Assembly (NCBI GenBank): GCA_964452145.1
Contig: CAYVLA010000006.1
Location: 16,409-80,408 of the forward strand
DNA from: Candidatus Hadarchaeota archaeon
GTDB taxonomy: Archaea > CAYQAE01 > CAYVLA01
Reading direction: 5' to 3'
DNA length: 64,000 bases
Notes under the pieces: generated by a model
The model's database searches: none
Seen by the model: only the letters and a program-made list of their open reading frames with translations
Told to the model about the DNA's origin: nothing
Shown: in pieces, positions 1 to 64,000 of the stretch
How the letters are laid out: every line of letters begins with the position of its first letter
Position numbering within the stretch: the stretch's first letter is position 1
Program-made: the position numbers and the translations under genes

Positions 1-1
1 C

Positions 2-586
2 ATCGGCAACATCGGCTTCCGGTTCGATAGTTCGGGCCTTGCCGAGGACGTGGAGCGGGGAAGGATTGAGAATGAGGAAGCCTTCAGCGGTGACGGCTCC
101 TCGAGTTCCTTCCGCCTGAAGGAGAAACCGATGGAAGAGAGCCTGCGAGTCGAGCACCCCTTGGGTAGGCCGCTCGCGGCTCGCGATGACTTCAGCGTCG
201 ACCTGGAGAAGAGCTCCATTGTCTTCAAGAAGCCCCCGGCCAAGGGCAAGGACAACATCCTGGTAAGGTACGTGGGTCAGAGAGGTATCGTCAGCCTCAA
301 GGTCGTCAAGCTGAGGGCGGATTACTCCCTTGACGTCTGGCACACAGATAGGGAGAAGGCCGATCAGATCGCCGAGAAAGTCGTCAAGCTGCTCTTGGTT
401 GCACAGAATGATCTCTCGGCACAGGGCTACGATCTGAGGCCAACGGAGGGGAACATGGAGGGAGGGCCCGATGGGAAGGCCACCGTGGTTCGCCTCAGGT
501 ACTCGATGGAGAGGGAGCTTCGCGTGGAGCAGGTTGTGGGCATCATAGAGAGAGTGGAGCTGTCCGGGAAGAGGCCCCTGTCGTAG
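2..586 (+). CDS. 5'-truncated putative phage-tail/contractile injection system structural protein (possibly tail terminator/Pvc16-like)
   Basis: Frame is open from base 2 (IGNIGFRFDSSG...) to TAG at 584-586. Contains FSGDGSSSSFRLKEKP and DDFSVDLEKSSIVFKKPP segments followed by a YSLDVW...ADQIAEKV segment, reminiscent of virion/tail-associated proteins. A PAAR gene lies about 0.6 kb away. Confidence 0.4.
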   Translation: MGNIGFRFDSSGLAEDVERGRIENEEAFSGDGSSSSFRLKEKPMEESLRVEHPLGRPLAARDDFSVDLEKSSIVFKKPPAKGKDNILVRYVGQRGIVSLKVVKLRADYSLDVWHTDREKADQIAEKVVKLLLVAQNDLSAQGYDLRPTEGNMEGGPDGKATVVRLRYSMERELRVEQVVGIIERVELSGKRPLS

Positions 587-609
587 GTCGTCTTCTTCAG
601 CGCGGTGTC

Positions 610-1152
610 TTACCCCAGGGGGACGACGCGGTCAACGCGAAAGACGTCATCCGGAGGATCGCCTCTACAGATCAAGCTGATGCAGGATACGGTGAATTCG
701 AGATGTCGCCACGCTTGTTGGAGACCCGGCAGCAACCTCTCCAGCGTTGCCCTTCCCCTTACCTGGCCTATGCTTAGGTGGGGCTTGTACCCATTCTCGA
801 ATCTGGTCACTTCGTCGCAGTCAGGGAAGGCACCCAACAATCGATCTTGCAGTTCGACAATCGGCTCTCTGGGCTCCGGCGCCAGCCATGCCGTATACAG
901 CCCGGGCGAGTGCTCGAAGTAGCTGAAGGTATCCAGACTCACCTCGAAACCTCTGGTGTCTTTGCAAGCTGACAGAAGCAGTCTGACAGATTGGCCGAAG
1001 GCCTGGCGAGGCCTGAAAGGGTACAACAGCGTGATGTGAGGCATCCATCGCCTTAGCTGCCGGTCATGCTTTTGCCGCAAGGCCTGGATGGAAGGCCATA
1101 CGGTCTCGGGAGGTATGATCACCAAAGCGGTCGTGTACGTCTTGGACTCCAC
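610..1152 (-). CDS. 2H phosphoesterase / 2'-5' RNA ligase family protein
   Basis: Two Hx[T/S]h motifs (PHITL, PHLSI) about 85 aa apart. GTG start at 1152 chosen; the ORF track gives ATG 1197. Confidence 0.85.
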   Translation of the reverse strand: MESKTYTTALVIIPPETVWPSIQALRQKHDRQLRRWMPHITLLYPFRPRQAFGQSVRLLLSACKDTRGFEVSLDTFSYFEHSPGLYTAWLAPEPREPIVELQDRLLGAFPDCDEVTRFENGYKPHLSIGQVRGRATLERLLPGLQQAWRHLEFTVSCISLICRGDPPDDVFRVDRVVPLG

Positions 1153-1218
1153 GGAAAGTCCTCGCCTCCAAGGCTGGTCAAAGGCGGTTCCCTGCATGGC
1201 GACGGTGAACCTATCGTC

Positions 1219-1611
1219 CTATCCTATGAACACCCTTCCTTGCGCAACGATGGAGCCTGCAGGTAGATCAACGGGATCGTTGCACGTCCTAGCCTTGTCT
1301 CCCGCTCGAGCCGCCGGCTTGCCGTTGATAGTCACCGTGAGGCTGCCGGCGATGATGGTTGCCTGGTTGCTCGGAGGCCTCTGGAAGGTGCCTCCTGTGG
1401 GAACGTGCGGCGGTGAGTTCATTGCCACGCTGCCGACTGTAGCCGCAGGCCGCCCTTCGATGACCACGTTGGGGCTGGTGCCGCTCACTATCTCGCCGCT
1501 GAACGGGAAGGGCATGGGCACGGGTTGAGGACCGCCCGGCGACGGAACCATGACTATGTGGGTATCCGTCCCTACGACCTTGTCCCCTTGCTTGGACGCC
1601 GGCTGGCCCAA
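1219..1611 (-). CDS. PAAR domain-containing spike-tip protein
   Basis: 130 aa with GRPAATVG and GKPAARAGD motifs, plus His/Cys residues (DTH, PPH, TCND) typical of the PAAR zinc site. Confidence 0.92.
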   Translation of the reverse strand: MGQPASKQGDKVVGTDTHIVMVPSPGGPQPVPMPFPFSGEIVSGTSPNVVIEGRPAATVGSVAMNSPPHVPTGGTFQRPPSNQATIIAGSLTVTINGKPAARAGDKARTCNDPVDLPAGSIVAQGRVFIG

Positions 1612-1615
1612 AGAC

Positions 1616-3250
1616 TCACCCCATGGCGGGAGGCTGTTGCGACATCGTTCCGGCCACCGGAGGCTGCTTGGCTCCGCATTCGCTACAGTAGCTCGCCGTC
1701 TGAGGCAGAACCGCGCCGCAGTGACATGTCTTGGTCTCGGGTCCCCCGAAGTGTGCAGGAGAAGCGCCGCACTTGGAGCATCTCGTGTCCCGCACCGACA
1801 TCCTAGCCCCGCACCCCATGCAGAACCTGGGCTTCTCCTTGAAGTTTAGAGTCACCGTCCCCGTTTCCAGACCCGACGACTCTGCGCTAACGCTGGCAGG
1901 ACCGAACTGCGTCGTGGATGCAATGACGGTGGCTCCGGAGGAGGCTCCCTTCTTGATCCGAACAGCCGGATCAACCAGTCTGCCGATGTTCGTCGCCAGG
2001 CGGATCTCCATATCGCCTGTGGCCGCGGCTGGCTTGCCGGACTTGTCCAGGAGCGCGACGGTCAGTGTCGAAGTCGATCGGCCATCGGCCACGATCTCCC
2101 CGGGCTCGGCGCTCAGCTTCAGCCTCTCCGGAGCCGGAGGCTTCTTGGACCTCTTCCGCATCAGGAAGAAGATCACTGCGCCAGCCACGGCGACGACCAT
2201 GACGATGAGCAGCATCTCCTCCAGATATCCAGGCCCTCCGATAGGGCTCCTATTCACGATGATATCAACCGAGAGCGCCTGGGACCGTCCAGCCTTGTCG
2301 ATTGCCTTGACCTCGAAAGTGTGAACTCCATCGGCAAGATCCGAAAACGTGTACGACGGCGTGGCGCCCGTGGTGGTCCAAGCACCTCCGTCAACCCTTA
2401 CCTCATACCGATCCACCCCCGAACCCTGATCCATCGCTGTCCAGTTCAACGAATAAGAGGAGGATTTGATCTTGGTGCCGTTTACGGTCGGCGACATCAG
2501 GGACGGTGGGAGCGTATCCAGGACGATGTCATCCTGGTATATCGCCGAGACCAGGCCGGCCATGTCCCCGAACTGAGCGGAGACCCTCCGGAGGCCGTCC
2601 TGAGACCCAAGCTCCCACTCCTTTGTCGCTGAGAAGGCCTCCCAGGCGCTCCAGCTGCCCTCGTCGTTTCTGAACCTCATCTGCAACACGCCCGACACCG
2701 CATCTATGGCGGAGAGGGTCAGGGACACCGAGGGAGACGTGGCGTACTCCGTGCCTCCTGCGATAACCACCGATCCCTCAGGGGCACCCTTGTCGACCCA
2801 GATGTTCTCGATCTTGGCCGACTCCGTGTATCCCAGGGTATCGATCGAGTAGTAGGAAAGCCTTGACTTCCCCTGGGCCGTTACTTTGAAGGGTGCGGTA
2901 TAGGTCCTGAGAGTGCCAATCGTCTGCCCTTCAGCGTACAGGGTATAGAAGGTCTTGTCGACGCCGGTTGCATCCGTCGCCTTCAGCGTGACAGTTACGT
3001 CCGATGTGTACCACCCATTCTCGCCTTTGGTGCCCGAGAGGGAGACATTGGTCACCGGGGGGAATATGTCGATTATGATGATGGGGTCAACATAGGGTAT
3101 CTGGGGAACGTAAGGTACGTAGGGCGAGTCCGCTGCAGCGCAGCCGAGCCAAAGCGAAAGCGCGAAGATGAGGGCAAAGGATGTCGTCCACCCTCTCCGA
3201 CGTACGGAAACGGATCTGTTCATGATACACACCAAGGGGGAGTCGCACAC
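1616..3250 (-). CDS. Membrane-anchored Ig/FN3-repeat protein with C-terminal invasin-like Ig domain and double zinc ribbon
   Basis: N-terminal hydrophobic signal (FALIFALSLWLGCAAA). Ig-like repeats (NGWYTSDVTVTLKATD, YYSIDTLG, FEVKAIDKAG), central TM (LLIVMVVAVAGAVIFFLM-RKRSKK), invasin-like ADGRSTSTLTV segment, and C-terminal CxxC ribbons (CMGC..CSKC, CHC..CSEC). Start may be ATG 3223. Confidence 0.8.
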   Translation of the reverse strand: MCDSPLVCIMNRSVSVRRRGWTTSFALIFALSLWLGCAAADSPYVPYVPQIPYVDPIIIIDIFPPVTNVSLSGTKGENGWYTSDVTVTLKATDATGVDKTFYTLYAEGQTIGTLRTYTAPFKVTAQGKSRLSYYSIDTLGYTESAKIENIWVDKGAPEGSVVIAGGTEYATSPSVSLTLSAIDAVSGVLQMRFRNDEGSWSAWEAFSATKEWELGSQDGLRRVSAQFGDMAGLVSAIYQDDIVLDTLPPSLMSPTVNGTKIKSSSYSLNWTAMDQGSGVDRYEVRVDGGAWTTTGATPSYTFSDLADGVHTFEVKAIDKAGRSQALSVDIIVNRSPIGGPGYLEEMLLIVMVVAVAGAVIFFLMRKRSKKPPAPERLKLSAEPGEIVADGRSTSTLTVALLDKSGKPAAATGDMEIRLATNIGRLVDPAVRIKKGASSGATVIASTTQFGPASVSAESSGLETGTVTLNFKEKPRFCMGCGARMSVRDTRCSKCGASPAHFGGPETKTCHCGAVLPQTASYCSECGAKQPPVAGTMSQQPPAMG

Positions 3251-3265
3251 TTCGTGGACAATTGT

Positions 3266-3276
3266 TCATATAAATC
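3266..3276 (-). promoter_or_regulatory. Candidate archaeal TATA box
   Basis: TTTATA on the minus strand just upstream of the Ig-protein/PAAR/2H gene run. Confidence 0.35.
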
Positions 3277-3543
3277 TCACATGATGACACGGCAAGCCTG
3301 CGAGGAATCACACAACGGCATTGCCTGAGTTTGGAAAACCTCGCTTTCTCTGACCTCATGTTGTCAAAAGCCGACCACCGACCCGATCCGCCTGGAATAA
3401 CCAAGTATGCCCAAGAAGAGCAAGCCGAAAGGAAGCCCCAGGGCCAATCCCAAGATGAGTGCCCTGACACGTTTCACATGTCCAGTCTGCATTCCCCATT
3501 ATCGTCATAAACGATGCTACCCAACCTCATAGCAGGTGATTGT

Positions 3544-3690
3544 GTGGACAAGAAGGATCTGGCAGCCGTGGTCCTGATGATCTTGGTCGGCATAGCGGCA
3601 AGGATCCTCATCCTCTTGTTCGACCAGGGCAAGCGTACTAGGCCCCGGAAGATCAATTGGTCTGAGCATAGATGGAGCAGGGACGACTGA
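3544..3690 (+). CDS. Small single-pass membrane protein (48 aa), not in the ORF track
   Basis: GGTGA RBS 4 nt before GTG. Translation MDKKDLAAVVLMILVGIAARILILLFDQGKRTRPRKINWSEHRWSRDD gives one TM and a basic tail. It fills an otherwise empty intergenic gap. Alternative in-frame ATG at 3514. Confidence 0.6.
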   Translation: MDKKDLAAVVLMILVGIAARILILLFDQGKRTRPRKINWSEHRWSRDD

Positions 3691-3700
3691 AGACATGCCA

Positions 3701-4768
3701 TCAGAAATCCATATCGATGCAATACTTCTCCATAGCGTCACAGAGGGCTTCAATATTCTCCAGGGGCACATTGGTGCCGCTCACTTCCCCCTTCATCATT
3801 AGGCCCCCTTCAGGGGAGTTCAGTCTTTCCACCGACTCTCTCACATGGGTGTGCAGAAGTTCAGGCGTGGTGAAGGCGAACATCTGTCTATCGAGATCCA
3901 GATCGATACACATCTTGCCCTTGTAGGCCCTCTCTATCCCCTCCAAGGTATTGGCCCGGAATTGGGGATCATGAACCGAGACCCCACACTCGATAAGATC
4001 GTCAACGATCTCCACAAGCCGCCCATCCGAAGAGAGGTGGACATGCACACCTGCATCGCGACATCTGGTGAAGAGGGCTTTGTACAACGGCTTGATGTGT
4101 TTACGGAACTGGGCCGGGCTGATCATCAACCCTCTCTGCGTGCCTATGTCGGTGTGGAAGCCGATTATGTCGACGCCCAACTCCAGCCATTTGTCCACCA
4201 GGACCGTCTCGTGGTCCTGAAGCATCTTGATCAGCCTGGGCAGCTGGGGTGCATCCGTCACTATGTCCCGCATGAGGTTCTTGAATCCGCGCAGGAAGTA
4301 CAGCCGATCGAACAGTCTCTCGCCTCCTCCCCAGACCACAAGGCCCAGCTCCCGTCTTCGTCTGATGTCCTTCTTGGTGCTCTCCCAGTCGCGATCCCCG
4401 CGCTCGGACTTCGCGAGCGGATCGGGAAACCTGTAGTCATCCAGGGACTGCCAGTCCTCGAGAGGATGCCCGACGACCTGCCCCTCTAGCCCGGGCTGGA
4501 CGTTCCTCCAGACGCATCCCCACTCGTCGGTGTAGTAACCTTCCGCGTAGGCAGCGGGTTGCCGGTCGAAGTCCACGCTTCCCTTCTTGAAAGCCCCAAA
4601 GATGCGCGGATGGGCCATGACTACTTCCTCCAGCTTCTCCCTATAGCACCTCCAGGTGGCCGGAGAGAAGCCCACCGTACACGGAATCCAGTCCGGACCC
4701 CGGAATTCGAGAGCCTTCAGGAAGTTGTCCCTGTAGTCTCGGTTTGGATAGGCGAAGTCGGGGAGCAC
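3701..4768 (-). CDS. Uroporphyrinogen decarboxylase / MtaA-CmuA (MT2)-like TIM-barrel protein
   Basis: DEWGCVW, LFDRLYFLRG, DIGTQRGLMISP, HLSSDG and GG.MM..E motifs. GTG start after GGTGA chosen; the ORF track start is 4963. Confidence 0.85.
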   Translation of the reverse strand: MLPDFAYPNRDYRDNFLKALEFRGPDWIPCTVGFSPATWRCYREKLEEVVMAHPRIFGAFKKGSVDFDRQPAAYAEGYYTDEWGCVWRNVQPGLEGQVVGHPLEDWQSLDDYRFPDPLAKSERGDRDWESTKKDIRRRRELGLVVWGGGERLFDRLYFLRGFKNLMRDIVTDAPQLPRLIKMLQDHETVLVDKWLELGVDIIGFHTDIGTQRGLMISPAQFRKHIKPLYKALFTRCRDAGVHVHLSSDGRLVEIVDDLIECGVSVHDPQFRANTLEGIERAYKGKMCIDLDLDRQMFAFTTPELLHTHVRESVERLNSPEGGLMMKGEVSGTNVPLENIEALCDAMEKYCIDMDF

Positions 4769-5135
4769 GCCACTCACCAGGCCAGGCGGTCTGGCTGAGA
4801 AACCTCCTGAAATAGGTTTCATGGTCGATGGTCGAGGTTCCAAGGTCATTGTGTGGTGTATCCTATGTCTCTGGACACGTGTGCCTAGGGCATTTCCGGA
4901 AGCTTTGCGCGTTGTCGCCGTTGGGTCCTGTCGAGAACAGTGCAGATCGGTTGGATACACCACACTAGACAGGGTTCACCTCAGTCCAGCCCGTATCCTC
5001 ACTTCGGCAGCATCTCTGGGTCGGATCTTGGCTGCCGAGATGGAGGGGAGGCCAGGCAAAGACCACTTCTCGATGCCCGCCGGGGCTCTGATCCGTGACG
5101 CCCGCAGATACATGCCGGGCCAATGCAACGCACGA

Positions 5136-7124
5136 TCAGGCGCTCGGTTCACGGGGACGCGACCTCAACCACGCCAAGTTGAAGGAGTAGTGCTGGCGGC
5201 TGCTGATCAAGTGGATGATGCCTCGCGCATCCTGGCAGACGGACAGATACCCTCCTCGCTCGGCACTGCTGGAGCTCAGGGTGAAGAGGTGTCCATCCGT
5301 CGTTTCGACCTGGCGTCCAGGGCCGTCATCCGAGATCAGACGCTTATGCGGCCACGTCTCTCCTTCGTCCATCGAGATGGCCCCGAACAGGCCCGAGACC
5401 GGACGCTCGGTGCCTGATGCATCGGTGATCATCAACTCCTTGGCGAAGGAGGCCAAGAAGATGGGCCCCTCCTTAAGCCTCAGCAGCACGAGGCGCTGCC
5501 CACCGCCTATTGGCTGGAACTCGCTGGCCATGTAGGTCCATGTCTGACCCATGTCGGTCGATATGCTTTTCGGCAGCTTGCCGTCGATATCATCCCCTCT
5601 CCCATACGCCAGTAACCGCCCATCCGAGAGTTGGGTGATGCCAGCGTGTATGCCCGCGGTCTTGCCGCCGGGGTCGTGCCAAGTCTTTCCGCCATCTCGG
5701 CTGATGTGGATGGCCGTCCCTCCGTGGCCCCCGGTTACGGCATCACAAGGCAGGATGATATAACCCTCCCTGGTCATGAACACCGATTCCACGGGCATGT
5801 GGCGGGTGCCGTGCTCGGGGATGATCAGCCTAGCCCTCGACCAAGTTGCGCCGCTGTCCCTGGATGTCCGCATGACGGTGGCGGTGTTCCCCCAAGTTGC
5901 GGCCACGGATAGGCCAACGAACTGGTAGATGGTGGACTTGCCATCGAACCACAGGGCGGGAGCATGATCGTTCCGATCCGGCACATCCCAGAAGGGTGAT
6001 GCGGGATCCCATTCGTCCCGGTCTGGTCTCAGACGACTGGCCAGTAGGCAGAGTTCGCGCCCCGGCTCCTCCCAACAGGAGTACCATATGGCCAATAGAT
6101 CCCCATTCGGACAGGGAACTATTGCGGGATCGTGGTTATGGTGCGAGAACATCGGCCCGTTTGACCCTGGAGGGATCTTGACGTACTTGCGAGGACCTCG
6201 GAAGTATGGTTCTTCCGGATCGTAGGCCTCCGGCGGACGCAGTGGCCGCCTCTTTCCCACTCCTTGCTGGTGGAGCGGGGGCGGCATTACGGGGAGGGGC
6301 CTGGTTCTGGGCGGATCCCCGAGGGCGACCCTGAAGCCCAGGAGCCAGTGCTTGTCCTCCGGCAGGGCGCCCATCCTGTTTGACGAGCGGAGGTAGTAGA
6401 TCTCCGTGGAATGGCTTCCGCCACGGGTGACGCGAAAGTCACCATCAGCTCGGCCGACTGGGTCGATCTGATCGTGAGGCTCGTATGGGCCATACCAGTC
6501 CTGGCACCACTCTTCCACGTTCCCATGCATGTCATGAAGTCCCCAGAGATTTGGCGGAGTGCAACCCACGGTGAGATCGACGATCTCGTTCTCACTGCTC
6601 CGATCCGGATCGGGGTACCAGCTCATCCTCGCGTTCTTGTGGAACTCCTTGGGCAAGGTATCCCCGGTGTTGTAGTTGCTCGTCGTCCCCGCCCGGCATG
6701 CGTATTCCCACTCGGCCTCGGTGGGCAGACGGTAGGCCAGCTTCTCCCTGCGTGACAGCCATCTGCAGAATCCTGCGGCTTCGTGCCAGCTAACAAAGAC
6801 CACGGCCTCATCATCGCCCTTGGAGAAGCCCAACTTTCCACGGAGCTTCCGATGATTCCCGTCGTAGCTTTCATACTGGCGATTTGTGACCTCGAAGGCC
6901 CCCAGGTAGAAGGGCCTGGTGATCGTCACCCTGTGGGCGGGTCGTTCGTCGAAGTCGCCCCATGCCAGATGGGGCCTTGGCGCAACTTCCTTGGGAAGGG
7001 GGGTCGAACCCATACCCATCATGAAGCTGCCGGGCTCGATGCGGACCAGCGGCATGCCTAGGGAATTCGTGAATGCCGGGTCGGAAGCCTTGAGCATGTC
7101 GCGGCCGTGGGGTCCAGGACTCAA
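5136..7124 (-). CDS. FGE/SUMF1-fold domain fused to BNR/sialidase-like beta-propeller
   Basis: N-terminal FGE-sulfatase motifs (FDERPAHRV, LPTEAEWEY, NLWGLHDMHGNVEEW, GFRV). C-terminal Asp-box repeats (SRDSGATW, SRDGGKTW, STDMGQTW, SMDEGETW). Start may be 7097. Confidence 0.85.
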   Translation of the reverse strand: MSPGPHGRDMLKASDPAFTNSLGMPLVRIEPGSFMMGMGSTPLPKEVAPRPHLAWGDFDERPAHRVTITRPFYLGAFEVTNRQYESYDGNHRKLRGKLGFSKGDDEAVVFVSWHEAAGFCRWLSRREKLAYRLPTEAEWEYACRAGTTSNYNTGDTLPKEFHKNARMSWYPDPDRSSENEIVDLTVGCTPPNLWGLHDMHGNVEEWCQDWYGPYEPHDQIDPVGRADGDFRVTRGGSHSTEIYYLRSSNRMGALPEDKHWLLGFRVALGDPPRTRPLPVMPPPLHQQGVGKRRPLRPPEAYDPEEPYFRGPRKYVKIPPGSNGPMFSHHNHDPAIVPCPNGDLLAIWYSCWEEPGRELCLLASRLRPDRDEWDPASPFWDVPDRNDHAPALWFDGKSTIYQFVGLSVAATWGNTATVMRTSRDSGATWSRARLIIPEHGTRHMPVESVFMTREGYIILPCDAVTGGHGGTAIHISRDGGKTWHDPGGKTAGIHAGITQLSDGRLLAYGRGDDIDGKLPKSISTDMGQTWTYMASEFQPIGGGQRLVLLRLKEGPIFLASFAKELMITDASGTERPVSGLFGAISMDEGETWPHKRLISDDGPGRQVETTDGHLFTLSSSSAERGGYLSVCQDARGIIHLISSRQHYSFNLAWLRSRPREPSA

Positions 7125-7174
7125 GAATGTATTGCGGCTTTCTCTCGGGGCCTGCAGAAGGCATACACCCAGCC

Positions 7175-8764
7175 CTATTCGTCAAGGATGCTCAGCGCCT
7201 GGTCCGAGTGGGCGTCCATCACATATGGTATCCCTGATATCCTAGCTGCTTCCTCGCTTAGGGCCATCAGATCGTTCCGGCTGATGGCGGACAAGCTGAA
7301 ATTCCTGCTGCCTGCCATGAGCTGCTGCAGGCCCACCTTGAGCTTGCTGCAGAAGGTGTACATGCTGAGGGCCCCGAGGGGGATCTGCTCGATCTGGTTT
7401 CCGTAGATGGCCCGGAGTTCCTCATAGCAGACGAAGATCTCCTCAACCTTGCTGCCGTATCGAGCAACGTTCTTGGGCAGATCACCACCCTGAAGCCACC
7501 GTCCGATGTTCTTGCCCACCATCGCCGGTATCATCAAGGCACGCCCCATGCAGACGGCTTTGAAGTATGGGCTGCCCATGGCTAAGGCCTTGAAGATACC
7601 ATCCTCCGTCGAGAAACCCCCGGCCATGGCCAGGTCGGGCACCCTAAGTCCGCGCCCAGTGAGCCGCTCGGCGAATCGGTGGGCAAGGCTCTGGAGGTAG
7701 AAGGTGGGTATTCCCCACTCGTTCATCATCGGCCAGGGGCTCATCCCGGTTCCCCCGGGTGCACCATCGATGGTGACCAGGTCGATCTTGGCCTCCGATC
7801 CGTAGCGCAATGCCATTGCGAGTTCAATCGGCGAGTAGGCTCCCGTCTTAAGAGTGATCCTCTTGAAGCCCAGGGCCCGGAGGCGGTCTATCTCCTCCAG
7901 GAATCCCTCCCTAGTGACGAAGCCCAGACGCGAGTGCCTCTCGAACTCCCTGAGAGCGCCGCCGCCGTAGGCCTTCTTGGTCTCACTGTGATTGGGGTCC
8001 GGCACGACGATGTATCCTCTCCTCTTCAGCTCGGTCGCTCTCTCCACGTCACTAACCCTTATCTCCCCGCCGATGCACTTGGCCCCCTGGCCCCACTTCA
8101 GCTCAATTGTTTCCAGCCCATGCTTGGAAGAGACGTACTCCGCCACGCCGAACCGAGTGTCCTCTACGTTCATCTGAACAAGGATCTCGCCGTAGCCTGA
8201 GTGAAACCGTCTGTAGGTCTCTATTCGGCGATCCATCTCCGGAGACTTTGTCACCTTGCCTCCGGCGTCGAGCCGAAGATCGGGGTCGATTCCACACACG
8301 TTTTCACCGCAGACCAGAGTTATGCCAGATATGGCCGCCCCGATGGCGACGTGCTCCCAGTTGGTCCGAGCTATATCCGTGGAGCCCAGTGCTCCCGTGA
8401 AGATGGGAAGCTTCATCCTCACCTTGCCAGACCAGCCATATTCGGTCTCCACGTTGACGCTGGGAAAGATGGCGGTATCGGGCCCTGCCTCGACTCCATT
8501 GTTCAGGCCCTTTGCTCCGGCAGCGTATCCCTGTATGTTGAGATGTGAGTAGTCCACGGGATAGTTCTTGTCGGCCCCGACCGTGACCTCCCCGAAAGGA
8601 CCCGGGTAGAGGACCTCTCGGCCCCGGAAGGAAGCCAGCCAGATCTCACAACTCCCGGTACATCCATCGATGCACCGGGTACAGATACCGGACATGGGAA
8701 CGACGCTTCGTGAGCGGTTGTGGGTTCCGGTCGCCTCGTTTGCATTCGGCTGCCTGAGATTCAT
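7175..8764 (-). CDS. FMN-binding glutamate synthase family protein (standalone GltB-like FMN domain)
   Basis: ELKWGQGAKCIGGE, ITLKTG, VTIDGAPGGTGMSP and AMAGG...KALAMG motifs. About 529 aa from ATG 8764. Confidence 0.88.
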   Translation of the reverse strand: MNLRQPNANEATGTHNRSRSVVPMSGICTRCIDGCTGSCEIWLASFRGREVLYPGPFGEVTVGADKNYPVDYSHLNIQGYAAGAKGLNNGVEAGPDTAIFPSVNVETEYGWSGKVRMKLPIFTGALGSTDIARTNWEHVAIGAAISGITLVCGENVCGIDPDLRLDAGGKVTKSPEMDRRIETYRRFHSGYGEILVQMNVEDTRFGVAEYVSSKHGLETIELKWGQGAKCIGGEIRVSDVERATELKRRGYIVVPDPNHSETKKAYGGGALREFERHSRLGFVTREGFLEEIDRLRALGFKRITLKTGAYSPIELAMALRYGSEAKIDLVTIDGAPGGTGMSPWPMMNEWGIPTFYLQSLAHRFAERLTGRGLRVPDLAMAGGFSTEDGIFKALAMGSPYFKAVCMGRALMIPAMVGKNIGRWLQGGDLPKNVARYGSKVEEIFVCYEELRAIYGNQIEQIPLGALSMYTFCSKLKVGLQQLMAGSRNFSLSAISRNDLMALSEEAARISGIPYVMDAHSDQALSILDE

Positions 8765-9002
8765 CCGTCTCGCCATCTTTCGCTTGTTGCCTCTGCCCGA
8801 ACGCAATCCCTGCGCATGTGAGGAGCGTGCGGGCGCAGAGGACCATGACTCAGAGCGGCCGCATCTGATGAACAATCCATACAAGCAGTATGTATGCGTA
8901 CCCACACTACGTATGCAATTGCCTACCGGATGAAGGCCTGCAACTCGATGGCGCTCTGACCGATCTCATCCCGTCAGGGAGGCCTGAGAACCCCCGCGAC
9001 CG

Positions 9003-10169
9003 CTACGGATCCATGGCGTTCTGATAATACCTGAGGGCTTCTCTGAAAGTGCTCAGAGGCCTCCTTGACATATCTGCTACCCCGGTGATCCGCTCGGTTC
9101 TGGAGTCCAAGACGGGCGATACCTGCTGCTCGGTGTAGCGAGTGGCCCTGTAGACATGCCTTCCCTGATTTGCAGGCCCCTGCCCTAGGAAAGGCGACCA
9201 GTAATCCCAGACTATCTCCCTATGCGGCGTCACTTCAAAGATCCTTCCGGCGTCAGATTCGCAGATCAGCGTGTTCCCGTTTTCCAGCCTCTGCACTCCC
9301 GAGCGGAAGGGGGAGTAGAAATCCGGCCCTTGCTCATAACGCCAGACGATTTCGGAGCTCTGGGGATTCATCTCAATGACGGCCGACTGGCCTCTGTAGG
9401 TTCCGTTGTCGAACAGGAGGATGTTGCCGTTCCCAAGCATGGTCGGTTGGTGCTGGCCATCGAGGATCCCCAGACCCCATGCCCAGGATATCTCCTCCCT
9501 CTTCCTGTCGATGACCCCTATCAAGTCAAGAGCCCTGAAACTGAAAAGAAGGTTGCCCGCCCGAAATCTCCGATCGCGGTGACCTAGAGGTGTGTCGGGA
9601 AGAAGCTCGATCGTATTTGTGTGGGCCCAGTCAGCCGGCGCCACCTCGCTCTCGACCCCGATGTGATCCCTGCGGGAGTATCGGACCGGGCAGGGCAGGC
9701 CCGCAAGCTCGTGGAGTTCTTCGATGTGATCACCGAACGAAAACTCCCATACCGGTCGCCCCGAGCGATCCAACTCCAAGACAACGTCCGTACGCATGTG
9801 ATCGGGTTCCTTGCCCTGTGCATAGAATCCCTTCCGGACCGGTTCACTCCTCGCAATGAGCAAGATCGTGTTTCCGTTGGGCAACCTCTCGAAGTCGTGG
9901 TGGTAGTCGCCCTTCCAGCTCCATGCCTCCCTTCCATCCGGAGCGAGTTCCTGAAGACCGTACCCGTAGTTGTCCACCAAGAGATCCCCGTCCGGTAGGA
10001 TCTCGGCATACTGGGAGTGGGTGACCGGCCAAGTGTGGATGACAAGCCCATTCATGTCTATCAGATACTCGGTGTAGCCAAAGGCGGTTGAGAAGAGCGT
10101 GTAGCCATGATAGGCCTTGCCTTTGTCGTATACCCTGACGCCCGCCCTACCAGGCGAAACGCGATCCAT
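9003..10169 (-). CDS. Arylsulfotransferase (ASST) family beta-propeller
   Basis: YHHDF, DWAHTNTI, QHQP, LFDNG and SGVQRLENGNTLICE motifs. ATG 10169 chosen; the upstream in-frame extension looks non-coding. Confidence 0.82.
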   Translation of the reverse strand: MDRVSPGRAGVRVYDKGKAYHGYTLFSTAFGYTEYLIDMNGLVIHTWPVTHSQYAEILPDGDLLVDNYGYGLQELAPDGREAWSWKGDYHHDFERLPNGNTILLIARSEPVRKGFYAQGKEPDHMRTDVVLELDRSGRPVWEFSFGDHIEELHELAGLPCPVRYSRRDHIGVESEVAPADWAHTNTIELLPDTPLGHRDRRFRAGNLLFSFRALDLIGVIDRKREEISWAWGLGILDGQHQPTMLGNGNILLFDNGTYRGQSAVIEMNPQSSEIVWRYEQGPDFYSPFRSGVQRLENGNTLICESDAGRIFEVTPHREIVWDYWSPFLGQGPANQGRHVYRATRYTEQQVSPVLDSRTERITGVADMSRRPLSTFREALRYYQNAMDP

Positions 10170-10369
10170 GGGCGAGGCGGTTCGGATGACGCCTTGATGG
10201 TACAAGGTTGGTTCCTCGGTCGGGGAAGGGGTCGCCGGGTATAAATCGCTCTCGCCTCCAGCGCGGTTGAGACTTTCACATCCGGATTCCTCCAAGGATT
10301 CGCTCCGTGCATCGGAAGATAGGAAAGATAGATCACCTCCGCTCAGGGATGCGGCCCCCAAGATCCCCT

Positions 10370-11749
10370 ATGAACGGACGGCTCGCGGTAGAACTGCTCT
10401 TCCTGGCGTCCAGCGTGACGACGATCCTACTCATACTAAGGCGTCCGTACCTGTACATACGCCTCGGCAGAAGGGAGGTGAAGGTCAACTCCTACTTCCT
10501 GGGGGCCCTCGTGGGGCCCGTGCTGATCATGATCCTAGGGCTTCTAAACTACGCCCAGATCCTTGCCGGACTGGAAGGGGATGGCCACCTCAACCCTTTC
10601 GGAATCCTCATACTTTTCCTCTCGATGGTCTTCCTCAGCATCTTCCTAGACATAGCCGGCTTCTTCGAGTTCTGCGCGAGGTGGGCGTTGCGGTTTGCTG
10701 GCAACGACGGCAGACGCCTGTTTCTGGCTTTCTACGCCACCGTATCCTTCCTCACCGTTTTCACCTCCAACGACATAGTGGTGCTCACCTTCACGCCCTT
10801 CATCTACTACTTCACAAGAGAAGCCGGGATCAACCCGAAACCATATCTGATAGCCGAGTTCTTCGGCGCAAACACTTGGAGCATGATGCTCTACATCGGC
10901 AACCCCACCAACATCCTCCTGGCCTCGGCCTTCGGGCTGAGATTCGCCCAATACTTGCAATGGATGGCTCTCCCGACCATCGCGGCGGGGACGGGCAATC
11001 TTCTGATGCTGTACCTCCTCTTTCGCAAGGAGATAAGCAGACCGATCACAACGAGGATGAACGGCAAGCCATCCGACGCCATCACCGATCGAACCGGCGC
11101 GGCGCTTGGCCTTCTGCTACTGGCCGGCTGCGTCATTGCTCTGGCGATCGCCCCCTCACTGGGACTCGAGATGTGGATCGTCTCGCTGTCCTTCGCCCTT
11201 GCGCTCACCATCATCCTCGTCGCGCGGAGCAGCTACGTCGCCGTCCTGAGGAGAAACCTCAAGGATGCGATTTCGCCTCAGGTCAGGTCCACCGTGTGGA
11301 GGATGCCCTGGCCAGTGGTCCCCTTCTTGATCTCCCTCTTCATCACGGTGGAAGCCCTCAGGATTTACGGGGTCACATCCGAGGTGGGCCACATCCTTGC
11401 AGGGCTTGTTGGCAGTTCAGCAGCCGGCCACGTGTTTGTCTACGGATTCTCCTCGGCCCTTGCGGCCAACGTGCTGAACAACATCCCCATGACGGTGGCT
11501 TTCGCGGCTATCCTGCGCAGCGCACCCGTCGACCATCTCCTGGGGACCGTCCTGGCCACAACCGTTGGTTCCAATCTCGGCGCAAATATCACCCCCATAG
11601 GTGCCCTGGCCGGCATCATGTGGATGAGCATACTGCGGAACAAGGGCGTGGACCTGTCGTTCTGGGACTTCGTGCGGTACGGCCTGCTCACAACCCCGGT
11701 GACCCTGCTCATATGCCTGGGCATACTGGCGATCGAGTTCGCGATCTAG
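10370..11749 (+). CDS. ArsB/NhaD/SLC13-type ion transporter (IT superfamily) permease
   Basis: Many hydrophobic helices, with FTSNDIVVLTFTP, IGNPTNI, LNNIPM and GSNLGANITPIGALA motifs. Confidence 0.88.
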   Translation: MNGRLAVELLFLASSVTTILLILRRPYLYIRLGRREVKVNSYFLGALVGPVLIMILGLLNYAQILAGLEGDGHLNPFGILILFLSMVFLSIFLDIAGFFEFCARWALRFAGNDGRRLFLAFYATVSFLTVFTSNDIVVLTFTPFIYYFTREAGINPKPYLIAEFFGANTWSMMLYIGNPTNILLASAFGLRFAQYLQWMALPTIAAGTGNLLMLYLLFRKEISRPITTRMNGKPSDAITDRTGAALGLLLLAGCVIALAIAPSLGLEMWIVSLSFALALTIILVARSSYVAVLRRNLKDAISPQVRSTVWRMPWPVVPFLISLFITVEALRIYGVTSEVGHILAGLVGSSAAGHVFVYGFSSALAANVLNNIPMTVAFAAILRSAPVDHLLGTVLATTVGSNLGANITPIGALAGIMWMSILRNKGVDLSFWDFVRYGLLTTPVTLLICLGILAIEFAI

Positions 11750-11848
11750 CCAGGTTCGTCCCTGCTTTGGAGATCGTCCACCCGCGCAGTGGTATTCTTA
11801 AGGAGGACCCAGTCCTTGGATGATCGTCTGCTTTCTGAGGCGTTATGC

Positions 11849-14254
11849 ATGGCTCGTAGGACGGAGAGGCTCTTTCCCATAGATGTCCCCGGGAACGGAT
11901 GGCGCCGATTTCACGCGTCAGGCTTCGCCCGCCCAGTGTGTGGGGTCGTCTATCGCACGGGAGATGTTGTCACCAATGGGATGCCGCTTGGCGGAGTTGA
12001 CACCGGCTGCCTGGATCTGGAGACCACCGGCCTTCTGGGCTATTGCACCATCTTCAACACCCATGTGCCACGTCGGGGGCCGATCAACCTTCCCCTGCTG
12101 GGTCTGAGCGTCTCGGGACGCACCTGGGTTCTCTGCGTTCCTCGCCCCAAAGACGGGGAAGGTGGTTGGCAGCCCTCGGCCAAGGGCCGCCCCTATCAGA
12201 TAAGTCGTGATGGCGTCGAGGTCAAGCAGAACCAGCTCATCACTCCGGTTCCCACCCAACTCGACCTTCGCGGAGTTGGCACGGCCAGGGAGATCCACTA
12301 TTGGGGCCACTACCCGGTTGCTGATCTGGAGTTTCAGACCGATGCTCCAATCCAGATTGGACTGAGGGCATGGTCGCCTTTTCTGCCGGGCGACGAGACG
12401 TCTTCCATGCTTCCGGCAATCGCCTTGGATGTGCACCTCAGGAACCGAAGCCGATCGCCCAAAGCCGGCACGATTGCGGCCTCCTTCCCAGGCCCGACCA
12501 AGGAGGAAGCGGGATGCGACGTCCTCGCCCGAAAGAAGGTGAGGGGCAATCTCCAGGGAGTGGAGGTGATCGGATCGAGGACATCGTATCTGCTTGCAGC
12601 TGCGGGAGCCAGGAGGACTCGCACTGGAAGCGAGCTGGGTGGAAGCGGCGAGCTTTGGTCGGCGATGGCAGGCAGACTGCCCGAGCCAGGCCCAGGAGAC
12701 TCCGGGTCCTCGATCGCGGCTGATTTCCGGCTGCGAGCAAACCAGTCCTCCACAGTCCACTTCATCATAGCCTGGCATGCACCGGAGTGGAACGCAGGGG
12801 GCTACAACTGGGCTGGTGCCGAGCACGATTTCGCCCACATGTACGCATCCTGCTACCCCAGCGCCCGACGGGCCGCCCAACAGCTGTGGAGGAAACATGA
12901 CCGCCTGCTGGAACGGGTTCTCGCCTGGCAGCAGGTGATCTACGATGAAGAAGACATTCCCGTGTGGCTGCGGGACTCACTGGTCAACGTGCTGCACCTC
13001 ATCACGGAGGACGGCCTATGGGCTCAAGCCAAGCCCCCAGTGCCTGATTGGGCAAGGACGGGTGACGGCCTCTTCGGAATGATAGAATGCCCCCGAGGTT
13101 GCCCCCAGATTGAATGCATCCCTTGTTCGTTCTACGGCAACCAGCCCCTTGTCTACTTCTTCCCGAGGCTGGCGATATCCACGCTGCGGGGCTACAAGGG
13201 CTACCAGTACCCGGACGGAGCGCCGCCCTGGATATTTGGAGGTTGCACCGGCCGAACGCCCCCGATAGACTTCTCCAACCCAACGAAGGGATACCAGTTC
13301 GCGACCAACGGCATCTCCCTTGCAGCAATGGTGGATCGATACCGCCTCTGCCACCGGGATGAGGAGTTCGACATGGAGTTCTACCCCGTCTTGAAAAGGA
13401 GCGTTATCTGGACGCTTGGCCTTCGCACGACCCCCTCTTACTCCGCGGGGGACAGGATCATCGCCATGCCCGACCCGGACTCCGATGAGTCGGCCAAGCC
13501 TCCAACAGAATGGTTCGAGGCTCGGGAACCGGGATGGTTCGGTATGACCGCACACGTAGGCCTCCTCCACCTCGCAGAACTGCTCATCGCGGAACGCATG
13601 GCCAAGGCCTCGGGTGATCTCGCCTTCGCACGGGAATGCGGGGAATGGATCAAGGCGGCTAGGGTGAGCATGGAGAAGCTTTGGACCGGATCCTACTACA
13701 TGAACTTCTTGGAGCCTGATACGGGCAAACGGTCGGACCTGGTCTTCGGCTACCAGCTGGATGGGGAGTGGATCGCGAGACATCACGGGCTTCCGAGCAC
13801 GATGCCCCTCGACCGCATAGAAACAACCCTTGCGACGATCAGGCGGTGCAATATCGCCCTCAGCAATCACGGGGCTGTGAATTACGCAAACCCCGACGGC
13901 ACCCCGGCCAAAGTTGCAGGTTACGGGACGTTCAGCTACTTCCCGCCGGAGGCCCTGATGCTGGCGATGACCTACATCTACCACGGACAGCGCGACCTAG
14001 GAGTCGATCTGGCTCACAAAGTCTGGCACAACATAGTCTGCACGCACGGGTACACATGGGACATGCCGAACATCATGCGCGGCGATGTGGATACCGGTGA
14101 GAGAACCTTCGGAAACGACTACTACCAGGACATGATGCTCTGGTCGCTCCCGGCGGCGCTGAAGGGCCAGGATTTCGGCGGACCCGCCAACCCTGGGGGC
14201 CTGGTGGCCCGAATTCTGCGCGCCGCGAGTCACGGAAGAACTCGGTGCCGATGA
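11849..14254 (+). CDS. GH116 (non-lysosomal glucosylceramidase/GBA2-like) glycoside hydrolase
   Basis: N-terminal GMPLGGVDTG motif, GHYPVADL and WSPFLPGD, plus an (alpha/alpha)6 C-terminal region with YQLDGEW and YYQDMMLW. No signal peptide. Confidence 0.85.
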   Translation: MARRTERLFPIDVPGNGWRRFHASGFARPVCGVVYRTGDVVTNGMPLGGVDTGCLDLETTGLLGYCTIFNTHVPRRGPINLPLLGLSVSGRTWVLCVPRPKDGEGGWQPSAKGRPYQISRDGVEVKQNQLITPVPTQLDLRGVGTAREIHYWGHYPVADLEFQTDAPIQIGLRAWSPFLPGDETSSMLPAIALDVHLRNRSRSPKAGTIAASFPGPTKEEAGCDVLARKKVRGNLQGVEVIGSRTSYLLAAAGARRTRTGSELGGSGELWSAMAGRLPEPGPGDSGSSIAADFRLRANQSSTVHFIIAWHAPEWNAGGYNWAGAEHDFAHMYASCYPSARRAAQQLWRKHDRLLERVLAWQQVIYDEEDIPVWLRDSLVNVLHLITEDGLWAQAKPPVPDWARTGDGLFGMIECPRGCPQIECIPCSFYGNQPLVYFFPRLAISTLRGYKGYQYPDGAPPWIFGGCTGRTPPIDFSNPTKGYQFATNGISLAAMVDRYRLCHRDEEFDMEFYPVLKRSVIWTLGLRTTPSYSAGDRIIAMPDPDSDESAKPPTEWFEAREPGWFGMTAHVGLLHLAELLIAERMAKASGDLAFARECGEWIKAARVSMEKLWTGSYYMNFLEPDTGKRSDLVFGYQLDGEWIARHHGLPSTMPLDRIETTLATIRRCNIALSNHGAVNYANPDGTPAKVAGYGTFSYFPPEALMLAMTYIYHGQRDLGVDLAHKVWHNIVCTHGYTWDMPNIMRGDVDTGERTFGNDYYQDMMLWSLPAALKGQDFGGPANPGGLVARILRAASHGRTRCR

Positions 14255-14296
14255 AGACTGCAGACCGTTTCCGTACAGACGGAACCGCCAAAGCAC

Positions 14297-14303
14297 TTTA
14301 TAT
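14297..14303 (+). promoter_or_regulatory. Candidate archaeal TATA box
   Basis: TTTATAT about 30 nt upstream of ATG 14334. Confidence 0.45.
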
Positions 14304-14333
14304 GATGCTGTTCGGGCAGGAAGCGGATCGGAG

Positions 14334-16319
14334 ATGGCCAATCCAAACCTGCGTTTCCGCCAGATACATCTGGACTTCCACACCAGCCAGCACATAGCCG
14401 GGGTCGGCGGCAAGTTCGATGGCGAGGAGTTCGCCTCGACCCTCGAGAAAGCCAGAGTGAACTCCGTTACCTGCTTTGCTCGCTGCCACCACGGGTACAT
14501 CTATTTCTACACCAAGGAATTCCCAGAAAGGCGCCACCCCCGCCTCGCCTGCGACCTTCTGAGGGAACAGATCCAGGCCTGCCACGATCACGGAATCCGG
14601 GTGCCGATCTACACCACCATCCAATGGGACCACTTCACAGCCGAGCAGCACCCTGAATGGCTCATCATCACCCCGGATGGCAGGCAGGAGGGCACCCCTC
14701 CGTACGAGCCAGGCTTCTATAGGAGGCTTTGCCTCAACACTCCGTATGTCGAGTTCGTCAAGTCACATGTCAAGGAGATCCTGAGAGAACTGCCCACGGA
14801 CGGGTTCTTCTTCGACATAGTTCAGCCCCAAGATTGCTCGTGTCACCGCTGTCGAGAGGGCATGGTCGCAGAGGGCCTGGAGCCATCCGATCCATCGGCG
14901 AGGCGGCTCTATGGCCTCGGAGTCGTCAACGGGTTCAAGCGCGATCTGACAAGTCTCGTCATGCGGCACGATCCGGATTGCACGATCTTCTACAACCGGG
15001 GACACGTCGGTCCACTGGAAAGGCAGACCCTGGATGCCTACACCCATTTCGAGTTGGAGTCCCTGCCGAGCGGCGGCTGGGGCTACATCCACTTCCCGGC
15101 CACGATCCGGTACGCCAGAAAGCTGGGCATCGACTGCCTAGGGATGACGGGGAAGTTCCACACCGCGTGGGGGGACTTCCACTCCTTCAAGAATAAGGCC
15201 GCGCTGGAGTTCGAATGCAGCCAGATGCTTGCCCTGAATGCGAAGTGCTCCATTGGCGACCAACTCCATCCCGAGGGCAGGATCTGCCAGGCGACCTACC
15301 AGCTCATACGCTCTGTGTACTCGGAGATCGAGAGGAAGGAGCCCTGGTGCGACGGCGCAAGGCCCCTGAGCGAGATCGGCGTACTGCACCCCGAGGAGTT
15401 CAGCGAGACTCGAGGGTCACCTGAGGCGGCCATGGGGGCCACCCGCATGCTGCAGGAGGGATTCCACCAGTTTGACCTCCTAGATTCGCGCAGCGATCTA
15501 GCAGGATACCGTCTTCTGGTTCTCCCAGATGAAATCCCGACATCCCCCGAGCTTGCTTCCAAGATCGAGGCTTACCTAGCCGGTGGCGGCGGGCTCATAG
15601 CATCCTACCGCTCGGGCCTGACTCTTGGAGGGACCGAGTTCTCCCTCAAATCGTTGGGAGTCGAACTCCTCGGACAGGCACCCTACAGCCCGGATTTCCT
15701 TCTGCCCGAAGGCGAGATAGCTGACGGACTGCCAACCACCGAGCACGTTATGTACCTGCGGGGTATGGAAACCGAACCGATGCAGGGCGCCCAGGTCCTA
15801 GCATATGTGATCGTGCCCTACTTCAACAGGACCTACAAGCACTTCTGTTCCCACCGCCATACACCTTCCTCAGGTGCACAGGGCTACCCTGGGATAGTGC
15901 GGAGCGGCCGAACCATTTACTTCGCCCATCCCATCTTCACCCAGTATAGGAGGAATGCCCCCTCTTGGTGCAAGAGGCTGTTCCTCAACGCCGTTGACCT
16001 TCTCATGCCAGATCCGCTGGTGCGCCTCAACGCACCGTCCACGACGCTAGCCGCCCTCAACGACCAGCGGGGTGCCAAGCGATTGATCCTTCATCTCCTC
16101 CACTACATCCCGGAGAGACGCGGCCAGGATCTGGACGTCATCGAAGACGTGATCCCCCTATACAATGTCAAGGCCTCGGTCAAGCTGGCCCGAAGGGTGG
16201 AGGAGGTCCTCTGTGTTCCCCAGATGGAGCGAGTGCCCTTCACCGAGCGCGATGGCAGAGTTGACTTCGTGGTGCCCAAGGTGAACGGGCACCAGATGAT
16301 CTCCATGAACCTGCGATGA
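14334..16319 (+). CDS. Putative glycoside hydrolase (GHL6/alpha-L-fucosidase-like TIM barrel + GH42-type trimerisation domain)
   Basis: RQIHLDFHTS, VNSVTCFARCHHG, DGFFFDI, MTGKFHTAWGDF and SIGDQLHP motifs, with a C-terminal GATase-like trimerisation domain (LLVLPDE...GGGLIASY). Confidence 0.85.
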   Translation: MANPNLRFRQIHLDFHTSQHIAGVGGKFDGEEFASTLEKARVNSVTCFARCHHGYIYFYTKEFPERRHPRLACDLLREQIQACHDHGIRVPIYTTIQWDHFTAEQHPEWLIITPDGRQEGTPPYEPGFYRRLCLNTPYVEFVKSHVKEILRELPTDGFFFDIVQPQDCSCHRCREGMVAEGLEPSDPSARRLYGLGVVNGFKRDLTSLVMRHDPDCTIFYNRGHVGPLERQTLDAYTHFELESLPSGGWGYIHFPATIRYARKLGIDCLGMTGKFHTAWGDFHSFKNKAALEFECSQMLALNAKCSIGDQLHPEGRICQATYQLIRSVYSEIERKEPWCDGARPLSEIGVLHPEEFSETRGSPEAAMGATRMLQEGFHQFDLLDSRSDLAGYRLLVLPDEIPTSPELASKIEAYLAGGGGLIASYRSGLTLGGTEFSLKSLGVELLGQAPYSPDFLLPEGEIADGLPTTEHVMYLRGMETEPMQGAQVLAYVIVPYFNRTYKHFCSHRHTPSSGAQGYPGIVRSGRTIYFAHPIFTQYRRNAPSWCKRLFLNAVDLLMPDPLVRLNAPSTTLAALNDQRGAKRLILHLLHYIPERRGQDLDVIEDVIPLYNVKASVKLARRVEEVLCVPQMERVPFTERDGRVDFVVPKVNGHQMISMNLR

Positions 16320-18922
16320 CACGGAGGGTCGAGATGAACGAATACGGCAAAGAAGATGACCTTGTTCGCGAGGGGTCGGCGGCATTCACGAGTGGTGTGA
16401 TGGGAGTCCTAATCATCCTGGCCCGCGATGCTTCGGAGGTCGAAAGGAAAGCAGCTGAGATTCTGCAGATGCGCATCTCCAAGAGGGGCCCCGCCAAGGC
16501 TTTGATTCTAACAGAGCCATCACCGGAATCGCAACATGCCGATGAGTGCCACGATCTTGTCATATTCATGGGATGCGCGCAGAGCCAGAGCACATTCGTT
16601 CACAGGGCACGAAGGGACGGGGTGGAGCCGCCTAAGCTGCCCGACTCGGACACGATCCATCCAGAAAGCTTCGCGATCAAGACCGAGTCCGGGCCAAAGC
16701 CTCAAGTCCTCATCATCTCATCCAATGGCCGGGGAGCAATCTTCGCGGTCGGGGCGCTGCTCAGGGCCGTGGCCTTCACTCCCCGAGGAATAAGCGTTCC
16801 ACACATGGATCTCAGGGACAAGCCAAGCTTATGGCTCAGAGGAACGGAGGCGTCCGCCGGGGGCCCTCGGAGCGGCGCCAAGGAGACGGCCAAGCTTCGG
16901 CCCCAGACCCGGGATGAACTCCGAGAGACGATCGAGGATCTCATGCTTCTGGGAGGCAACGTTTTCCAGGGGGAGGAGGAACTCGTGCGAGCCTGCGGCA
17001 TGATGACATACGGGGGCTGCGTGGCCAACGCTCTGCAGGCACCCTTCCCCCAGGAGTGGGCCGCTACCCCATCGGACAGCCTTCACGTGAAGGTGAGCGC
17101 ATACTTCAGGAAGAGCTTCGTCTGTCCCTCGATCCCGGAGGCACGCAAGGCCCTCCTTGACCGATACGAGACCATCTTCGCACACTCGCCGCCCTACGAT
17201 TTCTTCGTCACGAACTCGGGCGATGTCGGAGGGTGCACATGTAGCGGGTGCATGCCTTGGGGCAGGACCTACATAAAGCTCGTTCACGAGATGGCAGGAA
17301 TCCTCCACAAGCACAGGCCCGAGTGCAGGCTTATGGCCACCAACCAGAACCTCACGAACGAGGGCAACCAGGCCATCCTCGACTACCTCAACGAGAAGCA
17401 AGACTCCCGCTGGCTGTTCGCCATCCGCTACGGCCCAGGCGGAAACGAGATGGACACCTACAACCGGGGCCCTGTCAATCCGAAGTGGTTCGAGTACGAA
17501 GGCTTCGGGCCTGTGGGCCACTACCTTGAGTACATCCATCACCAACTGCCCGGAACGACGGAGATAGCCCTCTTCAGCGACGTGACCCACTGGATACTGT
17601 CACAGTACGGCGTCCAGAGGCCCGATCCCGCCTTCGCAGCGATCTACGGGAGGCGGTCCTGGAACGCCAGGCCACGCCACTACCACAGGATCGCGACGGA
17701 GACCTTTCACTACGCACTGGGGGACATGTTCTACAGCGAGGGCATGCACGACGACTTCAACAAGTGGCTCTGGCTCCGCCTCCTCTGGAATCCCCGCCTC
17801 TCATGCGAGGAGGTGACCGGGGAGTACTGTCGCTACTGGTTCGGGCGCGACGCCGAGGACGAGATGGTTCAGGCCATCTTTACGATGGAGGAGAATCTCG
17901 AAAAGCCGGTTCTGGGCAATCCCGGAATCGCCAGGGCGGTCGAGATCCTCCGATCCGCCAAGAGCCGCATACCTCCGAACCTCTTGAAGGTGGACTATCG
18001 GTGGAACATAGCCATGCAGAAAGCCCTCCTAGACCGTTACATCCAGCTGTGGCTCGAAAGGGGAGATAAGATCAAGCGGGACGCCTCCGCGGTCCTTGCC
18101 CGGGTCGCAACCTCTGCTCGGCCGAGGCGGGAGATCATGCATGCCCTCAGAATCCTTCGCCAGCCACAAGAAGATCTGGGGATGCGGGCCATCAGGGAGA
18201 AGGTGAGAGCCCTAGGCGAGCGATCCAACGAGACCATAGGGTACAGGGAGCCGGGCTACTTCGTCGCAAACGAGTACGACATCACCGAGATCGGCTGGTG
18301 GATCAAGACCCTACAGGAAGCTACTACAGAAACCGACGAGGCGATGAGGAACGCGGCCAGGATGGTTCTTGCCTACGAGGACCCGGGCCAGGGGGGCAGG
18401 TACGAAAGGCTGGGTTGGCCTTGGGGCTCAGGCCATCTTCTGGAGGAAAACGACATCATCGGCTTCTTCCCCTTCACGGGGCCCGCCCGCCTTGCGAGCT
18501 TCGGGATGGCCTATTCTTGGGGAAGACCGGATGCCCACCTCACCTTCGTCTACGGGGGCTTGGATCCCGAGGTCCAGTACTGCCTGCGCCTCTCCGTCGG
18601 CTTCCACTGCGACGAACTGAAGCAGATCCTTGGGCAGGGCTTGCTTCAGACCCTTGAGGTCAACGGGGTAGTGATAGGCAGGGAAGTGCCCCTGCCTTTG
18701 GGCGGCGCGAGGCTCTGCGAGTTCACCCTTCCGGCCGGCCTAGCTAGGGATGGTAGGCTGACCGTCGTTCTGCGCAGCGAAAGCAGTCATTTCCACATGG
18801 TGGGCGCGTCCGAGATCTGGTTGATGCACAAGGACAGGATGCCTTGGACCACGAACTGGTCCCGACAGGTCGCTCTCACCCGGCGGAGCTCCAAGCATGC
18901 CCAAAGGAGAGAAGATCCGTGA
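16316..18922 (+). CDS. Large hypothetical protein, probable glycoside hydrolase (GH20/GH67-like N-terminal domain)
   Basis: 868-aa ORF overlapping the previous stop (ATGA). N-terminal HPESFAI...GRGAIFAVGALLR...DKPSLWLRG pattern, a TIM-like core with a GGCTCSGC cluster, and a C-terminal beta-sandwich. Start may be 16334. Confidence 0.7.
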   Translation: MTRRVEMNEYGKEDDLVREGSAAFTSGVMGVLIILARDASEVERKAAEILQMRISKRGPAKALILTEPSPESQHADECHDLVIFMGCAQSQSTFVHRARRDGVEPPKLPDSDTIHPESFAIKTESGPKPQVLIISSNGRGAIFAVGALLRAVAFTPRGISVPHMDLRDKPSLWLRGTEASAGGPRSGAKETAKLRPQTRDELRETIEDLMLLGGNVFQGEEELVRACGMMTYGGCVANALQAPFPQEWAATPSDSLHVKVSAYFRKSFVCPSIPEARKALLDRYETIFAHSPPYDFFVTNSGDVGGCTCSGCMPWGRTYIKLVHEMAGILHKHRPECRLMATNQNLTNEGNQAILDYLNEKQDSRWLFAIRYGPGGNEMDTYNRGPVNPKWFEYEGFGPVGHYLEYIHHQLPGTTEIALFSDVTHWILSQYGVQRPDPAFAAIYGRRSWNARPRHYHRIATETFHYALGDMFYSEGMHDDFNKWLWLRLLWNPRLSCEEVTGEYCRYWFGRDAEDEMVQAIFTMEENLEKPVLGNPGIARAVEILRSAKSRIPPNLLKVDYRWNIAMQKALLDRYIQLWLERGDKIKRDASAVLARVATSARPRREIMHALRILRQPQEDLGMRAIREKVRALGERSNETIGYREPGYFVANEYDITEIGWWIKTLQEATTETDEAMRNAARMVLAYEDPGQGGRYERLGWPWGSGHLLEENDIIGFFPFTGPARLASFGMAYSWGRPDAHLTFVYGGLDPEVQYCLRLSVGFHCDELKQILGQGLLQTLEVNGVVIGREVPLPLGGARLCEFTLPAGLARDGRLTVVLRSESSHFHMVGASEIWLMHKDRMPWTTNWSRQVALTRRSSKHAQRREDP

Positions 18923-19442
18923 CCCGGAAGCGAACTGGCGCCAGCTCGAAAGATTCTTACACGCAGTCATTCGAGGGTGTACAGGAGTTGGTTGCAGGTT
19001 GAGCTCCCAAGAAGAAAGCGAGGCCGAGGCAAGGCCGCCTTCGCGGAGAGGAGACAGCGAGACGACAACCGGCCTGGACGCGTGCATCATCAGGCTAGGC
19101 AGGGGAGAGAGGGTGAGCGCCGAGCTGGCTGGCACGCTGGATGAGGTCGACGTACGCTCGATCCACATCTACAAGCTTTCCCCGGACAACCCTGCGGGCC
19201 TTCATTACCACGACTTCGACGAGTACTGGCTATTCATCGAGGGGACCACCACGGTCACTCTGCGATCAGAGGACGGAACGACCAGGCACTACCAGGCGGG
19301 GGCCGGCGACCTGATCGCCACGCCCAGAGGGGTGGAACACGGCCATGCGCCGCGAACCCTCACAAGATACATACAGTTTTCCAGCAAGATCAAGCCAGGC
19401 TCCCGTCAGGGCCACCTGCAGCGCGGGAAAGCTAGTGCCTGA
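18897..19442 (+). CDS. Cupin domain protein
   Basis: LHYHDFDEYW and GDLIATPRGVEHG cupin metal motifs. True start is uncertain (18999 TTG or 19113 GTG). Confidence 0.8.
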   Translation: MPKGEKIRDPEANWRQLERFLHAVIRGCTGVGCRLSSQEESEAEARPPSRRGDSETTTGLDACIIRLGRGERVSAELAGTLDEVDVRSIHIYKLSPDNPAGLHYHDFDEYWLFIEGTTTVTLRSEDGTTRHYQAGAGDLIATPRGVEHGHAPRTLTRYIQFSSKIKPGSRQGHLQRGKASA

Positions 19443-19487
19443 GGTGCAGGTCTCGGCCCAACACAGCGAGGATCAGGATCTGGTCGT

Positions 19488-20834
19488 ATGGCAATCGAAA
19501 TGCCCAACGTCCTCTTCGTCTTCGGTGATCAGTGGAGGGCCCAGGCAACGGGTTATGCAGGCGATCCCAACGTCAAGACGCCTAATCTCGACCTGCTTGC
19601 AGGCGAAAGCATCAGCTTCACCAACGCCGTCATGGGCTGCCCAGTCTGCAGCCCAGCCAGGGCCTCCATGATCACGGGTAGGTACCCGCTTACCCATGGG
19701 GTTTTCATGAACGACCTTCACCTTCGCCACGAGGCGGTGTCAATTGCCGATGCCTTCAACGCTGCCGGTTACGACACAGCCTACATTGGCAAATGGCACC
19801 TCGACGGACACGGCCGCTCCACGTTCATCCCACCCGAGAGACGCCAGGGATTCAGCTTCTGGAGGGCAATGGAATGCACCCACAACTACAACGAGTCGTA
19901 CTACTATGCGGATGGACCCACCAAGCTGAAGTGGAATGGCTATGACGTCATGGCACAGACCCAGGAGGCACGGCGGTATCTGGAGGAACACGGATCCGAC
20001 AGGCCGTTTCTGCTCTTCCTGTCATGGGGACCGCCCCACAATCCGTACCACACGGCCCCCGAGGAGTATCGAGCGATGTATCAAGCGGATTCGCTAGAGC
20101 TGAGGCCAAACGTTCCCGAGGAATCCCAGACAACCGCGAGGCGGGATCTGGCAGGTTACTATGCCCACATCTCCGCGATGGATCACTGCATCGGCGTGCT
20201 GACGGAGTCCCTGAAGGCGAACGATCTGGACATGGACACCATACTTGTCTTCACCTCCGACCACGGGGATATGCATGGGTCGCAGGGGTGCTGGAGGAAG
20301 CAGCACCCGTACGACGAGTCCATTCTGGTTCCGTTTCTGCTCCGCTACCCGGCGGAGTTCGGCAGAAAGGGACGGAGGGTGAACACCCCCATCAATGCAC
20401 CGGACATGATGCCAACCCTGCTTGGCCTCTGCGGAGTGGACATCCCCGCAACGGTGGAAGGATCGGATTACTCACCCCTCTTGAGGGGCGAGAAGGACCC
20501 GGGAAGCACTGCGGCGCTGATCGCGGCCTATGCTCCCTTCGGGGAATGGTTGAAGAGGGGCGGTGCGGCCGAGTACAGGGGAATCAGAACTGAGCGCTAC
20601 ACGTATGTCCGGACCCTGAGGAGCCCCTGGCTTCTGTACGACAATGAGAAGGATCCCTATCAGATGATGAACCTCTGCGGGGATCCTGCCTACGCGAAGG
20701 CTCGCGATCAGCTGGAGAGGGCTCTGGGAGAAGCACTCGGGAAGACCCGGGATGCGTTTCTCCCTTCCGAGACCTTGATCAGAAGATACGGAATCGTGGT
20801 CGACAAGTCGGGCACCGTGCCATACACCCAGTAG
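19488..20834 (+). CDS. Cys-type formylglycine sulfatase
   Basis: DQWR, CSPAR (CxPxR), GKWH, PPHNPY and FTSDHG motifs. No signal peptide. Confidence 0.95.
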   Translation: MAIEMPNVLFVFGDQWRAQATGYAGDPNVKTPNLDLLAGESISFTNAVMGCPVCSPARASMITGRYPLTHGVFMNDLHLRHEAVSIADAFNAAGYDTAYIGKWHLDGHGRSTFIPPERRQGFSFWRAMECTHNYNESYYYADGPTKLKWNGYDVMAQTQEARRYLEEHGSDRPFLLFLSWGPPHNPYHTAPEEYRAMYQADSLELRPNVPEESQTTARRDLAGYYAHISAMDHCIGVLTESLKANDLDMDTILVFTSDHGDMHGSQGCWRKQHPYDESILVPFLLRYPAEFGRKGRRVNTPINAPDMMPTLLGLCGVDIPATVEGSDYSPLLRGEKDPGSTAALIAAYAPFGEWLKRGGAAEYRGIRTERYTYVRTLRSPWLLYDNEKDPYQMMNLCGDPAYAKARDQLERALGEALGKTRDAFLPSETLIRRYGIVVDKSGTVPYTQ

Positions 20835-20891
20835 GTAGAACCATGAGACGGCCAGGCCAAGATTTATCTTCAAAGAGAACCGCTGCCCGCC

Positions 20892-22001
20892 ATGCCCGCT
20901 CAGGATTTGACGGTGAGCCTGGCCAGGATCCCGGTACCAGGGGCCCTTGAGGTCGTCTCCCTGGTCTCGCATCCGGGGGGATCCATCTTCGGTGGGGTGA
21001 CCGGGGCCAAAGACCACCTCTTCTTCGAATACGATCCACGGTCGGGGCGCACCCGAGACCTCGGCAATCTCGTGCGCTCGGGCACCCAGATCGTGAGGCG
21101 GAACGGCAAAGCCGTCGAGCAGAAGATCCACAAATCCCTAAGCATAGCCCCAAACGGACTGATAGTCGGCGCCACCGGTCAGAACATCGTCGTCATGGAT
21201 CCCGACTACAGGATGGATGATGACGAGGGAGGCCACGTTTTCTCCTACGACGTAGGGACCGGCAGGTGCATGGACATTTGCATACCGGTGCCACACGAAT
21301 GGATAATCAACTGCACCATATCCCAAGACGCCAGGTATGCCTACGGCATGACCTATCCCCTGAACCACGTCTGGCAGGTGGATCTCAGGACCGGGGAAGG
21401 ACGGACCCTGGGACAGGTCCACGGACAGACTGTCGGCGACAGCGCCTGCAGCCACGAGTCCCTCTGCGATCTGGACGGCAGGCTATATGGCTCGTGCTGG
21501 AGGGGCCAGATATTCAGATATGACCCTGAGGAGGATGAGCTTGAGGAGACGGATGCATGTCTCCCAGGGGGCGACCTGCGAATCGATTCCCTGGCTCTGG
21601 AGAAGGAGACGGGCATGATATTCGGAGGAACTTGGGAGGGGGGCCACCTGTTCCGGCTGGACCCTGGGGACATGTCCGTGGAACTGCTATGTACGCCTCA
21701 CGCCGGCCCCAGGCTTCCCGCCCTCAAGTTCGGGGCAAACGGGATCCTGTACGGAGCCGCGGGAGGTGGCCACCAGTATGGGACGCGCTCGGCCTTCCTT
21801 TTCTCCTACGATCCTCGGTCCCGGCAGATGACGGAGATCGGGGACATCGCGACGCCCGACGGCATCCGGGGAGAGAGGATGCACACGATGGCGATCGATC
21901 GCCACGGCTCCATCTACCTGGGGGAGACGGGCATCACTTCCGGCCAGGCGGGCGAAGTGGGCTTCAACCCCTACGTCTTCATATGCAGTGTTGAGGACTA
22001 G
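20892..22001 (+). CDS. Hypothetical beta-propeller protein
   Basis: Repeated F[E/S/R]YDP / G.IYG.T blades. Co-oriented after the sulfatase. Confidence 0.7.
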   Translation: MPAQDLTVSLARIPVPGALEVVSLVSHPGGSIFGGVTGAKDHLFFEYDPRSGRTRDLGNLVRSGTQIVRRNGKAVEQKIHKSLSIAPNGLIVGATGQNIVVMDPDYRMDDDEGGHVFSYDVGTGRCMDICIPVPHEWIINCTISQDARYAYGMTYPLNHVWQVDLRTGEGRTLGQVHGQTVGDSACSHESLCDLDGRLYGSCWRGQIFRYDPEEDELEETDACLPGGDLRIDSLALEKETGMIFGGTWEGGHLFRLDPGDMSVELLCTPHAGPRLPALKFGANGILYGAAGGGHQYGTRSAFLFSYDPRSRQMTEIGDIATPDGIRGERMHTMAIDRHGSIYLGETGITSGQAGEVGFNPYVFICSVED

Positions 22002-22039
22002 ATGCCCTAGCTGCCACTCCAAGGAGACCATCTGACGCT

Positions 22040-22303
22040 CTAGGCACCCCCGCCCTCAACCTCGATCTCCAGTGACGGGGCCTCTGCCTCCTCTGCGCCG
22101 TCCTCCTCGACCCACCGGCACCAGGCCTCGGCCCACTCGCTCTCCCTCTTCAGTTTTTCCTGATAGTCCTCCATGGAGACGAACTTGGTCCCACAGACGT
22201 TGCATATCCATTCACGATTCCCGTCAATGAAGGCCGGGTTCTTCCCCAAGATGGTTCCCCCGCACCCTATCCACGGACATACCATATTCTCTAACCTAGG
22301 CAT
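22040..22303 (-). CDS. Small zinc-ribbon protein with acidic C-terminus
   Basis: GGTGA RBS 5 nt before ATG 22303. CPWIGC...CNVC motif and an acidic tail (EEDGAEEAEAPSLEIEVE). Confidence 0.7.
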   Translation of the reverse strand: MPRLENMVCPWIGCGGTILGKNPAFIDGNREWICNVCGTKFVSMEDYQEKLKRESEWAEAWCRWVEEDGAEEAEAPSLEIEVEGGGA

Positions 22304-22464
22304 CTCTTTCACCTGCATATCTTCCTATGCGGAGATCGCTCCCTTCACGGGATCTCCTTTTCGGATCATCAGGTCCCTATCGAAGGCCGGGCCCAGTCGG
22401 ACCGGCAAAGAAGACAGGCGGCCTTCCCCCTTGCTTATCTATTGGGATTCATCACTAAAAAACC

Positions 22465-22509
22465 TTACTGACATGATATCACATCACATCATGTTCCATG
22501 TTTCAGTAA
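22465..22509. promoter_or_regulatory. Imperfect inverted repeat in AT-rich divergent promoter region
   Basis: TTACTGA-CATG pairs with CATG-TT-TCAGTAA; an inner CATGAT...ATCATG pair is also present. Confidence 0.45.
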
Positions 22510-22707
22510 ACCCCTCTCTTGGGGCCTACACAGCCCTGGCCCAGATCGCGGCAAGGAGATTGGAAGCAGAAGCCTTGTCTTGCGCGGGGCCTGGCAATGT
22601 CATGCAAGAACCGCCCCGGGTAGTCGAATCCCCCCAAGCAGGACTTCGCTTCGATGCTCGTCAGGCCTTGGAAGAAGATATCAACAGGCAGTTCCCCCAG
22701 CCCACCA

Positions 22708-23433
22708 TTGGCTAGGAAGGAAGCCGCTGACATCAGGCGGATAGTCGCCCAAGTCTGCACGGCGAAGTGTCTGGAAGCATGCCCCTCAGTTTCGGCGGTA
22801 TACCTGTCCGGGAGCTTGGCACGGGGCGATTGGGTTGCGGGCTTCAGCGACGTGGACCTAGTCGTCCTAGGTGAGAGGGTCCATGTGGGCGACGTTCAAC
22901 GACTGAAGAAGCTGTTGGAGGAGACGCTGGGGGGAGTCAGCGTGTCGATCGTGCCGAGGGATCTGGCGGGTGCGGACAGGATCGAAACCTACCTGCTTGC
23001 GTGCGACAGCTCTCTGCTTGTAGGCGAGGACCTATTGGGCCACCCGGCAAGACCGGGTGAAGCCGAGATCCGAGAACACGGCAGGATGCTGCTCAAACAG
23101 CAGATCGAGGACTGGATTCGTTTCAGGGATTCCCGGAAAGATTCAGAACGCAGCGAGGATGCATCCAGCACGGTCTACATGGTGCTGAAGCTTGGCCAAG
23201 CAGCTCTGCTTTCCAGAGGTCGCATATGCTTCGGCTCCAAGGAGATCCTGAACGAATTCCGCCAGCATTTTGCGGGTGATCTGGTCTCCTACGTGAAGGA
23301 AGCATACGAGCTGAGATCACACTGGCCAGATGTCAGGACGGACAGGAAGCGGCTGCAAGCATTCTCCAAGGGTGCGGTGAGGTTCGCCTACCTCCTGAAG
23401 AAGGAACTTGAGCATAAGGAGGTCCTTCCATAG
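22708..23433 (+). CDS. Nucleotidyltransferase (Pol-beta/MNT) with C-terminal HEPN-like helical domain
   Basis: VYLSGSLARGD...SDVDL (GS...DxD) motif. The C-terminal VYMVLKLGQAALLSRG...EILNEF helical region is HEPN-like. TTG start at 22708 chosen. Confidence 0.8.
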   Translation: MARKEAADIRRIVAQVCTAKCLEACPSVSAVYLSGSLARGDWVAGFSDVDLVVLGERVHVGDVQRLKKLLEETLGGVSVSIVPRDLAGADRIETYLLACDSSLLVGEDLLGHPARPGEAEIREHGRMLLKQQIEDWIRFRDSRKDSERSEDASSTVYMVLKLGQAALLSRGRICFGSKEILNEFRQHFAGDLVSYVKEAYELRSHWPDVRTDRKRLQAFSKGAVRFAYLLKKELEHKEVLP

Positions 23434-23653
23434 GATCGGCGGAAACAGGATCCGACCCTGCAGCTAATAGGGACTTGCCGGTTCGCCGGCGATGGCCAGA
23501 CATCGGCCACAAGGCCCGATAGAGCTGGAGGCGATCTGCCGGCTGATGGCACCAAGGCGGGGAGGCAATATTCTTGAACCGCAACACGGCAGACCCAGGG
23601 ATTCTGCACGCAAAATCCAGCCTTGCACCGAAACCAAGGAAGGGAGCCATCTC

Positions 23654-26449
23654 ATGAACGCGGAATACGATGTTGTGGTGGTGGGCGGCGGACTTGCCGG
23701 GGTGGCCTGCGCCCTCGCTTTGGCCCATCGCGGGAAGCAGATCCTATTGGTGGAAAGACGTCCTGCACTCGGCTGGGAGAGCACATGGGCCGGGCAATTG
23801 GACTACGGCGGTATCCGCTCGCCCCTGACTAGGCAGATCCTCCAAGAGGTCGAACGCGTCGGTGGGATGAACGGAAACGTGGTGGACGGTCCCATACTGG
23901 AACTGGTCCTAGATCGACTTGTTCGAAGCGCCGGGATCTCCGTGCTGCTCTATTCCCTTCCCGTCCGCCTTGTGTTCGAGGAGGAGGTTGCACTCGGGGT
24001 GGTCGTCGCCAGCAGGAGCGGGGAACAATTTGTGCGGGGCAGGGCCATCGTCGATGCCACGGAGGAGGCACTCCTCTGGAAGCAGACCGAGCTCATCGCC
24101 GAGGAACTTGGACCGGTTCCTGGGCGACACAGCTTCTACATGAACCACGCCGAAAGGGATCTGGCCCTTCCCCTCGACATGGGAAATGGCATGTACATCC
24201 GGCCCTCAATTTGGGGCGGGGAGGTCCGCGTGGACTATGTCCTAACACAGGCCGACCTCGCGACCGCGCGCAGCGCGTTGCCCGATGCGATACGTCGAGC
24301 ACGTCGGCTAGCTCAGCTCAAGGACGCCCTGGTTTCCCACGTTTCGAATGAGACATTCCCGCTGTCTCCTTCCGTCCGATTCGAGCAAGGCGGCATCGTC
24401 CACCCCGGATTCTGCAATCTGTATGGCTGCGGCATCTGGGCAGCTGAGGCGGAAAACGATCCTGTCGGGCGGCTGCGACTAGGGGAACGTGTGGCGGCAG
24501 CGGTGGAAACCTGCGACCTGCCCACACGCTCCGCCAAGGCGCTGGTTGCCGGATCCGTATCCTCACCTCCTGAGACCAGGACCCATATTCTGGTGGTGGG
24601 GGGTGGAACAGCCGGTGCGATCGCGGCGATCGCAGCTGCTCGAAGCGGCGTCAGTACCACGCTGATCGAGGAGACGACCTCTCTGGGAGGCATCGGCACG
24701 ATGGGTGCGATCCACTACTACTACCATGGGCTCACCGGCGGGATACAGGATGAGGTAGATGCCCGCACATCCCGGATCACCCCGCTGTTCTGCGGCAGGT
24801 GGAATGTGAGCGGCTTTCACCCGGAGGCCAAGAAACAGGTCCTACACGAGATGGCCCAGGAGGCGGGCGTAGAGGTTCGCTACAACACGATCGTGACTGG
24901 CGTGCGGCTCCAAAGCGGCGAGGTGCGGAGACCAGCCCAACCCGGCAAGGAGGTGGTCGTTAGGGACGGCCAAGAACGCCAGAAGTTGCTGGGGGTGCTT
25001 GCGGCCTCACCAAGCGGAGTTGTCGTATACGAGGCTGAGGCCTTCATCGACTGTACAGGTGATGGGGATGTGGCCGCGCTGTCGGGCGCGCCTTTCATTC
25101 TGGGCCGGGAGAAGGACAACATCTGCCACACATACACCCAGGCCGCCGGCAAGCTCGACCCAGAAACCGGAGGCCTGTGTCACCTCAACTTCGATGCGGG
25201 ATATGTTGACCCGACCGATGTCGAGGACATGACCCGGGCCCGCCGGTACGGCCTTCAACTATACTGGCAGGAACCATTCACGAAGGACACCCGGCTTCTC
25301 TACATCGCACCCATGCTCGGGGTCCGCCAGGGTCGGCAGATCATCGGCGAATACCAGCTGACCCTCGCCGACGAAATCGCGGGAAGGCGCTTCGAGGATG
25401 CAGTGTCCTTCATGCAGGCCCACTACGACAACCATGGCTACGACTACGAGAACGAAAGCGACGAGGCCGCCCTCTGGGTTTGGGTTCTTGGCAACTGGAG
25501 GAAGCCCATCGGGTGCGAGGTCCCCTACCGCTGTCTGCTTCCCAGCAACGTTGACGGATTGCTGCTTGCCAGCCGGGCGCTTTCGATGACCTATGACGCC
25601 CACCACGCCTTTCGGATGCAGAGGGACCTCCAACGCGTCGGCGAGGTGGCTGCTCTGGCCGCGGTTCAAGCGGTTAGAGACGGCGTGGAACCAAGGCAGG
25701 TCGACGTGAGGAAGCTACAGTCCGTGCTCAGGGAAAGGGGAATCCTGGATGACCGGTATCGGCCAAAGCCCGCGATATCCGAGCACCAGGTCCAGCAACT
25801 CCCCGGCGACAGCTCTATCGATACCGATCGGGCCGGAGGACTGGCCTGGCTGGCGGTTCGCGGTGGACAGGCCGGTCTTCCCGGGCTGAAGGATGCCTTG
25901 GCATCGCCCGATCCCACGGTGCGCTTCAAGGCGGCCGCGGCGCTTGCACGTCTTGGTCAAGAGCAAGGGTTGTCGGCGCTTCTGAGATGTGTAGAAGAGC
26001 GAGCGGCCGAGGTGCCCGAGGGTATGCGGACCGTCCCTGTGTGGCAAGCAGCGATTCCGTTTCTGGGCATCCCTGGGCATCGCGAGGCGGTCCCGGCGCT
26101 GGTGGAGGTCCTGCGCGATCCCCAGGCTCCCATCGATGCGTTGGTTGCATCGGTGCGCTCGCTGGGAAGAATTGGCGAACCGGGGGCGTTGAAGGCCCTG
26201 CGACGGCTCCTGCATCGTCAGGATCTACCCGCCGAGCGAACCCTTCGTGCGCCGCCTGGCGTGAAGCCTGCGGTGGAGGATGCGCGATGGCAACTTGTCG
26301 TCGCGGCGGCCGAGGCGATGGGAAGGCTCGGCGCTACAGCCAATGAAGTGAGGCATATCCTGCAACACTACCTGGTGGATGAGAGAGCCTACGTTCGCCG
26401 CTATGCTGCTCGCATTCTTCGGGAAGCCGGCATACCCCCCACTCCGTAG
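23654..26449 (+). CDS. FAD-dependent oxidoreductase with duplicated FAD domain and C-terminal HEAT repeats
   Basis: Two Rossmann motifs (VVVVGGGLAG, ILVVGGGTAG), IDCTGDGD and EVPYRCLLP motifs, and HEAT-like repeats (DPTVRFKAAAALARLG, ASVRSLGRIG). Confidence 0.85.
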   Translation: MNAEYDVVVVGGGLAGVACALALAHRGKQILLVERRPALGWESTWAGQLDYGGIRSPLTRQILQEVERVGGMNGNVVDGPILELVLDRLVRSAGISVLLYSLPVRLVFEEEVALGVVVASRSGEQFVRGRAIVDATEEALLWKQTELIAEELGPVPGRHSFYMNHAERDLALPLDMGNGMYIRPSIWGGEVRVDYVLTQADLATARSALPDAIRRARRLAQLKDALVSHVSNETFPLSPSVRFEQGGIVHPGFCNLYGCGIWAAEAENDPVGRLRLGERVAAAVETCDLPTRSAKALVAGSVSSPPETRTHILVVGGGTAGAIAAIAAARSGVSTTLIEETTSLGGIGTMGAIHYYYHGLTGGIQDEVDARTSRITPLFCGRWNVSGFHPEAKKQVLHEMAQEAGVEVRYNTIVTGVRLQSGEVRRPAQPGKEVVVRDGQERQKLLGVLAASPSGVVVYEAEAFIDCTGDGDVAALSGAPFILGREKDNICHTYTQAAGKLDPETGGLCHLNFDAGYVDPTDVEDMTRARRYGLQLYWQEPFTKDTRLLYIAPMLGVRQGRQIIGEYQLTLADEIAGRRFEDAVSFMQAHYDNHGYDYENESDEAALWVWVLGNWRKPIGCEVPYRCLLPSNVDGLLLASRALSMTYDAHHAFRMQRDLQRVGEVAALAAVQAVRDGVEPRQVDVRKLQSVLRERGILDDRYRPKPAISEHQVQQLPGDSSIDTDRAGGLAWLAVRGGQAGLPGLKDALASPDPTVRFKAAAALARLGQEQGLSALLRCVEERAAEVPEGMRTVPVWQAAIPFLGIPGHREAVPALVEVLRDPQAPIDALVASVRSLGRIGEPGALKALRRLLHRQDLPAERTLRAPPGVKPAVEDARWQLVVAAAEAMGRLGATANEVRHILQHYLVDERAYVRRYAARILREAGIPPTP

Positions 26450-27389
26450 ATCCCCGTGCCTATGTCCACTGCGATTAAACGATACGAGATCCCCTTCATG
26501 AGCTCGATCCGCAGGAGAGAGGGATCCGAGACGGCACACATCCGGTGGGGACAGCCCTGGCACAAGATGCAAAGACACGAAGGGGTGTTGGGGCACCCGC
26601 CCGCATTCAACCATACTGATCCGAATCCAGCTTCCTCCTGCGTGCTCTCGCCACGGTTCGATCCTCACAGAAGATGTGAGAGGCCCGCGAGGAAGCCTCG
26701 GATCGGATTGTTGATCTCGGTCTCGCGGAATGGCTGGGCACGATCACATCTGGGTGTACGCAATGATGCCAACGCGATCCTGCGAATCGGGGTGTATGTT
26801 AGGGATGGGCCGTGATGCCTAAGGTCCTCAGGCGGAAACGGGATGCCCTCGTGGAGTTCGAGGTAAGGACCTATCGGAATCACAGGTCTTCTCTTCGCCG
26901 AAGAGACCAAGAGGTTCCACGGGCCCTATCGGGAAGGGAGGGACTGGGCCTCATCCTTGAGGGAGTTCACAGTTGCCTCAGAGCCAACGAGAGGACGCCA
27001 GTGGGTTATGATCTGTCCGATCCCTTTCGACTGCACTTCCTAGCTTGGGTTGGGGTCAGCGGAGTAACAGTAAAGGTCATGCCGGATCGGGAGACGAGGA
27101 TCCTTTCTTGATGTGTTCTTTCGTAGGTGACGATGGTGAAAAGGCCAATTCATCATGGGTCCGATGGACCATCCGTTAACAAAGACGTCGCCTCACTGCA
27201 ACCATTGGCTGAGGCGGCTCTGGTAGACAACACTATGCACAACGGCACACGACGTGCATTGCGAGATACGCAACCCTGCCTAAGGTATTCGAGACGGCGT
27301 CTTGCGAATCTGGCAGGCACTGGGTTGACCCCGGGATAGCATTAGCAAATATGAAGAGCCAATTCTTAACCAGGCGGAGGAATGCAGCG

Positions 27390-27545
27390 GTGGATCTGCT
27401 CGAACCAATTCATCACAACTCAACCTCCCTGATGGTACTGGCCATCGCCGTGGTGGTTGCCTGCCTGTTCCTTGCTGCCTTTCTCCAAGGACGTCAGAGG
27501 AGAAGACGAGATGTCTTCTTCCGGCCCCCGCAAACGCTTCTGTGA
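27390..27545 (+). CDS. Small single-pass membrane protein (about 51 aa)
   Basis: GGAGG upstream of GTG. TM LMVLAIAVVVACLFLAAFL followed by QGRQRRRR. Confidence 0.55.
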   Translation: MDLLEPIHHNSTSLMVLAIAVVVACLFLAAFLQGRQRRRRDVFFRPPQTLL

Positions 27546-28062
27546 ATCCGTCAAGGCGACAGCCTAACGGTGAAGAGTCAACCCGACCCCAGATGCTAGT
27601 CGTAGGGTCCCGCGGATAGGCCCGCGACGGCTATCCTCCACAAGGTCTCAGGTGTTCGTGGCAGGTCGCGTTGCGGAATGTGGCTAGATCACATGGACAA
27701 AGACCGAGGAATCACGGACGACCAGCCCTTCCGGCAGCGTACCGAGTCGAAATTATCGAGAGTCGTGGAGATCGTGCGGAGGAGGTAGTATATCGGCTGA
27801 AGCTGGGCAGGCTGATCGGATCGGACCGGAAAGCGTTGCGAAGGAGGGTCGGGGACCTAGGATGACCCACACCGGTGGCTGTCCTCGGCCTCAGGTGCTT
27901 GCTGTGGGCATCCACCGACCATTCTGGAATGCTTCATGAGACGCCAGCCGTGGATCCACCAAAAGCCCCCTAGCCCTGCGAGAATCCCATCCAAGCTTAC
28001 TGTGCCAAGGAACCCAGATCTAAGCGATGGCCCGACATTGAAGGAGCGGGAGCGACCCATCC

Positions 28063-28263
28063 TTGAGGGACAACGAGTTTGGGCCCAAGAAGAGGAGGCT
28101 TCCCTACAACGAGTACAAGAAAAGGGAGCTGGGGGAGATGCAGAAACGCCTTCTCGACTCCGGCCTCTTAAACGATAGAAAACCAAAGGGATACGGTCTC
28201 TTCACCCGTCTATGTCGCGAGATCTTGGACCTGGCGCATGGAGGACGGTGGCACAGGAAGTAG
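28063..28263 (+). CDS. Small basic hypothetical protein
   Basis: 66-aa ORF (MRDNEFGPKKRRLPYNEYKKRELGEMQKRLLD...) with host-like AAG/GAG/AGG codons. No family recognised. Confidence 0.4.
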   Translation: MRDNEFGPKKRRLPYNEYKKRELGEMQKRLLDSGLLNDRKPKGYGLFTRLCREILDLAHGGRWHRK

Positions 28264-28632
28264 GAGACACCCGCCACGCCAAGAACCCTCTTCTCTGACC
28301 TAGGCAAGGCGATCAAGGGGTTTCCTCCCCAGGGGGAAGATCAGCCGACCGTTGGCTCGCCCCTGCAGCGAGGGGCTGGAAACCTGAAGCTGGCATTGAG
28401 CCACCCCCTGACGAGGTGCGGAATACCTTTGAACCTACCTTCGCGGTGAGGGGCCTAGTTCAGCGCCACGCTGATCGCCTTCCTCTGGAAGCCAGCCTTA
28501 CTTCCAACCTGCAGACGGCCGCTGCCTAGGTCGTGGTCTGGGTCGAGATCGCAGCATTCCTTCGCCCGCAAGGGTTCCTCGACGGTGTCTTGAACGCTCG
28601 ATCGGGGACTTGGGGCCTGAGACCGACTACAG

Positions 28633-30762
28633 GTGGGATCGCACTGGCCGGACCTCGAGCGGTCGGGCAACTCCTCCAGGGAGAGATTTATCCTCCATGA
28701 GCCGTCTCCGCTTCGCCAGGGAGTTGACAAACTGAAGCTCGCGTTCACATGTCGAAGGGGCAACGACCTATACGAGATCGTGTCATCACAAGACGGAAGA
28801 ACCATCCGCTACGATGACCCCGCGCAGGCCATTGATGGGGCGGGGAAAGAAGGCGGCGCGCTGATCCTCGCCGAGGAGTACCCCTCCACCGGGACCAGGA
28901 TCGAGGAATCCTGGATAAGACAGGCCTCCGAGAACGATGTCAGGCTTTTCGTTGAATATCCCAGCTCCATGCCCGGCCTTTCCGTAGGAAAGCCGATCAC
29001 TGCGCGATGGGAGAGGGCCGTCGTCACCTCGGACTGCTTCGGGCCCGAACTGGCGAGGATGAGGATACTGGACCTCCATGGATGCAGCTTCGTGCCGCTG
29101 AAGGCCACGGATCCCTGCTTGGTTCTTGCAAGGGTCGCTGGCTTCGATAGCGCCTCCTACGGCCTGCCTGCCACGGTCTACCCATTGCTGTTCAAACACC
29201 CCGGGCTTGATTTCCTCATATCCACCACGAAGCTGACCAATTTCGTCACGGCAAGGTACAGCCCGACGGAAGCATGGGCTTACGTGTGGAGGACGATCCT
29301 ATCCTGGCTGACCCGGGACACATATCGACCTGAAGTACATTGGACGCCGACGGTCCGTCCCCGCTATGGGAAGGAACAGGTTGTGCCCAATGATGTGGAA
29401 CTGGACACCTTCATGCGGGGCATCCGTTGGTTCCACAGATCGGGCATCATCGTTGCACGGAATGAAGGCACCCCGGAAGGGGTCGACATGTGCAGAGGCG
29501 ACGGCACTAAGGGGATCTACGAGGGCTTCTCATCCCTTGTACGTACGGACGGAAGCCAGCCAATGGCGAAGAGCCTCCGCAATGATTGCATCGGGGAAGC
29601 AGCGGGAGCCATAGCAATTGGAGCCCTGATCAGGGACGATGAGGAAGGGCGAAAGATTGCTTCCAACCTGAACGACTACATCTACCATCACTCCGTGTTC
29701 GCCAAAGGCCCGAGGGCCGACCCCGAGAGCCCTTCATACGGCTTGCTGAGCTGGGCCGCCCACCCTCCCTCTGATGGGATCTACTACGGCGATGACAACG
29801 CCCGGAGCATGTTAGGCACCATGCTTTCATCTGCCGTCCTTAAGTCGAGCCGTTGGGACGAGGGCCTTCTGCGTTGCCTCATGGCCAACCTGAGGACCAC
29901 GGGGACGCTGGGCTTCCGAGGACACAGGCTGGAGGAGCCCGAACTGCAGGAAAAGGGCTGGCAACACTTCGCCAGCCGGTCCATAACCGACTACGCTCCT
30001 CACTATGAGGCGTACCTCTGGGCATGTTTCCTGTGGGCGTTCAGAGCCACCGGATACGCTCCGTTCCTTGAGAAGGCAAGGAGCGCCATCGCGATGACGA
30101 TGGAGGCGTACCCGGATGAATGGGAATGGACCAACGGGATCGCCCAGGAGCGGGCAAGGTTCCTGCTTCCTCTGGCCTGGCTGGTGAGAGTGGAGGACAC
30201 GGCGGAACATCGTTCATGGCTCAGGGCCATGGGGGAGGAGGTCATCTCCAGACAGGACAGATGCGGAGCCCTCAGAGAGGAGATCGGCGGCCCGGGTAAG
30301 GGCCACTACGGGCCCCCCAGGTCCAACGATGAGTACGGCACCAACGAGGCGACACTGCTGGAGAAAAACGGCGATCCGATATGCGACATGCTGTACACCA
30401 CCAACTTCGCTTTCCTGGGGCTGCGTGAGGCGGCCGAGGCAACCCGCGAGACGATCTTCATCAATGCAGAGGAGAGACTGGCCAAGTTCCTGTGCCGCAT
30501 ACAGGTCCGATCCGAGAAGCACCCAGAGCTGGATGGGGCCTGGTTCAGAGGCTTCGACTTCGGCAGATGGGATTACTGGGCCAGTAATGCCGACCTTGGC
30601 TGGGGCGTCTGGTCCATCGAGAGCGGATGGACCCAAAGCTGGATCGTCTCAGTCCTCGGACTACGCCAGATGAAGACCTCCCTCTGGGAAATCGCGGCCC
30701 AGACAGAGATCGCTCTACACCTCAAAGGACTTCTCAAAGCCATGCTTCCGGAAGAGCGGTAG
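28633..30762 (+). CDS. Large hypothetical protein with probable (alpha/alpha) toroid C-terminal domain
   Basis: 709-aa ORF. Aromatic/acidic motifs (YYGDDNAR, YAPHYEAY, WTNGIAQERAR, GWGVWSIESGW) resemble glycosidase-type helical barrels. Confidence 0.7.
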   Translation: MGSHWPDLERSGNSSRERFILHEPSPLRQGVDKLKLAFTCRRGNDLYEIVSSQDGRTIRYDDPAQAIDGAGKEGGALILAEEYPSTGTRIEESWIRQASENDVRLFVEYPSSMPGLSVGKPITARWERAVVTSDCFGPELARMRILDLHGCSFVPLKATDPCLVLARVAGFDSASYGLPATVYPLLFKHPGLDFLISTTKLTNFVTARYSPTEAWAYVWRTILSWLTRDTYRPEVHWTPTVRPRYGKEQVVPNDVELDTFMRGIRWFHRSGIIVARNEGTPEGVDMCRGDGTKGIYEGFSSLVRTDGSQPMAKSLRNDCIGEAAGAIAIGALIRDDEEGRKIASNLNDYIYHHSVFAKGPRADPESPSYGLLSWAAHPPSDGIYYGDDNARSMLGTMLSSAVLKSSRWDEGLLRCLMANLRTTGTLGFRGHRLEEPELQEKGWQHFASRSITDYAPHYEAYLWACFLWAFRATGYAPFLEKARSAIAMTMEAYPDEWEWTNGIAQERARFLLPLAWLVRVEDTAEHRSWLRAMGEEVISRQDRCGALREEIGGPGKGHYGPPRSNDEYGTNEATLLEKNGDPICDMLYTTNFAFLGLREAAEATRETIFINAEERLAKFLCRIQVRSEKHPELDGAWFRGFDFGRWDYWASNADLGWGVWSIESGWTQSWIVSVLGLRQMKTSLWEIAAQTEIALHLKGLLKAMLPEER

Positions 30763-30771
30763 GACGGCACA

Positions 30772-32079
30772 TCAGTGCTTGGTGTTGGCTGCAGCTTCAA
30801 GCCGGTCGAATATCCTCCACAGCAATAGCATAGCCCGGGGAACATGGAAGCAGCCCTTCCACTTCCCTCCCTTCAGCGGGATCAGGACGTTGCCCGCCCG
30901 GTCAAGATAGCCCCACCACTCGCCGTACTCAGGATCGGGGAAATGGCTCCACGCATACTCATGCACCCTGCAATACCATTCCCAACACTTCCTGTCTTGG
31001 GTCACCTCGTAGGCAAGGGCCAGGCCCACCAACGCCTCCAGATGGACCCACCACAGCTTCTGGGACCATTCCAGCTGGAGCGGAGGCTTCCCCATGGAGT
31101 CCAGATAGTAGAAGATCCCCCCGCACTTCCGGTCCCAGCCGAACTCAAGCTGCCCGAGCATCGCGTTCATCGCCGGCCGAACGCAGTCCTCCCTCCCCAG
31201 GCGTCGGGCAACATCCATGATGAACCACATGGCCTCTATGCCGTGGCCGGGCAGTATGCATCGACCCTCGAAGGTGTCGGGATGGCCTCCATCGGGGAAG
31301 ACGTTCTCGTAGATCAGGCCCCGCTGTGGATCAACAAGACGACCCATGACCAGGTTGAGGTTATCCACGGCAACCTGCTCAAGCATGGGGTCCTCCAGAT
31401 GGGATGAAAGCTCCAAAGATAGATTGATCGTTATCATCGGCAGGGCAAGAGAAATCAGGGGGCGCGTCCCGGGGTAGACCTTGGAGTAGATGCCCTTCGG
31501 ATTGTCCTTGCGCCTCTGGATGTTCCTGTAGGTCGCCAATGCCATCTCCTTTGCCCAGTCCTCCCCGGTGGCTTTGAAGTACTCGGAGAAGGCCATTGAC
31601 GCGAAGCAGTCCGAGAAGATGTTGTAAGGCTGCACCAGCGGCCTGCCCTCTCGATTCAGGGCGAAGTAGTAGTTGCCGCCTTCGTCGGATCCGTGGCGTC
31701 GAAGGAATTCGGCACCGAGGGAAGCGATCTCGAGCCACTCGGACTTGGCCTGCACCTCGTTGTAGAGCTTTGAATAGGTCCAGACCTGCCTTGCCTGCAG
31801 CCAGACGAACTTGTCGGTGTCGTAGACCCTTCCCTGTCGATCAAGGCATGTGAAGTAGCCACCGTGCTCTCGGTCGAGGGAATGGTCGCTCCAGAAGGGA
31901 ACGATATCATCCAACAACGTGTGCCTGTAGAGCGGGCCGAGCTCCGACGCATCGGGAATGTGTACACCACCTGGTCCCCAGAATTCGGTGGACGGTGAGA
32001 GTCTGCCGGGCTGGTTATAAGTGTGCGGGCGGCCTCCCAGAATGGCCCCTGATTCCTGTGGGGTGAGCGTCGAACCCAT
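30772..32079 (-). CDS. AGE family epimerase (N-acyl-D-glucosamine 2-epimerase-like)
   Basis: LLDDIVPFW, DKFVWLQARQVW, PGHGIEAMWF, KLWWVHLE and KGCFHVPR motifs. Start uncertain. Confidence 0.92.
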   Translation of the reverse strand: MGSTLTPQESGAILGGRPHTYNQPGRLSPSTEFWGPGGVHIPDASELGPLYRHTLLDDIVPFWSDHSLDREHGGYFTCLDRQGRVYDTDKFVWLQARQVWTYSKLYNEVQAKSEWLEIASLGAEFLRRHGSDEGGNYYFALNREGRPLVQPYNIFSDCFASMAFSEYFKATGEDWAKEMALATYRNIQRRKDNPKGIYSKVYPGTRPLISLALPMITINLSLELSSHLEDPMLEQVAVDNLNLVMGRLVDPQRGLIYENVFPDGGHPDTFEGRCILPGHGIEAMWFIMDVARRLGREDCVRPAMNAMLGQLEFGWDRKCGGIFYYLDSMGKPPLQLEWSQKLWWVHLEALVGLALAYEVTQDRKCWEWYCRVHEYAWSHFPDPEYGEWWGYLDRAGNVLIPLKGGKWKGCFHVPRAMLLLWRIFDRLEAAANTKH

Positions 32080-32108
32080 CTTGCCGCGCTCTTCTTCCGA
32101 TGGCTTCG

Positions 32109-32330
32109 CTAGATCGGCAGATCGCAGCCTTCTCTGACGTCCTTGAACAACTCCCCCGATATGATGATCTGCCTCTTGGTTTCGCGCGATATCTGATCGG
32201 ATTTGAGCCTGAAGTCCCGGGAGATGCGCACGGGCGAGCATCTCTGCTTGATCTCGATTATGCAACGACCGTCCTCTAGCAGGATCTCCCTCGAGCAACC
32301 TGCGTCAAGACATAACCTGACCCTGGTCAT
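32109..32330 (-). CDS. Small hypothetical protein (73 aa)
   Basis: Has its own TATA-like element (TATATTTAAA) about 30-40 nt upstream of the ATG and does not overlap larger genes. Confidence 0.5.
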   Translation of the reverse strand: MTRVRLCLDAGCSREILLEDGRCIIEIKQRCSPVRISRDFRLKSDQISRETKRQIIISGELFKDVREGCDLPI

Positions 32331-32361
32331 GGCCGACTCTTGGCGTCTGCGCGTTCGACCC

Positions 32362-32373
32362 TTTTAAATATAT
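32362..32373 (-). promoter_or_regulatory. Candidate archaeal TATA box
   Basis: ATATATTTAAAA upstream of the ORF starting at 32330. Confidence 0.45.
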
Positions 32374-32434
32374 CGGCACAAAGCTAACCTTGAATCGGCG
32401 AAAAGTGTACCCAAACTGCCGTGAAGCCTCCAGA

Positions 32435-32842
32435 TCAGGGCAGGCCCCAAGCGATCGTTCTGGAAGGCCTGATCACCAGCATCTGGGCATCGTCCTCCTT
32501 GATCGGCCAGGTCCGTTCCCACTTCGGATACTTGCCGTACACAAGCTCCCTGCCCTTCCTAAACAGGGGGCCTTTTGTCTCAAACCACGCCTCGCCGAAT
32601 ACGATGACCCCGCGATTCTTCTCCCAGCTCAGATACTCATCGACGATGAACGCGACCTTCCTGTTCCTCTGGATGTTGCGTCCCTTCTTGGTCTCCAGAT
32701 CCGTGTTGATGTATATCAGATCCTCATCGTTTGCGTAGCACAGGGCTGCGACATGCGGGACTCCCTCCGGAGTCGCGGTGGCGAGTCTCCCCACGGGCTG
32801 CCCTTCCAAGTATTCGCGCTCCACGGCTGAAAAACTCGGCAT
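32435..32842 (-). CDS. Pyridoxamine 5'-phosphate oxidase-like (split beta-barrel, FMN/F420-binding) protein
   Basis: VGRLATATPEGVPHV, KKGRNIQRNRKVAFIVD and GVIVFGEA motifs. Confidence 0.88.
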   Translation of the reverse strand: MPSFSAVEREYLEGQPVGRLATATPEGVPHVAALCYANDEDLIYINTDLETKKGRNIQRNRKVAFIVDEYLSWEKNRGVIVFGEAWFETKGPLFRKGRELVYGKYPKWERTWPIKEDDAQMLVIRPSRTIAWGLP

Positions 32843-32930
32843 CTCTATCTCCGCCTGTTGTTGGGGTTGTCCAAGGTTCTTAAGAATATCCGCTCCGGCA
32901 TGGGAGGCCGGCACGAACACCCGTGAGCCA

Positions 32931-34256
32931 TCAGCGGCCGCTGGAATCCCGAGACACCGCTTCGCTGAGCCGGGTGCTCTCAACCGGCCTGTACAGTCTT
33001 CTTCTGACCATGAGACTCCACACAGTCACGCTGCAGATCAGGACTGTGGAGGAAACGGCGATCCATTCGAAGACGAATATCCACAGAAGGGTCCTTCTCT
33101 TCAGATCCGCAAGATGGTCCTCGATGATGGGATAGGCCTCCATGACCGCGCGGAGGAGTTCGGACGCCAATGCGATATCCCCTGTCAGGTACTTCCGCTC
33201 CGCTTCCGAGACGGCGGGGCCAAGGAGTCTGAGTTCCTCCTCGATCCGGTCCAGCCTAGCTCCCAACTTGTCAACGAATTCCATCGTCGACAGCGTCACC
33301 GACTTCCGCGTACGCACATCGATGAAGAGCTCCCTGGTCCTGTGGGCAAGCTCAAGGTCCTCGGGGGGAAGAATATCTGCAAGGAAGTAGATCTGGTTGT
33401 ATGTCAGGTCGGGCATGTACCTGTAGTTCTGGAATACGTGTTCGGGCGGATTGTGCCAGCCCTGTCCCAGCTGTAGCGTCCTTCCCGATCCATAGGTGCC
33501 TGTGACCAGAACCGGCGTATTCCTGCCCTTCCATATCGCGTGGACCACGCTGCCCGGCCTAGGCCATATGTCGCCGCCGTGGTTGCCCAGTACCTGCATG
33601 GGCTGTTTCTCGATATCGGGTAGGTTGAGTATCGGATCCTTCTTCACCACGGTCCAGTAGGTTCTTCCCATCTGTGATGGCACATCCGTGCCTAGATCGA
33701 CGTCGGCAGGAAACACGTCATAGAATGCAAGGTCCATCCAGATCCCGATCTGATTGCTGCCCGCACCGGCCCCCCAGAACATGAAGCAGATGAGCCCCAC
33801 ACCCAGCCCCTCTTCCTCGAGAGCTCGGTGAATGAAGCCCAGAACATTGCTCGGGATGATGGTGGGAGAGATGTTGTGGATTATCACGGCATCATAGCTC
33901 CCGTTCAGGGCCTGGTATGTCCTGGGCAGGTACAGCCGGGTCATCTTCTGGGCCACGGGGAGATCGATGAAGTAAACGTCGCAGGGCACGACGACCATGG
34001 AGAGCTTCGGCTCCGCCATGATCCACTGGAGCACAAGCTTGTTGGGCGGGAAGGAGGCATCCCCGAGATACAGGATCCTAGCCTTCAACGTGTGTTCATC
34101 GGTGCGCGAGAAGGCGGCGGTCAGACAGATCCAGGCCGGGCAGATGATGAATATGAGGGCAATGGCGGGTCTTGCGATCCGGGAGGCCACGCAGGGACAT
34201 CTGCCGGGAACCATAGATAATGATTTTCCGGATTCGAGCTGACGCAAGGTCCGCAT
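32931..34256 (-). CDS. Membrane-anchored GATase1-like surface protein, paralog 1 of 6
   Basis: Hydrophobic signal (IALIFIICPAWICLTAA), RLYLPRTY motif, helical bundle, and C-terminal LLWIFVFEW...WSLMVRRRLYRPVESTR. Start uncertain. Confidence 0.8.
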   Translation of the reverse strand: MRTLRQLESGKSLSMVPGRCPCVASRIARPAIALIFIICPAWICLTAAFSRTDEHTLKARILYLGDASFPPNKLVLQWIMAEPKLSMVVVPCDVYFIDLPVAQKMTRLYLPRTYQALNGSYDAVIIHNISPTIIPSNVLGFIHRALEEEGLGVGLICFMFWGAGAGSNQIGIWMDLAFYDVFPADVDLGTDVPSQMGRTYWTVVKKDPILNLPDIEKQPMQVLGNHGGDIWPRPGSVVHAIWKGRNTPVLVTGTYGSGRTLQLGQGWHNPPEHVFQNYRYMPDLTYNQIYFLADILPPEDLELAHRTRELFIDVRTRKSVTLSTMEFVDKLGARLDRIEEELRLLGPAVSEAERKYLTGDIALASELLRAVMEAYPIIEDHLADLKRRTLLWIFVFEWIAVSSTVLICSVTVWSLMVRRRLYRPVESTRLSEAVSRDSSGR

Positions 34257-34370
34257 GGCGTCCGGCAGACGTATTACGATACGAGCGACTGTTGTAGCAG
34301 GCAGGGCAGAAGACAATTCGGCGCTTTCCCAGCGTCAGCATTCGTCACCGAAATTCTGGCATTCACGGAT

Positions 34371-35498
34371 CTAGGGCGGCACCGGCCCCTTCGACACTCC
34401 CTGCCCATGCAGGACAAGTGAACGGATCTCCTTCACGCCCATTCCGGTGAGGCCAAGCTTCTCGACGGTTCTCCCTTCGCTCCAGTAGTCGGTGGCGTTC
34501 AGAAGAGACGCAACATGCACAGAAGCGTCTATCGTGGGAGTAGGCACGTTCAGCAGATCGCCCAGCGATGACATGGGAACCAGGCTCATCGGCACATCCT
34601 CAAACACGTAGCGATGGACGAGGCTGGACGGAGCTTTGACTCCTTGGTACCCAGGGGTTGCCTGTATGGCTTCGTAGAGAGATCTCCCGGGGGAATCGTA
34701 TGCAAGGTACAACCACTGCCGGGCCGTGTGCAGGTGGACGCCCAGAGCCTCCCCCAGAGCAACTCGTTCACGATCGAGGGACTCCAAGACCCTGGCGACG
34801 GACCGGGTCACTCCCTCGATGTAGAACTCGAAATCGGTGTGTTCGTCCTCGATTCGACCCGCATTGAGAATAGCGGTCCCGGGGTGGAAGATAGCGCCTA
34901 TGTTGTCCAGGCTTGTCTCCAATACGTTTGTTGCTGCGACAAACTGCGGGAACACCTTCCTGATGACCGCAAGGATCTGCGGGGTCTTGTGAGCCGGTAT
35001 GGCGGCCAGGGGGACCGAGTTCTTGATCCTGAGTATTCTGGCTCTGGCGAAGTCCTCGTGCCTCGAGACGTAGAGCAGGGTCTGCGTCTCGGCAACGATC
35101 ACATCGGCATCAACCTTTCTCTCTTCCCTTAAGACATGCAGGAACTCTACGGCTCCGAAGGTCCTGCCTGGGTTCAGAACGACGATCTGCCCGTCTTTCA
35201 GGTGCGATGCGCACTGTTCTGCCATGAACCTGTGACCCATCGCAGGGACGACGACCATAATGATGTCGGCGTCTTCCACGGCCTCCCCTATGTCGTGGGT
35301 TGCGTTGACTGCTGCCTGCCCTTTCACTGCACCGTCAACTTCGATCGCTCCGCGTGCCCGAATGTAGTCAATCCTTTCCGGACTGCGAGTGTAGACGCTC
35401 ACCGGATGGCCCATGATCGCCAGATGCCCTGCCATCGCCAGGCCTCCGTGACCAGCACCCAGCACAGCGAATTTGGGATTCTTCTCAGTTGCGGACAT
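34371..35498 (-). CDS. NAD(P)-dependent opine (octopine/nopaline-type) dehydrogenase family protein
   Basis: FAVLGAGHGG Rossmann motif, VLNPGRTFG, NIGAIFHP and RYVFEDVP motifs. ATG 35498 chosen. Confidence 0.9.
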   Translation of the reverse strand: MSATEKNPKFAVLGAGHGGLAMAGHLAIMGHPVSVYTRSPERIDYIRARGAIEVDGAVKGQAAVNATHDIGEAVEDADIIMVVVPAMGHRFMAEQCASHLKDGQIVVLNPGRTFGAVEFLHVLREERKVDADVIVAETQTLLYVSRHEDFARARILRIKNSVPLAAIPAHKTPQILAVIRKVFPQFVAATNVLETSLDNIGAIFHPGTAILNAGRIEDEHTDFEFYIEGVTRSVARVLESLDRERVALGEALGVHLHTARQWLYLAYDSPGRSLYEAIQATPGYQGVKAPSSLVHRYVFEDVPMSLVPMSSLGDLLNVPTPTIDASVHVASLLNATDYWSEGRTVEKLGLTGMGVKEIRSLVLHGQGVSKGPVPP

Positions 35499-35736
35499 AA
35501 CACGAGCCTGCAAGGTGCATATCTCCTTCCGGGCTAATATACATTCCCGGCCGGTGATCGGTGCCATGCTGTGCAACAGAATGGGCCATCGGACAGCGCG
35601 GTTAGGACTCAGACACTGCCGAGCAGATCTACTCACCCTATCATCGACGGCACCACGGACACACGTGGTGAGCCCGAGCTCAGCCGAATGACCCATTTGA
35701 CCGGAATCCGCGCGGATTGCCCCGCTCTCATTCCGC

Positions 35737-37398
35737 CTAGGAGATATCGCGCTGGACCCTTCTGATCCTTTCCCTTTCAGGCATTTTGTGAGCCGTCTTA
35801 GGGTCAACCGCGTAGCATGCTCCATCGATCATCCGTGTCTGGATCGAGCCCTTCGCATACTCGTTGCCCTTCAGATGCGGAGCGTCGAGGAGCCCCGTCT
35901 CAACCGCCCTCTTCAGAGTTGCGGGATCTGTCCACGGATCCTTCACATCCTCGTCGGCCAGACTCCTTATGGCCTCCAACAGAGTCCCCGCCTCTGCGAG
36001 CAGTTCCTCCTTCCGGGCCTGAACCCGAGGATCCAGCGTCACGTCGGGTAGTCCGCGTATGCAGTTGCTGATCACCCGTCTTGCGATCTTGCAGCTCTCC
36101 ACCACATCTTCGGGTGTTGCCGCGTGGTCGGCTTCGCAGTAGCCAACTACGTGGACTATCTCGGGTCCCAAGGCCATCTGCTGCATCACGGAGGATGCAA
36201 GGTGGCCCTTTGCCTCCGACATGTCTGATGGGTAGCTGAGCAGCCCCGTTCTGGTCTGCGTATGGATTGTGAAATCATCGTCAACCAAGCTCTGCGTTAT
36301 GTCCTTCTTGGCCAATTGCTTGGCCAAGTCCATCAAGAAGGACTCTCCAGGAGGCAGGTTGAACATGCGAGTTCCCACATAGTGCCGAACTCCCATCCTC
36401 TTGGCGTTGTATGCGCTTAGGAACTCGACCGCGACGGCGATCGTGTCAGAAGAAGACCGTAGCTCCCAGTGATGGGGCTCATTCAACTCCACCGGGATGT
36501 CCCTCTCGCCATGCCATCTCATCAGTTCTTGATGAACCCTGATGGCCTCCTCAAGCGCCAGCGGGCCTCGCTTGTCCAGCCTGCTGAACCAGAAGAGAGG
36601 TATGGCAGCGAAGCAGTTCCGGATGGTTTCGACCAGCATCTCAGCCATCTCGAACAGATCGCTGGTGCCTTGGTAGCATCTCAGCAAGGGATGATTGCCG
36701 CACCGGGTCGCACTGTATAGCTCGACGAAATCGTCGCGCGTTCTGAGAGGCACGCCTCCGGCGCCCTTCCTTTGCGGGTCCTGTCTATCGGGATGGAAGA
36801 GGTTCTCCTGTGCGTCCTGATCCGGTGCAATGGATATGATGTCGACCGTCTTGGACTCCGCGATCCTCCGGATTCCTCGGAAGGTCTCTTCAAGCGACGG
36901 GAGTCCGAAATGATGCCGGATTACCGGGTAAGGCCTCTTCCACTCAATCCTGTCGACCAAGGTACTCGGGTACGATTCCGAAGCGGGGCCTGCCCGCTCC
37001 TGGGTTCTCAGATAGGATATGACGTCATCCACGGGTTCGGTTCCGTCGAAGACTGCCTCGAAGATGCCCATATCCCTGGCAACCTTGGCTACAGGAGGGG
37101 TCCCGCCGAAGGCATATTTCCTTTCAAGCAGACCAGCCTCTCTGAGCGCGTTCTTCAGGGACGCCAAATGGTAGCTGCCCGATTCCGGGCTCAGCCTGTA
37201 GCTGACGCCGACTATGTAGGGGTCTGCCTCGCGGATTGCGCCCACGAGTTCCCTGGGAGACAGCGCGGCACCCAGGAAAGAGGTCCGGTACCCATACTGC
37301 TCCGCGAGGTTCAGGAAGTTGAAGATTCCGGCCACATGAATGTCCTCGCCTATGGCACCAGCAACAATGATTCGTCTAGGCTTCCGCCGGGCACTCAA
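35737..37398 (-). CDS. Single-chain cobalamin-dependent mutase-like enzyme (N-terminal B12-binding Rossmann domain + TIM barrel)
   Basis: EDIHVAG (DxHxxG), VSYRL and FGGT B12-domain motifs, followed by a catalytic-type barrel (PVIRHHFG, KGAGGVP, HHWELR, HIVHVV-like EIVHVVGYCEA). TTG start with AGGTGG RBS. Confidence 0.85.
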   Translation of the reverse strand: MSARRKPRRIIVAGAIGEDIHVAGIFNFLNLAEQYGYRTSFLGAALSPRELVGAIREADPYIVGVSYRLSPESGSYHLASLKNALREAGLLERKYAFGGTPPVAKVARDMGIFEAVFDGTEPVDDVISYLRTQERAGPASESYPSTLVDRIEWKRPYPVIRHHFGLPSLEETFRGIRRIAESKTVDIISIAPDQDAQENLFHPDRQDPQRKGAGGVPLRTRDDFVELYSATRCGNHPLLRCYQGTSDLFEMAEMLVETIRNCFAAIPLFWFSRLDKRGPLALEEAIRVHQELMRWHGERDIPVELNEPHHWELRSSSDTIAVAVEFLSAYNAKRMGVRHYVGTRMFNLPPGESFLMDLAKQLAKKDITQSLVDDDFTIHTQTRTGLLSYPSDMSEAKGHLASSVMQQMALGPEIVHVVGYCEADHAATPEDVVESCKIARRVISNCIRGLPDVTLDPRVQARKEELLAEAGTLLEAIRSLADEDVKDPWTDPATLKRAVETGLLDAPHLKGNEYAKGSIQTRMIDGACYAVDPKTAHKMPERERIRRVQRDIS

Positions 37399-37438
37399 GG
37401 TTCCACCTTGCTCTGATGATATTCCTCATATGGGTCCT

Positions 37439-38830
37439 TCACAGTTCACGTAAATACTTTTTCATCATCCTCAACGAAGAATCAGGAGCAGCGAAAGAGA
37501 GCAGACCCATTGCCCACATGATGTACTCCTCGTCCACAAACAGCCTGGGCCGTTTCGGTTTGAGCAACAGCGGGTTGTCGCCGCGAGAGCAGGCCTCCTC
37601 CAATATTCTACGCGGATTCCAGCTGTGAACTATCGGGCCTCCAGTGCCGATCACACTTCCGATGTTGCTCAGGTCTTTGCCCTCCTGTATCAGGAACGAT
37701 CCGGAGGGGCTGAACATCTCCCGCAGTTTCCCAACATGCCTTGTCACGGCAACATCGACAGCGACCCGTGCCAGGGCCTGGTCGATCTGGTAATCCTCCC
37801 TTGTTCGGGGAACCCGTCCCACGTTGAGAGAAAGCTCGGCTATTCTGTCTTTGAGTTCGTCCTCGCTGATTCCGAGACCAGTCATTTCCAGGATCTTGCT
37901 GGCACCGCACACCTTCAGAAGGGAATCCACGCTGACGCGCAACCCCATATCCCCCTCAACCGTTCTCTTGGCATAGGGCTCGGGGAGGCCTCTAAGGATC
38001 GTTCTGGAATGGGTTGGGTTTCCTTCGGATACGGAGTGGATATTCGTGGTCGCTCCCCCAACCTCGACCACCATCAGGTCTCCCAAGCCGGATTCCGCTT
38101 CAGTGCCATCTGCGAGCAACTCAGAGGCCTTCAACGTAGCCGATGGTGTGGGCAGAAGGATGTGAACGAGGTCCTCCACCTGGCTCAGTCCCTTGGCGCG
38201 GACTATCCGCTCCAAGAATACTTCCCGGATCATCTCCCTTGCCGGCTCTATGTTCAACTCCCCAAGCTCGGGCATCACGTTCTCCGTCTCCCTCACCTCT
38301 TTTCCACTCGATCGTAGAACGCCCGCCACATCATCCCTCGCCTCCTTGTTTCCGGCCACAATTACCGGCACTTGAAGCGTAGAGCCCGCAAGAACCCGGG
38401 CATTGTGCAGGATCACCTTCGTATCGCCCCCATCGATGCCCCCGGAAAGCAGTACGATGTCCGGCTCCAAGTCCTCTATCTCCCGCAGTTCACGGATCGT
38501 CAACCCGTAGGAAAAGGCAGCCAAGACCTTTGCTCCGGCACCTAAGGACGCCCTCCTTGCAGCCTCTGCAGTGAGCTCGGGAACGAGCCCGACGGCTATC
38601 ACCTTCAAGCCCCCCTTGGCGCTGCTGCAGGCGAGTTTGTGGTCGAAGCCATACGAGCTCAGCTCCGAGAACTGAGGGATCTGATCGAGGCTTTTTCTAA
38701 GGCCGTCCATTATGTCCGTGGTCGCTGTCGTCACTGCTTTCGATTCTGCAACTATCGTCTCCCTCTCCGGGTTCGCAATCACGACCTTGGTGAACGTGCT
38801 GCCGAGATCGATCAACAAGGCCAGACTCAA
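37439..38830 (-). CDS. glmL: GlmL/MutL-type ATP-dependent mutase reactivating factor (ASKHA fold)
   Basis: LLIDLGSTFTK, ACSSAKGGL, VEVGGATT, RTVEGDMG and VIGTGG motifs. GGAGGTG RBS before TTG. Confidence 0.88.
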   Translation of the reverse strand: MSLALLIDLGSTFTKVVIANPERETIVAESKAVTTATTDIMDGLRKSLDQIPQFSELSSYGFDHKLACSSAKGGLKVIAVGLVPELTAEAARRASLGAGAKVLAAFSYGLTIRELREIEDLEPDIVLLSGGIDGGDTKVILHNARVLAGSTLQVPVIVAGNKEARDDVAGVLRSSGKEVRETENVMPELGELNIEPAREMIREVFLERIVRAKGLSQVEDLVHILLPTPSATLKASELLADGTEAESGLGDLMVVEVGGATTNIHSVSEGNPTHSRTILRGLPEPYAKRTVEGDMGLRVSVDSLLKVCGASKILEMTGLGISEDELKDRIAELSLNVGRVPRTREDYQIDQALARVAVDVAVTRHVGKLREMFSPSGSFLIQEGKDLSNIGSVIGTGGPIVHSWNPRRILEEACSRGDNPLLLKPKRPRLFVDEEYIMWAMGLLSFAAPDSSLRMMKKYLREL

Positions 38831-38925
38831 AGACTTGACACCTCCTCAGCCAGTTCGGATACCCTCGAGAGATGGGGGCTCTTGGCGAACTCCTCGCTTC
38901 TGCGCTTGACTTCCTGCAACGACAA

Positions 38926-38933
38926 CGTTTATA
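38926..38933. promoter_or_regulatory. Candidate TATA box in the glmL/cobO intergenic region
   Basis: Reads TATAAA on the minus strand and TTTATA on the plus strand; direction ambiguous. Confidence 0.3.
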
Positions 38934-39351
38934 CGGATTTCCCTAGGACCTAGGAATATGGGACCCAGGCGCACCGGATTCGGGAAAGGCTCACATGACT
39001 TGATGGTACATGGGGCCCTCGAGCTGATCCTCGTCCCTCAATCCTAGGTCTGGACGTCCTTTTTGGACCTTGCCGCCCCACTTCAGCCTTCTTCGTTCTC
39101 CCTTAGAATGGCCGCCCTTGCGAAGGCGATGGCTGGCTGTCAACGCTGTTAAGGATCATTCGCTCTCGCAGGCGTTCAAGGAGATCACGGGTGCGATGCC
39201 GCGTCCACGGCGCGGAGGGACTCTCCGGAAATGACACGCGAACTCGCACGCCACGCAGAAAGGGCCGGCAGGCCTTCTCCCGAAGTGGCCCCTTGCTTGG
39301 AGAAGCCAAGTAGGGAATCGGTTTATCTTCTGCAACGCGGTATATGTCCAC

Positions 39352-39882
39352 ATGCCCACGCAGAGGCTGGAGAGAGGCTTGGTCCAGGTGTACACTGGTG
39401 ACGGAAAGGGTAAGACCACAGCCGCCTTCGGTTTGGCGCTGCGAGCCATAGGACATGGTATGAGGGTATACATGGTGCAATTCCTGAAGAGGCAGGACTC
39501 CGGGGAGGTGGTCGCAGCAAAAAGGCTCTTTCCCGACCTGCAGATAGCCCAGTATGGCCGACCGGGCCCCATGGATGGAATCTTCTTCGAGGATCATCGA
39601 TTGGCCAAGGAAGCCCTGCAGCGTGCAAGAGAAGTTGTATGCAGCGGGGATTACGACGTAGTCATATTGGATGAGGTTAACGTCGCACTGCACTTCCGAT
39701 TGCTCAAATCATCCGACGTACTGGAGCTGATCTCCCAGAGGCCTGACAACGTCGAACTCGTGCTCACCGGTCGGCACGCCCCCGACGAACTGATCTCGGC
39801 CGCCCAACTGGTGACGGAGTTCGTGGAAGTAAAACATCCTCACTCACGGGACATGCAAGCACGAAGAGGCATAGACTACTGA
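39352..39882 (+). CDS. cobO: Cob(I)yrinic acid a,c-diamide / cob(I)alamin adenosyltransferase
   Basis: GLVQVYTGDGKGKTTAAFG, VQFLK, VILDEVN, ELVLTGR and ARRGIDY motifs. Confidence 0.95.
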   Translation: MPTQRLERGLVQVYTGDGKGKTTAAFGLALRAIGHGMRVYMVQFLKRQDSGEVVAAKRLFPDLQIAQYGRPGPMDGIFFEDHRLAKEALQRAREVVCSGDYDVVILDEVNVALHFRLLKSSDVLELISQRPDNVELVLTGRHAPDELISAAQLVTEFVEVKHPHSRDMQARRGIDY

Positions 39883-40188
39883 TGCTCCGGTGCCAACGCA
39901 GTGATGATTTCTGGAACAATTATCAGAATCATGTCATTCGAGAAATCCGTCCATCAAGGTAACTGCATACCTCACTCTCCTCACTGCTGACCAGCAACAG
40001 AACAGGAGAGCCATCTTCCAGCAACACCCCACGCCCAATCTGGCCTGGGACATCATCGCCCCAAGTCGATGAAGAGTTGTCCTAGGCCTTTGGCCGATCT
40101 CGGGTAGGGCAGACGGCTGGTGGGCTGGTCTGTTAACTATATTAGACGGGTGCCGCATCTCTCAAGCCGGGGCGGAGGAACGACAGAC

Positions 40189-41388
40189 ATGCGTCACAGG
40201 AAACATGCCCACACCCGCGTCTCCCTGACAATCGCTCTCCTGACGATGCCAGGACTCCTTCCGGTCTGCTTGGGAGCCGAGATCCCGAGGGTATACTACA
40301 TCGGGGACTGCAAGCCCACCACGAGCCCGATAAACATCGTGAGCGATGATCCGGCTCTCCACGTCGTTGCGGTGCCGGCGGTGATCGGCACGGTCTGGTG
40401 GACCTCCAAGGAGGTGGCACGCGCCCTGAGACTGTATATGCCTAGGAACTACGAGGAACTGGTCGAGACCAGGGTGCTGATCCTCCTCAGCGATGTCAAG
40501 GCCGAGAACCTGCCCGGCTTCCACATCGACTGGTTCTCGAAGGCGGTTAGACAGGACGGCATGTCGCTCATGATGTTCGGCGGGATATCCTCCTTCGGCG
40601 GGCATGCCGGATTCCCCTCAGCATGGGGCCAGACGAGCGTGGGGGAGATCCTCCCCGTTTCCCTCATCCTTGAGGCAACCGGGCCGGGCCCGTGGACGCC
40701 GGTGGTGACTTCTCCGGACGACCCGCTCATGCTCGCGTTTCCGTGGGATTCTTGTCCGCCCTTCTACGGGTACAACAGGGTGACCCGGAAGGAGGGAGCC
40801 AAGCTGCTTGCCCAGACCAGCAACACGGCGGAACCCTTCATGATCGTATGGGATGTTGGGCCCGGGCGGAGCTTCGCCTTCTGCACCGACTGGACGCCGG
40901 ACTGGGGTAAATCCTTCCAGCTCTGGGACCCATACATCGACTTCTGCGTCTACTCGATATACTACACGATGGGCAGGATGATACCGCGGGATATCGAGCT
41001 GGTCCACGTAGTCAGGTCCGAGATGCTCGAGAACCGGGTGAGAACGCAGGTGCTGATCTCGCTGTTGGCACTAGTCGATCAGATGGGCGGCAACGTCCTT
41101 CCGTTGGAGGAGAAGATGAGGGAAGCAGCACTCGTCCGTCGTCAGGCAGACAGCCAATACGTCCTCCAAGAATACGGTTCGGCCCTGACAACGGTCAAGC
41201 AAGCCAACTCCGACCTTGCGGCGATCGAGGGTGAGGCCGTCAGGGTCAAGGCAAGAGCCATGCTGTGGGTATGGATCGTGGAGTGGCTTGTGGTGACATC
41301 GACCCTCATGATCACCGGCGTGGCTGTCTGGAGCCTGATGGTGAGAAGAAAGCTGTATCGCGAAGTAGTGACGACGAGAAGCCCATGA
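40189..41388 (+). CDS. Membrane-anchored GATase1-like surface protein, paralog 2 of 6
   Basis: Signal peptide, RLYMPRNY, GMSLMMFGGISSFGG...W...EILPV (DUF1355-like), and C-terminal AMLWVWIVEW...WSLMVRRKLYREVVTTR. GGAGG RBS. Confidence 0.85.
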   Translation: MRHRKHAHTRVSLTIALLTMPGLLPVCLGAEIPRVYYIGDCKPTTSPINIVSDDPALHVVAVPAVIGTVWWTSKEVARALRLYMPRNYEELVETRVLILLSDVKAENLPGFHIDWFSKAVRQDGMSLMMFGGISSFGGHAGFPSAWGQTSVGEILPVSLILEATGPGPWTPVVTSPDDPLMLAFPWDSCPPFYGYNRVTRKEGAKLLAQTSNTAEPFMIVWDVGPGRSFAFCTDWTPDWGKSFQLWDPYIDFCVYSIYYTMGRMIPRDIELVHVVRSEMLENRVRTQVLISLLALVDQMGGNVLPLEEKMREAALVRRQADSQYVLQEYGSALTTVKQANSDLAAIEGEAVRVKARAMLWVWIVEWLVVTSTLMITGVAVWSLMVRRKLYREVVTTRSP

Positions 41389-41520
41389 TTGCTTGGCGCA
41401 CGTTCAGCCACTCCTCGGGCTTCAGACGACAGGAGTTCTCACACATCGGGAGGATTCCTGGAAGTGCAGCCCAGAACTTGTCCGCACAGAGAAGCTCAAC
41501 GTCGTGGACCACGGATGCCA

Positions 41521-43332
41521 TTACGTGACCGTCACGATCGCTTCGACTATCTGCCCCAGAAGCCTTGAGTCGAGCCTGACATCTGCGGCCAAGGCGTATC
41601 GGTCCTTCTTCCGGCCTACCGCAATCGAGAAGGGAACCCTGCCGACCTGATCCTCATCGATCTCCGCCAATCCGACCTCCGGCCTGCTAGACCATCCCCG
41701 GGGAGTGATAGGCCTCGCCTCCAGCGCAACGCGCCGGCCGAAGTGATTCCGCATCTCCAGAGCAAGCTCCACCCGGCCTCCGGCCTCGACGCTACTCTGG
41801 TAGGGGACCAGCCGCAGCCAACCGGGGCTGACACCGATGACGCTCGGAGGTGGCAGAATGGAGTCGAACATCATATTAGTACCAGCGGCTCTGTCGACCA
41901 GCGTTCGAACCTTGGCGTCGTCCACGGCAAACCAACCACCGTGACCGTGGGCCAGGAAATCGGGTTTCAGCTCGACCAGTCTCTGGGCGCATTTCGCATG
42001 GCTCTCCGCCGTCACCAGGTTCCTATGAATGATTGGCTGGGTTAGTGCCTTCCCCATGTCGTGGATGCTGTCGCCCACGAACACCACCCGCTTGCCGTCG
42101 ATATCGACGCCCATGGCCATGTGGTACTCGGTCTGACCTGGGAAGTGCACCACCGTGAGCCGGTATTCCTCCCACTGGACCATCTCCCCGTCTGCGATCG
42201 GCCTGTCGACCTTCATTGCATAGGGGAGTAGGCACGGAACATTGTACCTGTGCGGGTTCTCGAGTATGTCCACCATCCGGTCAAGAGCCCATAGCTGGAC
42301 CCCGTGTCTCTTCTGCAGATGGGGAATTCCGCAGGTGTGATCGTCATGGTAGTGTGTGGGTATCACCACATCCACCGACTTCACGCCCCAGTTCTCCCGC
42401 AACTCGTGTATGGAGTGTTCGACGAATCTCTGGAACTCCCAAGACTCGAACTGCCTCAGGTGGGCGTAGAAGTGGTTCCCGCTGGCCGCACCGTAGTCGA
42501 TCAACATCGCCCTTCCCGACTTGCTGAGCAGCGCGTAGAACGTGCAGCATGCATGCGGGGCGACCAAGAGATGAGGTAGAACCTGTTTCAATGGCTTGTC
42601 GATCGTCAGGGGCTGGAAGGAGACGTACCTATGGTACTCTCTCAGGTTGTCGATCGTCTTCCGGATGGCCGCGTCGGCGTTCCGCATCGGCTCCCCATGT
42701 GACGGAAGGAGCAGGTCGGGCCTCTGTCTGGCTAGATCGCGCAGCGAGAAAGCGTTCAGATCCACGCCCTCCACGCCGCCATAGGAGTGCTGCAACTCGG
42801 TGAGGCTCCATACCTTGCCGGGCGAGTGGATCATGTCCCCTGTGAAGGCCACCTTGGTCCCATCCACCTCGCCCAGCAGGCAGACCGAGCCATGGGTGTG
42901 GCCAGGGGCCGGAAGGATATGGAAGCTGTAGCCGCGCCAAGTGAAAGTCTCGTAATCCACAAGCGAGGCGTCGACTCTTATGCTTCTGGTGAGCGCAAAG
43001 TAAGTGGACTGATCGTTGTAGCTGTCGTATATCTGCTTGTTTCGCCAGAAGTTCTCGGCGGCCTCGAAGAGGGGACGCTCGTGAAATGGGACGGCTATCC
43101 TCGTTTTCCGCGAAAGAAGGTGGTCGCCTTGACACTGATCCCGGTGGTGATGGGTGTGGAGAACCCATTCCACACGGCGCATGCCGATTCCGGGCAGCTC
43201 GCCAAGGATGGAACCTGACCCGGAGTCCACAAGAAGACAATCCCTGCCCTTCCTCACCACGTACACGTTGCAGGTATCCCTGTAAACGAAGAGGTTGTCG
43301 GAGATCGGCTCAGCTGCGGTCTCGCTCATCAT
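41521..43332 (-). CDS. Tandem metallo-beta-lactamase-fold hydrolase with C-terminal Ig-like domain
   Basis: Two MBL motifs (THHHRDQ...PGHT..AFTGD and THYHDDH...PGQT..FVGD) and a C-terminal beta-sandwich. Confidence 0.85.
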   Translation of the reverse strand: MMSETAAEPISDNLFVYRDTCNVYVVRKGRDCLLVDSGSGSILGELPGIGMRRVEWVLHTHHHRDQCQGDHLLSRKTRIAVPFHERPLFEAAENFWRNKQIYDSYNDQSTYFALTRSIRVDASLVDYETFTWRGYSFHILPAPGHTHGSVCLLGEVDGTKVAFTGDMIHSPGKVWSLTELQHSYGGVEGVDLNAFSLRDLARQRPDLLLPSHGEPMRNADAAIRKTIDNLREYHRYVSFQPLTIDKPLKQVLPHLLVAPHACCTFYALLSKSGRAMLIDYGAASGNHFYAHLRQFESWEFQRFVEHSIHELRENWGVKSVDVVIPTHYHDDHTCGIPHLQKRHGVQLWALDRMVDILENPHRYNVPCLLPYAMKVDRPIADGEMVQWEEYRLTVVHFPGQTEYHMAMGVDIDGKRVVFVGDSIHDMGKALTQPIIHRNLVTAESHAKCAQRLVELKPDFLAHGHGGWFAVDDAKVRTLVDRAAGTNMMFDSILPPPSVIGVSPGWLRLVPYQSSVEAGGRVELALEMRNHFGRRVALEARPITPRGWSSRPEVGLAEIDEDQVGRVPFSIAVGRKKDRYALAADVRLDSRLLGQIVEAIVTVT

Positions 43333-43876
43333 GGGAAACCTCGCGTGATGCCAAGCATCGGGATTGGTATGTGTTGTGCTCTCTGAAAGCAGACTTGTCG
43401 TGACCGTCGGGAAACCACGCGAGCCTGGGAGCCTTGCCTCGCATCCTCCTCGTGGCTCACCGCCACGCCTGCTGACCTGTCTCGGTCACTTGTCTGGGGC
43501 TCTGGAACAATCCACGCCATTGACCATGGGGCCTCAGCATGCACCGGATTCAAAGCTTTTTCTAACACTGCGGAATACTGTCTCTTGCGGCATCCCACAC
43601 ATCCCTGAGGACAGCGTTGCACCAGCCCATCTACCCGGCCACGCCAAGTGTCGTGCCGCCGCGGCCTTCACCGAATCGTTTCGTCTAGCCAATGCACCGA
43701 TTGGCAATCGCAGCTTCGCGCCTGTCCGAGATCCAGACTCCAAACCCTCCGCTTCGTCCCCTTCTGGGCACCTGCAGGAAGACATGTCAGCCTCGTCACA
43801 GCACTGATGAACAGCTGACCCCACTCAGTGCCGGACACGTAACTGCCGTTACCGGCCGCACACGACCCCCTCCATC

Positions 43877-44812
43877 TCACGGGCCATCGCGAACGACGGT
43901 GAGAACAGCCGCCAGGATCGCCCGGGTCGCCATCGCGACGTTTGGGATGTCCACCAATTCAGGGACATCGGTCTCAAGATGGTAGTTCGGGTCAGCGTAG
44001 GGGTGGGAGCCGACGTTGACGATGGCAGCCGGGAAGCCGGCGTTCACGAACGAGCCGTCGTCGTCTCCGGGCTGCTGACGCGGGTAGACGGATTGCTCCA
44101 GTCCAATGCCGTAATCCTCGTTCACCTCACATACCAGGTCGGCCAATCGCCGGCCTTCGGGCGTGGTGTAGAGAGTGGCATTTGTCTTCCGACCATGCTC
44201 CACGTCGGCTTGCGACTTCCCACCCAGAGAATCGGTGTTGAATACGGCGATGATGTTGTCCCCTCGCATTCTAGAGGCCTGCGCGGCAGCCACGCTGGTC
44301 CACGGCGTGTGCTCCTCGTTACAGAAAAGGAACCGGACGGAGCGACGCGGCATGGAGCGAGAAAGGACGCGGGCGATCTCCAGCAACGCAACCGTGCCGA
44401 CAGCGTTGTCGTAGGCACCAGGTGAATCCACCCAGCTCTGCGAGTCTTTGTGGGCACAGATGACGATGATCTCATCCGGCTTCTCTATGCCGAGCCTCTC
44501 CGCATAGAGGTTGTAGGCGATGTACCAAGGATCTTGCGGATCCGGCTTGCCATACTGGTGGGCCTTCGGTTTGGACTCGTCACGTCGGAACGCTTGGACG
44601 CGCACGCCCTCCTTCTTCACCTCGTAGCCCCATGATGCCAACTTTGCCTGGATGAAGTCATCCGCTTCGTCGAGCGTCGTCCCCGGGTGCCCGGGGAGAG
44701 TGTGGTTCACCTTCCGAAAGCGCAACGGGTCTCTTGTAAGGCATGACAGGTTGGACGGGAGGCGGCAAGGATCAATGCCAGACAGCACCCGGGAGATGGC
44801 GTCGTCGACCAT
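43877..44812 (-). CDS. M28 family metallopeptidase
   Basis: CAHKDS, GAYDNAVG, NEEH, NTDSL and YHLETD zinc motifs. No signal peptide or PA domain. Confidence 0.88.
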   Translation of the reverse strand: MVDDAISRVLSGIDPCRLPSNLSCLTRDPLRFRKVNHTLPGHPGTTLDEADDFIQAKLASWGYEVKKEGVRVQAFRRDESKPKAHQYGKPDPQDPWYIAYNLYAERLGIEKPDEIIVICAHKDSQSWVDSPGAYDNAVGTVALLEIARVLSRSMPRRSVRFLFCNEEHTPWTSVAAAQASRMRGDNIIAVFNTDSLGGKSQADVEHGRKTNATLYTTPEGRRLADLVCEVNEDYGIGLEQSVYPRQQPGDDDGSFVNAGFPAAIVNVGSHPYADPNYHLETDVPELVDIPNVAMATRAILAAVLTVVRDGP

Positions 44813-45066
44813 TTCTTTGGATCACCTCGACATCAGCGTGAGAGCCGTGCAGTGAACTCGCCCCATAACAATGTGAGCTCTGCGATTGGGCCGTGAAACT
44901 GGTCGCGGGCGGTTGGATGCACAGCTTCACGGGAGTCACCTTTCTCGGCAAGATCCGGCCCTGACCGGGGGATGATGGACGATTCAGGTCAATATACGAG
45001 TGTCGCCCGGAGATTGCTTCTCGAACGGTCCCGACCATCAGGTGCACGGCGACCTGAACGGCATTC

Positions 45067-46398
45067 TTAGAGTTGTCTTGTCACCCCCGTCTCCCTGTAC
45101 AGCCGCCGTCCAACCATCAGGGTCCACGTCGCAACGGCCACCAATCCGAACGTGCCCGTGACGGCACACCACTCCACCGCGTAGACCCAGAACAGGGCTC
45201 TTCCCTTCAAAGCGACCGCCTTCTTCTCGATCGTGTAGATCAGGTCAAAGGCCTCCCGGAGACGGGTCTGACATGACTCGAAGTCCTGAGAGAGATAGTC
45301 CCTTCCCGCCCGATCCACGAGGGAGTCGGCCCCCGCGACCTGTTGCTGCAGGCTCTGGCTGCTTGCGCCGAACTTCTCTACGAAATCCAACAAAGAGTAC
45401 AGAACCCCAACCCTGAGGACGTAGTCCCTGAACCCGCTCCTAAGCCTTTGGACAAGCAGTGGGTCCGATGGCAGCTCCCTTCGGAGCGAATACCAGACTA
45501 TGTTGGTGAAGATGCCCAGCGCGTATCTCTCCTGGCCGTCCCCTCCCCACCAGTATCCCCACATGGGACTCACGAACTGGTCCCCCGTTGCCCAGATCCT
45601 GGAGTTCCTGTCCCCAAATTCCCAAGACAGCAACAACGGGCAACTGGTCTTGCCCAGCTTGAAGGGTATGTCTTTTGCTCTGGCCCATTCCGTGGCGCCT
45701 TCCTTGGCGAAAAGTAGGCGGGTATAACCAAAGGGCTTGACCTTCTCGATTCCAAGGGCCTTGTAGGGCCTGATCACGGGGGCAAGCGATCGGTCGTCCA
45801 CGATCTCGAGGTTGTAGGCTTCTATGTTATCGTGCGAAAGGGAGATGAACCTCTCCTGATCGTGCGGGAAGGCCTTTGACAGGTCCGAGCTCATCCACGG
45901 GACATACATCTCGGGGTACGCGCTCTGAGTAAAGCCGAGGGCACCGACCCCCCGCTCCTTCAAGGCTCGATACATCCACTGGATCTGAATATCATCATGG
46001 TAGTCCAGGAACGGCTGATCGTAGACGAAGAAGTCGTAGACCAGAAGGGCCTCGTACGACCGGGGCATGTATATGCGGATGAACCTGCGAAGCTGCTCAA
46101 TGCTGTAGAGGCCGGCGTGGATGGACCGGGAGACGACCAGCGTCCCCTCCAAGGACGGCTCGGCCCTGAAGAAGTCTGATAAGGGGCTGTAGCTGGGGTC
46201 GACCTGCCCCATGGCGAGCACCTTGATGACGTCCTGACACCATGCTCCAAAAGGAACGATCAGGACCACAAGGACGACGGCAGAAGCCCCTATGCCGAAG
46301 CCCATGCTCATGAAACAGAGGGCTTCCCTTAAATATCGCGAGGCAGCACATCTCTGCACAAGGCCTAGCAAGGGCGAGCCCGTCTGAACGGCCTGCAT
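45067..46398 (-). CDS. Membrane-anchored GATase1-like surface protein, paralog 3 of 6
   Basis: RIYMPRSY, LDFVEKFGA and C-terminal ALFWVYAVEW...WTLMVGRRLYRETGVTR. ATG 46398 lies immediately after the AbrB-like stop. Confidence 0.82.
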   Translation of the reverse strand: MQAVQTGSPLLGLVQRCAASRYLREALCFMSMGFGIGASAVVLVVLIVPFGAWCQDVIKVLAMGQVDPSYSPLSDFFRAEPSLEGTLVVSRSIHAGLYSIEQLRRFIRIYMPRSYEALLVYDFFVYDQPFLDYHDDIQIQWMYRALKERGVGALGFTQSAYPEMYVPWMSSDLSKAFPHDQERFISLSHDNIEAYNLEIVDDRSLAPVIRPYKALGIEKVKPFGYTRLLFAKEGATEWARAKDIPFKLGKTSCPLLLSWEFGDRNSRIWATGDQFVSPMWGYWWGGDGQERYALGIFTNIVWYSLRRELPSDPLLVQRLRSGFRDYVLRVGVLYSLLDFVEKFGASSQSLQQQVAGADSLVDRAGRDYLSQDFESCQTRLREAFDLIYTIEKKAVALKGRALFWVYAVEWCAVTGTFGLVAVATWTLMVGRRLYRETGVTRQL

Positions 46399-46399
46399 T

Positions 46400-46624
46400 T
46401 TACCAGCTTCTGGTGTCGCCGGTTTCTGTGACTCGGCCTCCTCTTCTTTCTTCATCCGTTGCCTGGTACGGTATGACCTTGAGATAGCCGCTTCTTTTCA
46501 CAACGTAAAGCTGCCGCGTCGGGCCAACTTCGGCCTGCCGCCAGTCAGGGGGTAACAGCAGACGCCCCCCCCGGGAATCCATCATCTTCTTCACTTCGAC
46601 ACCATATGACACGATCATCACCAT
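46400..46624 (-). CDS. AbrB/MazE/SpoVT-type DNA-binding protein
   Basis: EVKKMMDSRGGRLLLPPDWR...LYVVKRSGYLKVIP matches the swapped-hairpin D..GR..LP..WR pattern. Confidence 0.65.
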   Translation of the reverse strand: MVMIVSYGVEVKKMMDSRGGRLLLPPDWRQAEVGPTRQLYVVKRSGYLKVIPYQATDEERRGGRVTETGDTRSW

Positions 46625-46803
46625 TTTGGACCTTACTCTCTGGGGGGATTTGACTCGTACTCCCAGACAATCATGCCCGCCATCGTATTTGAACAGCCCC
46701 TCCAGACATTTCTCAGTCTAAAGGAGGCGGGCTCCCGCCAACACCGAAGACCTATTTGAAGACCTTCAATCTCCCTACCACAGCCATCTGAGAGAGATCC
46801 AAG

Positions 46804-47820
46804 ATGCACAGCAAGGAACGGGTCATCCGAGCCATAGAGTTCGACGGACCCGATAGGATGCCCCACATGCATTCCTACAGGTATGCCACCCTCAGAAGAC
46901 ACGGGGTCGACTTCGCTGCGATCCTTGCCCGATATCCATCCGACTACTCACAGGCCACGCCCTCCCGGGACACCCTCGAGGGATCCGACAGAGGCTCTAC
47001 CACGGACGAGTGGGGGATCACCTGGGTCAAGCTAAACGATGGATACATGGGGCAGCCCAAGGGCCACCCGCTGGAGAACTGGGACAACTTCGAGGACTAC
47101 CGCATCCCGGACCCAGACCCATCCAAGTCCGTGTTCTTGAGGCACCACAGGGGTGATGCCGGGGGTATTGCGTCAGAGGACAAGTACGTCTGCATGTACG
47201 GTGGCAACCTTTTCGAGAGGCTGCAGTGGCTCCGAGGGATGAGAAACGTCTTCGTCGATCTGCACACCAAGAACGCAAGGCTTCTCGAGCTTGCGGACGC
47301 CGTAGTGGACTATGACATAGCCCTATCGAAGATATGGTGTGAGCGCGGCGCGGACGGTATCGTTTTCTCAGACGACTGGGGCACCCAGGATGCGCTGATG
47401 GTCAGCCCGTCCCTCTGGAGACGAATCTTCAGGCCTCGCTACCGCAAGATGTTTTCCGCAGTCCGCAGGCTGGGAGCGAAGGTGCATTTCCACAGCGACG
47501 GATTCATCCTGAATATCGTCTCGGATCTCATCGATCTGGGCGTAGACGTCCTTAACCCCCAGCTGAACGTCCATAACATGGACGAGCTGGAACGCATCTG
47601 TGGCGGAAGGATCTGCATAAGGGGCGGGCTGGACAGGCAGACCGTCCTACCCTACGGATCGCCGGCGCAAGTCCGCAGACACGTGCTCGAAGCGATCCAA
47701 CACTTCGCGGTCTACGACGGGGGATGGATTGCCTGCGGAGAGCTTGGACCCGATGTTCCCCTGGCCAACTGCGAGGCCATGATGAAGAGCTTCTTCGAAC
47801 TAGGGAAGTACCGTCCATGA
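46804..47820 (+). CDS. Uroporphyrinogen decarboxylase / MT2-like TIM-barrel protein
   Basis: DEWGITW, LFERLQWLRG, DDWGTQDALMVSP, HFHSDG and LDRQ..LP.G motifs. Confidence 0.88.
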   Translation: MHSKERVIRAIEFDGPDRMPHMHSYRYATLRRHGVDFAAILARYPSDYSQATPSRDTLEGSDRGSTTDEWGITWVKLNDGYMGQPKGHPLENWDNFEDYRIPDPDPSKSVFLRHHRGDAGGIASEDKYVCMYGGNLFERLQWLRGMRNVFVDLHTKNARLLELADAVVDYDIALSKIWCERGADGIVFSDDWGTQDALMVSPSLWRRIFRPRYRKMFSAVRRLGAKVHFHSDGFILNIVSDLIDLGVDVLNPQLNVHNMDELERICGGRICIRGGLDRQTVLPYGSPAQVRRHVLEAIQHFAVYDGGWIACGELGPDVPLANCEAMMKSFFELGKYRP

Positions 47821-48127
47821 ACCGGCCGCTTCGGCGAGTGCAGATAAGAAAGCCAGATATCTACCCGGATGCAAACCCGGGGCGACAGATGATCCCGTCA
47901 CCACACAGTGAGCAGATGAATCCGGCGGCCGATCCGGCACTGATCAGCCGACAGGCCCTGATGCTCTTGGATCTCACCGATCTCCCACTCGATCGGGGCG
48001 TGGCCAATCAGGGATGCGGATTCGCGCAGCACGAGTATCAGGCTCATCTCCGGCCCGGCGGTTGTGAAGCTCCGGTTCGTCCCGGCATGCGTCGCCGCCA
48101 AGCAACCCCCAGAGGCGGGAAGGGACC

Positions 48128-50431
48128 ATGACCGTTAGCGCTCCGGCTTGCGCCTTGCTGGCACGTTGGGCTAGAGGGGCCGAGAAGCATTGGTACGATC
48201 TGCCCCAGACCAGCGAAGGTCAGCCTCTGGGCTGTTACGGCACCGGATACAACAGCTGGGGAGTCCAGACCAACCAGAAGTACGCCGGGGCGATGGCAGC
48301 CTTGGCGTGCAAAGGCGGGAAGCTACCCGGCATCGACAGGAAGTGGGCCCTAGAACGCGCGCTTGCAGCACTCCGCTTCAGCCTGGAAAGCCACCTGACC
48401 GGTAAGGGGTCGTGCACGGATGGGACCCGGTGGGGGCACACCTGGATCAGCGCGTTGGGCATCGAGCGGATGATGTACGGCGTCTACTTGCTGGAGCCCC
48501 ATCTGACAGACCGTGACCGCTCTGCCCTGAGTCGCGTCTTGGTAAGCGAAGCCTCATGGATAGCCGATTGCATGCGGCGCGGGAAGCACAGAGGCATCGT
48601 GGCCGGCGCGTGGAACGATAGCGGGATGAATGTCCCGGAATCGAATCTGTGGAACGGCGCGCTGCTCTGGCGAACCGCAGCGATGTACCCACAACACCGC
48701 CGTGCACCCCGCTGGCGCGAAAAGGCCCATCAGTACCTCATCAACGCCGTTAGCGTGCCAGCCGACGGTTCGGATTCCACACCCTTGGCTGGGCGACCCA
48801 TCCGGGAGCGTTTCGTAGGACCCAACTTCTTCCCCAACCTTGCACTGGACCACCACGGCTACCTGAACGTCGGATACATGGTGATCTGCATGTCGAACGC
48901 GGCCATGCTGCACTTCGACCTGAAGTCCCAGGGGCTTCCACGCCCGGAGACCCTAGACCATCACCAGTCCGATCTCTGGTCCACTGTGCGCCGGATGATA
49001 TTCTGGGATGGACGACTTGCACGCATAGGAGGAGACAGCAGGGTGCGGTACGCGTACTGTCAAGAGTACCTCCTGCCCTCTTTGCTGTACGCTGCCGACC
49101 GCTGGCAGGACCCCTTCGCACTCACGTTGGCCGAGCGGCAGATCAGACTGATCAGCAGGGAGCAAGCAGCCAATCAGGATGGTAGCTTCTACGGCGAACG
49201 GCTCTCCCTCCTTCATGAGGAGAACCCCTACTACTTCACCCGCCTGGAGTCCGACAGGGCGTGTGCTCTGGGCACGGCGCTGGCCTGGAACGATATCGTC
49301 GAGTGTCGATCTGCGACGAAGGACCTCAATCAGTTCGAGGATGCAGTCGCCGGAACATGGTGCGAACCCGAGCACGGCGCCGTCCTCCACCGTAGCCGGA
49401 CACGACTGGCATCGTTTTCCTGGCGAGCCCACGGGCTCACCCAGGGCATGTGCCAGCCTCCGCAGAAGGGACACTTAGCCGAATGGCAACAGAACCTCAC
49501 GGGCGTGATACGCTTCGTCGGCGATGATGGCACCGTCACGGGCGGACAGACACGCCAACGACAGCTGGTCTGTCACACCATAACCAACTTCGAGGGTGGG
49601 TTCGCCACCTGCGGCGCTGTGTTGGAGGGAATGAGGCTCTGCATCCCCGAGGGCTGGAAGGGGACGGAGTCGGCGCTGCACCAGATCGCCTTTGTTGCCT
49701 TGCCCGACGCCCACACGGTGATCGGCATGGAGCTATGCCGCACGGCCAACCGCAGAACGTACGTGGCAGAAGTCAAGGGACTTCACCTCAATGTGCCCAA
49801 CGATGTCTACAACGGCCGCAGTCGAGCGATCTCAACAGAAGGCGAGAAATCGACACTCGTTGCCCCGCCCAAGCGGGACGAAGTCCTCAACCTGCACAGC
49901 AGGTGGGTGAACATTGACGGCTGCTTGGGAGTCGTCGGACTGTTCGGGGCAGAACAGATCCAAGTGAGCCGGTCGATCAATCGACGGGGCGGGCGCTACG
50001 GAAGCCTGTTCGTGGAGGAGATCTGCTGGCCCTGTCTGATCGGCACGCGCGCCGTTGATCCCGAGACATTGATCCTCGATTCGGGGTGGGCGGTGCTATC
50101 AGGTGCATCTCCTCGGTGCACTAGATCATGGGCCAGTGCCAACCCCTCACCCATCATCGACGTCGCCCCACCCGCTCTGCGAGCTGTCCATATCAAGGGG
50201 CTGGATGGCAACCGGTACCTCATCGCCGCGAATTTCGGATCGGTTCCCGCCGAGCTTTCTCTCAGCCTTCACTGGGATGAATTGGATCAGGCACCCCCTC
50301 TTGTCAGCGCCAGGCCCGGGTCCGATCGCGGGGATGAGACCCCTGTTAGGATACAGCCCTGCACGGTCAGGGTATGGGCCAGATCCTCGAAGCGAGGTTC
50401 GAAGCATAAAGTGGGAAAGACCCCTCCATGA
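48128..50431 (+). CDS. Large hypothetical protein (probable helical toroid + beta-sandwich, lyase/hydrolase-like)
   Basis: 767-aa ORF with VPESNLWNG, LDHHGYLNVGY, GGDSRVRYAYC and YYFTRLESD motifs, and a beta-rich C-terminal half. Confidence 0.7.
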   Translation: MTVSAPACALLARWARGAEKHWYDLPQTSEGQPLGCYGTGYNSWGVQTNQKYAGAMAALACKGGKLPGIDRKWALERALAALRFSLESHLTGKGSCTDGTRWGHTWISALGIERMMYGVYLLEPHLTDRDRSALSRVLVSEASWIADCMRRGKHRGIVAGAWNDSGMNVPESNLWNGALLWRTAAMYPQHRRAPRWREKAHQYLINAVSVPADGSDSTPLAGRPIRERFVGPNFFPNLALDHHGYLNVGYMVICMSNAAMLHFDLKSQGLPRPETLDHHQSDLWSTVRRMIFWDGRLARIGGDSRVRYAYCQEYLLPSLLYAADRWQDPFALTLAERQIRLISREQAANQDGSFYGERLSLLHEENPYYFTRLESDRACALGTALAWNDIVECRSATKDLNQFEDAVAGTWCEPEHGAVLHRSRTRLASFSWRAHGLTQGMCQPPQKGHLAEWQQNLTGVIRFVGDDGTVTGGQTRQRQLVCHTITNFEGGFATCGAVLEGMRLCIPEGWKGTESALHQIAFVALPDAHTVIGMELCRTANRRTYVAEVKGLHLNVPNDVYNGRSRAISTEGEKSTLVAPPKRDEVLNLHSRWVNIDGCLGVVGLFGAEQIQVSRSINRRGGRYGSLFVEEICWPCLIGTRAVDPETLILDSGWAVLSGASPRCTRSWASANPSPIIDVAPPALRAVHIKGLDGNRYLIAANFGSVPAELSLSLHWDELDQAPPLVSARPGSDRGDETPVRIQPCTVRVWARSSKRGSKHKVGKTPP

Positions 50432-51102
50432 GTGGCCGTGCTCACTTCAAGCAAGGATCTGATATCGAGATGAACGCAGCCACCGAGCCAGCAAGTGACG
50501 TCTGGAGGGATCGACCTGGGTGAGGTATCGGACGCGCGTGGACCTACTTGGACAGGAAGAGGATGACCCGGAGGTATCCGGGTCACGCAGTGCCATGCTT
50601 TCCGTGACCTTGATCCGGATTTGGACGGGGGAACTCAAGACCTGCCCGGGCAGTACCGGGGGCTGCACAGCAACGCACCTAATATCCACATGGGTCTGTT
50701 CTCCAGGCATCTTGGGATGCGCCGGGATATGATGGGATCAATGATGCCCTGTCCTCGAGCCACAATCCGAGGAGGAGTCGTTCTGACTCAACAGGTACGA
50801 TCCAAAGTACCTGTGAGGGCGGAGAGAGTTCGGATTGACTGGCCCCCGATGCTGTGTGACACGCCTCTTCCATATACTCGCCTCTGCCATTGCGGGCTGG
50901 ATCGGCGCAAGCGGGCTCAGCAGGCTGTCGGATGCACCAGGAACCCAATGAAATCAACAACAACGACATCACGAAGGCTGGTCCTAGGAATCTGCTTCGC
51001 CCTCAAGGATCAACTACTGCGAAGATACCTGCCCTCCGCGATCTTCGACGTCGTCCAGATTCACTTTTCAGCCCGCGCCAAAGGCTTCGGACGTCGATCA
51101 CG

Positions 51103-52101
51103 ATGATCGAGAAAAGGCGGATGGAGCAGAGCGGTATCTACGGAACGCTGTGGCGGGCAACGTCGGTAGGAAGGAGTCACCATACCTATTTCACCCACCC
51201 TGTCTGGCTTCCAGACAGCAGCGGACTCATCTTCCTCTCGGATCGGGCGGGAAGTGCGGGATGCTACCTCCTAGAATGGCCGAGCGGTCGCATCACACCG
51301 ATCGCGATGGGTGGAATCACCAGTCCAGTTGTCTCATCGGATGGAGAGTCGATGCTCTATGTCTCCAACCGCTGCATCCTGCGCAGAGACATATCGAGCG
51401 AGGATCGGGAAGTGATTTCCCAGATCCCCGATGAGGCGATTCACTGCGGCCAGATCGGCCAGACCTGTGATGGCCGGTACCTGACCGTCTGCTGCACGGG
51501 AGAGAGGTATTCCCTTCTAGTCAAGGCGCCACGTAAAGGCGGGCACGCGACGATCTTCCATCGAGACCACAGACATCTAAGCCATCTCATACCCTCCACG
51601 GCGCACGCAGCACTTCTCTCAGTTGCTTGGACTCACTGGGCTGGCGGGGAGACCAACCAGAGGCTGTGGATCGTAGCCATTAACGGCAAGGAGATGAGGC
51701 CTCTATATCACCAGAAGAACGGAGAACTGGTCACCCACGAGGCATGGTCGGGCGACGGGCGAATCGCCTTCACGTCCGGACCCTTTGACAGGAAGCCCAA
51801 CACGTTTTCTGTGAAGTCCGTCGACCCGCTGACGGAGAGAACACAGATGCTGGCCGAGCGGGGCAACTTCTGGCATTGTTGCCCGAACCGAGACTGTTCG
51901 ATGGTCGTGGCCGATACGAACTGGCCCGATGACGGAATAAAGCTCATCGACGTCCCCGAATCCGACGTAAAGACCCTTTGTTACTCCAATTCGTCCACGG
52001 CTATTCATCCCCATCCGTGCTTCTCTCCGGACGGCAGGAAGGTCGTTTACACATCGGACCTTTCAGGATCTCCCCAGATCTACGTGGCCGAGTTGCCATG
52101 A
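51103..52101 (+). CDS. Oligogalacturonate lyase (Ogl)-like / TolB-like beta-propeller
   Basis: YFTHPVW, THEAWSGDG, FWHCC and HPHPCFSPDG motifs. Start 51103 or 51121. Confidence 0.75.
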   Translation: MIEKRRMEQSGIYGTLWRATSVGRSHHTYFTHPVWLPDSSGLIFLSDRAGSAGCYLLEWPSGRITPIAMGGITSPVVSSDGESMLYVSNRCILRRDISSEDREVISQIPDEAIHCGQIGQTCDGRYLTVCCTGERYSLLVKAPRKGGHATIFHRDHRHLSHLIPSTAHAALLSVAWTHWAGGETNQRLWIVAINGKEMRPLYHQKNGELVTHEAWSGDGRIAFTSGPFDRKPNTFSVKSVDPLTERTQMLAERGNFWHCCPNRDCSMVVADTNWPDDGIKLIDVPESDVKTLCYSNSSTAIHPHPCFSPDGRKVVYTSDLSGSPQIYVAELP

Positions 52102-52556
52102 TCCGTGCACCCGGCCCAGGCGCAATTCGAATCCCGTGAATCTTGTTCATTGAAGCATTGGAGCCTACGATCACTATCCGAAGGGGACTCCGTAGCAGGG
52201 TGACAGTGAGCCCATCATCCCATGGAAGAGATGCTTTACCACCACCGCTCTCGACATTCCCTCGGCAAAACGTCACAAGACGATATACGTCGTCATAAGA
52301 AAGATAAGATGGCCTCGCATCACTCTAACAGCAAGACCCGGTTTTGGAGGGGTCTCTGGCACATGAGCATGAGATTAGTCTCGGTAATGGCTTTGGCCCT
52401 GGGGGAGGCCAAGATGGCAAGGACGAGATCATGGTGGCGAGGGATGATGATCGTATGATCATAGCCACCGATCTCAACGGGGAAACGCGCATCAGGGAAC
52501 CGGAGGGGTCCGTGCAGTTCCCCGGCAGAGAGGGACGAGAAGGTCTCCGTCGCGAC

Positions 52557-53786
52557 ATGCTTCAGGTCAAGACCGTCGGATCGCCAAGAAGGCAGCACTC
52601 CCTGCTCATGCTTGTTCTCATCTCGGTCTTTCCCGTAGGACTGTGCACACCCAAAGTCGACCCGGCAACCGGAAGGATTCGCATGCTTATGATAGGCGAG
52701 ACCGCGTCATCCCATCAAGATGCCACATACTTCCTCCTGTCCGATCCGATGGTGAGCCTCACTGTGATACCAGCCGGGGATGTCGCCAATGTCGAGACCA
52801 GCAAACGCTTCGTACGCATCTACGTTCCAAGAACGCGGGAGAAGCTCGTCTCAAACTACGACGCAATAGAGCTCTTCGACTTCGTACCCTACATCCTCGA
52901 GGATAAGCACTTCCACTGGATGCACGATGCCGTCGAGGATGAGGGGCTCGGCCTTTCCCTAGTCGAGATGGGGTGGTACGGGGTCACGGACTGGACAGGC
53001 AACGATGCCGAAGCGTGGATGGCCACGGTGCTGTACCAGGCCTATCCGGTTGATCTGGTTGTCGGCAAGCAGAACGCCCTCACACCATACATGGACGTCG
53101 TGTCCGGCCATCCCCTCGTCAATCTTCCCGGCCTTGAAAAGTTCGCGCTCACGGGGGTCGGGAGCCACGGCATCCAGATGGCCAGGGAGGGATCCACGGT
53201 CCATACGGTGTGGCGGACCGGGAGGGAGGACGCCATCGTGGGAGGCACCTACGGGTCGGGCACCACCCTCATCATCCCGATGGGCTGGGACAATGTTCCC
53301 GATGCAACGGAGAGAAACTGGGACTACTACATCGATCTCGTACTGAACCATGCATGCTATGTGGCCAACGTTCCCCTGCCTGATGATCCGAACCTGGCGC
53401 GGGCACTCCGTCTCGGCTTCACCGAATACCGGGCCAGGAGGTCGCTTGCGTCATCCCTCATCGACTTCATAGGCAGGTTCGGTGCCAATACGCTGAAGGT
53501 CGAGAAACTCATCATGGACTTAGAGGAGGAAAGAAGGGTGGCCGAGCAGCTCTATGTCCAAGGCGACCACAGCGCCGCCTGGGAAATGCTGGACCGGGTG
53601 CTGGTGAAATTGCAGGCCGTTTCTCAGGAATCGATGAAGCTCCGGCAGAGGGCTCTCCTCTGGATATACCTAATCGAGTGGCTGGCCATCATGGCCACTC
53701 TCCTAGCATCCACAATGGTTCTCTGGACGTTAATGGTCAGACGGAGGCTGTATAGGCAAGTCGCAGCAACTCGGTCGACCCTCTAG
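52557..53786 (+). CDS. Membrane-anchored GATase1-like surface protein, paralog 4 of 6
   Basis: Signal peptide after ATG 52557, RIYVPRT, LIDFIGRFGA and ALLWIYLIEW...WTLMVRRRLYRQVAATR. Confidence 0.85.
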   Translation: MLQVKTVGSPRRQHSLLMLVLISVFPVGLCTPKVDPATGRIRMLMIGETASSHQDATYFLLSDPMVSLTVIPAGDVANVETSKRFVRIYVPRTREKLVSNYDAIELFDFVPYILEDKHFHWMHDAVEDEGLGLSLVEMGWYGVTDWTGNDAEAWMATVLYQAYPVDLVVGKQNALTPYMDVVSGHPLVNLPGLEKFALTGVGSHGIQMAREGSTVHTVWRTGREDAIVGGTYGSGTTLIIPMGWDNVPDATERNWDYYIDLVLNHACYVANVPLPDDPNLARALRLGFTEYRARRSLASSLIDFIGRFGANTLKVEKLIMDLEEERRVAEQLYVQGDHSAAWEMLDRVLVKLQAVSQESMKLRQRALLWIYLIEWLAIMATLLASTMVLWTLMVRRRLYRQVAATRSTL

Positions 53787-54106
53787 CAGTAGGATCCGAG
53801 GGAACCGCCTCTTGCCTCCGATCCCGTGGCTATCTTTCCGAATGCACAGAAGATGGCTTCTTCGAAGCCATTGAGCAAAGGAGAACCTACATGTGAGCCT
53901 TTCGGCCGCAAGTGCTTCGACCAGGCCACAGATAGATGAGGTGGGCTGCGCCGGGGCATGAAACGATCCTCAGAAGGAAAGGCTTATCTGCGAGAGACCG
54001 ACATGGACAACGACAGCCCCGAGATACGGGATGGTCCCGTCGCCAACCCACGACCATGAAACGCTTTTATCGTACGCAACCCAATTGGGAACGGGATTCC
54101 GAATTG

Positions 54107-54670
54107 ATGATACTCGCGGTGCACGGAAGCGCCCGCCGGGGCGGGAACACCGACATTCTCCTTGAACACGCAATGAAGGGTGCAAGAAGTGAGGGAGCTA
54201 CAGTGCAGCTCATCAGAGTGGCGGAACTAAGGATCGCGGGGTGCAGAGGCTGTGAAGGGTGCAGAGAGACCGGACGGTGCGTCCAACAGGACGACATGCA
54301 GGATTACTACGACGCTGTCCTTGCCGCCGACGGCTACATATTTGCCACGCCAATCTATGGGTGGGGGCCGAGCGGACAGATCAAGCTCTTCCTGGACCGG
54401 CTCTATTGCCTAGTCGGACTTCTGCAGCGAAGAGCCAAGAAGGAGCGCAAGTGCGCAGCGCTGGTAACCGCCTTTGGGGCATCCGATCCGTCCACATCGG
54501 ATGAGACCAGTCGGATGTTCAGAAAGATCTGCAGACATGTCCGGGTGGATTTCGTGGGTGAACTGCGGGTGTCGGCACAGGAGAAGGGGGAAGTCTCGCG
54601 CAAACCCCAAGAGCTAGAGAAGGCCGAAAGACTTGGTCAAGAACTAGCCACCGCCATCAAGCGGCCCTAG
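54107..54670 (+). CDS. Iron-sulfur flavoprotein (Isf) / NADPH-dependent FMN reductase family
   Basis: GSARRGGNT, CxxCxxC-x5-C (CRGCEGCRETGRC), ATPIY and KLFLDR motifs. Confidence 0.92.
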   Translation: MILAVHGSARRGGNTDILLEHAMKGARSEGATVQLIRVAELRIAGCRGCEGCRETGRCVQQDDMQDYYDAVLAADGYIFATPIYGWGPSGQIKLFLDRLYCLVGLLQRRAKKERKCAALVTAFGASDPSTSDETSRMFRKICRHVRVDFVGELRVSAQEKGEVSRKPQELEKAERLGQELATAIKRP

Positions 54671-54918
54671 GACCGAGTCTCCCTCGGAAACCTCCTTACC
54701 CAGCCCCACATCCCAGCCGGGCCGATACGTACCACTTCAAGAACAACGATCGCGTGTCCTCCCGGCCAAAGTCCCCAGTGTCGGTGTATCCCCCCTTCGC
54801 CTCGGTTTCAGACCTACTGATCCGATGAAGTGGAGTGGACCCGGATACCCCCATCCCGGTTCGGTGATTCCTCAGCCGACCAAGGGGGACAAGCCAGATC
54901 CGCCTCCGCTCAACAAAC

Positions 54919-54966
54919 TGGAACGCCAATGGGCTAGAACGCCAATGGATTGGAACGCACGGTGGT
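54919..54966 (+). repeat. Three imperfect 16-bp tandem direct repeats
   Basis: TGGAACGCCAATGGGC / TAGAACGCCAATGGAT / TGGAACGCACGGTGGT, located about 90 nt upstream of GTG 55055. Confidence 0.7.
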
Positions 54967-55054
54967 CCTGGGCCCTCGTCTGTTCCATGCAAGGATTATC
55001 TGCCGTTTCAGGAATACCCGCCCTCCAGAAAAACGGCAAGGGAGGTGAAAAAAA

Positions 55055-55519
55055 GTGAAAGGCAAGATCCTGGCAACAACGATTATTCTCATGTTAGTGT
55101 TCGCTGGCCATGCTTACGCCGATGTCGTGATCCGCAGCAACGATACAAAGGGCGAGGAACCCGAGCCCCCCGATGAGACCATCAACGACAATGCTACCGA
55201 GGCGGAGCCGTGGCTGATAGCGCCCAGTCCCAACGAAGAAGCCAAGGATAGCGACATCGTGGTGTCCGTGGACGAGCAAAGCGAGGAAGAAGCCATGCCC
55301 AGAAATGCCACCACCGACGAACGTGAGACCAGCAACGGGAAAGGTGAAGCACCCGAGGATGACGCAACCATCGGAGTGGATGACTGGCTCATTTCGCCCC
55401 AGGGAGAGGTGGACGACGCCATCTCTGGTGGGAATTCCAGCGTCTACTTATTCGCCGTCCCGCTTGTCTGCGCCGCTTCGGTCGCCTCAATCATAGGCGT
55501 TAGGCGCAGACGCCATTAG
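55055..55519 (+). CDS. Acidic, low-complexity, C-terminally anchored surface glycoprotein
   Basis: GGAGGTGA RBS, signal peptide (ILATTIILMLVFAGHAYA), D/E-rich body with 4 N-x-S/T sequons, and C-terminal TM + RRRRH. Confidence 0.85.
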   Translation: MKGKILATTIILMLVFAGHAYADVVIRSNDTKGEEPEPPDETINDNATEAEPWLIAPSPNEEAKDSDIVVSVDEQSEEEAMPRNATTDERETSNGKGEAPEDDATIGVDDWLISPQGEVDDAISGGNSSVYLFAVPLVCAASVASIIGVRRRRH

Positions 55520-55526
55520 ATCACCA

Positions 55527-55560
55527 GAGGGGGCTTTGCACCCCCTCGCCTTCTTTTTCT
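55527..55560 (+). terminator. Hairpin + oligo-T terminator
   Basis: GAGGGGG-ctttgca-CCCCCTC followed by TTCTTTTT, 8 nt after the stop at 55519. Confidence 0.65.
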
Positions 55561-55638
55561 TAGGAATGTCCTCACATCCGATCCGGCCATGTTGGGCGGT
55601 CCCTAGTGGACTTCTCCCAGCAACGACCCACCCTCGCT

Positions 55639-56877
55639 TCATCCTCCAACAAGCCTGGTTGTCGCGATCTGGCGATAGAATCGTCTCTTCACCATGAGCG
55701 TCCACAGAATGGAAGCCGAGCCAACGCAGGTCCCGGTGATGACCAGATACTCGATGACGAAGACCCACAGAAGGACGCGGTCCTTTGCCCTCAGGACCTC
55801 GTCTAGAAGCGCAAGGGCTTCGGCCTTGGCCTCGTCGAGTCCTGACAGGGCCGACCCATAATCCCCGGAGATGTAGAGATCGCTCGCTGCCAGCCAGCGG
55901 CCATCTATCTCGGCAAGTCTGAGCCCATAGGACGCGGTGGTTGCACCGAATTTCTCCACCCAGTCCATCAGCGACAGTATGATCCCCCTCTGCGTCCTGT
56001 ACTCCCAGAAGCCATCCCTTGCCCGGGCAACGACCACGACGTCCTCAGGCAGCGCTCTGCCCGCGGAGTAGAGGATCAGATTGGACATTACGTCCATCGC
56101 CCAAGGGTTCTCGGACAACCCGTGAATGCTTGCATGCACATCGCCCCACCAGCTGTGGTCAAGGTCGTCAGCCGCCACCCAGCAATGGCCACCGTTGTCA
56201 TCGTACTTCCATTCCAGGATCCACGGTCCGTATTGTCTGGGCACGAGGTTGCCCCAGGCCCTCGTCCCGGTGCGAGGGGCGAGGAATCCACAACCTATTC
56301 CTACAGCCCTTTCAACGCCGAGCTCTACAAAAGGGGTGAACACGGGAGGGAGGCCTTTGACGAATTCGACCCGATACGACCTCGTGGTCCAGGCCATGTT
56401 GATGTTTTTTGACATGTCGTGGGGAACGACCTGTCCCAGAATCGATGACTGAACCGAGTAGAACTCCGGCCCGAAGGTGAAGAAGGATCCGGCCACTCCA
56501 TCTCGGATTGAGTCGTACATCTGCTGGGATTGCTTGCCCGAGAACACCGAGACGTCCGCGTCCACGAAGAAGATCATGGAGAAGCGCCTCAGATCCTCGT
56601 CCGTCCGAGGGAAGTAGAGCCTGACATACCTGGTCTTCATCTCCTCGGTCAGCTTCCCGGCAGGTCCCTCCCTCGTCCTTATCGACACATACTCAAACAG
56701 GGGATCGCTGTCGAACAGAAGGGGCAAGGGGCATTCCTGCGGGTAGACCTCACCTATGAGCAGCATGTGGAGCCTGCGACCATCTCCTCCTGCTCCGGCG
56801 ATTCCCGCCTCGATCTGCAACACCAAGAGCAGGCCGATGCTCCAGAAAACCATCTTCAGCTCCGAACCGTTTCGCAT
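55639..56877 (-). CDS. Membrane-anchored GATase1-like surface protein, paralog 5 of 6
   Basis: Signal peptide, RLYFPRT, LMDWVEKFGA and VLLWVFVIEY...WTLMVKRRFYRQIATTR. Confidence 0.85.
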   Translation of the reverse strand: MRNGSELKMVFWSIGLLLVLQIEAGIAGAGGDGRRLHMLLIGEVYPQECPLPLLFDSDPLFEYVSIRTREGPAGKLTEEMKTRYVRLYFPRTDEDLRRFSMIFFVDADVSVFSGKQSQQMYDSIRDGVAGSFFTFGPEFYSVQSSILGQVVPHDMSKNINMAWTTRSYRVEFVKGLPPVFTPFVELGVERAVGIGCGFLAPRTGTRAWGNLVPRQYGPWILEWKYDDNGGHCWVAADDLDHSWWGDVHASIHGLSENPWAMDVMSNLILYSAGRALPEDVVVVARARDGFWEYRTQRGIILSLMDWVEKFGATTASYGLRLAEIDGRWLAASDLYISGDYGSALSGLDEAKAEALALLDEVLRAKDRVLLWVFVIEYLVITGTCVGSASILWTLMVKRRFYRQIATTRLVGG

Positions 56878-56983
56878 GGATCGACTTCACCAAGTCTGGA
56901 CTTCAGTACTCCCCATGCCTCTGACCCGCGCATCCCGGAGACCGCATGAGACAGAGCCACCATGGGCACCCGCTACGCCAGGC

Positions 56984-58216
56984 TCACTCCTTCGCCGCCG
57001 CGAGTCTGGTCATCTCCACCTTCCGATACAGCTTGCGCCTGATCATGAGCATCCAGAGAACGGATCCCGACATGAAGAGAGCGGACGATGTCACCAGCCA
57101 CTCTATCAGGAATACCCAGAGAAGTGCCTTGTTCTTCTCCCTTCTTGCCACCTCCTCCGCCGCGGGGAATCTGACCAGGGCAGAGCTTATCGACGCCTGG
57201 CTCTCCAAGAAGGCATGCTCAAGATACCGGTGGGTGGCCTCGGCGTAGATCTCCTCAAGGGGGATCATCTCTCGCTCTATGCTTTCGGTGTTGGCCCCGA
57301 ACTTGTCTATGAAGTCCTTCAGCGAGATCAGCACCCTCATCCTGGTCACGAACTCGGCGAAGTCCGACTTCACTCTGTGGAAAACCTCCACATCATCGAT
57401 GAGCTCGGTGTTCGCAAGCCAGAAGATCATGTTCATAACGATCTCGGGTGAGTACTTGTTTTCACCCGTGACGCCGGTGGGGTATGCAAGCCACCCTCCC
57501 GGGAAGGGCGACCCGATCGTCATGGCACGACCCTTGCCATACCACCAAGCGACAAGGTAGGGCTCCTTCTGTGGGTAGTTGCCGCCCTGCCAGGCTAGAA
57601 CGCCTGAACCATCCCTGGCAATCACTAATCTGCTTAGGCCTCCGCGCGCGTTCTCCACGCCGAAAGGCACGAAAGCGGTGAGTATGGGTTCGGGATGGTT
57701 CTTGTTGATCTGGACCCAGTGAGACTCTATCTGGGCCCAAGCGCTGTATCGCGCCGTCACCGCGGGCGCATCGTTGGGAAATGCCTCCCAGGCCACGCCG
57801 GATGCCCATGCCTGCGGCACGCCAGCTATCTGGCTGAAGACGCTTCCATCATTCATTCCGCCCGATCCATCCCAGATGGCGTCGCGGATCCACATGTCTT
57901 GCTTAGGAGTGATGAGTTCGTAGTTGGGCTTGCAGAGGATCAGGACGTCATAGCTCGTCATCTCCTGGTATCTGCGGGGAAAGTAGAGACGGATCAGCTT
58001 GACGAGTTCCGAGTCAGGGACCCGGCCGTCCCAGGTCACGATCACCTTGTACTCCACAGAGGGCTCCCCGTCAAAAAACATCCTCAAAGCATCGACTCGA
58101 CTGTCCTGTACCAGTAGCAGCAGCCTTATCCTTTCGGCTCCGAAGCCGGGCGAGAAGAACACAAGCGTCATGGCGACGGCCAAGCAGAAGACAGCCCTGA
58201 CGGCACGGCAATGCAT
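56984..58216 (-). CDS. Membrane-anchored GATase1-like surface protein, paralog 6 of 6
   Basis: Signal peptide after ATG 58216, RLYFPRRY, LKDFIDKFGA and ALLWVFLIEW...WMLMIRRKLYRKVEMTR. Confidence 0.85.
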   Translation of the reverse strand: MHCRAVRAVFCLAVAMTLVFFSPGFGAERIRLLLLVQDSRVDALRMFFDGEPSVEYKVIVTWDGRVPDSELVKLIRLYFPRRYQEMTSYDVLILCKPNYELITPKQDMWIRDAIWDGSGGMNDGSVFSQIAGVPQAWASGVAWEAFPNDAPAVTARYSAWAQIESHWVQINKNHPEPILTAFVPFGVENARGGLSRLVIARDGSGVLAWQGGNYPQKEPYLVAWWYGKGRAMTIGSPFPGGWLAYPTGVTGENKYSPEIVMNMIFWLANTELIDDVEVFHRVKSDFAEFVTRMRVLISLKDFIDKFGANTESIEREMIPLEEIYAEATHRYLEHAFLESQASISSALVRFPAAEEVARREKNKALLWVFLIEWLVTSSALFMSGSVLWMLMIRRKLYRKVEMTRLAAAKE

Positions 58217-58240
58217 GACGCACGCAACGACGGCAAGCCA

Positions 58241-58250
58241 TACATAAAAA
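58241..58250 (-). promoter_or_regulatory. Candidate TATA box (leaderless start at 58216)
   Basis: TTTTTATGTA about 25 nt upstream of ATG 58216. Confidence 0.4.
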
Positions 58251-58440
58251 TGGCGGGGACTGCATTCATCCAACAGGGGCCCACCCACTTGCTCGGTACG
58301 CAGCTTCACGGCCGGGATTCCGCGGCCCATGCTCCGTATCCAGGTGCAAGCCCAAAGGCCCTAAGGCAGGAAGGCAGGCGTCACAGATTTATCGGCACTG
58401 GTGCCTCCACGGATCTCGAGCATCAGAAGGGAAGGGTTGT

Positions 58441-59286
58441 TTGAAGACTCTTGGAAGGTTTATCGGGCTTGCCTTCGTCGCTGTCGTCCTCTCAGGCCTT
58501 CTTCTGATCACCTTTGCTCCAGCGAGGCCCGGTCAACCCATAGAAGTCCTGGGAAACGAGTACCCACAGATCTTGTCCCTCGGAAGATCCACGTTCAGCT
58601 TCTCGGTGGTGGCCAGGGAGCCGTTCAAACGCATGGAGATCAGATTCATCACCCTGACCCCCAAGGATCTCGCAGAGTCGGGACTGATCGACCCGGCCTG
58701 GCAGCAAGGCATCAGCGGGCTGAGCGGTGTTCTCGGGAACGTGCGGAAGCTTGTCTGGTTTGACGAGGACATCTCGCAACTCGGGATATCGCCTGAACGG
58801 CTCGACCGAACCGTCACCCTCGAGGGCAGAAGCTTTGACCTTCTCGTACACGACTACTCCGACTCATTGGTCAGCCGCCTCGGCCCAAGCCTACTTGGCA
58901 GGAACGTAACGCTAAGCGTGCCGCTCGTGTTCGCGGTTATCGCGAACCAGACTCACTACCAGTACTTGGAGGGTAACTTCGGCTTCTTCGTCAAGCCAGC
59001 CATCAACGTCAGGTCCCTACTGATATCTCACAACAATAATGAAACCAAATATGCTGCCGACGATGAGATACAGCGGGGGTCAGTTCTTTTTCCCATTTCG
59101 CAAGCGCCCAGGGGCATCGTCACGGTGGAATCCGTGGACACGGACGATACGATCACCGTCGCCTTCGGAGTCGAACCTCTCCAGTTCATACGAGACCCCA
59201 AGGGGCCGGCTGCCCTGCTTCAGATGATTCGCGTGTACCTCGACGGTGAGCCCTATGGTGAAACAATCGTGAACGTGGTGAGGTAG
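58441..59286 (+). CDS. Hypothetical secreted/membrane protein
   Basis: TTG start, N-terminal TM/signal (FIGLAFVAVVLSGLLLITFA) and beta-rich body. Confidence 0.7.
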   Translation: MKTLGRFIGLAFVAVVLSGLLLITFAPARPGQPIEVLGNEYPQILSLGRSTFSFSVVAREPFKRMEIRFITLTPKDLAESGLIDPAWQQGISGLSGVLGNVRKLVWFDEDISQLGISPERLDRTVTLEGRSFDLLVHDYSDSLVSRLGPSLLGRNVTLSVPLVFAVIANQTHYQYLEGNFGFFVKPAINVRSLLISHNNNETKYAADDEIQRGSVLFPISQAPRGIVTVESVDTDDTITVAFGVEPLQFIRDPKGPAALLQMIRVYLDGEPYGETIVNVVR

Positions 59287-59301
59287 AGTGGAGGTGACGG
59301 T

Positions 59302-60261
59302 CTGAGAAGCATCCACGCAACCACGACCCTTTTCCTGATTCTGTTCGCGACCAGCCCGGTTGCAGGTCTGGAACCCCTCATCGTCGTGTACTCGGGAGGA
59401 ATCCCCGACCTAGCGGAGATGCTCGCCTCGGTGATTGAGTCAGACGACAGGTTGACAAGTCGAGTGATGGCTGTTCGCAGTCTCGAGGAGGTCGTCCTCG
59501 CTGCCGCGATGCCAGCGACCCAATGCATCGTGATCTATGCCGACCACAAGGACTACGTCTTCGGACTCGAATCAACGCTTGTGCCATTCTTCGAGGAAGG
59601 AGGTGGTCTGGTGGGATTCACGGAGGCCTGCTACGAGCCATCCGCAAGAGGCCTGGCTACGGAGGTCTTCCCCGTATTCGGCAACTCGTCCAACAAGGAA
59701 CTCACCATGAAGGAGAGAAGGACGCGTACATACATCTTGCAAGAACAAAGCATCGTATCAAGGGGATTGCCTGACAGCTTCCGGATTCTGAGCATGGGCA
59801 CGTATCTTTCAGCTGACCGAGACGGCAAACATCTACGGGTGCCGGGCGACTACGCCGTTGTCTACCGCGACAACGCTACCGGATGTCCCCTGGTTATCAC
59901 CCACCAGAGCGCAGGAGGCGGGCGCTCCGTGGCATTTCCGGGCATCATGCTGGCTGCCGTTCCAAGGTTGGATGTATACTACGGTAATCTGGTCCTAGAC
60001 GAGAACTTCGTGACGCTCTTCACGAACTCCGTCGTCTGGGCTGCTGAGAACGCGCGCATCAAGCGAGTTGAGGAGGGACTCAAACAGGCCATGGATGAGT
60101 ACGAATCCCAGCTCCAGCAACTCAAGGAGGAAGCCGAGGATGCACGGAGAAGCCGGACGACAAGTCGGATGCTACTGCTGCTGTTACTGTGGGCGGCGGG
60201 ACTGGCGTCAAGCGGGGTGGTCGCCAGACGAGTGATTCTATCGCCAGCCGAGCCAGAGTAG
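59302..60261 (+). CDS. Membrane-anchored GATase1/ThuA-like domain protein with coiled coil (probable CTG start)
   Basis: GGAGGTGA RBS (59290-59297) 4 nt before in-frame CTG. The extension adds a signal peptide. Also GGGLVGF and GGGRSVAF motifs, a coiled coil and a C-terminal TM + RR. Confidence 0.75.
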   Translation: MRSIHATTTLFLILFATSPVAGLEPLIVVYSGGIPDLAEMLASVIESDDRLTSRVMAVRSLEEVVLAAAMPATQCIVIYADHKDYVFGLESTLVPFFEEGGGLVGFTEACYEPSARGLATEVFPVFGNSSNKELTMKERRTRTYILQEQSIVSRGLPDSFRILSMGTYLSADRDGKHLRVPGDYAVVYRDNATGCPLVITHQSAGGGRSVAFPGIMLAAVPRLDVYYGNLVLDENFVTLFTNSVVWAAENARIKRVEEGLKQAMDEYESQLQQLKEEAEDARRSRTTSRMLLLLLLWAAGLASSGVVARRVILSPAEPE

Positions 60262-60375
60262 GGAAGCACTTCATGCACCTGCCTCGTCCTCGCGCAACCT
60301 CGGCCAGGAAGAGGCGGAGAGACCCGGGCTTGGATGACAGACACAAGGCTGTTCGCCCCGGCAACGATGAGGTAG

Positions 60376-61458
60376 TCACCTGTTCCACTCGGTGACCGCG
60401 TCGACCATCGCCTTGAAACGCGGGAAAGCCTCCAGGCCTCTGCCAAATATGTACGGCGAAGCAGTCGGACACACAATCAGGCCACTGTGATCCGCAAACA
60501 CCGTCTCAACGAGCTGTTCCGTCTCCTGCCCTACCTCCTTCGGAGTCGCCTCGTACATTCTGTTGATCTGGATGTTGCCCTCCAAACACATCCTCCCCCT
60601 TGCCAGCGCCTTGGCTTCCATAGGGGTGATATCTCCCATGGGAGGAGCTTCGAAAGGATGCAGAACATCGACACCCATCTCCAGGAAGCCCGCGAAGACC
60701 CTCCTTATAGAGCCATGACAGTGCACATGAACGTATCCGCCAGCATCGTGGACCATGTCAAAGATAGGTCTCTCATACTTCACGATGAAGTCCTTGAAGT
60801 CGCGTGGTCCGTGGATCGGCGGAACGATGAACTCCTCTCCCGACATGGAGAAAAAAGGACCTACCCCGCTGTCGAGAATCACCCTCAAGCGATTCATTAC
60901 GATGGTCATCTGGCGAATGCAAAGCTCGTGTATGAGGTCCCTATTGGTTATGGACATCTTCGCGAAGGTCTTGGTTCCGAACAGGGTAGCTACGAAGCCT
61001 CCAGGAGAAGATCCCAGAGACGCTTCGACGATCCCCGCCTCTCCCATCTGCGCCTTGGCGGCATGGAAAGAGGACACATCCGCCCGACCAATCCCGGGCA
61101 GCGGGAGGGAAAGGTATCTCTCGGCATCCTCCAGATCCTTGAGATAGTAGGTCTCCGACAGACCGGACTGTCCCTTCAGGCCGACAAGCCGTGACGACTG
61201 TAGGTCCCCTTTGGGTGTATGAAGGACCGTCACATGTCGCTCGAAATCATTCGAGTAAGGTTCCACATGGGATTCCAGGGGGTACGGCGTCAGCTCCGGG
61301 CCGGGCCATGAAGCTTTCAGTTCGGTATGGGCACTGAGATATGCCTTGAGCTTGTCGTAGCTCGGGTCATTGCGCGGAAAACCAGTACGAACGTATACTC
61401 CGGGCCGGTCAGTTTGTCCATGCGAGTAGCACCTCTCTAGCCTCTCCCGACGATTCAT
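60376..61458 (-). CDS. Uroporphyrinogen decarboxylase / MT2-like TIM-barrel protein
   Basis: MNRRERL start, LHTPKGDL, GEEFIVPP, HVHCHG, GVDVLHPFE and LEGNIQ motifs. Confidence 0.88.
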   Translation of the reverse strand: MNRRERLERCYSHGQTDRPGVYVRTGFPRNDPSYDKLKAYLSAHTELKASWPGPELTPYPLESHVEPYSNDFERHVTVLHTPKGDLQSSRLVGLKGQSGLSETYYLKDLEDAERYLSLPLPGIGRADVSSFHAAKAQMGEAGIVEASLGSSPGGFVATLFGTKTFAKMSITNRDLIHELCIRQMTIVMNRLRVILDSGVGPFFSMSGEEFIVPPIHGPRDFKDFIVKYERPIFDMVHDAGGYVHVHCHGSIRRVFAGFLEMGVDVLHPFEAPPMGDITPMEAKALARGRMCLEGNIQINRMYEATPKEVGQETEQLVETVFADHSGLIVCPTASPYIFGRGLEAFPRFKAMVDAVTEWNR

Positions 61459-61761
61459 GTGTTTCTCCCTCATCACGCCCTCCAGAGAACGACTCACATG
61501 CCGTGACAGTCGCCATCCCGAAGCCCACACCGGCTAGCAGGTCCGACGTGCTTTCGGATGGACCGGCTTGCCAGGAATCTCGGGATAAGAATCTTATCGA
61601 CCTCCGGTAGGTGGTACTGGAAGAACGAGGCACAAAGGTCACACCCTCTCCCTTCCAGTGAGCCGTCGGCCTCGCTTAGTGAGAGTGCTGCGCATCAACA
61701 TCACTGGGTCACTGAGGCCACCGGGAAAAGACACTAAAACTCCGACCCCCCTTTGCGCGCC

Positions 61762-63129
61762 ATGAATGATTCATCGCCGTGCAGAACCCGAGAACGCAGG
61801 CAGAACATCGTTCTCATTCTCGTTGACGATCTAGGATGGGTGGATCTAGGCTGCTACGGATCCAGCTTCTACGAGACGCCAAACATCGATGCTTTGGCCA
61901 GGCAGGGCATGCGCTTCACGCGGGCATACTCCTCTTGTCCTGTATGTTCGCCTAGTCGCGCTGCCATCCTGACGGGCAAGAGTCCAGCCCGCCTCCGCTT
62001 CACCGGCCACATAACTGCGACCGGCCGCCATCGCTACCCCCAGCAGGGTCGCATCATCCCCCCTAGTGATCGTCTGTACATCCCCTTGGACGAGATCAGC
62101 CTAGCCAGGGCGCTAAAGCCCGCCGGCTATGTCTCGGCCAGCATCGGGAAGTGGCATGTGGGCAACGAACCCAAATACTGGCCACTCGGCCACGGCTTCG
62201 ACATCAACGTGGCCGGCCACACCCATGGTAGCCCCCCGAGCTACTGGTATCCATACAAGTGCCCTGACCGTGAATGGAATGCCGAGATCCCGACACTGAA
62301 GGGGGGAAGAGATGGAGAGTATCTAACCGACCGGCTGACCGATGAGTCCATCAGATTTGTCGAGGACAACAGGGACCGCTCGTGGTTCCTGTACCTTCCG
62401 CACTACGCGGTGCACACCCCATTACAGGCCCCGACCGAACTGGTGGAGAAGTACAAGGCCAAGATGCGTTTCGATCGATCCCAGAAGAGCCCCGTGTATG
62501 CCGGAATGATCGAGAATCTCGACGATAACGTGGGCCGTCTGCTTGGGGCTATAGGAAGGCTGGGACTGGAACAGGACACGGTGGTGATCCTCACCAGCGA
62601 CAATGGTGGCACCCTTAAGGCTACGTACAACACACCGCTCAGAGGCGGGAAGGGATACCTGTACGAAGGCGGAATAAGGGTACCTCTCATCGTGAGGTGG
62701 CCGGGCCGGGTTAAGGAGGGGAGCGTGTGCGAAGTCCCCGTGATAGGCGAGGACCTCTACCCCACGATAGTCCGGATCGCAGGTGATGGATGTATCTCTA
62801 ATGACGTGGTCGACGGAACAAGTCTGGTCCCATTGCTCAACGGTGCACAGGCCGGGCATGAGAGGGATCTGCACTGGTACTACCCTCACTACGCCCCGGA
62901 GGCCGAGATGCCCGGAGCGTGCATCATCTCGGGCCGCCTCAAGCTGATCCATCATTACGACCCGGAGAGACTGGAGCTGTACGACATCGTCCACGATCTG
63001 GGGGAGAAGCATGACCTGTCCAAGGAAATGCCAGAAGAAGTCGAATGCCTACAAAAGAAGCTGGGTGACTGGCTGTCATCGGTCAATGCCCAGATGCACT
63101 CATTGAACCCGGAATACGAGCCCCGATAA
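61762..63129 (+). CDS. Cys-type formylglycine sulfatase (arylsulfatase A-like)
   Basis: LVDDLG, CSPSR (CxPxR), GKWH, HYAVHTP, SDNGG and YEGGIRVP motifs. Confidence 0.95.
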   Translation: MNDSSPCRTRERRQNIVLILVDDLGWVDLGCYGSSFYETPNIDALARQGMRFTRAYSSCPVCSPSRAAILTGKSPARLRFTGHITATGRHRYPQQGRIIPPSDRLYIPLDEISLARALKPAGYVSASIGKWHVGNEPKYWPLGHGFDINVAGHTHGSPPSYWYPYKCPDREWNAEIPTLKGGRDGEYLTDRLTDESIRFVEDNRDRSWFLYLPHYAVHTPLQAPTELVEKYKAKMRFDRSQKSPVYAGMIENLDDNVGRLLGAIGRLGLEQDTVVILTSDNGGTLKATYNTPLRGGKGYLYEGGIRVPLIVRWPGRVKEGSVCEVPVIGEDLYPTIVRIAGDGCISNDVVDGTSLVPLLNGAQAGHERDLHWYYPHYAPEAEMPGACIISGRLKLIHHYDPERLELYDIVHDLGEKHDLSKEMPEEVECLQKKLGDWLSSVNAQMHSLNPEYEPR

Positions 63130-63369
63130 TTCCGACGGACCAGCTCATCTTTAGGTGGGGATGGCGTACATCTCGGCCGCTTCGCAGCAAGCCATCGAAT
63201 GCAGCGACGGTGATATCCCGAGCTTCGAGGATTTGTGCGGCTTCTGGGGCACTCCCTGAAGAAAGGCAGCCATGATCGCCGCGCCGCGTCGGCCCAAGGA
63301 GCTTTCCTCCGGCCGTGGTGCGCTGAGATCCGCGTTTGTGTGTCCCTCGATTCCCTTGACACCAGTGAC

Positions 63370-64000
63370 TCACGTCCTCCTTCGGTTGGCTTGCTCCCAA
63401 CACTTCAACCGTTGGAGGAGGCACTGCACCGCAGAGGCGTACTCTGGGTCCGCCACCTTATTGTCAAGCTCTTTGGGGTCCTTGTCGAGGTCGTAGAACT
63501 CGCCCGGAGAGCCGTTGTACGCGATCATCTTGGCCGATCTCGTTCGCACCATCTGCACGTGCTCGTCTGCCATACCCACCATGTGGCTGAAGACTGCATC
63601 CCGCCACCCATCTGTGGTCGGCCCCTTATCAAGCAGAGGCACAAGCGATCTTCCCTGCACCCCTGCGGGACACTCCGCCCCGACCAATTCGCAGATGGTG
63701 GGCACGATATCAACGTGCTCGACAAGTTCCGGCCGGGCTGCTGGGGATACACCTGGAACATTCACGAAGAGTGGCACATGCACCGAGCCCTCGTACATGA
63801 CGAACTTCAGGAACAACTCATGCTCCCACATCTGATCCCCATGATCGACGGTCCAGATCACGATGGTCCGGTCTCGAATGCCCAGATCATCCAAGCCGTC
63901 CAAGACCATCCCGCAGTAGGAATCGGCAAGCTCGATCATTCCGTAGTAGCCCGCGATCATCTGGCGGATCTCAACCTCCGTTAGGTGGCTCCACTCGGAT
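63370..64000 (-). CDS. Sulfatase family protein, C-terminal part (5'-truncated by window edge)
   Basis: Frame is open to the window end. AGYYGMI..AD...G, WTVDHGD, MYEGSVHVP, QGRSL and EFYDLDKDPKE motifs. Confidence 0.9.
   Translation of the reverse strand, partial: SEWSHLTEVEIRQMIAGYYGMIELADSYCGMVLDGLDDLGIRDRTIVIWTVDHGDQMWEHELFLKFVMYEGSVHVPLFVNVPGVSPAARPELVEHVDIVPTICELVGAECPAGVQGRSLVPLLDKGPTTDGWRDAVFSHMVGMADEHVQMVRTRSAKMIAYNGSPGEFYDLDKDPKELDNKVADPEYASAVQCLLQRLKCWEQANRRRT

Follow-up and report, generated by a model that had tools for sequence, protein, structure and literature searches.

The window analysed here (the whole stretch of DNA under study, 64 kb) raises the question what function is served by six versions of one membrane-anchored protein with a GATase1-like domain, encoded on both strands among enzymes of glycan catabolism, which an initial annotation had taken for a lineage-specific family of non-catalytic receptors or binding proteins. 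When a profile HMM of the six copies was used to search the entire 64 kb, translated in six frames, it recovered exactly six ORFs (E 1e-152 to 1e-168) without any fragments, at the places where the paralogs had been reported, and the starts proposed for three of them (40189, 52557 and 58216) are plausible internal ATG codons. The six paralogs share 22-32% identity with one another and all carry one N-terminal hydrophobic segment and one C-terminal TM segment, together with the motifs that had been described: R[LI]YxPR, in which the columns of both R, of Y and of P do not vary, and the LxDF[VI][DE]KFGA-type motif. The positions of the copies, of the parts of copy 1 and of two further genes beyond copy 6 are collected in Table 1.

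Table 1. Features of the window, with the orthologs of the six family copies in other genomes (amino acid identity between brackets)
Feature	Position (nt)	Strand	Product and start	Orthologs
copy 1	32931..34316	-	longest ORF 461 aa; called gene P0001, 427 aa from ATG 34214	MAG CAZUNO, L001 (60%); ~11 metagenomic orthologs (at least 55%)
copy 1, signal/anchor helix	34113-34175		P0001 aa 14-34
copy 1, alpha/beta GATase1-like domain	33381-34082		P0001 aa 45-278
copy 1, three-helix stalk	33099-33356		P0001 aa 287-372
copy 1, TM and basic tail	32967-33098		P0001 aa 373-416
copy 2	40120..41388	+	likely start ATG 40189, GGAGG upstream, 399 aa	CAYWSC, L054 (60%)
copy 3	45067..46455	-	uncertain start; ATG 46311 would yield 414 aa, hydrophobic segment N-terminal	CAZJVP, L007 (79%); adjoining M28 peptidase gene also kept
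copy 4	52344..53786	+	likely start ATG 52557, 409 aa	L008 (67%), L009 (61%)
copy 5	55639..56877	-	called gene P0002, 404 aa from ATG 56853	CAZUNO, L035 (73%)
copy 6	56984..58330	-	likely start ATG 58216, 410 aa; divergent from the c3/c6 pair	three (61%, 47%, 46%); the 47% and 46% orthologs also adjoin c3 and c6 genes
c3 gene	58441..59286	+	281 aa; N-terminal TM helix and beta-rich domain
c6 gene	59302..60261	+	signal peptide, GATase1-like domain, coiled coil, C-terminal TM

The architecture common to the family runs from an N-terminal signal peptide or anchor through a ~235-aa PF07090-type GATase1-like alpha/beta ectodomain and a three-helix stalk to a TM segment and a tail. In the AF2 model of copy 1 (pLDDT 88.3, pTM 0.81) these parts appear as a helix at residues 14-34, an alpha/beta domain at 45-278 and helices at 287-316, 322-343 and 347-404, the last stalk helix continuing unbroken into the TM helix. 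The N-domain, the stalk and the TM-tail part occur together in all 135 complete genes, the exceptions being edge or frameshift fragments throughout. We infer that the proteins are type-I membrane proteins with the ectodomain facing outward: each of the two hydrophobic segments has basic residues next to its cytoplasmic end. The kinship of the six copies extends well beyond the membrane anchor: with TM and tail removed and E-values computed for a nominal database of 1e8 residues, the alpha/beta domain alone gave E<0.01 in 10 of 15 pairs, enough to connect all six copies, and the ~90-aa stalk alone gave E<=0.014 in 15 of 15.

The GATase1/DUF1355-like core proposed initially was borne out by three kinds of comparison: copy 2 matches Pfam PF07090 (63.4 bits, E 3e-17; curated gathering threshold 27 bits), the six-copy profile matches PDB entries 3soz, 2gk3 and 3rht over ~190 positions (E 4.8e-11, 7.8e-11 and 5.1e-10, respectively), and the top Foldseek matches of the AF2 model are 2gk3 (STM3548; E 4.7e-11, target-normalised TM-score 0.70) and 3soz (STM1381; E 5.3e-9, TM-score 0.69, normalised likewise). 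Copy 2 is alone above the Pfam threshold, copies 1, 3, 4, 5 and 6 having no match to PF07090 at E<=1; among 33 family members PF07090 was matched by five at E<=0.1, and the others were without any Pfam match. The ectodomain is thereby homologous to PF07090 (GATase1_like, formerly DUF1355), whose solved members STM1381, STM3548 and Planctomyces 3rht are proteins of ~250 aa, deposited as 'cytoplasmic protein' and devoid of stalk or TM, whereas in the new family the domain is exported, continues into a stalk of three helices, a conserved TM and a basic tail, and reaches 50 or more copies per archaeal genome. PF07090 itself is without known function and therefore the homology gives the fold, not the role. 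A match to a characterised family was sought by profile, Pfam and literature searches, which returned neither such a family nor any literature for the main family.

The fold is also that of the class I glutamine amidotransferases (CPS small subunit, GMP synthase and CTP synthase share the flavodoxin-like GATase1 fold; Foldseek E 1e-5 to 1e-3 against 8hx8, 7sbc, 1a9x and 7mh0), but the family differs from these in being membrane-anchored and predicted extracellular, without a synthase partner domain and without the triad. A conserved Cys-His-Glu triad is absent from the 111 members aligned, in which the share of Cys is at most 15% and that of His at most 21% in any ectodomain column, and the equivalents of the elbow and the His-loop are hypervariable; class I amidotransferase chemistry was thus rejected, in agreement with what had been supposed. 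The six elbow strings reported for the window (FWGA, MFGG, FTQS, VEMG, FGPE and NDGS) were all found. The statement that none of the elbows has the catalytic Cys stands insofar as no Cys is conserved, but calls for amendment at copy 1, which has a Cys just upstream of the elbow (LICFMFWG), a residue that is variable even among the copy-1 orthologs (consensus LIxFxFWGG). Copy 2 retains the ancestral GG-x-x-S-F-GG elbow (MMFGGISSFGG). The solved PF07090 members, a point that had been overlooked, already lack the catalytic Cys (elbow MIGGYLSF), and GGxxSF persists in about half of the members of the new family.

Other GATase1-like modules have been put to non-catalytic use. These include ThuA and the GIFT domain of GldG/IFT52, and GldG is membrane-anchored at both ends. 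Sequence matches to PF08532, PF06283 and PF09822 were not found in the 33 members (E<=0.1); identity with GldG/ABC_transp_aux was rejected on the missing PF09822 match and on the ABC-ATPase-like genes of the loci, 0 of 16 of which adjoin a family gene. The GATase-like domains of GH5 Op5Man5 (7bob) and GH164 (6t75) are Foldseek matches to the family fold, and inactive modules of the GH42 domain B/Glyco_hydro_42M type have a binding or oligomerisation role in carbohydrate metabolism; compared with these glycan-active proteins, the family has no attached catalytic domain.

The lineage-specific expansion that had been suggested goes far above six copies. Counting near-full-length copies by a score of at least 200 bits, three archaeal MAGs contain at least 56, 48 and 20 of them, and in a scan of 185,579 species genomes the best 80 of 90 confirmed matches correspond to 74 loci, all in three archaeal MAGs; among 1.84 billion representatives ~275 clusters were recovered at E<1e-30. 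The main family is very large and, as found so far, confined to a few uncultured archaea that make up a small clade affiliated with Hadarchaeota; that the host is an archaeon had not been recognised initially. The carrier archaea are rich in sulfatases and glycan-degrading enzymes. Every window copy has its own ortholog in another genome at 57-79% identity, the maximum between window paralogs being 32%; on these identities the paralogs are ancient, and each persists in other species as an ortholog.

The distribution of conservation along the proteins is uneven. The lowest column entropy in the family alignment is found in the TM and tail, in RxxRxYxPRTY and in FxxxFGAN: the TM helix (consensus LLWVFxIEW...LWTLMV) is highly conserved, the predicted cytoplasmic tail of ~12-15 residues reads RRRLYRxVxxTR, and the stalk has zero indels, where loop lengths vary over 11-24, 20-35, 12-30 and 18-30 residues. 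The C-terminal conservation is of the protein (the same codon is used for only 48% of the identical residues, and shared nucleotide runs are 16 nt at most). That TM and cytoplasmic tail are the most conserved part had been missed before. Identity in the active-site-equivalent loops, i.e. the elbow loop, the one equivalent to the His-loop and three more, is 10-16% among the six paralogs but 59-83% within the copy-1 orthogroup, matching or exceeding the rest of the domain (72%), so that the 'pocket' described initially as diversified indeed varies between paralogs and is constant within an orthogroup. The loops would line one pocket by equivalence with the GATase fold, not by geometry. The loops are also Trp-rich: Trp makes up 9.1% of the His-loop equivalent against a background of 1.6%; conserved Trp residues account for part of this enrichment. 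The best-conserved polar residues (RxxRxYxPRTY, D269, N273, D286, H291 and R294) lie in or beside the helices that border the stalk, away from the active-site-equivalent loops.

Our preferred, if tentative, reading of this pattern is that the family may form a repertoire of non-catalytic binding modules, diversified in specificity and carried on a membrane part that stays constant. Since no PF07090 member has a known function or ligand, we infer binding from the sequence pattern alone. Each paralog would recognise its own ligand, the most plausible candidates being oligosaccharides or other fragments of (sulfated) glycans that are catabolised by cytoplasmic enzymes, and the constant stalk, TM and tail would give all paralogs one geometry at the membrane and link each of them either with a common membrane partner or with other members, in homo- or hetero-oligomers. 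The Bacteroidota SusD/SGBPs and the archaeal ABC SBPs with C-terminal TM anchors, which are also diversified, exported and tethered repertoires, offer a functional analogy only: their folds are unrelated, they are tethered by a lipid or by an S/T-rich, flexible linker whereas the family has a rigid helical stalk, and the family has no adjacent SusC or ABC permease.

The window encodes cytoplasmic sulfatases, FGE, GH116, GHL6, AGE and a PL22-like enzyme, and no transporter. The sulfatases and CAZymes near the copies are without N-terminal hydrophobic segments, hence signal-less as had been reported; on a related contig, GH29 and GH28 genes lie beside two family members. The functional tie to the neighbouring enzymes that the initial annotation had suggested was at best weakly supported: the 142 flanking genes sampled fall into 127 different Pfam families, a homologous neighbour is kept in only 15 of 49 ortholog pairs (31%), the enrichment of adjacent sulfatase genes, 7/16 against a background of 22.5%, is marginal (p=0.046), and no transporter occurs near the copies in the window. 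Neither a transporter nor a regulator was recurrently adjacent to family genes in the loci examined, and therefore no shared membrane partner was identified.

The heterogeneous neighbours would also fit proteins of the cell envelope. The stalked ectodomains could build or decorate the surface as coat, adhesion or S-layer-associated proteins, the diversity of the paralogs then serving surface variation (evasion of viruses or grazers, particle attachment) and not nutrient capture. Sulfolobus SlaB consists of a signal peptide, globular domains, a coiled coil and a C-terminal TM, and the type-I layout of the family, with a helical stalk leading into the C-terminal TM, resembles this; the very high copy number, the 24 family-family adjacencies in tandem arrays, the ~8 frameshifted copies (suggestive of turnover) and a conserved TM and stalk suited to lattice or oligomer formation point in the same direction. 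We nevertheless consider this unlikely: the paralog-specific loops are as conserved among orthologs as the core or more so, which is unlike an arms race, every window copy is matched by a stable ortholog in a second species, the codon and nucleotide comparison of the C-terminal region made no recent gene conversion or cassette-like exchange visible, and no S/T-rich linker or known S-layer domain was found. SlaB is moreover single-copy as against 50 or more divergent copies, and sequence or fold similarity of SlaB-type anchors to the family was not detected.

That the proteins are extracellular enzymes anchored in the membrane is, in our estimate, quite unlikely. Their active site would be non-canonical, with the elbow Ser or other residues in place of the GATase Cys, and they could for instance be hydrolases or esterases acting on glycans or membrane-proximal substrates. 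The fold is that of enzymes and recurs inside glycoside hydrolases (Foldseek matches 7bob, 6t75 and 7vkz), catabolic genes lie all around, the rigid stalk fixes the domain near the membrane, and the Ser of the ancestral GGxxSFGG elbow, common to STM1381 and STM3548, is kept by 59/111 members, in which subset a Ser-based activity may exist. This Ser is however missing from 47% of the members and, within the window, from four or five of the six copies, the ectodomain has no conserved Cys or His column, its best-conserved polar residues border the stalk and not the active-site-equivalent loops, and PF07090 has no member with demonstrated activity.

The conservation of tail and TM across 111 paralogs, which holds at the protein level, and the rigid, indel-free stalk could alternatively reflect transmembrane sensors, one per substrate, loosely like the sensor/regulator pairs of Bacteroides polysaccharide utilisation loci: a ligand signal would pass through stalk and TM to a tail that recruits a common cytoplasmic regulator, and several enzyme clusters of the window do have one copy each beside them. 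A tail of this length without a recognisable signalling domain makes it improbable, as does the failure to find a recurrently adjacent regulator gene, and the basic residues after the TM are equally explained by topology constraints. Finally, the highly conserved C-terminal TM with its basic cluster recalls an archaeosortase/exosortase-type sorting signal that is cleaved and replaced by a lipid anchor, large paralogous substrate sets being typical of such systems, but that the family is the main substrate set of one is most improbable, given that a TM-tail HMM matched only family proteins or fragments (1.1 Mb from three genomes plus the window), that no Pro/Gly-type signature precedes the TM, that the modelled helix is continuous from stalk to membrane and that ~12 conserved residues follow the basic cluster.

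Returning to the repertoire of binding modules, one gene family, that of c3, is strongly linked to the main family, and it is the sole one. The c3 protein, which has no Pfam match and whose AF2 model is poor (pLDDT 44), is a member of a second lineage-specific membrane-protein family; 14 of the 16 members adjoin a main-family gene (hypergeometric p=4.5e-8), in 8 of the 14 cases co-directionally with gaps of -13 to +33 nt. As a co-diversifying partner, c3 would join the module for about one copy in ten. A bolder extension, which we hold to be doubtful, is that more than 50 rigidly stalked binding modules of diversified specificity per cell, some of them with a co-evolving c3, all dock via their invariant TM and tail onto a single membrane machine, be it a complex for uptake or signalling or a hetero-oligomeric lattice, and so make up an unrecognised archaeal surface-receptor system. 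If true, this would provide the substrate-capture front end for Hadarchaeota that feed on sulfated glycans with cytoplasmic sulfatases and CAZymes, and an archaeal, evolutionarily independent counterpart of the bacterial Sus-like and SBP repertoires.

The c6 gene next to c3 encodes a protein without Pfam match that is, by profile comparison, a distant seventh paralog of the main family (hhalign of the two families: probability 95.7%, E 9e-9, 199 columns). Its listed ORF begins at GTG 59386, with a signal peptide upstream in frame, and the start is probably CTG 59302, 4 nt downstream of GGAGGTGA. Both the seventh paralog and the linked second family lie just beyond the end of the region initially annotated, where they had escaped notice.

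An open reading frame was found at each of the six sites where the initial annotation had placed paralogs of a membrane-anchored, GATase1-like surface protein (see table). A six-copy HMM recovered exactly these six from the six-frame translation of the 64 kb (E-values 1e-152 to 1e-168), and no further copies or fragments in any frame. Identity to copy 1 is 22-31%, and the alignment of the six copies (A1) contains 25 invariant columns, including the R, Y, P and R of the RxYxPR motif and the W, E, W, L, M, R, Y, R, T and R of the transmembrane (TM) segment and tail. The similarity holds beyond the TM segment: with TM and tail cut off and a nominal search space of 1e8 residues, the stalk of ~90 residues alone was matched in 15 of 15 pairs (E ≤ 0.014), and the alpha/beta domain alone in 10 of the 15 (E < 0.01), connecting all six copies.

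Coordinates of family genes, neighbouring genes, structural segments of copy 1 and tRNA genes (window positions unless a locus, L, or amino acids, aa, are indicated)
Feature	Position	Strand	Remark
Copy 1 ORF	32931-34316	-	likely start 34214 (called gene P0001)
Copy 2 ORF	40120-41388	+	likely start 40189, GGAGG upstream
Copy 3 ORF	45067-46455	-	likely start about 46311
Copy 4 ORF	52344-53786	+	likely start 52557
Copy 5 ORF	55639-56877	-	likely start 56853 (called gene P0002)
Copy 6 ORF	56984-58330	-	likely start 58216
Copy 1 model, N-terminal hydrophobic helix	aa 14-34
Copy 1 model, alpha/beta domain	aa 45-278
Copy 1 model, three helices	aa 287-316, 322-343, 347-404		last unbroken into membrane-spanning segment
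Copy 1 model, C-terminal end			short basic tail
c3 gene	58441-59286	+	about 280 aa; N-terminal TM helix, beta-rich domain
c3 family members elsewhere	L006:1543-2373, L008:7588-8502, L017:3223-4050
c6 gene	59302/59386-60261	+	often next after c3
Sulfatases (two)	19488-20834, 61753-63129
FGE-sulfatase/BNR fusion	5136-7124
GH116	11789-14254
GHL6 with GH42M-like domain	14334-16319
N-acylglucosamine 2-epimerase (AGE)	30772-32298
PL22-like oligogalacturonate lyase	50890-52101
FAD_oxidored/HEAT protein	23492-26449
URO-D-like (PF01208) paralogs (three)	3701-4963, 46804-47820, 60376-61530	-, +, -	divergent
Split family genes	L025:3857-5125, L070:13249-14503, L010:6211-7762, L068:2-1047, L004:5510-6693, L026:4442-5261, L060:7873-9220
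tRNA genes with introns	L008:16485-16576, L020:14246-14337, L061:2369-2461, L001:12399-12490		within a few kb of family genes

Copy 1 was modelled with AlphaFold2 from a 33-sequence alignment (pLDDT 88.3, pTM 0.81). In each of the six copies a hydropathy scan detected two hydrophobic segments, one N-terminal and one C-terminal, and since basic residues sit before the first and after the last of these, the ectodomain should face outward (positive-inside rule). The structures in the PDB ranked highest by Foldseek were STM3548 (2gk3; E 4.7e-11, target-normalised TM-score 0.70) and STM1381 (3soz; E 5.3e-9, 0.69), followed at lower ranks by true class-I amidotransferases and the GATase-like domains of some glycoside hydrolases (7bob, 6t75); the six-copy profile matched 3soz, 2gk3 and 3rht at 5e-11 to 5e-10. 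Within the PF07090/DUF1355 superfamily, a homologous fold represented by three structural-genomics structures, the ectodomain forms a divergent branch. The Pfam model PF07090 itself was passed by copy 2 only (63 bits), and among 33 family members searched at E ≤ 0.1 it was found in 5, the other matches being weak and of coiled-coil type (e.g. EzrA). An NCBIfam search with the six copies gave no meaningful match, the stalk-TM-tail profile had only insignificant coiled-coil matches in the PDB (best E 0.011, designed proteins), and no paper was found on the family, the function of PF07090 or the MAGs. The description of the protein as uncharacterised therefore stands: Pfam, NCBIfam, PDB and literature yielded no characterised family with known function.

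The elbow, i.e. the site equivalent to the GATase nucleophile elbow, had been described as different in each copy and devoid of the catalytic Cys, and all six quoted strings were indeed found. The test for a Cys-His-Glu triad failed and the identity as a catalytic class I amidotransferase was rejected: over 111 full-length members no ectodomain column holds more than 15% Cys or 21% His. The solved PF07090 relatives likewise lack the catalytic Cys (elbow MIGGYLSF), and its absence is therefore a trait of the wider PF07090 group and no innovation of this archaeal family.

We scanned one genome per species (185,579 species) for the C-terminal motif; the best 80 of 90 confirmed stretches gave 74 loci, all in three archaeal MAGs, two labelled Candidatus Hadarchaeota and one 'uncultured Thermococci archaeon'. 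The family HMM gave 160 distinct ORF matches on the 1.1 Mb around the motif matches, with at least 56, 48 and 20 copies per MAG scoring ≥ 200 bits, numbers that are lower bounds because they cover the flanks of motif matches only. Within these best 80 of 90 stretches the expansion is lineage-specific, as had been supposed, and it is larger than the six copies first noted, with at least 50 genes per genome (56 and 48 in the two larger MAGs). The family makes up ~14% of the 1051 genes called in the sampled regions, where its genes often adjoin one another. Of 1.84 billion cluster representatives searched exhaustively with HMMER, only 764 matched at E ≤ 1e-3, of which 275 did so at E ≤ 1e-30; nearly all of the top 150 were full-length lookalikes of ~400 aa, and none of the matched relatives carried an informative name.

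The archaeal nature of the MAGs is supported by tRNA genes (Trp-CCA, Pro-CGG, Ser-TGA) with 16-18-nt introns in the anticodon loop (ARAGORN, intron mode). On a contig that bears an ortholog of copy 1 (73% identity) there are also TPD, NFACT and, faintly, DUF1616 genes, all of them typical of archaea. A bacterial (PVC) origin, raised by the gene content, was rejected for the related MAGs on account of the tRNA introns.

The window, an archaeal contig of Hadarchaeota type, represents a fourth, related genome, and for every copy in it one or more of the MAGs has a separate ortholog (57-79% identity). Among themselves the window copies reach 32% identity at most, which indicates that the paralogs predate the species and have each been kept individually. 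There were also younger duplications: in the two larger MAGs the closest paralog within the same genome is at a median identity of 47-49%. The most conserved blocks among the 111 members are the TM segment and tail (KDxALxWVYxxEWLxVTxT...LWTLMVRRRLYREVxxTR), RxxRxYxPRTY, and FxxxFGAN in the stalk; the remainder of the ectodomain is near saturation. Gene conversion as the cause of the C-terminal conservation was rejected: identical residues share the same codon in only 48% of cases, and no two copies have a nucleotide run longer than 16 nt in common. Length is essentially constant in the stalk and the helix next to it (aa 266-342), in contrast to the loops after the beta-strands: 11-24 residues at the elbow, 20-35 in the 169-194 region, 12-30 in the 221-234 region and 18-30 in the equivalent of the His-loop. 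These loops are 10-16% identical between the six paralogs versus 59-83% within the orthogroup of copy 1 (12 members), where the rest of the domain, the stalk and the TM-tail reach 72%, 62% and 54%, respectively; loop conservation is on a par with or above that of the rest of the domain, and above that of stalk and TM-tail. Such a pattern would be expected of specificity-determining regions under purifying selection rather than of arms-race variation. In the His-loop equivalent Trp makes up 9.1% of residues (1.6% in other proteins of the same loci), which is compatible with carbohydrate binding. About eight MAG family genes are broken up into two or three ORFs that adjoin or overlap, the N-domain lying in one frame and stalk and TM in a different one; they represent either pseudogenes of an actively turning-over family or assembly frameshifts.

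A constant module of rigid stalk, conserved TM segment and conserved tail thus bears a variable, triad-less GATase1-like ectodomain, of which the variable parts are the former active-site loops, conserved within orthogroups. We suppose that each paralog would bind its own extracellular ligand, and that, through the module, all would be placed at the membrane in an identical geometry and make identical lateral or cytoplasmic contacts, whether to a shared partner or to one another. Judging by what the organism encodes, glycan fragments would be the most plausible ligands. This combined reading is a tentative one, to which we give somewhat less than an even chance. That the proteins are envelope, adhesion or coat proteins is unlikely, as the orthologs are individually retained and the loops that vary between paralogs are conserved within an orthogroup. 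A little less probable still is a role as non-canonical extracellular enzymes. The ancestral elbow GGxxSFGG retains its Ser in 59 of the 111 members (including copy 2, MMFGGISSFGG), and activity is possible in this subset. The elbows of the remaining members are wholly unlike it, so that this Ser cannot be a family-wide catalytic residue; the missing Cys/His column and the location of the best-conserved blocks in TM and tail, RxxRxYxPRTY and FxxxFGAN, amid an otherwise near-saturated ectodomain, weaken the enzyme reading further. Sensors that signal through the cytoplasmic tail are improbable, this tail being only about 12-15 residues long and no regulator being linked. The C-terminus as a sortase-type sorting signal is very improbable given the continuous stalk-to-membrane helix of the model and the confinement of the TM-tail to the family: in the 1.1 Mb and the window it never occurs on another kind of protein, by which a general sorting signal was rejected, and N-domain, stalk and TM-tail always occur together, barring edge-truncated or frameshifted copies.

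In principle the ectodomain is like the inactive GATase-like modules of glycan-active proteins. Its function may have a parallel in the bacterial SusD/SGBP or SBP repertoires, which differ in both fold and gene neighbourhood. The stalk-TM-tail module, the export of this fold, its expansion to at least 50 copies and its restriction to a small archaeal clade appear to be undescribed. Should our reading hold, the family shows by what means an uncultured lineage of archaea deals with its surroundings. Sulfated glycans are known to be degraded chiefly by bacteria, the PVC superphylum among them. If an archaeon had specialised in this with a receptor repertoire of its own, that would matter for the carbon cycle of anoxic sediments and for the question of how archaea, lacking an outer membrane, capture polymers; it would also provide a first functional handle on the PF07090/DUF1355 fold. 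Whatever the function, the stalk-TM-tail is conserved as a clean membrane element that had not been described before and is worth its own family model, and the family would point to unexplored surface biology in an unusual, sulfatase-rich archaeon.

The sole strong gene association was with c3, a second lineage-specific family and in the window the first of a gene pair (c3, c6) beside copy 6, for which no Pfam match was found: 14 of 16 c3 members adjoin a family gene (p = 4.5e-8), in 8 cases immediately downstream (gaps of -13 to +33 nt). The family genes in these pairs are spread over several orthogroups and the c3 proteins are mutually ~24% identical, by which the pairs appear to have co-diversified. 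The AlphaFold2 model of c3 (pLDDT 44) was too poor for a fold search. The c6 gene encodes a remote paralog of the main family that shares its layout (hhalign profile-profile probability 95.7%, E 9e-9). Its signal peptide is encoded in frame straight after the c3 stop codon (TAG, 59284-59286), with no ATG, GTG or TTG ahead of it; a GGAGGTGA motif 4 nt ahead of the CTG at 59302 suggests that c6 starts there, read-through from c3 being less likely.

Among exported or membrane proteins the family is the dominant type in a window rich in cytoplasmic sulfatases and glycan-degrading enzymes, an enzyme content best known from PVC-type bacteria and on which no paper was found for Hadarchaeota. The neighbouring CAZymes and sulfatases are signal-less, as first annotated: these and the FAD_oxidored/HEAT and URO-D-like proteins of the table all lack an N-terminal hydrophobic segment, as do a glutamate-mutase-like/MutL pair, an MBL-fold protein, an M28 peptidase and an FMN reductase. 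The proposed tie of the family to these enzymes was supported only marginally. Sulfatases were the commonest flanking genes in the MAGs (n = 7) and marginally enriched (7 of 16 beside family genes versus a background of 22.5%, p = 0.046); fixed neighbours were not found, the 142 flanking genes belonging to 127 different Pfam families. A homologous neighbour within three genes was shared by 15 of 49 ortholog pairs versus 6.5% of random pairs, matching the expectation from residual synteny alone. A GldG-like model with an adjacent ABC transporter was rejected by the gene-adjacency analysis, and no multi-TM transporter was found anywhere in the 64-kb window.

Several other genes of the window were recorded. 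Two of the URO-D-like paralogs cluster with 12 genes of the MAG loci (14 members), constituting another expanded family. Directly upstream of copy 1 and on the same strand (34371-38830, -) lie an octopine/opine-dehydrogenase-like gene, a B12-binding/glutamate-mutase-E-like fusion (both Pfam matches below the gathering threshold) and a gene for a MutL-type (PF13941) protein, which suggests a B12-dependent mutase pathway. Four large ORFs of 518-868 aa amid the CAZyme/sulfatase genes (10267-11823, 16316-18922, 28633-30762 and 48128-50431, all +) had no Pfam match above noise and may encode uncharacterised glycan-active enzymes; the related MAGs contain homologs of two of them (clusters 18 and 56). 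The 544-aa product of 1616-3250 (-) combines Ig-like domains (Big_7, Invasin_D3/Big_1) with an internal TM segment and has a zinc ribbon at its C-terminus; it is probably another surface protein, whose zinc-ribbon tail would lie in the cytoplasm. A 154-aa protein without a Pfam match and with a hydrophobic segment at each end is encoded at 55055-55519 (+), between copy 5 and the gene for the FMN reductase, and is also present on the Logan contig fragment L075.

Follow-up and report, generated by a model that had tools for sequence, protein, structure and literature searches.

A conserved stalk-transmembrane-tail module in a massively expanded, lineage-specific archaeal surface-protein family as a candidate assembly or docking element

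The window (the whole 64,000-nt stretch analysed) encodes six divergent proteins that share a C-terminal module, LWxxxxEW-TM-RRxLYRxVxxTR, where TM denotes a transmembrane helix. On balance, this module appears to be a stalk-TM-tail element for assembly or docking that belongs to one lineage-specific, massively expanded family of type I surface proteins, and not a portable tag. Each protein is exported by a Sec-type N-terminal signal peptide and displays a non-catalytic GATase1-like (PF07090-type) domain on a stalk of three helices, the final one of which is predicted to run on into the TM helix and to reach the cytoplasm as RRRLYREVxxTR plus ∼4 residues. Juxtamembrane residues on both faces, together with a polar Glu/Gln, may hold this helix in a defined protein-protein contact, either between paralogs or with a common partner in the membrane or cytoplasm, and ∼190 different outer domains could thereby plug into one common membrane context.

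A six-frame search of the window with the regular expression [RKG][RK][RK][LF]YR-x3-5-TR returned exactly six matches, every one of them the C-terminus of an ORF of 412 to 480 aa. Copy 1 (32931..34316, minus strand) is a 461-aa ORF with signal peptide, GATase1-like ectodomain, stalk, TM helix, and tail; its module, DLKRRTLLWIFVFEWIAVSSTVLICSVTVWSLMVRRRLYRPVESTR, lies at 32970..33107 on the same strand. Copy 2 (40120..41388, plus strand; 422 aa; module at 41242..41379, plus strand) is the sole window copy above the Pfam PF07090 threshold (3e-17), and copy 3 (45067..46455, minus strand; module at 45076..45213, minus strand) is a 462-aa ORF. The 480-aa ORF of copy 4 (52344..53786, plus strand; module at 53637..53774, plus strand) has a called product, P0001, of 443 aa and was modelled with AlphaFold2. 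Copies 5 (55639..56877, minus strand; 412 aa; module at 55654..55791, minus strand) and 6 (56984..58330, minus strand; 448 aa; module at 57005..57142, minus strand) stand in tandem, and EY replaces EW in copy 5. The module described in the sequence-only reading was thus found in all six copies, with the tails quoted correctly. Its picture of strongly divergent ectodomains above a conserved tail also holds, since full-length alignment gave pairwise identities of 22 to 31% while W, E, W, L, M, R, Y, R, T, and R are invariant within the module.

These six copies are real but represent a small part of a far larger total of ∼190. When the 4.03-Mb genome was searched with a profile of 48 residues of the module, ∼199 ORFs matched; 188 of the 199 carry the same ectodomain, and the remaining 11 comprise short fragments, pieces located at contig ends, and copies with frameshifts. 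With 181 to 189 of ∼4,126 crude genes this is the largest paralog family of the genome (the runner-up has 49 members), making up ∼4.6% of the genes and 6.2% of all encoded residues. The family genes are largely solitary, with 14 adjacent pairs, and operonic arrangement is rarer than the genome average. The organism is an uncultured sediment archaeon, a heterotroph rich in sulfatases and glycosidases.

Copies so numerous in one genome, some of them neighbors, could owe their common module to recent duplication or gene conversion, which would make its conservation an artefact. Several observations refute this explanation, and we regard it as practically excluded. The paralogs are just 22 to 31% identical overall; identity at four-fold synonymous tail sites is 37%, close to the 33% that composition alone would give, and nucleotide identity stays at or below 0.9 for every pair of copies. 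Two sister genomes each contain a single ortholog of copy 5, at 72% identity, and their next-best matches fall to 46% and then to 37% or less, and each paralog has been retained across genera as a separate, ∼72%-identical ortholog. Saturated synonymous sites, low paralog identity, and stable orthologs together indicate purifying selection at the protein level.

The family is confined to one family-level clade of uncultured archaea. Four genomes that form one family within the phylum, three sisters included, each yielded between 94 and at least 150 module matches, and a fifth genome of the phylum yielded none. Full-length members occur in four of 201 archaeal genomes and in none of the other 197; elsewhere among these genomes, only weak partial matches to the ectodomain core were found, in proteins of 517 to 964 residues. 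Out of 1.84 billion protein representatives, 421 carry the tail. The best 150 of these matches include 57 long proteins, of which 56 possess the ectodomain; the carriers without it are one repeat artefact and two short chimeras, both from one metagenome and located on singleton contigs of 0.8 and 1.6 kb.

The order of parts is signal peptide, GATase1-like ectodomain, three-helix stalk, TM helix, and basic tail. A signal peptide, consisting of a basic n-region and a hydrophobic segment ∼15 residues upstream of the ectodomain, was detected in 153 of 158 copies. The AlphaFold2 model of copy 4 (pLDDT 86.5) contains a helix, residues 372 to 429, that is unbroken from the stalk through the TM segment. 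Foldseek ranked 2gk3 and 3soz highest for this model (probability 1.00, E = 8e-11; TM-scores of 0.58-0.69, normalised to the length of the target), with GATase and GH42-type domains next, and the predicted structure has the alpha/beta fold of class I glutamine amidotransferases. A profile of 68 family members matched the PF07090 structures 2gk3, 3rht, and 3soz (E = 2e-13 to 5e-11), and copy 2 scored 63.4 bits against the PF07090 model (cut-off 27); the other five window copies gave no match to that model at E ≤ 0.1. The invariant or near-invariant ectodomain columns of the 68 members hold G, P, R, Y, W, D, F, and A, with no Cys, His, or Ser among them. The nucleophile-elbow consensus is gG..SfGg, in which the Ser is weakly conserved. 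A catalytic class I amidotransferase was rejected because the Cys-His-Glu triad that such enzymes conserve at the nucleophile elbow is absent, and the ectodomains are probably binding modules and not enzymes, although this is a weaker inference.

The ectodomains avoid N-glycosylation sequons ∼7-fold (20 observed versus 150 ± 12 expected), and the avoidance is replicated in family members from elsewhere (17 versus 119 expected). An STT3/AglB homolog is present, and avoidance of this magnitude implies that the ectodomains are exposed to the oligosaccharyltransferase. Together with the N-terminal signal in 153 of 158 copies, it rules out a tail-anchored protein inserted by Get3/TRC40. Two co-located, lineage-specific surface families, fam4 and fam8, are by contrast sequon-enriched, and sequon avoidance by the family ectodomains beside these enriched neighbors is a new observation of this work.

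Conservation is concentrated in the C-terminal module of ∼46 residues. In an alignment of 158 full-length paralogs from this genome, the C-terminal ∼45 columns average 2.7 bits/column versus 1.4 elsewhere, with W21 at 99%, W27 at 93%, M45 at 97%, R48 at 91%, Y51 at 93%, and T57 at 96%. The stretch that precedes and opens the TM helix has the consensus A..LKDRALLWVYxIEW, free of Pro and Gly; the helix spans 26 residues with Trp/Tyr belts at both ends and carries small residues at its middle (TGT...G). The RRR cluster is followed by the conserved LYREVxxTR and a median of 4 further residues; the short basic tail comprises 12 to 16 conserved residues, with Y51, V54, T57, and R58 near-invariant. 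A Glu had been reported within the TM segment of all six window copies; at position 26 it is present in 91% of copies, but Gln replaces it in 8%, and this position lies ∼5 residues in from the outer edge of the Trp-bounded segment, near the interface and not mid-membrane. Conservation peaks at both membrane boundaries. No significant single-face periodicity was found around the TM helix (p = 0.07-0.16), a result that gives no support to a simple one-sided helix-helix interface.

This last result is compatible with a reading that involves no partner, in which conservation is intrinsic and reflects topology and stop-transfer (a positive-inside RRR), a stalk rigidly coupled to the membrane, and interaction with lineage-specific lipids. 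Interfacial aromatic belts on both sides and an RRR cluster count as generic topogenic features, and in the predicted continuous stalk-TM helix, stalk packing would constrain the start of the TM segment. We nevertheless consider this reading unlikely, in part on account of fam8, which serves as an internal control. Its window member (59386..60261, plus strand) has a signal peptide, a coiled stalk, and a variable, ordinary C-terminal TM anchor. The two families are distant homologs in their GATase1-like domains (213 columns aligned by hhalign at 88% probability, E = 3e-6) and are alike in signal peptide, coiled stalk, single C-terminal TM helix, and loci; they differ in copy number (19 versus ∼190), in sequons (fam8 ectodomains are enriched 2.2-fold, those of the main family depleted), and in the anchor. 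That of fam8, a homologous sister family that shares both the architecture and the membranes, is no better conserved than its own ectodomain (1.24 versus 1.31 bits/column) and shows none of the excess seen in the main family. Generic topogenic needs also leave the near-invariant Y51, V54, T57, and R58 and the Glu/Gln unexplained.

The small residues in mid-membrane (T31, G32, T33, and G38, the last at 85%) are helix-destabilising and raise a different explanation, that the TM helix is a recognition determinant for an intramembrane protease of the rhomboid or site-2 type, leading to ectodomain shedding or signalling. Two rhomboid genes occur per genome, and one copy (C42:25549-26790) has a stop codon just inside the TM helix, so a secreted form is at least tolerated. 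Yet rhomboids are universal, being found also in the genome without the family, and provide no specific link. The strongest conservation, moreover, lies in the juxtamembrane residues and the cytoplasmic tail, which would be superfluous for an anchor that is shed and discarded, and we view this explanation as very unlikely.

The sequence-only reading had likened the module to the PGF-, PEP-, and GlyGly-CTERM sorting signals. No Pfam or NCBIfam anchor model, and no curated CTERM model, matches the module; neither of the two outcomes which that reading had named as refuting it, a match to an existing anchor model or conservation through recent duplication, was therefore observed. Its role as a sorting motif did not hold up. 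A portable sorting tag should occur on several unrelated carrier families, but the genome-wide tail profile, a check proposed in that same reading, recovered one ectodomain family plus fragments. A sorting signal with an outer Pro/Gly signature after a low-complexity linker was rejected because the module has neither and is predicted to form part of the continuous helix 372-429, and one that stops only a few residues beyond the basic cluster was rejected because LYREVxxTR and a median of 4 residues follow. What may stand of the original proposal is recognition by a shared partner or assembly, the best available reading.

Exosortase/archaeosortase-family genes are nevertheless present, two in each of the four tail-bearing genomes and none in the fifth, which also lacks the tail. 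Both enzymes keep the Cys, Arg, and His motifs and pass the general signature model TIGR04178 while scoring below every named subfamily cut-off, and one has orthologs (73-79% identical) only within this clade. Given that the gross order of the module is motif, TM helix, and basic cluster, it could constitute a new archaeosortase-type C-terminal signal that one of the two unclassified enzymes would cleave, re-anchoring the ectodomain. Beyond the restriction to a single homologous family, the lack of signature and linker, and the 12 to 16 conserved residues after the basic cluster, this proposal must contend with canonical PE-TM-RRR signals on unrelated proteins of the genome (e.g., an FG-GAP protein ending ...ILIPETALGLLAVLALPLLRKR), which can explain the enzymes. 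Neither enzyme gene has a family gene beside it, and the co-distribution of enzymes and tail amounts to one lineage and one evolutionary event. We therefore regard cleavage of the module by an archaeosortase as very unlikely.

For the favored assembly or docking module, gene neighborhood suggests fam4 as the sole partner candidate. Its window member (58441..59286, plus strand) is sequon-rich, has an N-terminal TM anchor and two beta-sandwich domains, and gave no Pfam match; the N-terminal anchor of the family contains a conserved DRRL-TM. This family is the most enriched neighbor of the main family, 22 of its 36 members being directly adjacent (p = 3e-16), and the adjacency is repeated in two sister genomes. 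Weighing against the assembly or docking reading, only ∼12% of the main-family copies lie beside fam4, and the main-family genes are, as noted above, largely solitary. The fam4 family is found solely in the four genomes with the main family, but this co-restriction carries little weight because it amounts to a single evolutionary event. A more speculative extension, doubtful though conceivable by analogy, is that the proteins form a receptor repertoire, in which ∼190 unglycosylated, aromatic-rich ectodomains would each bind a different ligand outside the cell (most plausibly glycans), the Glu-containing TM helix and RRRLYREVxxTR would plug into one shared adaptor in the membrane or cytoplasm, and glycosylated fam4 and fam8 would act as co-components.

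One gene in twenty-two of this organism belongs to a single undescribed surface-protein family, the sisters are alike, and nothing comparable lies outside the clade; so large an investment must reflect a central feature of the contact between cell and environment. The invariant 46-residue membrane module, the replicated sequon avoidance, and the stable one-to-one orthologs provide experimental handles.

The family can be compared with three known systems. PF07090 GATase1_like proteins (formerly DUF1355; COG5426; 2GK3 = STM3548, 3SOZ = STM1381, and 3RHT) share its fold with detectable homology and, like it, have no assigned function. Relatives with solved structures are soluble, ∼250 residues long, and labelled cytoplasmic by their depositors, whereas the present family is exported, has a three-helix stalk and a conserved TM helix and tail, and numbers ∼190 copies; the domain thus gains a clearly extracellular, non-catalytic context. 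Haft et al. are said to have described, in 2012, the archaeosortase/exosortase C-terminal signals PGF-CTERM, PEF-CTERM, and PEP-CTERM. These resemble the module in their C-terminal position, their order of motif, hydrophobic helix, and Arg cluster, and the presence of archaeosortase-family genes in the same genomes. The module differs in being limited to one homologous family, in lacking the Pro/Gly motif and linker, in its conserved cytoplasmic extension of 12 to 16 residues, and in its length (∼46 conserved residues versus ∼25), and it merits an annotation model of its own, separate from the CTERM sorting signals.

Receptors without a signalling domain dock on shared adaptors by way of their TM and juxtamembrane regions in several systems, including plant receptor-like proteins (RLPs) with SOBIR1, NK/myeloid receptors with DAP12, and the integrin alpha GFFKR clasp. 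There is no homology to these proteins, and the host is an archaeon without a known equivalent system, so the analogy is functional only. The likeness lies in the many paralogs with divergent ectodomains and in conservation that is strongest in three elements: the TM helix, a polar residue within it, and a short motif close to the membrane. If the receptor-repertoire proposal were true, the family would be an archaeal counterpart of the adaptor-dependent receptor families, such as the RLP-SOBIR1 and DAP12-coupled receptors.

A six-frame regular-expression search for the cytoplasmic motif gave six matches in the window, each at the C-terminus of an ORF of 412-480 residues. These ORFs belong to a family of exported surface proteins (the main family) that end in a conserved stretch, LWxxxxEW, a transmembrane (TM) helix, and RRxLYRxVxxTR, here called the module. 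The copies lie at 32931-34316 (- strand; module 32970-33107), 40120-41388 (+; module 41242-41379), 45067-46455 (-; module 45076-45213), 52344-53786 (+; module 53637-53774), 55639-56877 (-; module 55654-55791), and 56984-58330 (-; module 57005-57142), and are numbered 1-6 in this order. In end-to-end alignment the pairwise identity was 22-31%, and the invariant columns (W, E, W, L, M, R, Y, R, T, R) were concentrated in the final 45 residues; the search and the alignment show that the sequence-only reading had described the motif accurately.

When a 48-column HMM built from the six tails was run against all stop-to-stop frames of the window's genome (G000; 4.03 Mb, 261 contigs), it returned 199 ORFs at E < 1e-3, the majority with scores of 50-88 bits. 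An ectodomain HMM also matched 188 of these, and the remaining 11 tail-only frames (50-249 residues) were situated at contig ends or beside a frameshifted ectodomain piece. The main family has 181-189 members among 4,126 genes (crude longest-ORF calls), accounting for 4.6% of the gene set and 6.2% of its coding residues, and it is by a wide margin the largest paralog cluster of the genome (second-largest, n = 49). Its copies are spread over 100 contigs, with only a slight excess of adjacent pairs (14 versus a chance mean of 7.9). The assembly is fragmented, with an estimated contamination of 7%, but three cleaner sister genomes carry the family in equal abundance. Main-family ORFs of 520-640 aa were rejected as extra-domain forms, being stop-to-stop frames that read through upstream. 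One otherwise intact copy (contig C42, 25549-26790, +) has a stop just within the TM helix, directly after ...ALFWAYAIQW; it represents a young pseudogene or else a natural secreted form without an anchor.

The proteins have a uniform layout. A basic n-region and a hydrophobic segment ∼15 residues ahead of the ectodomain were found in 153 of 158 copies, and this N-terminal region is a predicted Sec-type signal peptide. The AlphaFold2 model of copy 4 (68-sequence alignment; pLDDT 86.5) contains an alpha/beta domain (residues 75-305), helices at 312-341 and 347-368, and a single helix (372-429) running from the stalk through the membrane. By Foldseek and profile search the alpha/beta domain matches PF07090 structures 2gk3, 3soz, and 3rht, with GATase and GH42-type domains being more distant; only one window copy reached the Pfam threshold. 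No Cys, His, or Ser triad is found among the near-invariant ectodomain residues (RxYxPRT, G, W, LPxD, and FGAN), so the domain does not qualify as a conventional amidotransferase.

Conservation within the module is highest at both membrane boundaries and in the tail. Conserved positions comprise A11 (78%), K15 (84%), A18 (88%), L19 (82%), W21 (99%), Y23 (79%), E26 (91%, with Gln in 8%), W27 (93%), V30 (79%), T33 (74%), G38 (85%), W42 (88%), L44 (84%), M45 (97%), R47 (79%), R48 (91%), L50 (78%), Y51 (93%), R52 (84%), V54 (80%), T57 (96%), and R58 (85%), after which a median of 4 more residues follow. With 21 residues from W21 to W42, E26 sits ∼5 residues in from the outer boundary. Periodicity of TM-helix conservation at 95-120 degrees was not significant (p = 0.07-0.16), and a single conserved helix face is therefore not claimed.

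We considered whether this conservation could merely reflect recent duplication, as the sequence-only reading had allowed. Across 158 full-length paralogs, the information content of the final ∼45 consensus columns was 2.7 bits/column versus 1.4 elsewhere, and after subsampling to 18 sequences it was 2.24 versus 1.18. At four-fold degenerate sites in codons for identical tail residues, the paralogs were 37% identical versus 33% predicted from base composition, and none of 11,935 pairs exceeded a nucleotide identity of 0.9. These values exclude recent duplication, and with it gene conversion and a DNA- or RNA-level element. For copy 5, two sister genomes each carry one ortholog, at 72% identity, with the next matches at 46% and then ≤37%, and the orthologs of copy 4 are graded from 70 to 44% before a paralog plateau near 30%, indicating that the expansion is old and that the paralogs were retained individually.

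The proposal that the module is a new sorting motif, recognized by an archaeosortase-family enzyme, fared less well, and we regard it as improbable. Each of the four genomes with the main family, all from one archaeal family, encodes two archaeosortase-family genes, whereas the fifth genome of the phylum has none. In G000 they are located at C3:12294-13388 and C38:25044-26570 (both -). Both products pass the general signature model and fall below every named subfamily cut-off, and one has close orthologs (73-79%) only in this archaeal family. These candidates keep the sorting reading in play, but the co-distribution amounts to a single lineage and neither gene is near a main-family gene. The tail is confined to one homologous family, with no non-homologous carrier in G000, and the module also lacks a Pro/Gly signature after a linker and does not end at the basic cluster; this anatomy and the restriction to one family are the grounds for setting the sorting reading aside. 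No curated model matched the module; tail-only peptides gave no NCBIfam match at E ≤ 10, although a PE-type control peptide was likewise unmatched, making this search weak for short signals. Classical PE-TM-RRR C-termini do occur on unrelated proteins: several large exported proteins of G000 end in PE or PD, a hydrophobic helix, and an Arg/Lys cluster, resembling PEF/PEP-CTERM (C61:3-1514, an FG-GAP protein ending ...ILIPETALGLLAVLALPLLRKR; C77:4705-6045; C18:37698-39149; and C55:13151-15868). Such C-termini are more likely than the module to be what the archaeosortase-like enzymes act on. It is similarly doubtful that the TM helix serves as an intramembrane-protease substrate: it carries a mid-helix TGT...G and rhomboids are present, but rhomboids are universal and hence do not discriminate.

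The module showed the same restriction to its family in wider searches. Scored tail matches numbered from 94 to at least 150 in each of the four genomes and zero in the fifth. Among 201 archaeal genomes, the full-length family was limited to those four (139-247 first-look candidates each); in the others, the only matches were weak (E > 1e-9), covered part of the alpha/beta core, and came from proteins 517-964 residues long. A 53-tail profile searched against 1.84 billion representative proteins gave 421 matches at E ≤ 1e-3 (381 at E ≤ 1e-10), and among the best 150 of these the ectodomain was present in 56 of 57 long proteins; the exception (P0091; 1,526 aa, 15 stretches) was rejected as a low-complexity repeat artefact. 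The only non-family tail carriers seen were two short proteins from metagenome ERZ23498357 (L001, 739-1428; L002, 237-785), in which the other part is DUF2334/deacetylase-like or truncated beta-lactamase-like. Both are without a signal peptide and each is known from one short contig (0.8 or 1.6 kb), so that chimeric assembly or the decay of a fusion is their probable origin. The closest named homolog is a hypothetical protein of "Theionarchaea archaeon".

Only two families, both of lineage-specific surface proteins, were strongly enriched as neighbors. Members of fam4 directly adjoin main-family genes in 22 of 36 cases (p = 3e-16), and 15 of the 19 fam8 members are within two genes of one; the two are frequently paired as f4-f8, and the window holds one of each (fam4, 58441-59286, +; fam8, 59386-60261, +). 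The fam4 proteins, limited to the same four genomes and with the adjacency repeated in two sister genomes, are anchored by a conserved N-terminal DRRL-TM segment, with two beta-sandwich domains in the model (pLDDT 81); no fold assignment to adhesin or transglutaminase sandwiches was made (Foldseek TM-scores 0.13-0.16, probability ≤0.25). The fam8 proteins are distant homologs of the main-family ectodomain (hhalign probability 88%, E = 3e-6) and share its layout, but their C-terminal anchor is ordinary and variable. In these membranes the fold thus needs no more than a simple anchor, and the main-family module is a real anomaly.

Main-family genes have no fixed association with specific enzyme operons. 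Operon linkage to flanking catabolic genes was rejected (∼50% co-oriented; 24-27% operonic versus a 36% background), and sulfatase and UroD-like genes are mildly over-represented within two genes. Copy 1 is 55 bases downstream of a same-strand cluster (34371-38830, -) of opine-dehydrogenase-like, B12-binding mutase-like, and MutL-type reactivase-like genes. Other large families of the genome include 49 UroD-like proteins, 39 GFO/IDH/MocA oxidoreductases, 38 ABC ATPases, 35 sulfatases, 22 xylose-isomerase-like TIM barrels, 16 FG-GAP propellers, and 11 BNR sialidase-like proteins, and such families are represented in the window at 46804-47820 (+) and 60376-61530 (-). This repertoire is the signature of a heterotroph that degrades polysaccharides.

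The ectodomains of G000 contain 20 N-x-S/T sequons versus 150 ± 12 in per-sequence shuffles (∼7-fold depletion), with 3 in the six window copies together, and 121 members from other genomes and metagenomes replicated the result (17 versus 119 ± 10). Control patterns were near expectation (observed/expected 1.04 for NxA/G and 0.90 for QxS/T), cytoplasmic families had sequon ratios of 0.77-0.97, and sequons were enriched in fam4 (2.6-fold), fam8 (2.2-fold), and an FG-GAP surface family (1.4-fold). STT3/AglB homologs are present. Since a cytoplasmic protein would be sequon-neutral, the depletion independently supports an extracytoplasmic location, and it shows selection against N-glycan attachment to the ectodomains. 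These domains have a high content of Trp, Tyr, and Phe as well, which we take to be consistent with binding surfaces, perhaps with glycans as ligands.

The best explanation of these comparisons is that the module would serve assembly or docking within the main family, as an intrinsic element making contact among paralogs, with fam4, or with an adaptor. This reading is suggested by protein-level selection concentrated on both juxtamembrane zones, by a polar Glu/Gln in the TM helix (Gln substitution retains hydrogen bonding, not charge), by a short and strongly conserved cytoplasmic motif, and by the contrasting fam8 anchor. Its main rival, that the module acts only intrinsically, in topology or rigidity, is unlikely but deserves more weight than the sorting or protease readings. 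The ectodomain is a member of the PF07090 superfamily, but the literature searched on Theionarchaea and PF07090/DUF1355/COG5426 gave no account of the family or its tail, nor of the stalk-TM-tail module, copy number, clade restriction, or sequon avoidance.

Follow-up and report, generated by a model that had tools for sequence, protein, structure and literature searches.

A B12 protein encoded beside an opine dehydrogenase in archaeal DNA: a probable single-chain radical isomerase of an undescribed family

A four-gene locus in DNA from a Candidatus Hadarchaeota archaeon encodes a 553-aa B12 protein alongside an opine dehydrogenase (ODH), a GlmL-type ATPase and a cobalamin adenosyltransferase. 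Read jointly with its operon, the 553-aa protein is probably a single-chain adenosylcobalamin (AdoCbl) radical isomerase that is paired with the ODH and forms an undescribed family distantly related to glutamate mutase. Searches of the full-text literature, NCBIfam, Pfam and the PDB turned up neither a paper on the mutase-ODH pair nor a solved structure or curated family (no Pfam or NCBIfam model scored above its cut-off on the mutase). We also came across no earlier account in which an opine dehydrogenase is genetically coupled to a B12 enzyme. The description "undescribed", originally made from the sequence alone, therefore stands, and because the pair has no named family, structure or paper, it probably carries out a B12 radical reaction that is new to science.

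Layout of the locus

In the window (the whole 64,000-nt stretch of DNA that was analyzed), glmL, the B12 protein gene and the ODH gene lie in series on the minus strand, and cobO is divergent on the plus strand. Profile searches of the window recovered all four genes with the coordinates, order and orientation given by the sequence-only reading, except that the start of the ODH gene had to be trimmed. The features are as follows:

34371-35513, minus strand: opine dehydrogenase (ODH, CENDH-type), Pfam Octopine_DH; start codon inferred from the RBS
35737-37398, minus strand: B12 protein (mutase) gene, 553 aa
35737-36936, minus strand: C-terminal TIM-barrel substrate domain of the mutase, residues ~155-553 plus stop codon
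36994-37398, minus strand: N-terminal cobalamin-binding Rossmann domain of the mutase, residues 1-135; counterpart of the separate glutamate mutase S subunit
37439-38830, minus strand: glmL, GlmL/MutL-family ASKHA ATPase, putative chaperone/reactivase of the mutase
38831-39351: divergent glmL/cobO intergenic region, 521 bp, presumed from gene orientation to hold the promoters of both units
39352-39882, plus strand: cobO/cobA-type ATP:cob(I)alamin adenosyltransferase, Pfam CobA_CobO_BtuR, P-loop

The ODH open reading frame as listed spans 34371-35825 and is too long: its first ~105 codons, which overlap the end of the mutase gene, do not belong to it. The true start is most likely the TTG at 35513, 9 nt downstream of GGAAGGAG, or the ATG at 35498, and the mutase and ODH genes are separated in the window by ~223 nt, with no overlap. 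The region 38831-39351 matched no Rfam family, cobalamin riboswitches included, and a consensus promoter scan of it gave no convincing site. The earlier description of a single-chain mutase with no small-subunit, 3-methylaspartase or racemase gene alongside was borne out: tblastn of the window turned up no stand-alone gene for GlmS, GlmE or methylaspartate ammonia-lyase, and none of the flanking ORFs had a Pfam or NCBIfam match to a racemase. The genes surrounding the module are concerned with polysaccharide degradation and are unrelated to it.

Fold and conserved residues of the B12 protein

Both halves of the 553-aa protein fall just short of known families. Residues 11-123 matched Pfam B12-binding with 30.6 bits, under the gathering score of 32.1, and the sole barrel family matched was Met_asp_mut_E, weakly, at residues 244-547 (25.4 bits; gathering score 26.6). 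The cobalamin fingerprint DxHxxG...SxL...GG is present as G-E-D-I-H-V-A-G, S66..L69 and G98-G99. His21 is invariant (79/79 family sequences), and the Asp of DxHxxG, which the window protein keeps, is replaced by Cys (CxHxxG) in 70 of the 79. A Pfam search did not find a B12-binding_2 (four-helix cap) domain. Sequence and structural model together predict a His-on, base-off cobalamin domain fused N-terminally to an E-subunit-like TIM barrel.

The AlphaFold model (pLDDT 89) had as its top Foldseek matches GlmE chains 6h9e_B and 1cb7_B (E 3e-16, TM-score 0.65), followed by the lysine and ornithine aminomutases (LAM and OAM) and the acyl-CoA mutases MCM, HCM and IcmF; its B12 domain matched GlmS (1i9c_A) with a TM-score of 0.76. 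Barrel-covering matches among the best 50 were all AdoCbl isomerases except ThiC and, at rank 47, the cis-epoxysuccinate hydrolase 5zmu_C, and none of the best 50 was a methyltransferase barrel (MtaB, MttB or MetH). Isolated B12-domain chains also occurred among these 50.

The top structural match for both halves is thus glutamate mutase (GlmS/GlmE with GlmL, EC 5.4.99.1; Clostridium cochlearium and Clostridium tetanomorphum; 1CB7, 1I9C and 6H9E), which shares the His-on Rossmann B12 domain, the TIM barrel and the GlmL partner. The window enzyme differs from it in joining the S part in front of the E part within a single chain, in having only ~15% identity to GlmE, and in that most of its family members carry CxHxxG rather than DxHxxG. 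Alignment of the mutase with GlmE by hhalign extended over 339 columns (E 2e-4) with a probability of only 44%, so the residue equivalences that follow are provisional. The invariant polar residues of the mutase are R161, H163, R240, Y242, D275, R277, E304, N306, R314, R383, H416 and E422. E422 pairs with GlmE E330, which, like OAM E338, is the conserved Glu that contacts the adenosyl ribose. Glutamate is bound in GlmE by an arginine "claw" (R66/R100/R149) together with E171. The G-T-x-D motif is retained, and E171 pairs with D275, a conservative change, whereas R100 is replaced by an invariant Q197, R149 by the invariant Y242, and K326 by V418. R66 falls in the low-confidence N-terminal end of the alignment.

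Partner proteins and conservation of the pair

The ODH matched Pfam Octopine_DH (PF02317) with 166 bits (cut-off 30) and, over its full length, N-(1-D-carboxyethyl)-L-norvaline dehydrogenase (CENDH) of Arthrobacter sp. 1C (1BG6; E 1.5e-84). CENDH His202, Arg292 and Asp297 are all kept in the window ODH; across its orthologues the counterparts of the first two are invariant (63/63), and that of Asp297 is Asp in 61 and Glu in 2. On the 1BG6 match, these residues and its NADP-type N-R-T motif, the ODH looks catalytically competent. After strand beta2 it has N/T-R-T/S where CENDH has Asp, and on this motif it looks NADP(H)-dependent rather than NAD(H)-dependent. It differs from CENDH also in its coupling to a B12-enzyme gene.

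GlmL scored 540 bits against Pfam MutL, 590 against NCBIfam NF040745 (accessory_GlmL; cut-off 475), 426 against TIGR01319 (cut-off 204) and 365 against NCBIfam ornith_Or-4. It shares 44% identity with the GlmL encoded in a canonical glmS-glmL-glmE operon and 46-57% with GlmLs tied to the same module elsewhere; module-linked GlmLs are 46-78% identical among themselves versus 33-48% to canonical GlmL. The protein carries only 3 Cys and therefore has no Fe-S activase signature. CobO matched Pfam CobA_CobO_BtuR (PF02572) with 202 bits (cut-off 25.7), has the P-loop GDGKGKTT, and scored 162.8 against the NCBIfam equivalog TIGR00708, slightly under the cut-off of 167.75. In Peptoclostridium, a gene of the same type closes the canonical glm operon. 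At locus L089, which belongs to a 69%-identical relative, a non-homologous PduO-type adenosyltransferase gene follows the ODH gene, in CobO's place.

A genome-neighbourhood analysis of the 553-aa protein, as proposed by the sequence-only reading, showed the mutase and ODH genes side by side and co-directional in 77 of 87 related independent loci, an arrangement that is therefore non-random. The gap is -4, -1 or <50 nt in most loci, with a 4-nt overlap being frequent. Either gene can come first, and the pair spans at least 10 bacterial and archaeal phyla, many of the hosts being anaerobes: Chloroflexota, Bacillota, Bipolaricaulota, Poribacteria, Sumerlaeota, Armatimonadota, Cloacimonadota, Fraserbacteria, Bathyarchaeia, Methanomicrobia and one Asgard MAG. 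Among the 10 loci where the two genes are not adjacent, 6 are on contigs that end within 2.3 kb; the other 4 are well flanked, with no ODH gene for at least 3 kb around the mutase gene.

The other two genes are much less constant. GlmL is encoded in or beside the operon in 12/87 loci (Bathyarchaeia, Bacillota, Anaerolineae, Sumerlaeota and others) and is not nearby in 75/87; three relatives, P0150, P0151 and P0154, are mutase-GlmL fusion proteins. An adenosyltransferase gene is nearby in only 2/87. The module had been called self-contained: its four genes are indeed present here, but the set is lineage-specific, and the conserved unit is the mutase-ODH pair only, with GlmL optional and the adenosyltransferase rare. 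Genes for true asparagine synthase B members lie within the operon in some loci, and Ddl-like ATP-grasp genes do so in a minority; one relative, P0130, is a mutase-ATP-grasp fusion.

Proposed function and alternative readings

We infer that the chemistry is an amino acid or opine rearrangement. CobO would make AdoCbl, and GlmL would serve as an ATP-dependent chaperone or reactivase for the mutase. Following Co-C bond homolysis and hydrogen abstraction, the mutase would carry out a 1,2-rearrangement of a small, strongly polar amino- or imino-dicarboxylate, as opposed to free glutamate bound in the manner of GlmE. The NADP(H)-dependent, CENDH-type ODH, which may be translationally coupled to the mutase, would make or cleave the C-N bond of that substrate, handling an N-(1-carboxyalkyl) amino acid or an imine thereof. 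With the mutase rearranging and the ODH making or cleaving the C-N bond of the same compound, the two would constitute one two-step unit. The predicted NADPH signature, together with asparagine synthase and ATP-grasp ligase genes that recur nearby, tips the balance slightly towards a biosynthetic role.

Comparable pathway logic, in which an NAD(P)-dependent C-N oxidoreductase acts after an AdoCbl amino acid mutase, is found in D-ornithine 4,5-aminomutase (OraS/OraE) with 2,4-diaminopentanoate dehydrogenase and in lysine 5,6-aminomutase (KamD/KamE) with 3,5-diaminohexanoate dehydrogenase. These aminomutases are the second-best structural matches and share GlmL-related accessory proteins, as the ornith_Or-4 score illustrates, but their dehydrogenases are of a different family from the ODH. 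In OAM and 5,6-LAM, PLP is held as an internal aldimine by a conserved Lys of the B12 Rossmann domain. K154 and K360 are the only Lys residues conserved in at least 90% of the mutase family, and neither lies within residues 1-135; since its B12 domain has no conserved Lys, the mutase is not a PLP aminomutase, and its NCBIfam OraE score was 17.7 against a cut-off of 800. In loci with a Ddl-like ATP-grasp gene or the P0130 fusion, the logic also resembles, by analogy only, that of PylB/PylC/PylD, as pyrrolysine synthesis combines a glutamate-mutase-type skeleton rearrangement, ATP-grasp ligation and an amine-acting dehydrogenase. Neither PylB nor PylD is homologous to the enzymes of the module, PylB being a radical-SAM enzyme and PylD a member of another dehydrogenase family, and the window has no ATP-grasp gene.

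The strongest competing explanation, which we nevertheless consider unlikely, is a fused single-chain glutamate mutase (L-glutamate <-> 3-methylaspartate) in which the ODH-family enzyme takes over from methylaspartate ammonia-lyase, perhaps oxidizing 3-methylaspartate to 3-methyloxaloacetate, which gives 2-oxobutyrate; the pathway would then be either a variant glutamate fermentation or the old "methylaspartate route" to isoleucine. GlmE is, after all, the top structural match and Met_asp_mut_E the only barrel family matched, GlmL passes the equivalog cut-off for the "methylaspartate mutase accessory protein", D275 (at GlmE E171) with the invariant R161, R240 and R277 could bind an amino-dicarboxylate, and AtuA and DUF4387 genes adjoin both the module in L089 and canonical glm operons. 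Against this stand the low identity to GlmE and, on the provisional alignment, the loss of K326 and of two of the three substrate arginines (R100 and R149). Methylaspartase, moreover, is absent from the window, and neither its gene nor GlmS or GlmE genes were found in the 82 genome-scan loci tested; the partner of the mutase is the ODH. The substrates of known opine dehydrogenases are secondary amines, not primary amino acids. We therefore rejected canonical glutamate mutase; curated GlmS/GlmE membership was rejected as well, as no NCBIfam glutamate-mutase model came near its cut-off (methylaspartate mutase S, 21.8 against 110; no GlmE model match) and Met_asp_mut_E fell short (25.4 against 26.6).

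Considerably less probable is a corrinoid methyltransferase system, with a corrinoid domain and a substrate-activating barrel, Co(I)/CH3-Co(III) cycling and GlmL as activase. Many homologues are labelled "methionine synthase" in the sources, and the B12 domain, searched by sequence against the PDB, matches among others the corrinoid proteins of some methyltransferase systems. The URO-D family, which includes corrinoid methyltransferases, is represented on both sides of the mutase gene in L094, one of the four ODH-less loci, where one such gene overlaps it; URO-D-like genes are also present no more than ~5 kb away in L014 and L041 and, in the window, no more than ~7 kb from cobO. This association, however, extends to at most 4/88 loci. 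The absence of the helical cap domain and of MtaB, MttB or MetH barrels among the best 50 matches argues for rejecting such a system, as does the absence of Fe-S cysteine motifs from GlmL, whose family is known from NCBIfam models only with AdoCbl amino acid mutases. Adenosyltransferases of two types adjoin the module, and GlmL is both recurrent and fused to the mutase in relatives. The sequence-only preference for a radical mutase over a methyltransferase is supported by these data.

Finally, it is very improbable that a dehydrogenase of unrelated function and a gene for B12 salvage merely happen to lie next to an orphan B12 protein, as the 223-nt gap and the unrelated polysaccharide-degradation surroundings might suggest, given that the pair recurs in 77/87 loci, in both orders, in at least 10 phyla and mostly with overlapping stop and start codons, and that the mutase is fused in relatives to GlmL and to an ATP-grasp ligase.

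Gene layout in the window

An earlier reading made from the sequence alone had placed glmL, the gene for a B12-dependent enzyme and an opine dehydrogenase gene in series on the minus strand, with cobO divergent, and ORF listing together with Pfam and NCBIfam scans bore this order out:

37439-38830 (-): glmL, GlmL/MutL ATPase (540 bits to Pfam MutL; 590 bits, cut-off 475, to the NCBIfam model "methylaspartate mutase accessory protein GlmL")
35737-37398 (-): B12 protein of 553 aa, here called the mutase, 40 nt downstream of glmL (ORF list, Pfam and NCBIfam scans)
34371-~35513 (-): opine dehydrogenase gene (ODH), ending at 34371; Octopine_DH family, 166 bits (Pfam scan)
39352-39882 (+): cobO, CobA/CobO-type adenosyltransferase, 202 bits, divergent with a 521-bp spacer

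Separate genes for GlmS, GlmE and methylaspartate ammonia-lyase (mal) are absent from the 64-kb window, in agreement with the earlier statement that no small mutase subunit or 3-methylaspartase is encoded next to the B12 protein. The listed start of the ODH (35825) lies inside the mutase gene; the ~105 extra residues that it implies lack any match. The sequence GGAAGGAG is followed 9 nt later by an in-frame TTG (35513), with an ATG (35498) five codons on, and the GAGHGG dinucleotide-binding motif lies just 3' of this candidate ATG; a start at the TTG or the ATG behind GGAAGGAG would give an ODH of ~375-380 aa. The ~223 nt then left untranslated between the two genes (35514-35736) contain no terminator-like site and no Rfam match, and in most relatives the genes overlap or nearly abut. 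An Rfam scan of the whole window returned no family, cobalamin riboswitches included, and counts from a promoter and terminator consensus scan of 32000-40200 did not exceed those of shuffled controls.

The B12 protein and its cofactor

The B12-binding Rossmann domain of the mutase spans residues 11-123 and is followed by a weak match to the glutamate mutase E chain (244-547), both Pfam matches falling slightly under their gathering scores. The cobalamin fingerprint is present (G-E-D-I-H-V-A-G, that is DxHxxG, with S66..L69 and G98-G99), and the Pfam scan found no B12-binding_2 cap domain. Across 79 family members, the fingerprint (residues 17-24) reads CxHxxG in 70 and DxHxxG in eight, the window protein among them; replacement of the Asp of the His-Asp relay by Cys is unusual among B12 mutases. 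Searches of the PDB with the protein sequence and with a family profile gave matches confined to the B12 domain, so comparison of structures was needed to reveal the kinship of the barrel. An AlphaFold model (20 homologues in the alignment, mean pLDDT 89) had as its top Foldseek match in the PDB the glutamate mutase E chain (6h9e_B, 1cb7_B; E 3e-16, TM-score 0.65 on the target), followed by lysine 5,6-aminomutase, ornithine 4,5-aminomutase, methylmalonyl-CoA mutase, 2-hydroxyisobutyryl-CoA mutase and IcmF, and its N-terminal domain resembled GlmS (1i9c_A, TM-score 0.76).

The system resembles glutamate mutase in its fold and accessory genes; that it is a genuine glutamate mutase made as one chain, with a novel step downstream, is a reading we consider unlikely. 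GlmE proteins from four canonical glmS-glmL-glmE-mal operons were aligned profile-profile with this family (E 2e-4, probability 44%, 339 columns), and conservation was judged over the 79 members.

Table. GlmE positions and their counterparts in the mutase family (alignment probability 44%)
E330 (adenosyl ribose contact): E422, invariant
E171: D275, invariant
G-T-x-D motif past strand 3: kept
R100: Q197, invariant
R149: Y242, invariant
K326: V418, invariant

The last three rows, in which R100, R149 and K326 of GlmE align with Q197, Y242 and V418 in this alignment of 44% probability, speak against glutamate being bound as in GlmE, and membership tests set canonical glutamate mutase aside. Invariant polar residues particular to this family's barrel (R161, H163, R240, D275, R277, E304, N306, R314, R383 and H416) point to a substrate that would be small, multiply charged and held differently from glutamate. 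No conserved lysine occurs in the B12 domain of the 79 members, which argues against a PLP-dependent aminomutase of the ornithine or lysine aminomutase kind, and we ruled this candidate out.

An adenosyltransferase gene adjoins the module (mutase and ODH, with glmL optional) in two loci only, the window and L089, a comparison locus in which a 69%-identical mutase gene is followed by the ODH and then by an adenosyltransferase gene of PduO rather than CobO type. The occupation of one position by two non-homologous adenosyltransferases is good indirect evidence that the mutase would use adenosylcobalamin (AdoCbl). A precedent for such a gene on a GlmL-type mutase operon is found in Peptoclostridium acidaminophilum, where a cob(I)yrinic acid a,c-diamide adenosyltransferase gene (L084, 9163-9678) ends the canonical glmS-glmL-glmE-mal operon. 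That the B12 protein is instead a corrinoid methyltransferase might be read from the source labels on its homologues, from PDB entries for corrinoid methyltransferase proteins that its B12 domain matches in sequence, and from genes of the URO-D family near the mutase gene in a few loci, above all L094, which lacks an ODH. However, the fold disagrees (no methyltransferase barrel appears among the best 50 Foldseek matches), the cap domain is missing and adenosyltransferase genes adjoin the module, making a methyltransferase very unlikely. The preference for a radical mutase expressed in the sequence-only reading is upheld by the GlmE-like fold, the missing cap and the CobO and PduO neighbours.

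The mutase-ODH pair and a model for its action

A survey that scanned one genome per species gave 80 loci, to which six loci of close relatives were added (denominators are given as 87). An ODH orthologue adjoins the mutase gene on the same strand, in either order, in 77/87 loci, and six of the other ten lie on contigs that end within 2.3 kb; with such a count, chance adjacency is scarcely credible. The gaps are typically -4, -1 or <50 nt, which suggests translational coupling of the pair. GlmL is encoded in only 12 of the 87 loci, drawn from archaea and several bacterial phyla, and the GlmLs of the module share 46-78% identity with one another versus 33-48% with canonical GlmL. The window copy is a typical family member that happens to hold the full accessory set.

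The alignment of the ODH with N-(1-D-carboxyethyl)-L-norvaline dehydrogenase of Arthrobacter (CENDH, PDB 1BG6) covers the whole protein (E 1.5e-84), and the catalytic His202, Arg292 and Asp297 of CENDH are kept in 63 ODH orthologues, with Asp replaced by Glu in two. Because of this alignment and these residues, the ODH looks like a functional C-N oxidoreductase of the opine type rather than a degenerate partner. In Rossmann folds, the residues past strand beta2 tell NADP(H) from NAD(H) preference; N-R-T in the ODH family, and T-R-S in the window ODH, stand where CENDH has Asp, which predicts NADP(H) rather than NAD(H) as cofactor.

These comparisons show that the mutase joins a His-on B12 domain and a barrel of glutamate-mutase type in one chain, and that its gene is obligately coupled to that of an intact ODH, with GlmL and an adenosyltransferase as optional additions. 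We think it probable that the AdoCbl mutase and the ODH act on one metabolite, with cofactor supply by CobO and repair by GlmL. CobO would provide AdoCbl, the mutase would homolyse the Co-C bond and carry out a 1,2-rearrangement of an amino- or imino-dicarboxylate, GlmL would reload or repair the cofactor at the expense of ATP, and the ODH would make or cleave the secondary-amine (opine) bond of the mutase's metabolite with NADP(H). The ODH step might come before the mutase, after it or both, the last meaning that an N-carboxyalkyl handle is installed and then removed. The module as first read from the sequence is supported as far as such analysis allows.

A more specific version, possible but not one we expect to hold as a whole, makes the pair a new class of AdoCbl system, in which an NADPH-dependent ODH would add, and later remove, an N-(1-carboxyalkyl) or imine handle on an amino acid, taking the role that PLP has in known B12 aminomutases. 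The glutamate-mutase-like enzyme could then perform a novel 1,2-shift (of an amino group or of the carbon skeleton) carried out by no known enzyme. Its product, perhaps a beta- or D-amino acid on which AsnB or Ddl-like neighbours would next act by amidation or ligation, would be a metabolite or osmoprotectant common among anaerobic bacteria and archaea. Hypothetical substrates and pathways include 2-oxobutyrate/isoleucine by way of 3-methylaspartate, beta-alanine, a supply of D-alanine or D-aspartate to Ddl, proline formed through a cyclic imine, and a compatible solute. In its pathway logic, the system may be likened to ornithine and lysine aminomutases followed by their dehydrogenases and, where an ATP-grasp ligase accompanies the module, to PylB/PylC/PylD; by membership tests it falls outside the glutamate mutase, ornithine/lysine aminomutase and Pyl families alike.

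Family spread, recurrent neighbours and flanking genes

The mutase family is compact, highly conserved and without an assigned reaction. A protein search of a 90%-identity collection returned >7000 homologues, bacterial and archaeal members being typically 51-69% identical to the window protein, and an exhaustive search of 1.84 billion representatives gave 169 clusters (50% identity) at E <= 1e-30. The best 120 of the >7000 homologues (54-69% identical) are nearly all unnamed or carry generic or misleading labels; labels include "cobalamin-dependent protein", "methionine synthase" and "methylmalonyl-CoA mutase cobalamin-binding subunit", of which the latter two are misannotations. Natural fusions join the mutase to GlmL/MutL (P0150, P0151 and P0154; 826-1266 aa), to a GshB/RimK-type ATP-grasp ligase (P0130, 863 aa) or to a weak Peptidase_M15_3-like tail (P0133, 732 aa). 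A divergent subfamily of ~620 aa (P0169, P0180 and P0228) has no Pfam match whatever.

Carriers of the module in the 80-locus scan were Chloroflexota, Bacillota (Caldanaerobacter subterraneus, Tepidanaerobacter and Thermaerobacter), Bipolaricaulota, Poribacteria, Sumerlaeota, Armatimonadota, Cloacimonadota and Fraserbacteria among bacteria, and Bathyarchaeia, one Methanomicrobia MAG and one Asgard MAG among archaea; the cultured Anoxybacter fermentans was added by a separate look-up. The mutase family occurs across anaerobes that are abundant and uncultured (Anaerolineae, Bathyarchaeia, Bipolaricaulota, Poribacteria and thermophilic Bacillota). Among 72,556 plasmid records, tblastn found no match to the mutase, and ODH homologues there were <=35% identical, mostly rhizobial and without a B12 neighbour.

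The earlier description of the pathway as undescribed agrees with our search, which found no curated model, solved structure or paper on the fused mutase or on an ODH paired with it, although most subscription journals lay outside it and an earlier report is possible. No earlier link of the opine dehydrogenase family to B12 chemistry was found in the literature searched, and we rate the system as a putative new AdoCbl isomerase family with a new type of partner. Known AdoCbl-dependent isomerase reactions number, to our knowledge, only about a dozen, and additions to them are rare. If this one were solved, B12 radical chemistry would gain a new reaction, thousands of genes could be annotated correctly and the cobamide need of carrier organisms would have one more explanation; a gap in the metabolism of amino acids, osmolytes or cell-wall precursors might be filled as well. 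The question is open to direct tests in cultured carriers (Caldanaerobacter subterraneus, Tepidanaerobacter acetatoxydans and Anoxybacter fermentans).

Pfam assignments were counted for 121 genes near the module (same transcription direction, in chains within 150 nt): asparagine synthase (13), c-di-AMP receptor (9), Na+/H+ exchanger (6), MutL, Ddl-type ATP-grasp, Na+/Ca2+ exchanger, DUF5698/DUF2179 and TrkA_C (5 each) and CitMHS (4). The asparagine synthases score above the AsnB equivalog cut-off and are encoded between mutase and ODH in Bipolaricaulota and Fraserbacteria and just 3' of the pair in Caldanaerobacter; in locus L092, AsnB and ODH share one strand, with GlmL and mutase divergent. 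The in-operon ATP-grasp genes are Ddl/VanA-like, with scores under the Ddl cut-offs. An Opp-type ABC transporter and an NrpR-domain regulator adjoin the module in one relative; in another, the neighbours encode a pyruvoyl arginine decarboxylase, glycosyltransferases, a mechanosensitive channel and a Na+/H+ exchanger. In nine Chloroflexota loci a PII-like cyclic-di-AMP receptor gene lies directly downstream of the ODH (for example L068, 12780-13151; L045, 12763-13155; L061, 12807-13157), and genes for Na+/H+ and Na+/Ca2+ exchangers, TrkA_C, CBS and CitMHS are nearby. The receptor and exchangers suggest that the module may be under osmotic or ion-homeostasis control. As a set, the neighbours point loosely to a possible role in amino acid or amide biosynthesis with osmotic or nitrogen control, without naming the substrate.

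Two further associations were observed. In L094, a URO-D-family gene shares 4 nt with the 3' end of a mutase gene (59% identical) and a second lies upstream (6552-7610 and 10650-11663), with no ODH; such genes also lie near the module in L014 and L041, and those of L094 could be an alternative partner or a chance occurrence in URO-D-rich genomes. AtuA-family (DUF1446) genes lie beside the module in L089 (11044-12833) and directly after methylaspartate ammonia-lyase in the canonical operons of Prevotella (L085, 9714-11374) and E. coli (L087, 8083-9248), accompanied in L089 and L085 by a DUF4387 gene, which hints at a possible role in C5-dicarboxylate metabolism.

Other genes of the window are as follows:

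32931-34316 (-) and 40120-41388 (+): PF07090 GATase1_like pair, each with a C-terminal transmembrane helix
30772-32298 (-): N-acylglucosamine 2-epimerase (AGE) family, 592.7 bits (NCBIfam equivalog cut-off, 600)
3701-4963 (-), 46804-47820 (+) and ~60385-60813 (-): URO-D family (uroporphyrinogen decarboxylase/MtaA-like)
19488-20834 and 61753-63129: sulfatases
5136-7124: FGE-sulfatase/BNR protein
9003-10361: arylsulfotransferase-like
11789-14254: GH116
14334-16319: GHL6
50890-52101: oligogalacturonate-lyase-like
23492-26449: FAD-oxidoreductase and HEAT-repeat protein of 985 aa

The GATase1-like genes are paralogues (25% identity, E 4e-37) that bracket the B12 module symmetrically, one directly past the ODH and the other past cobO. 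The AGE epimerase ORF, as listed with a ~120-aa N-terminal extension, lies on the module strand 630 nt past the GATase1-like gene. The AGE epimerase, MBL-fold, M28 peptidase and two GATase1-like genes were rejected as module parts, their recurrence being 0 among 87 other loci. Genes for polysaccharides and sulfated glycans are dense at 1-30000 and 46000-64000, and the sulfatases, FGE and GH116 suggest that the host may be a glycan or polysaccharide degrader.
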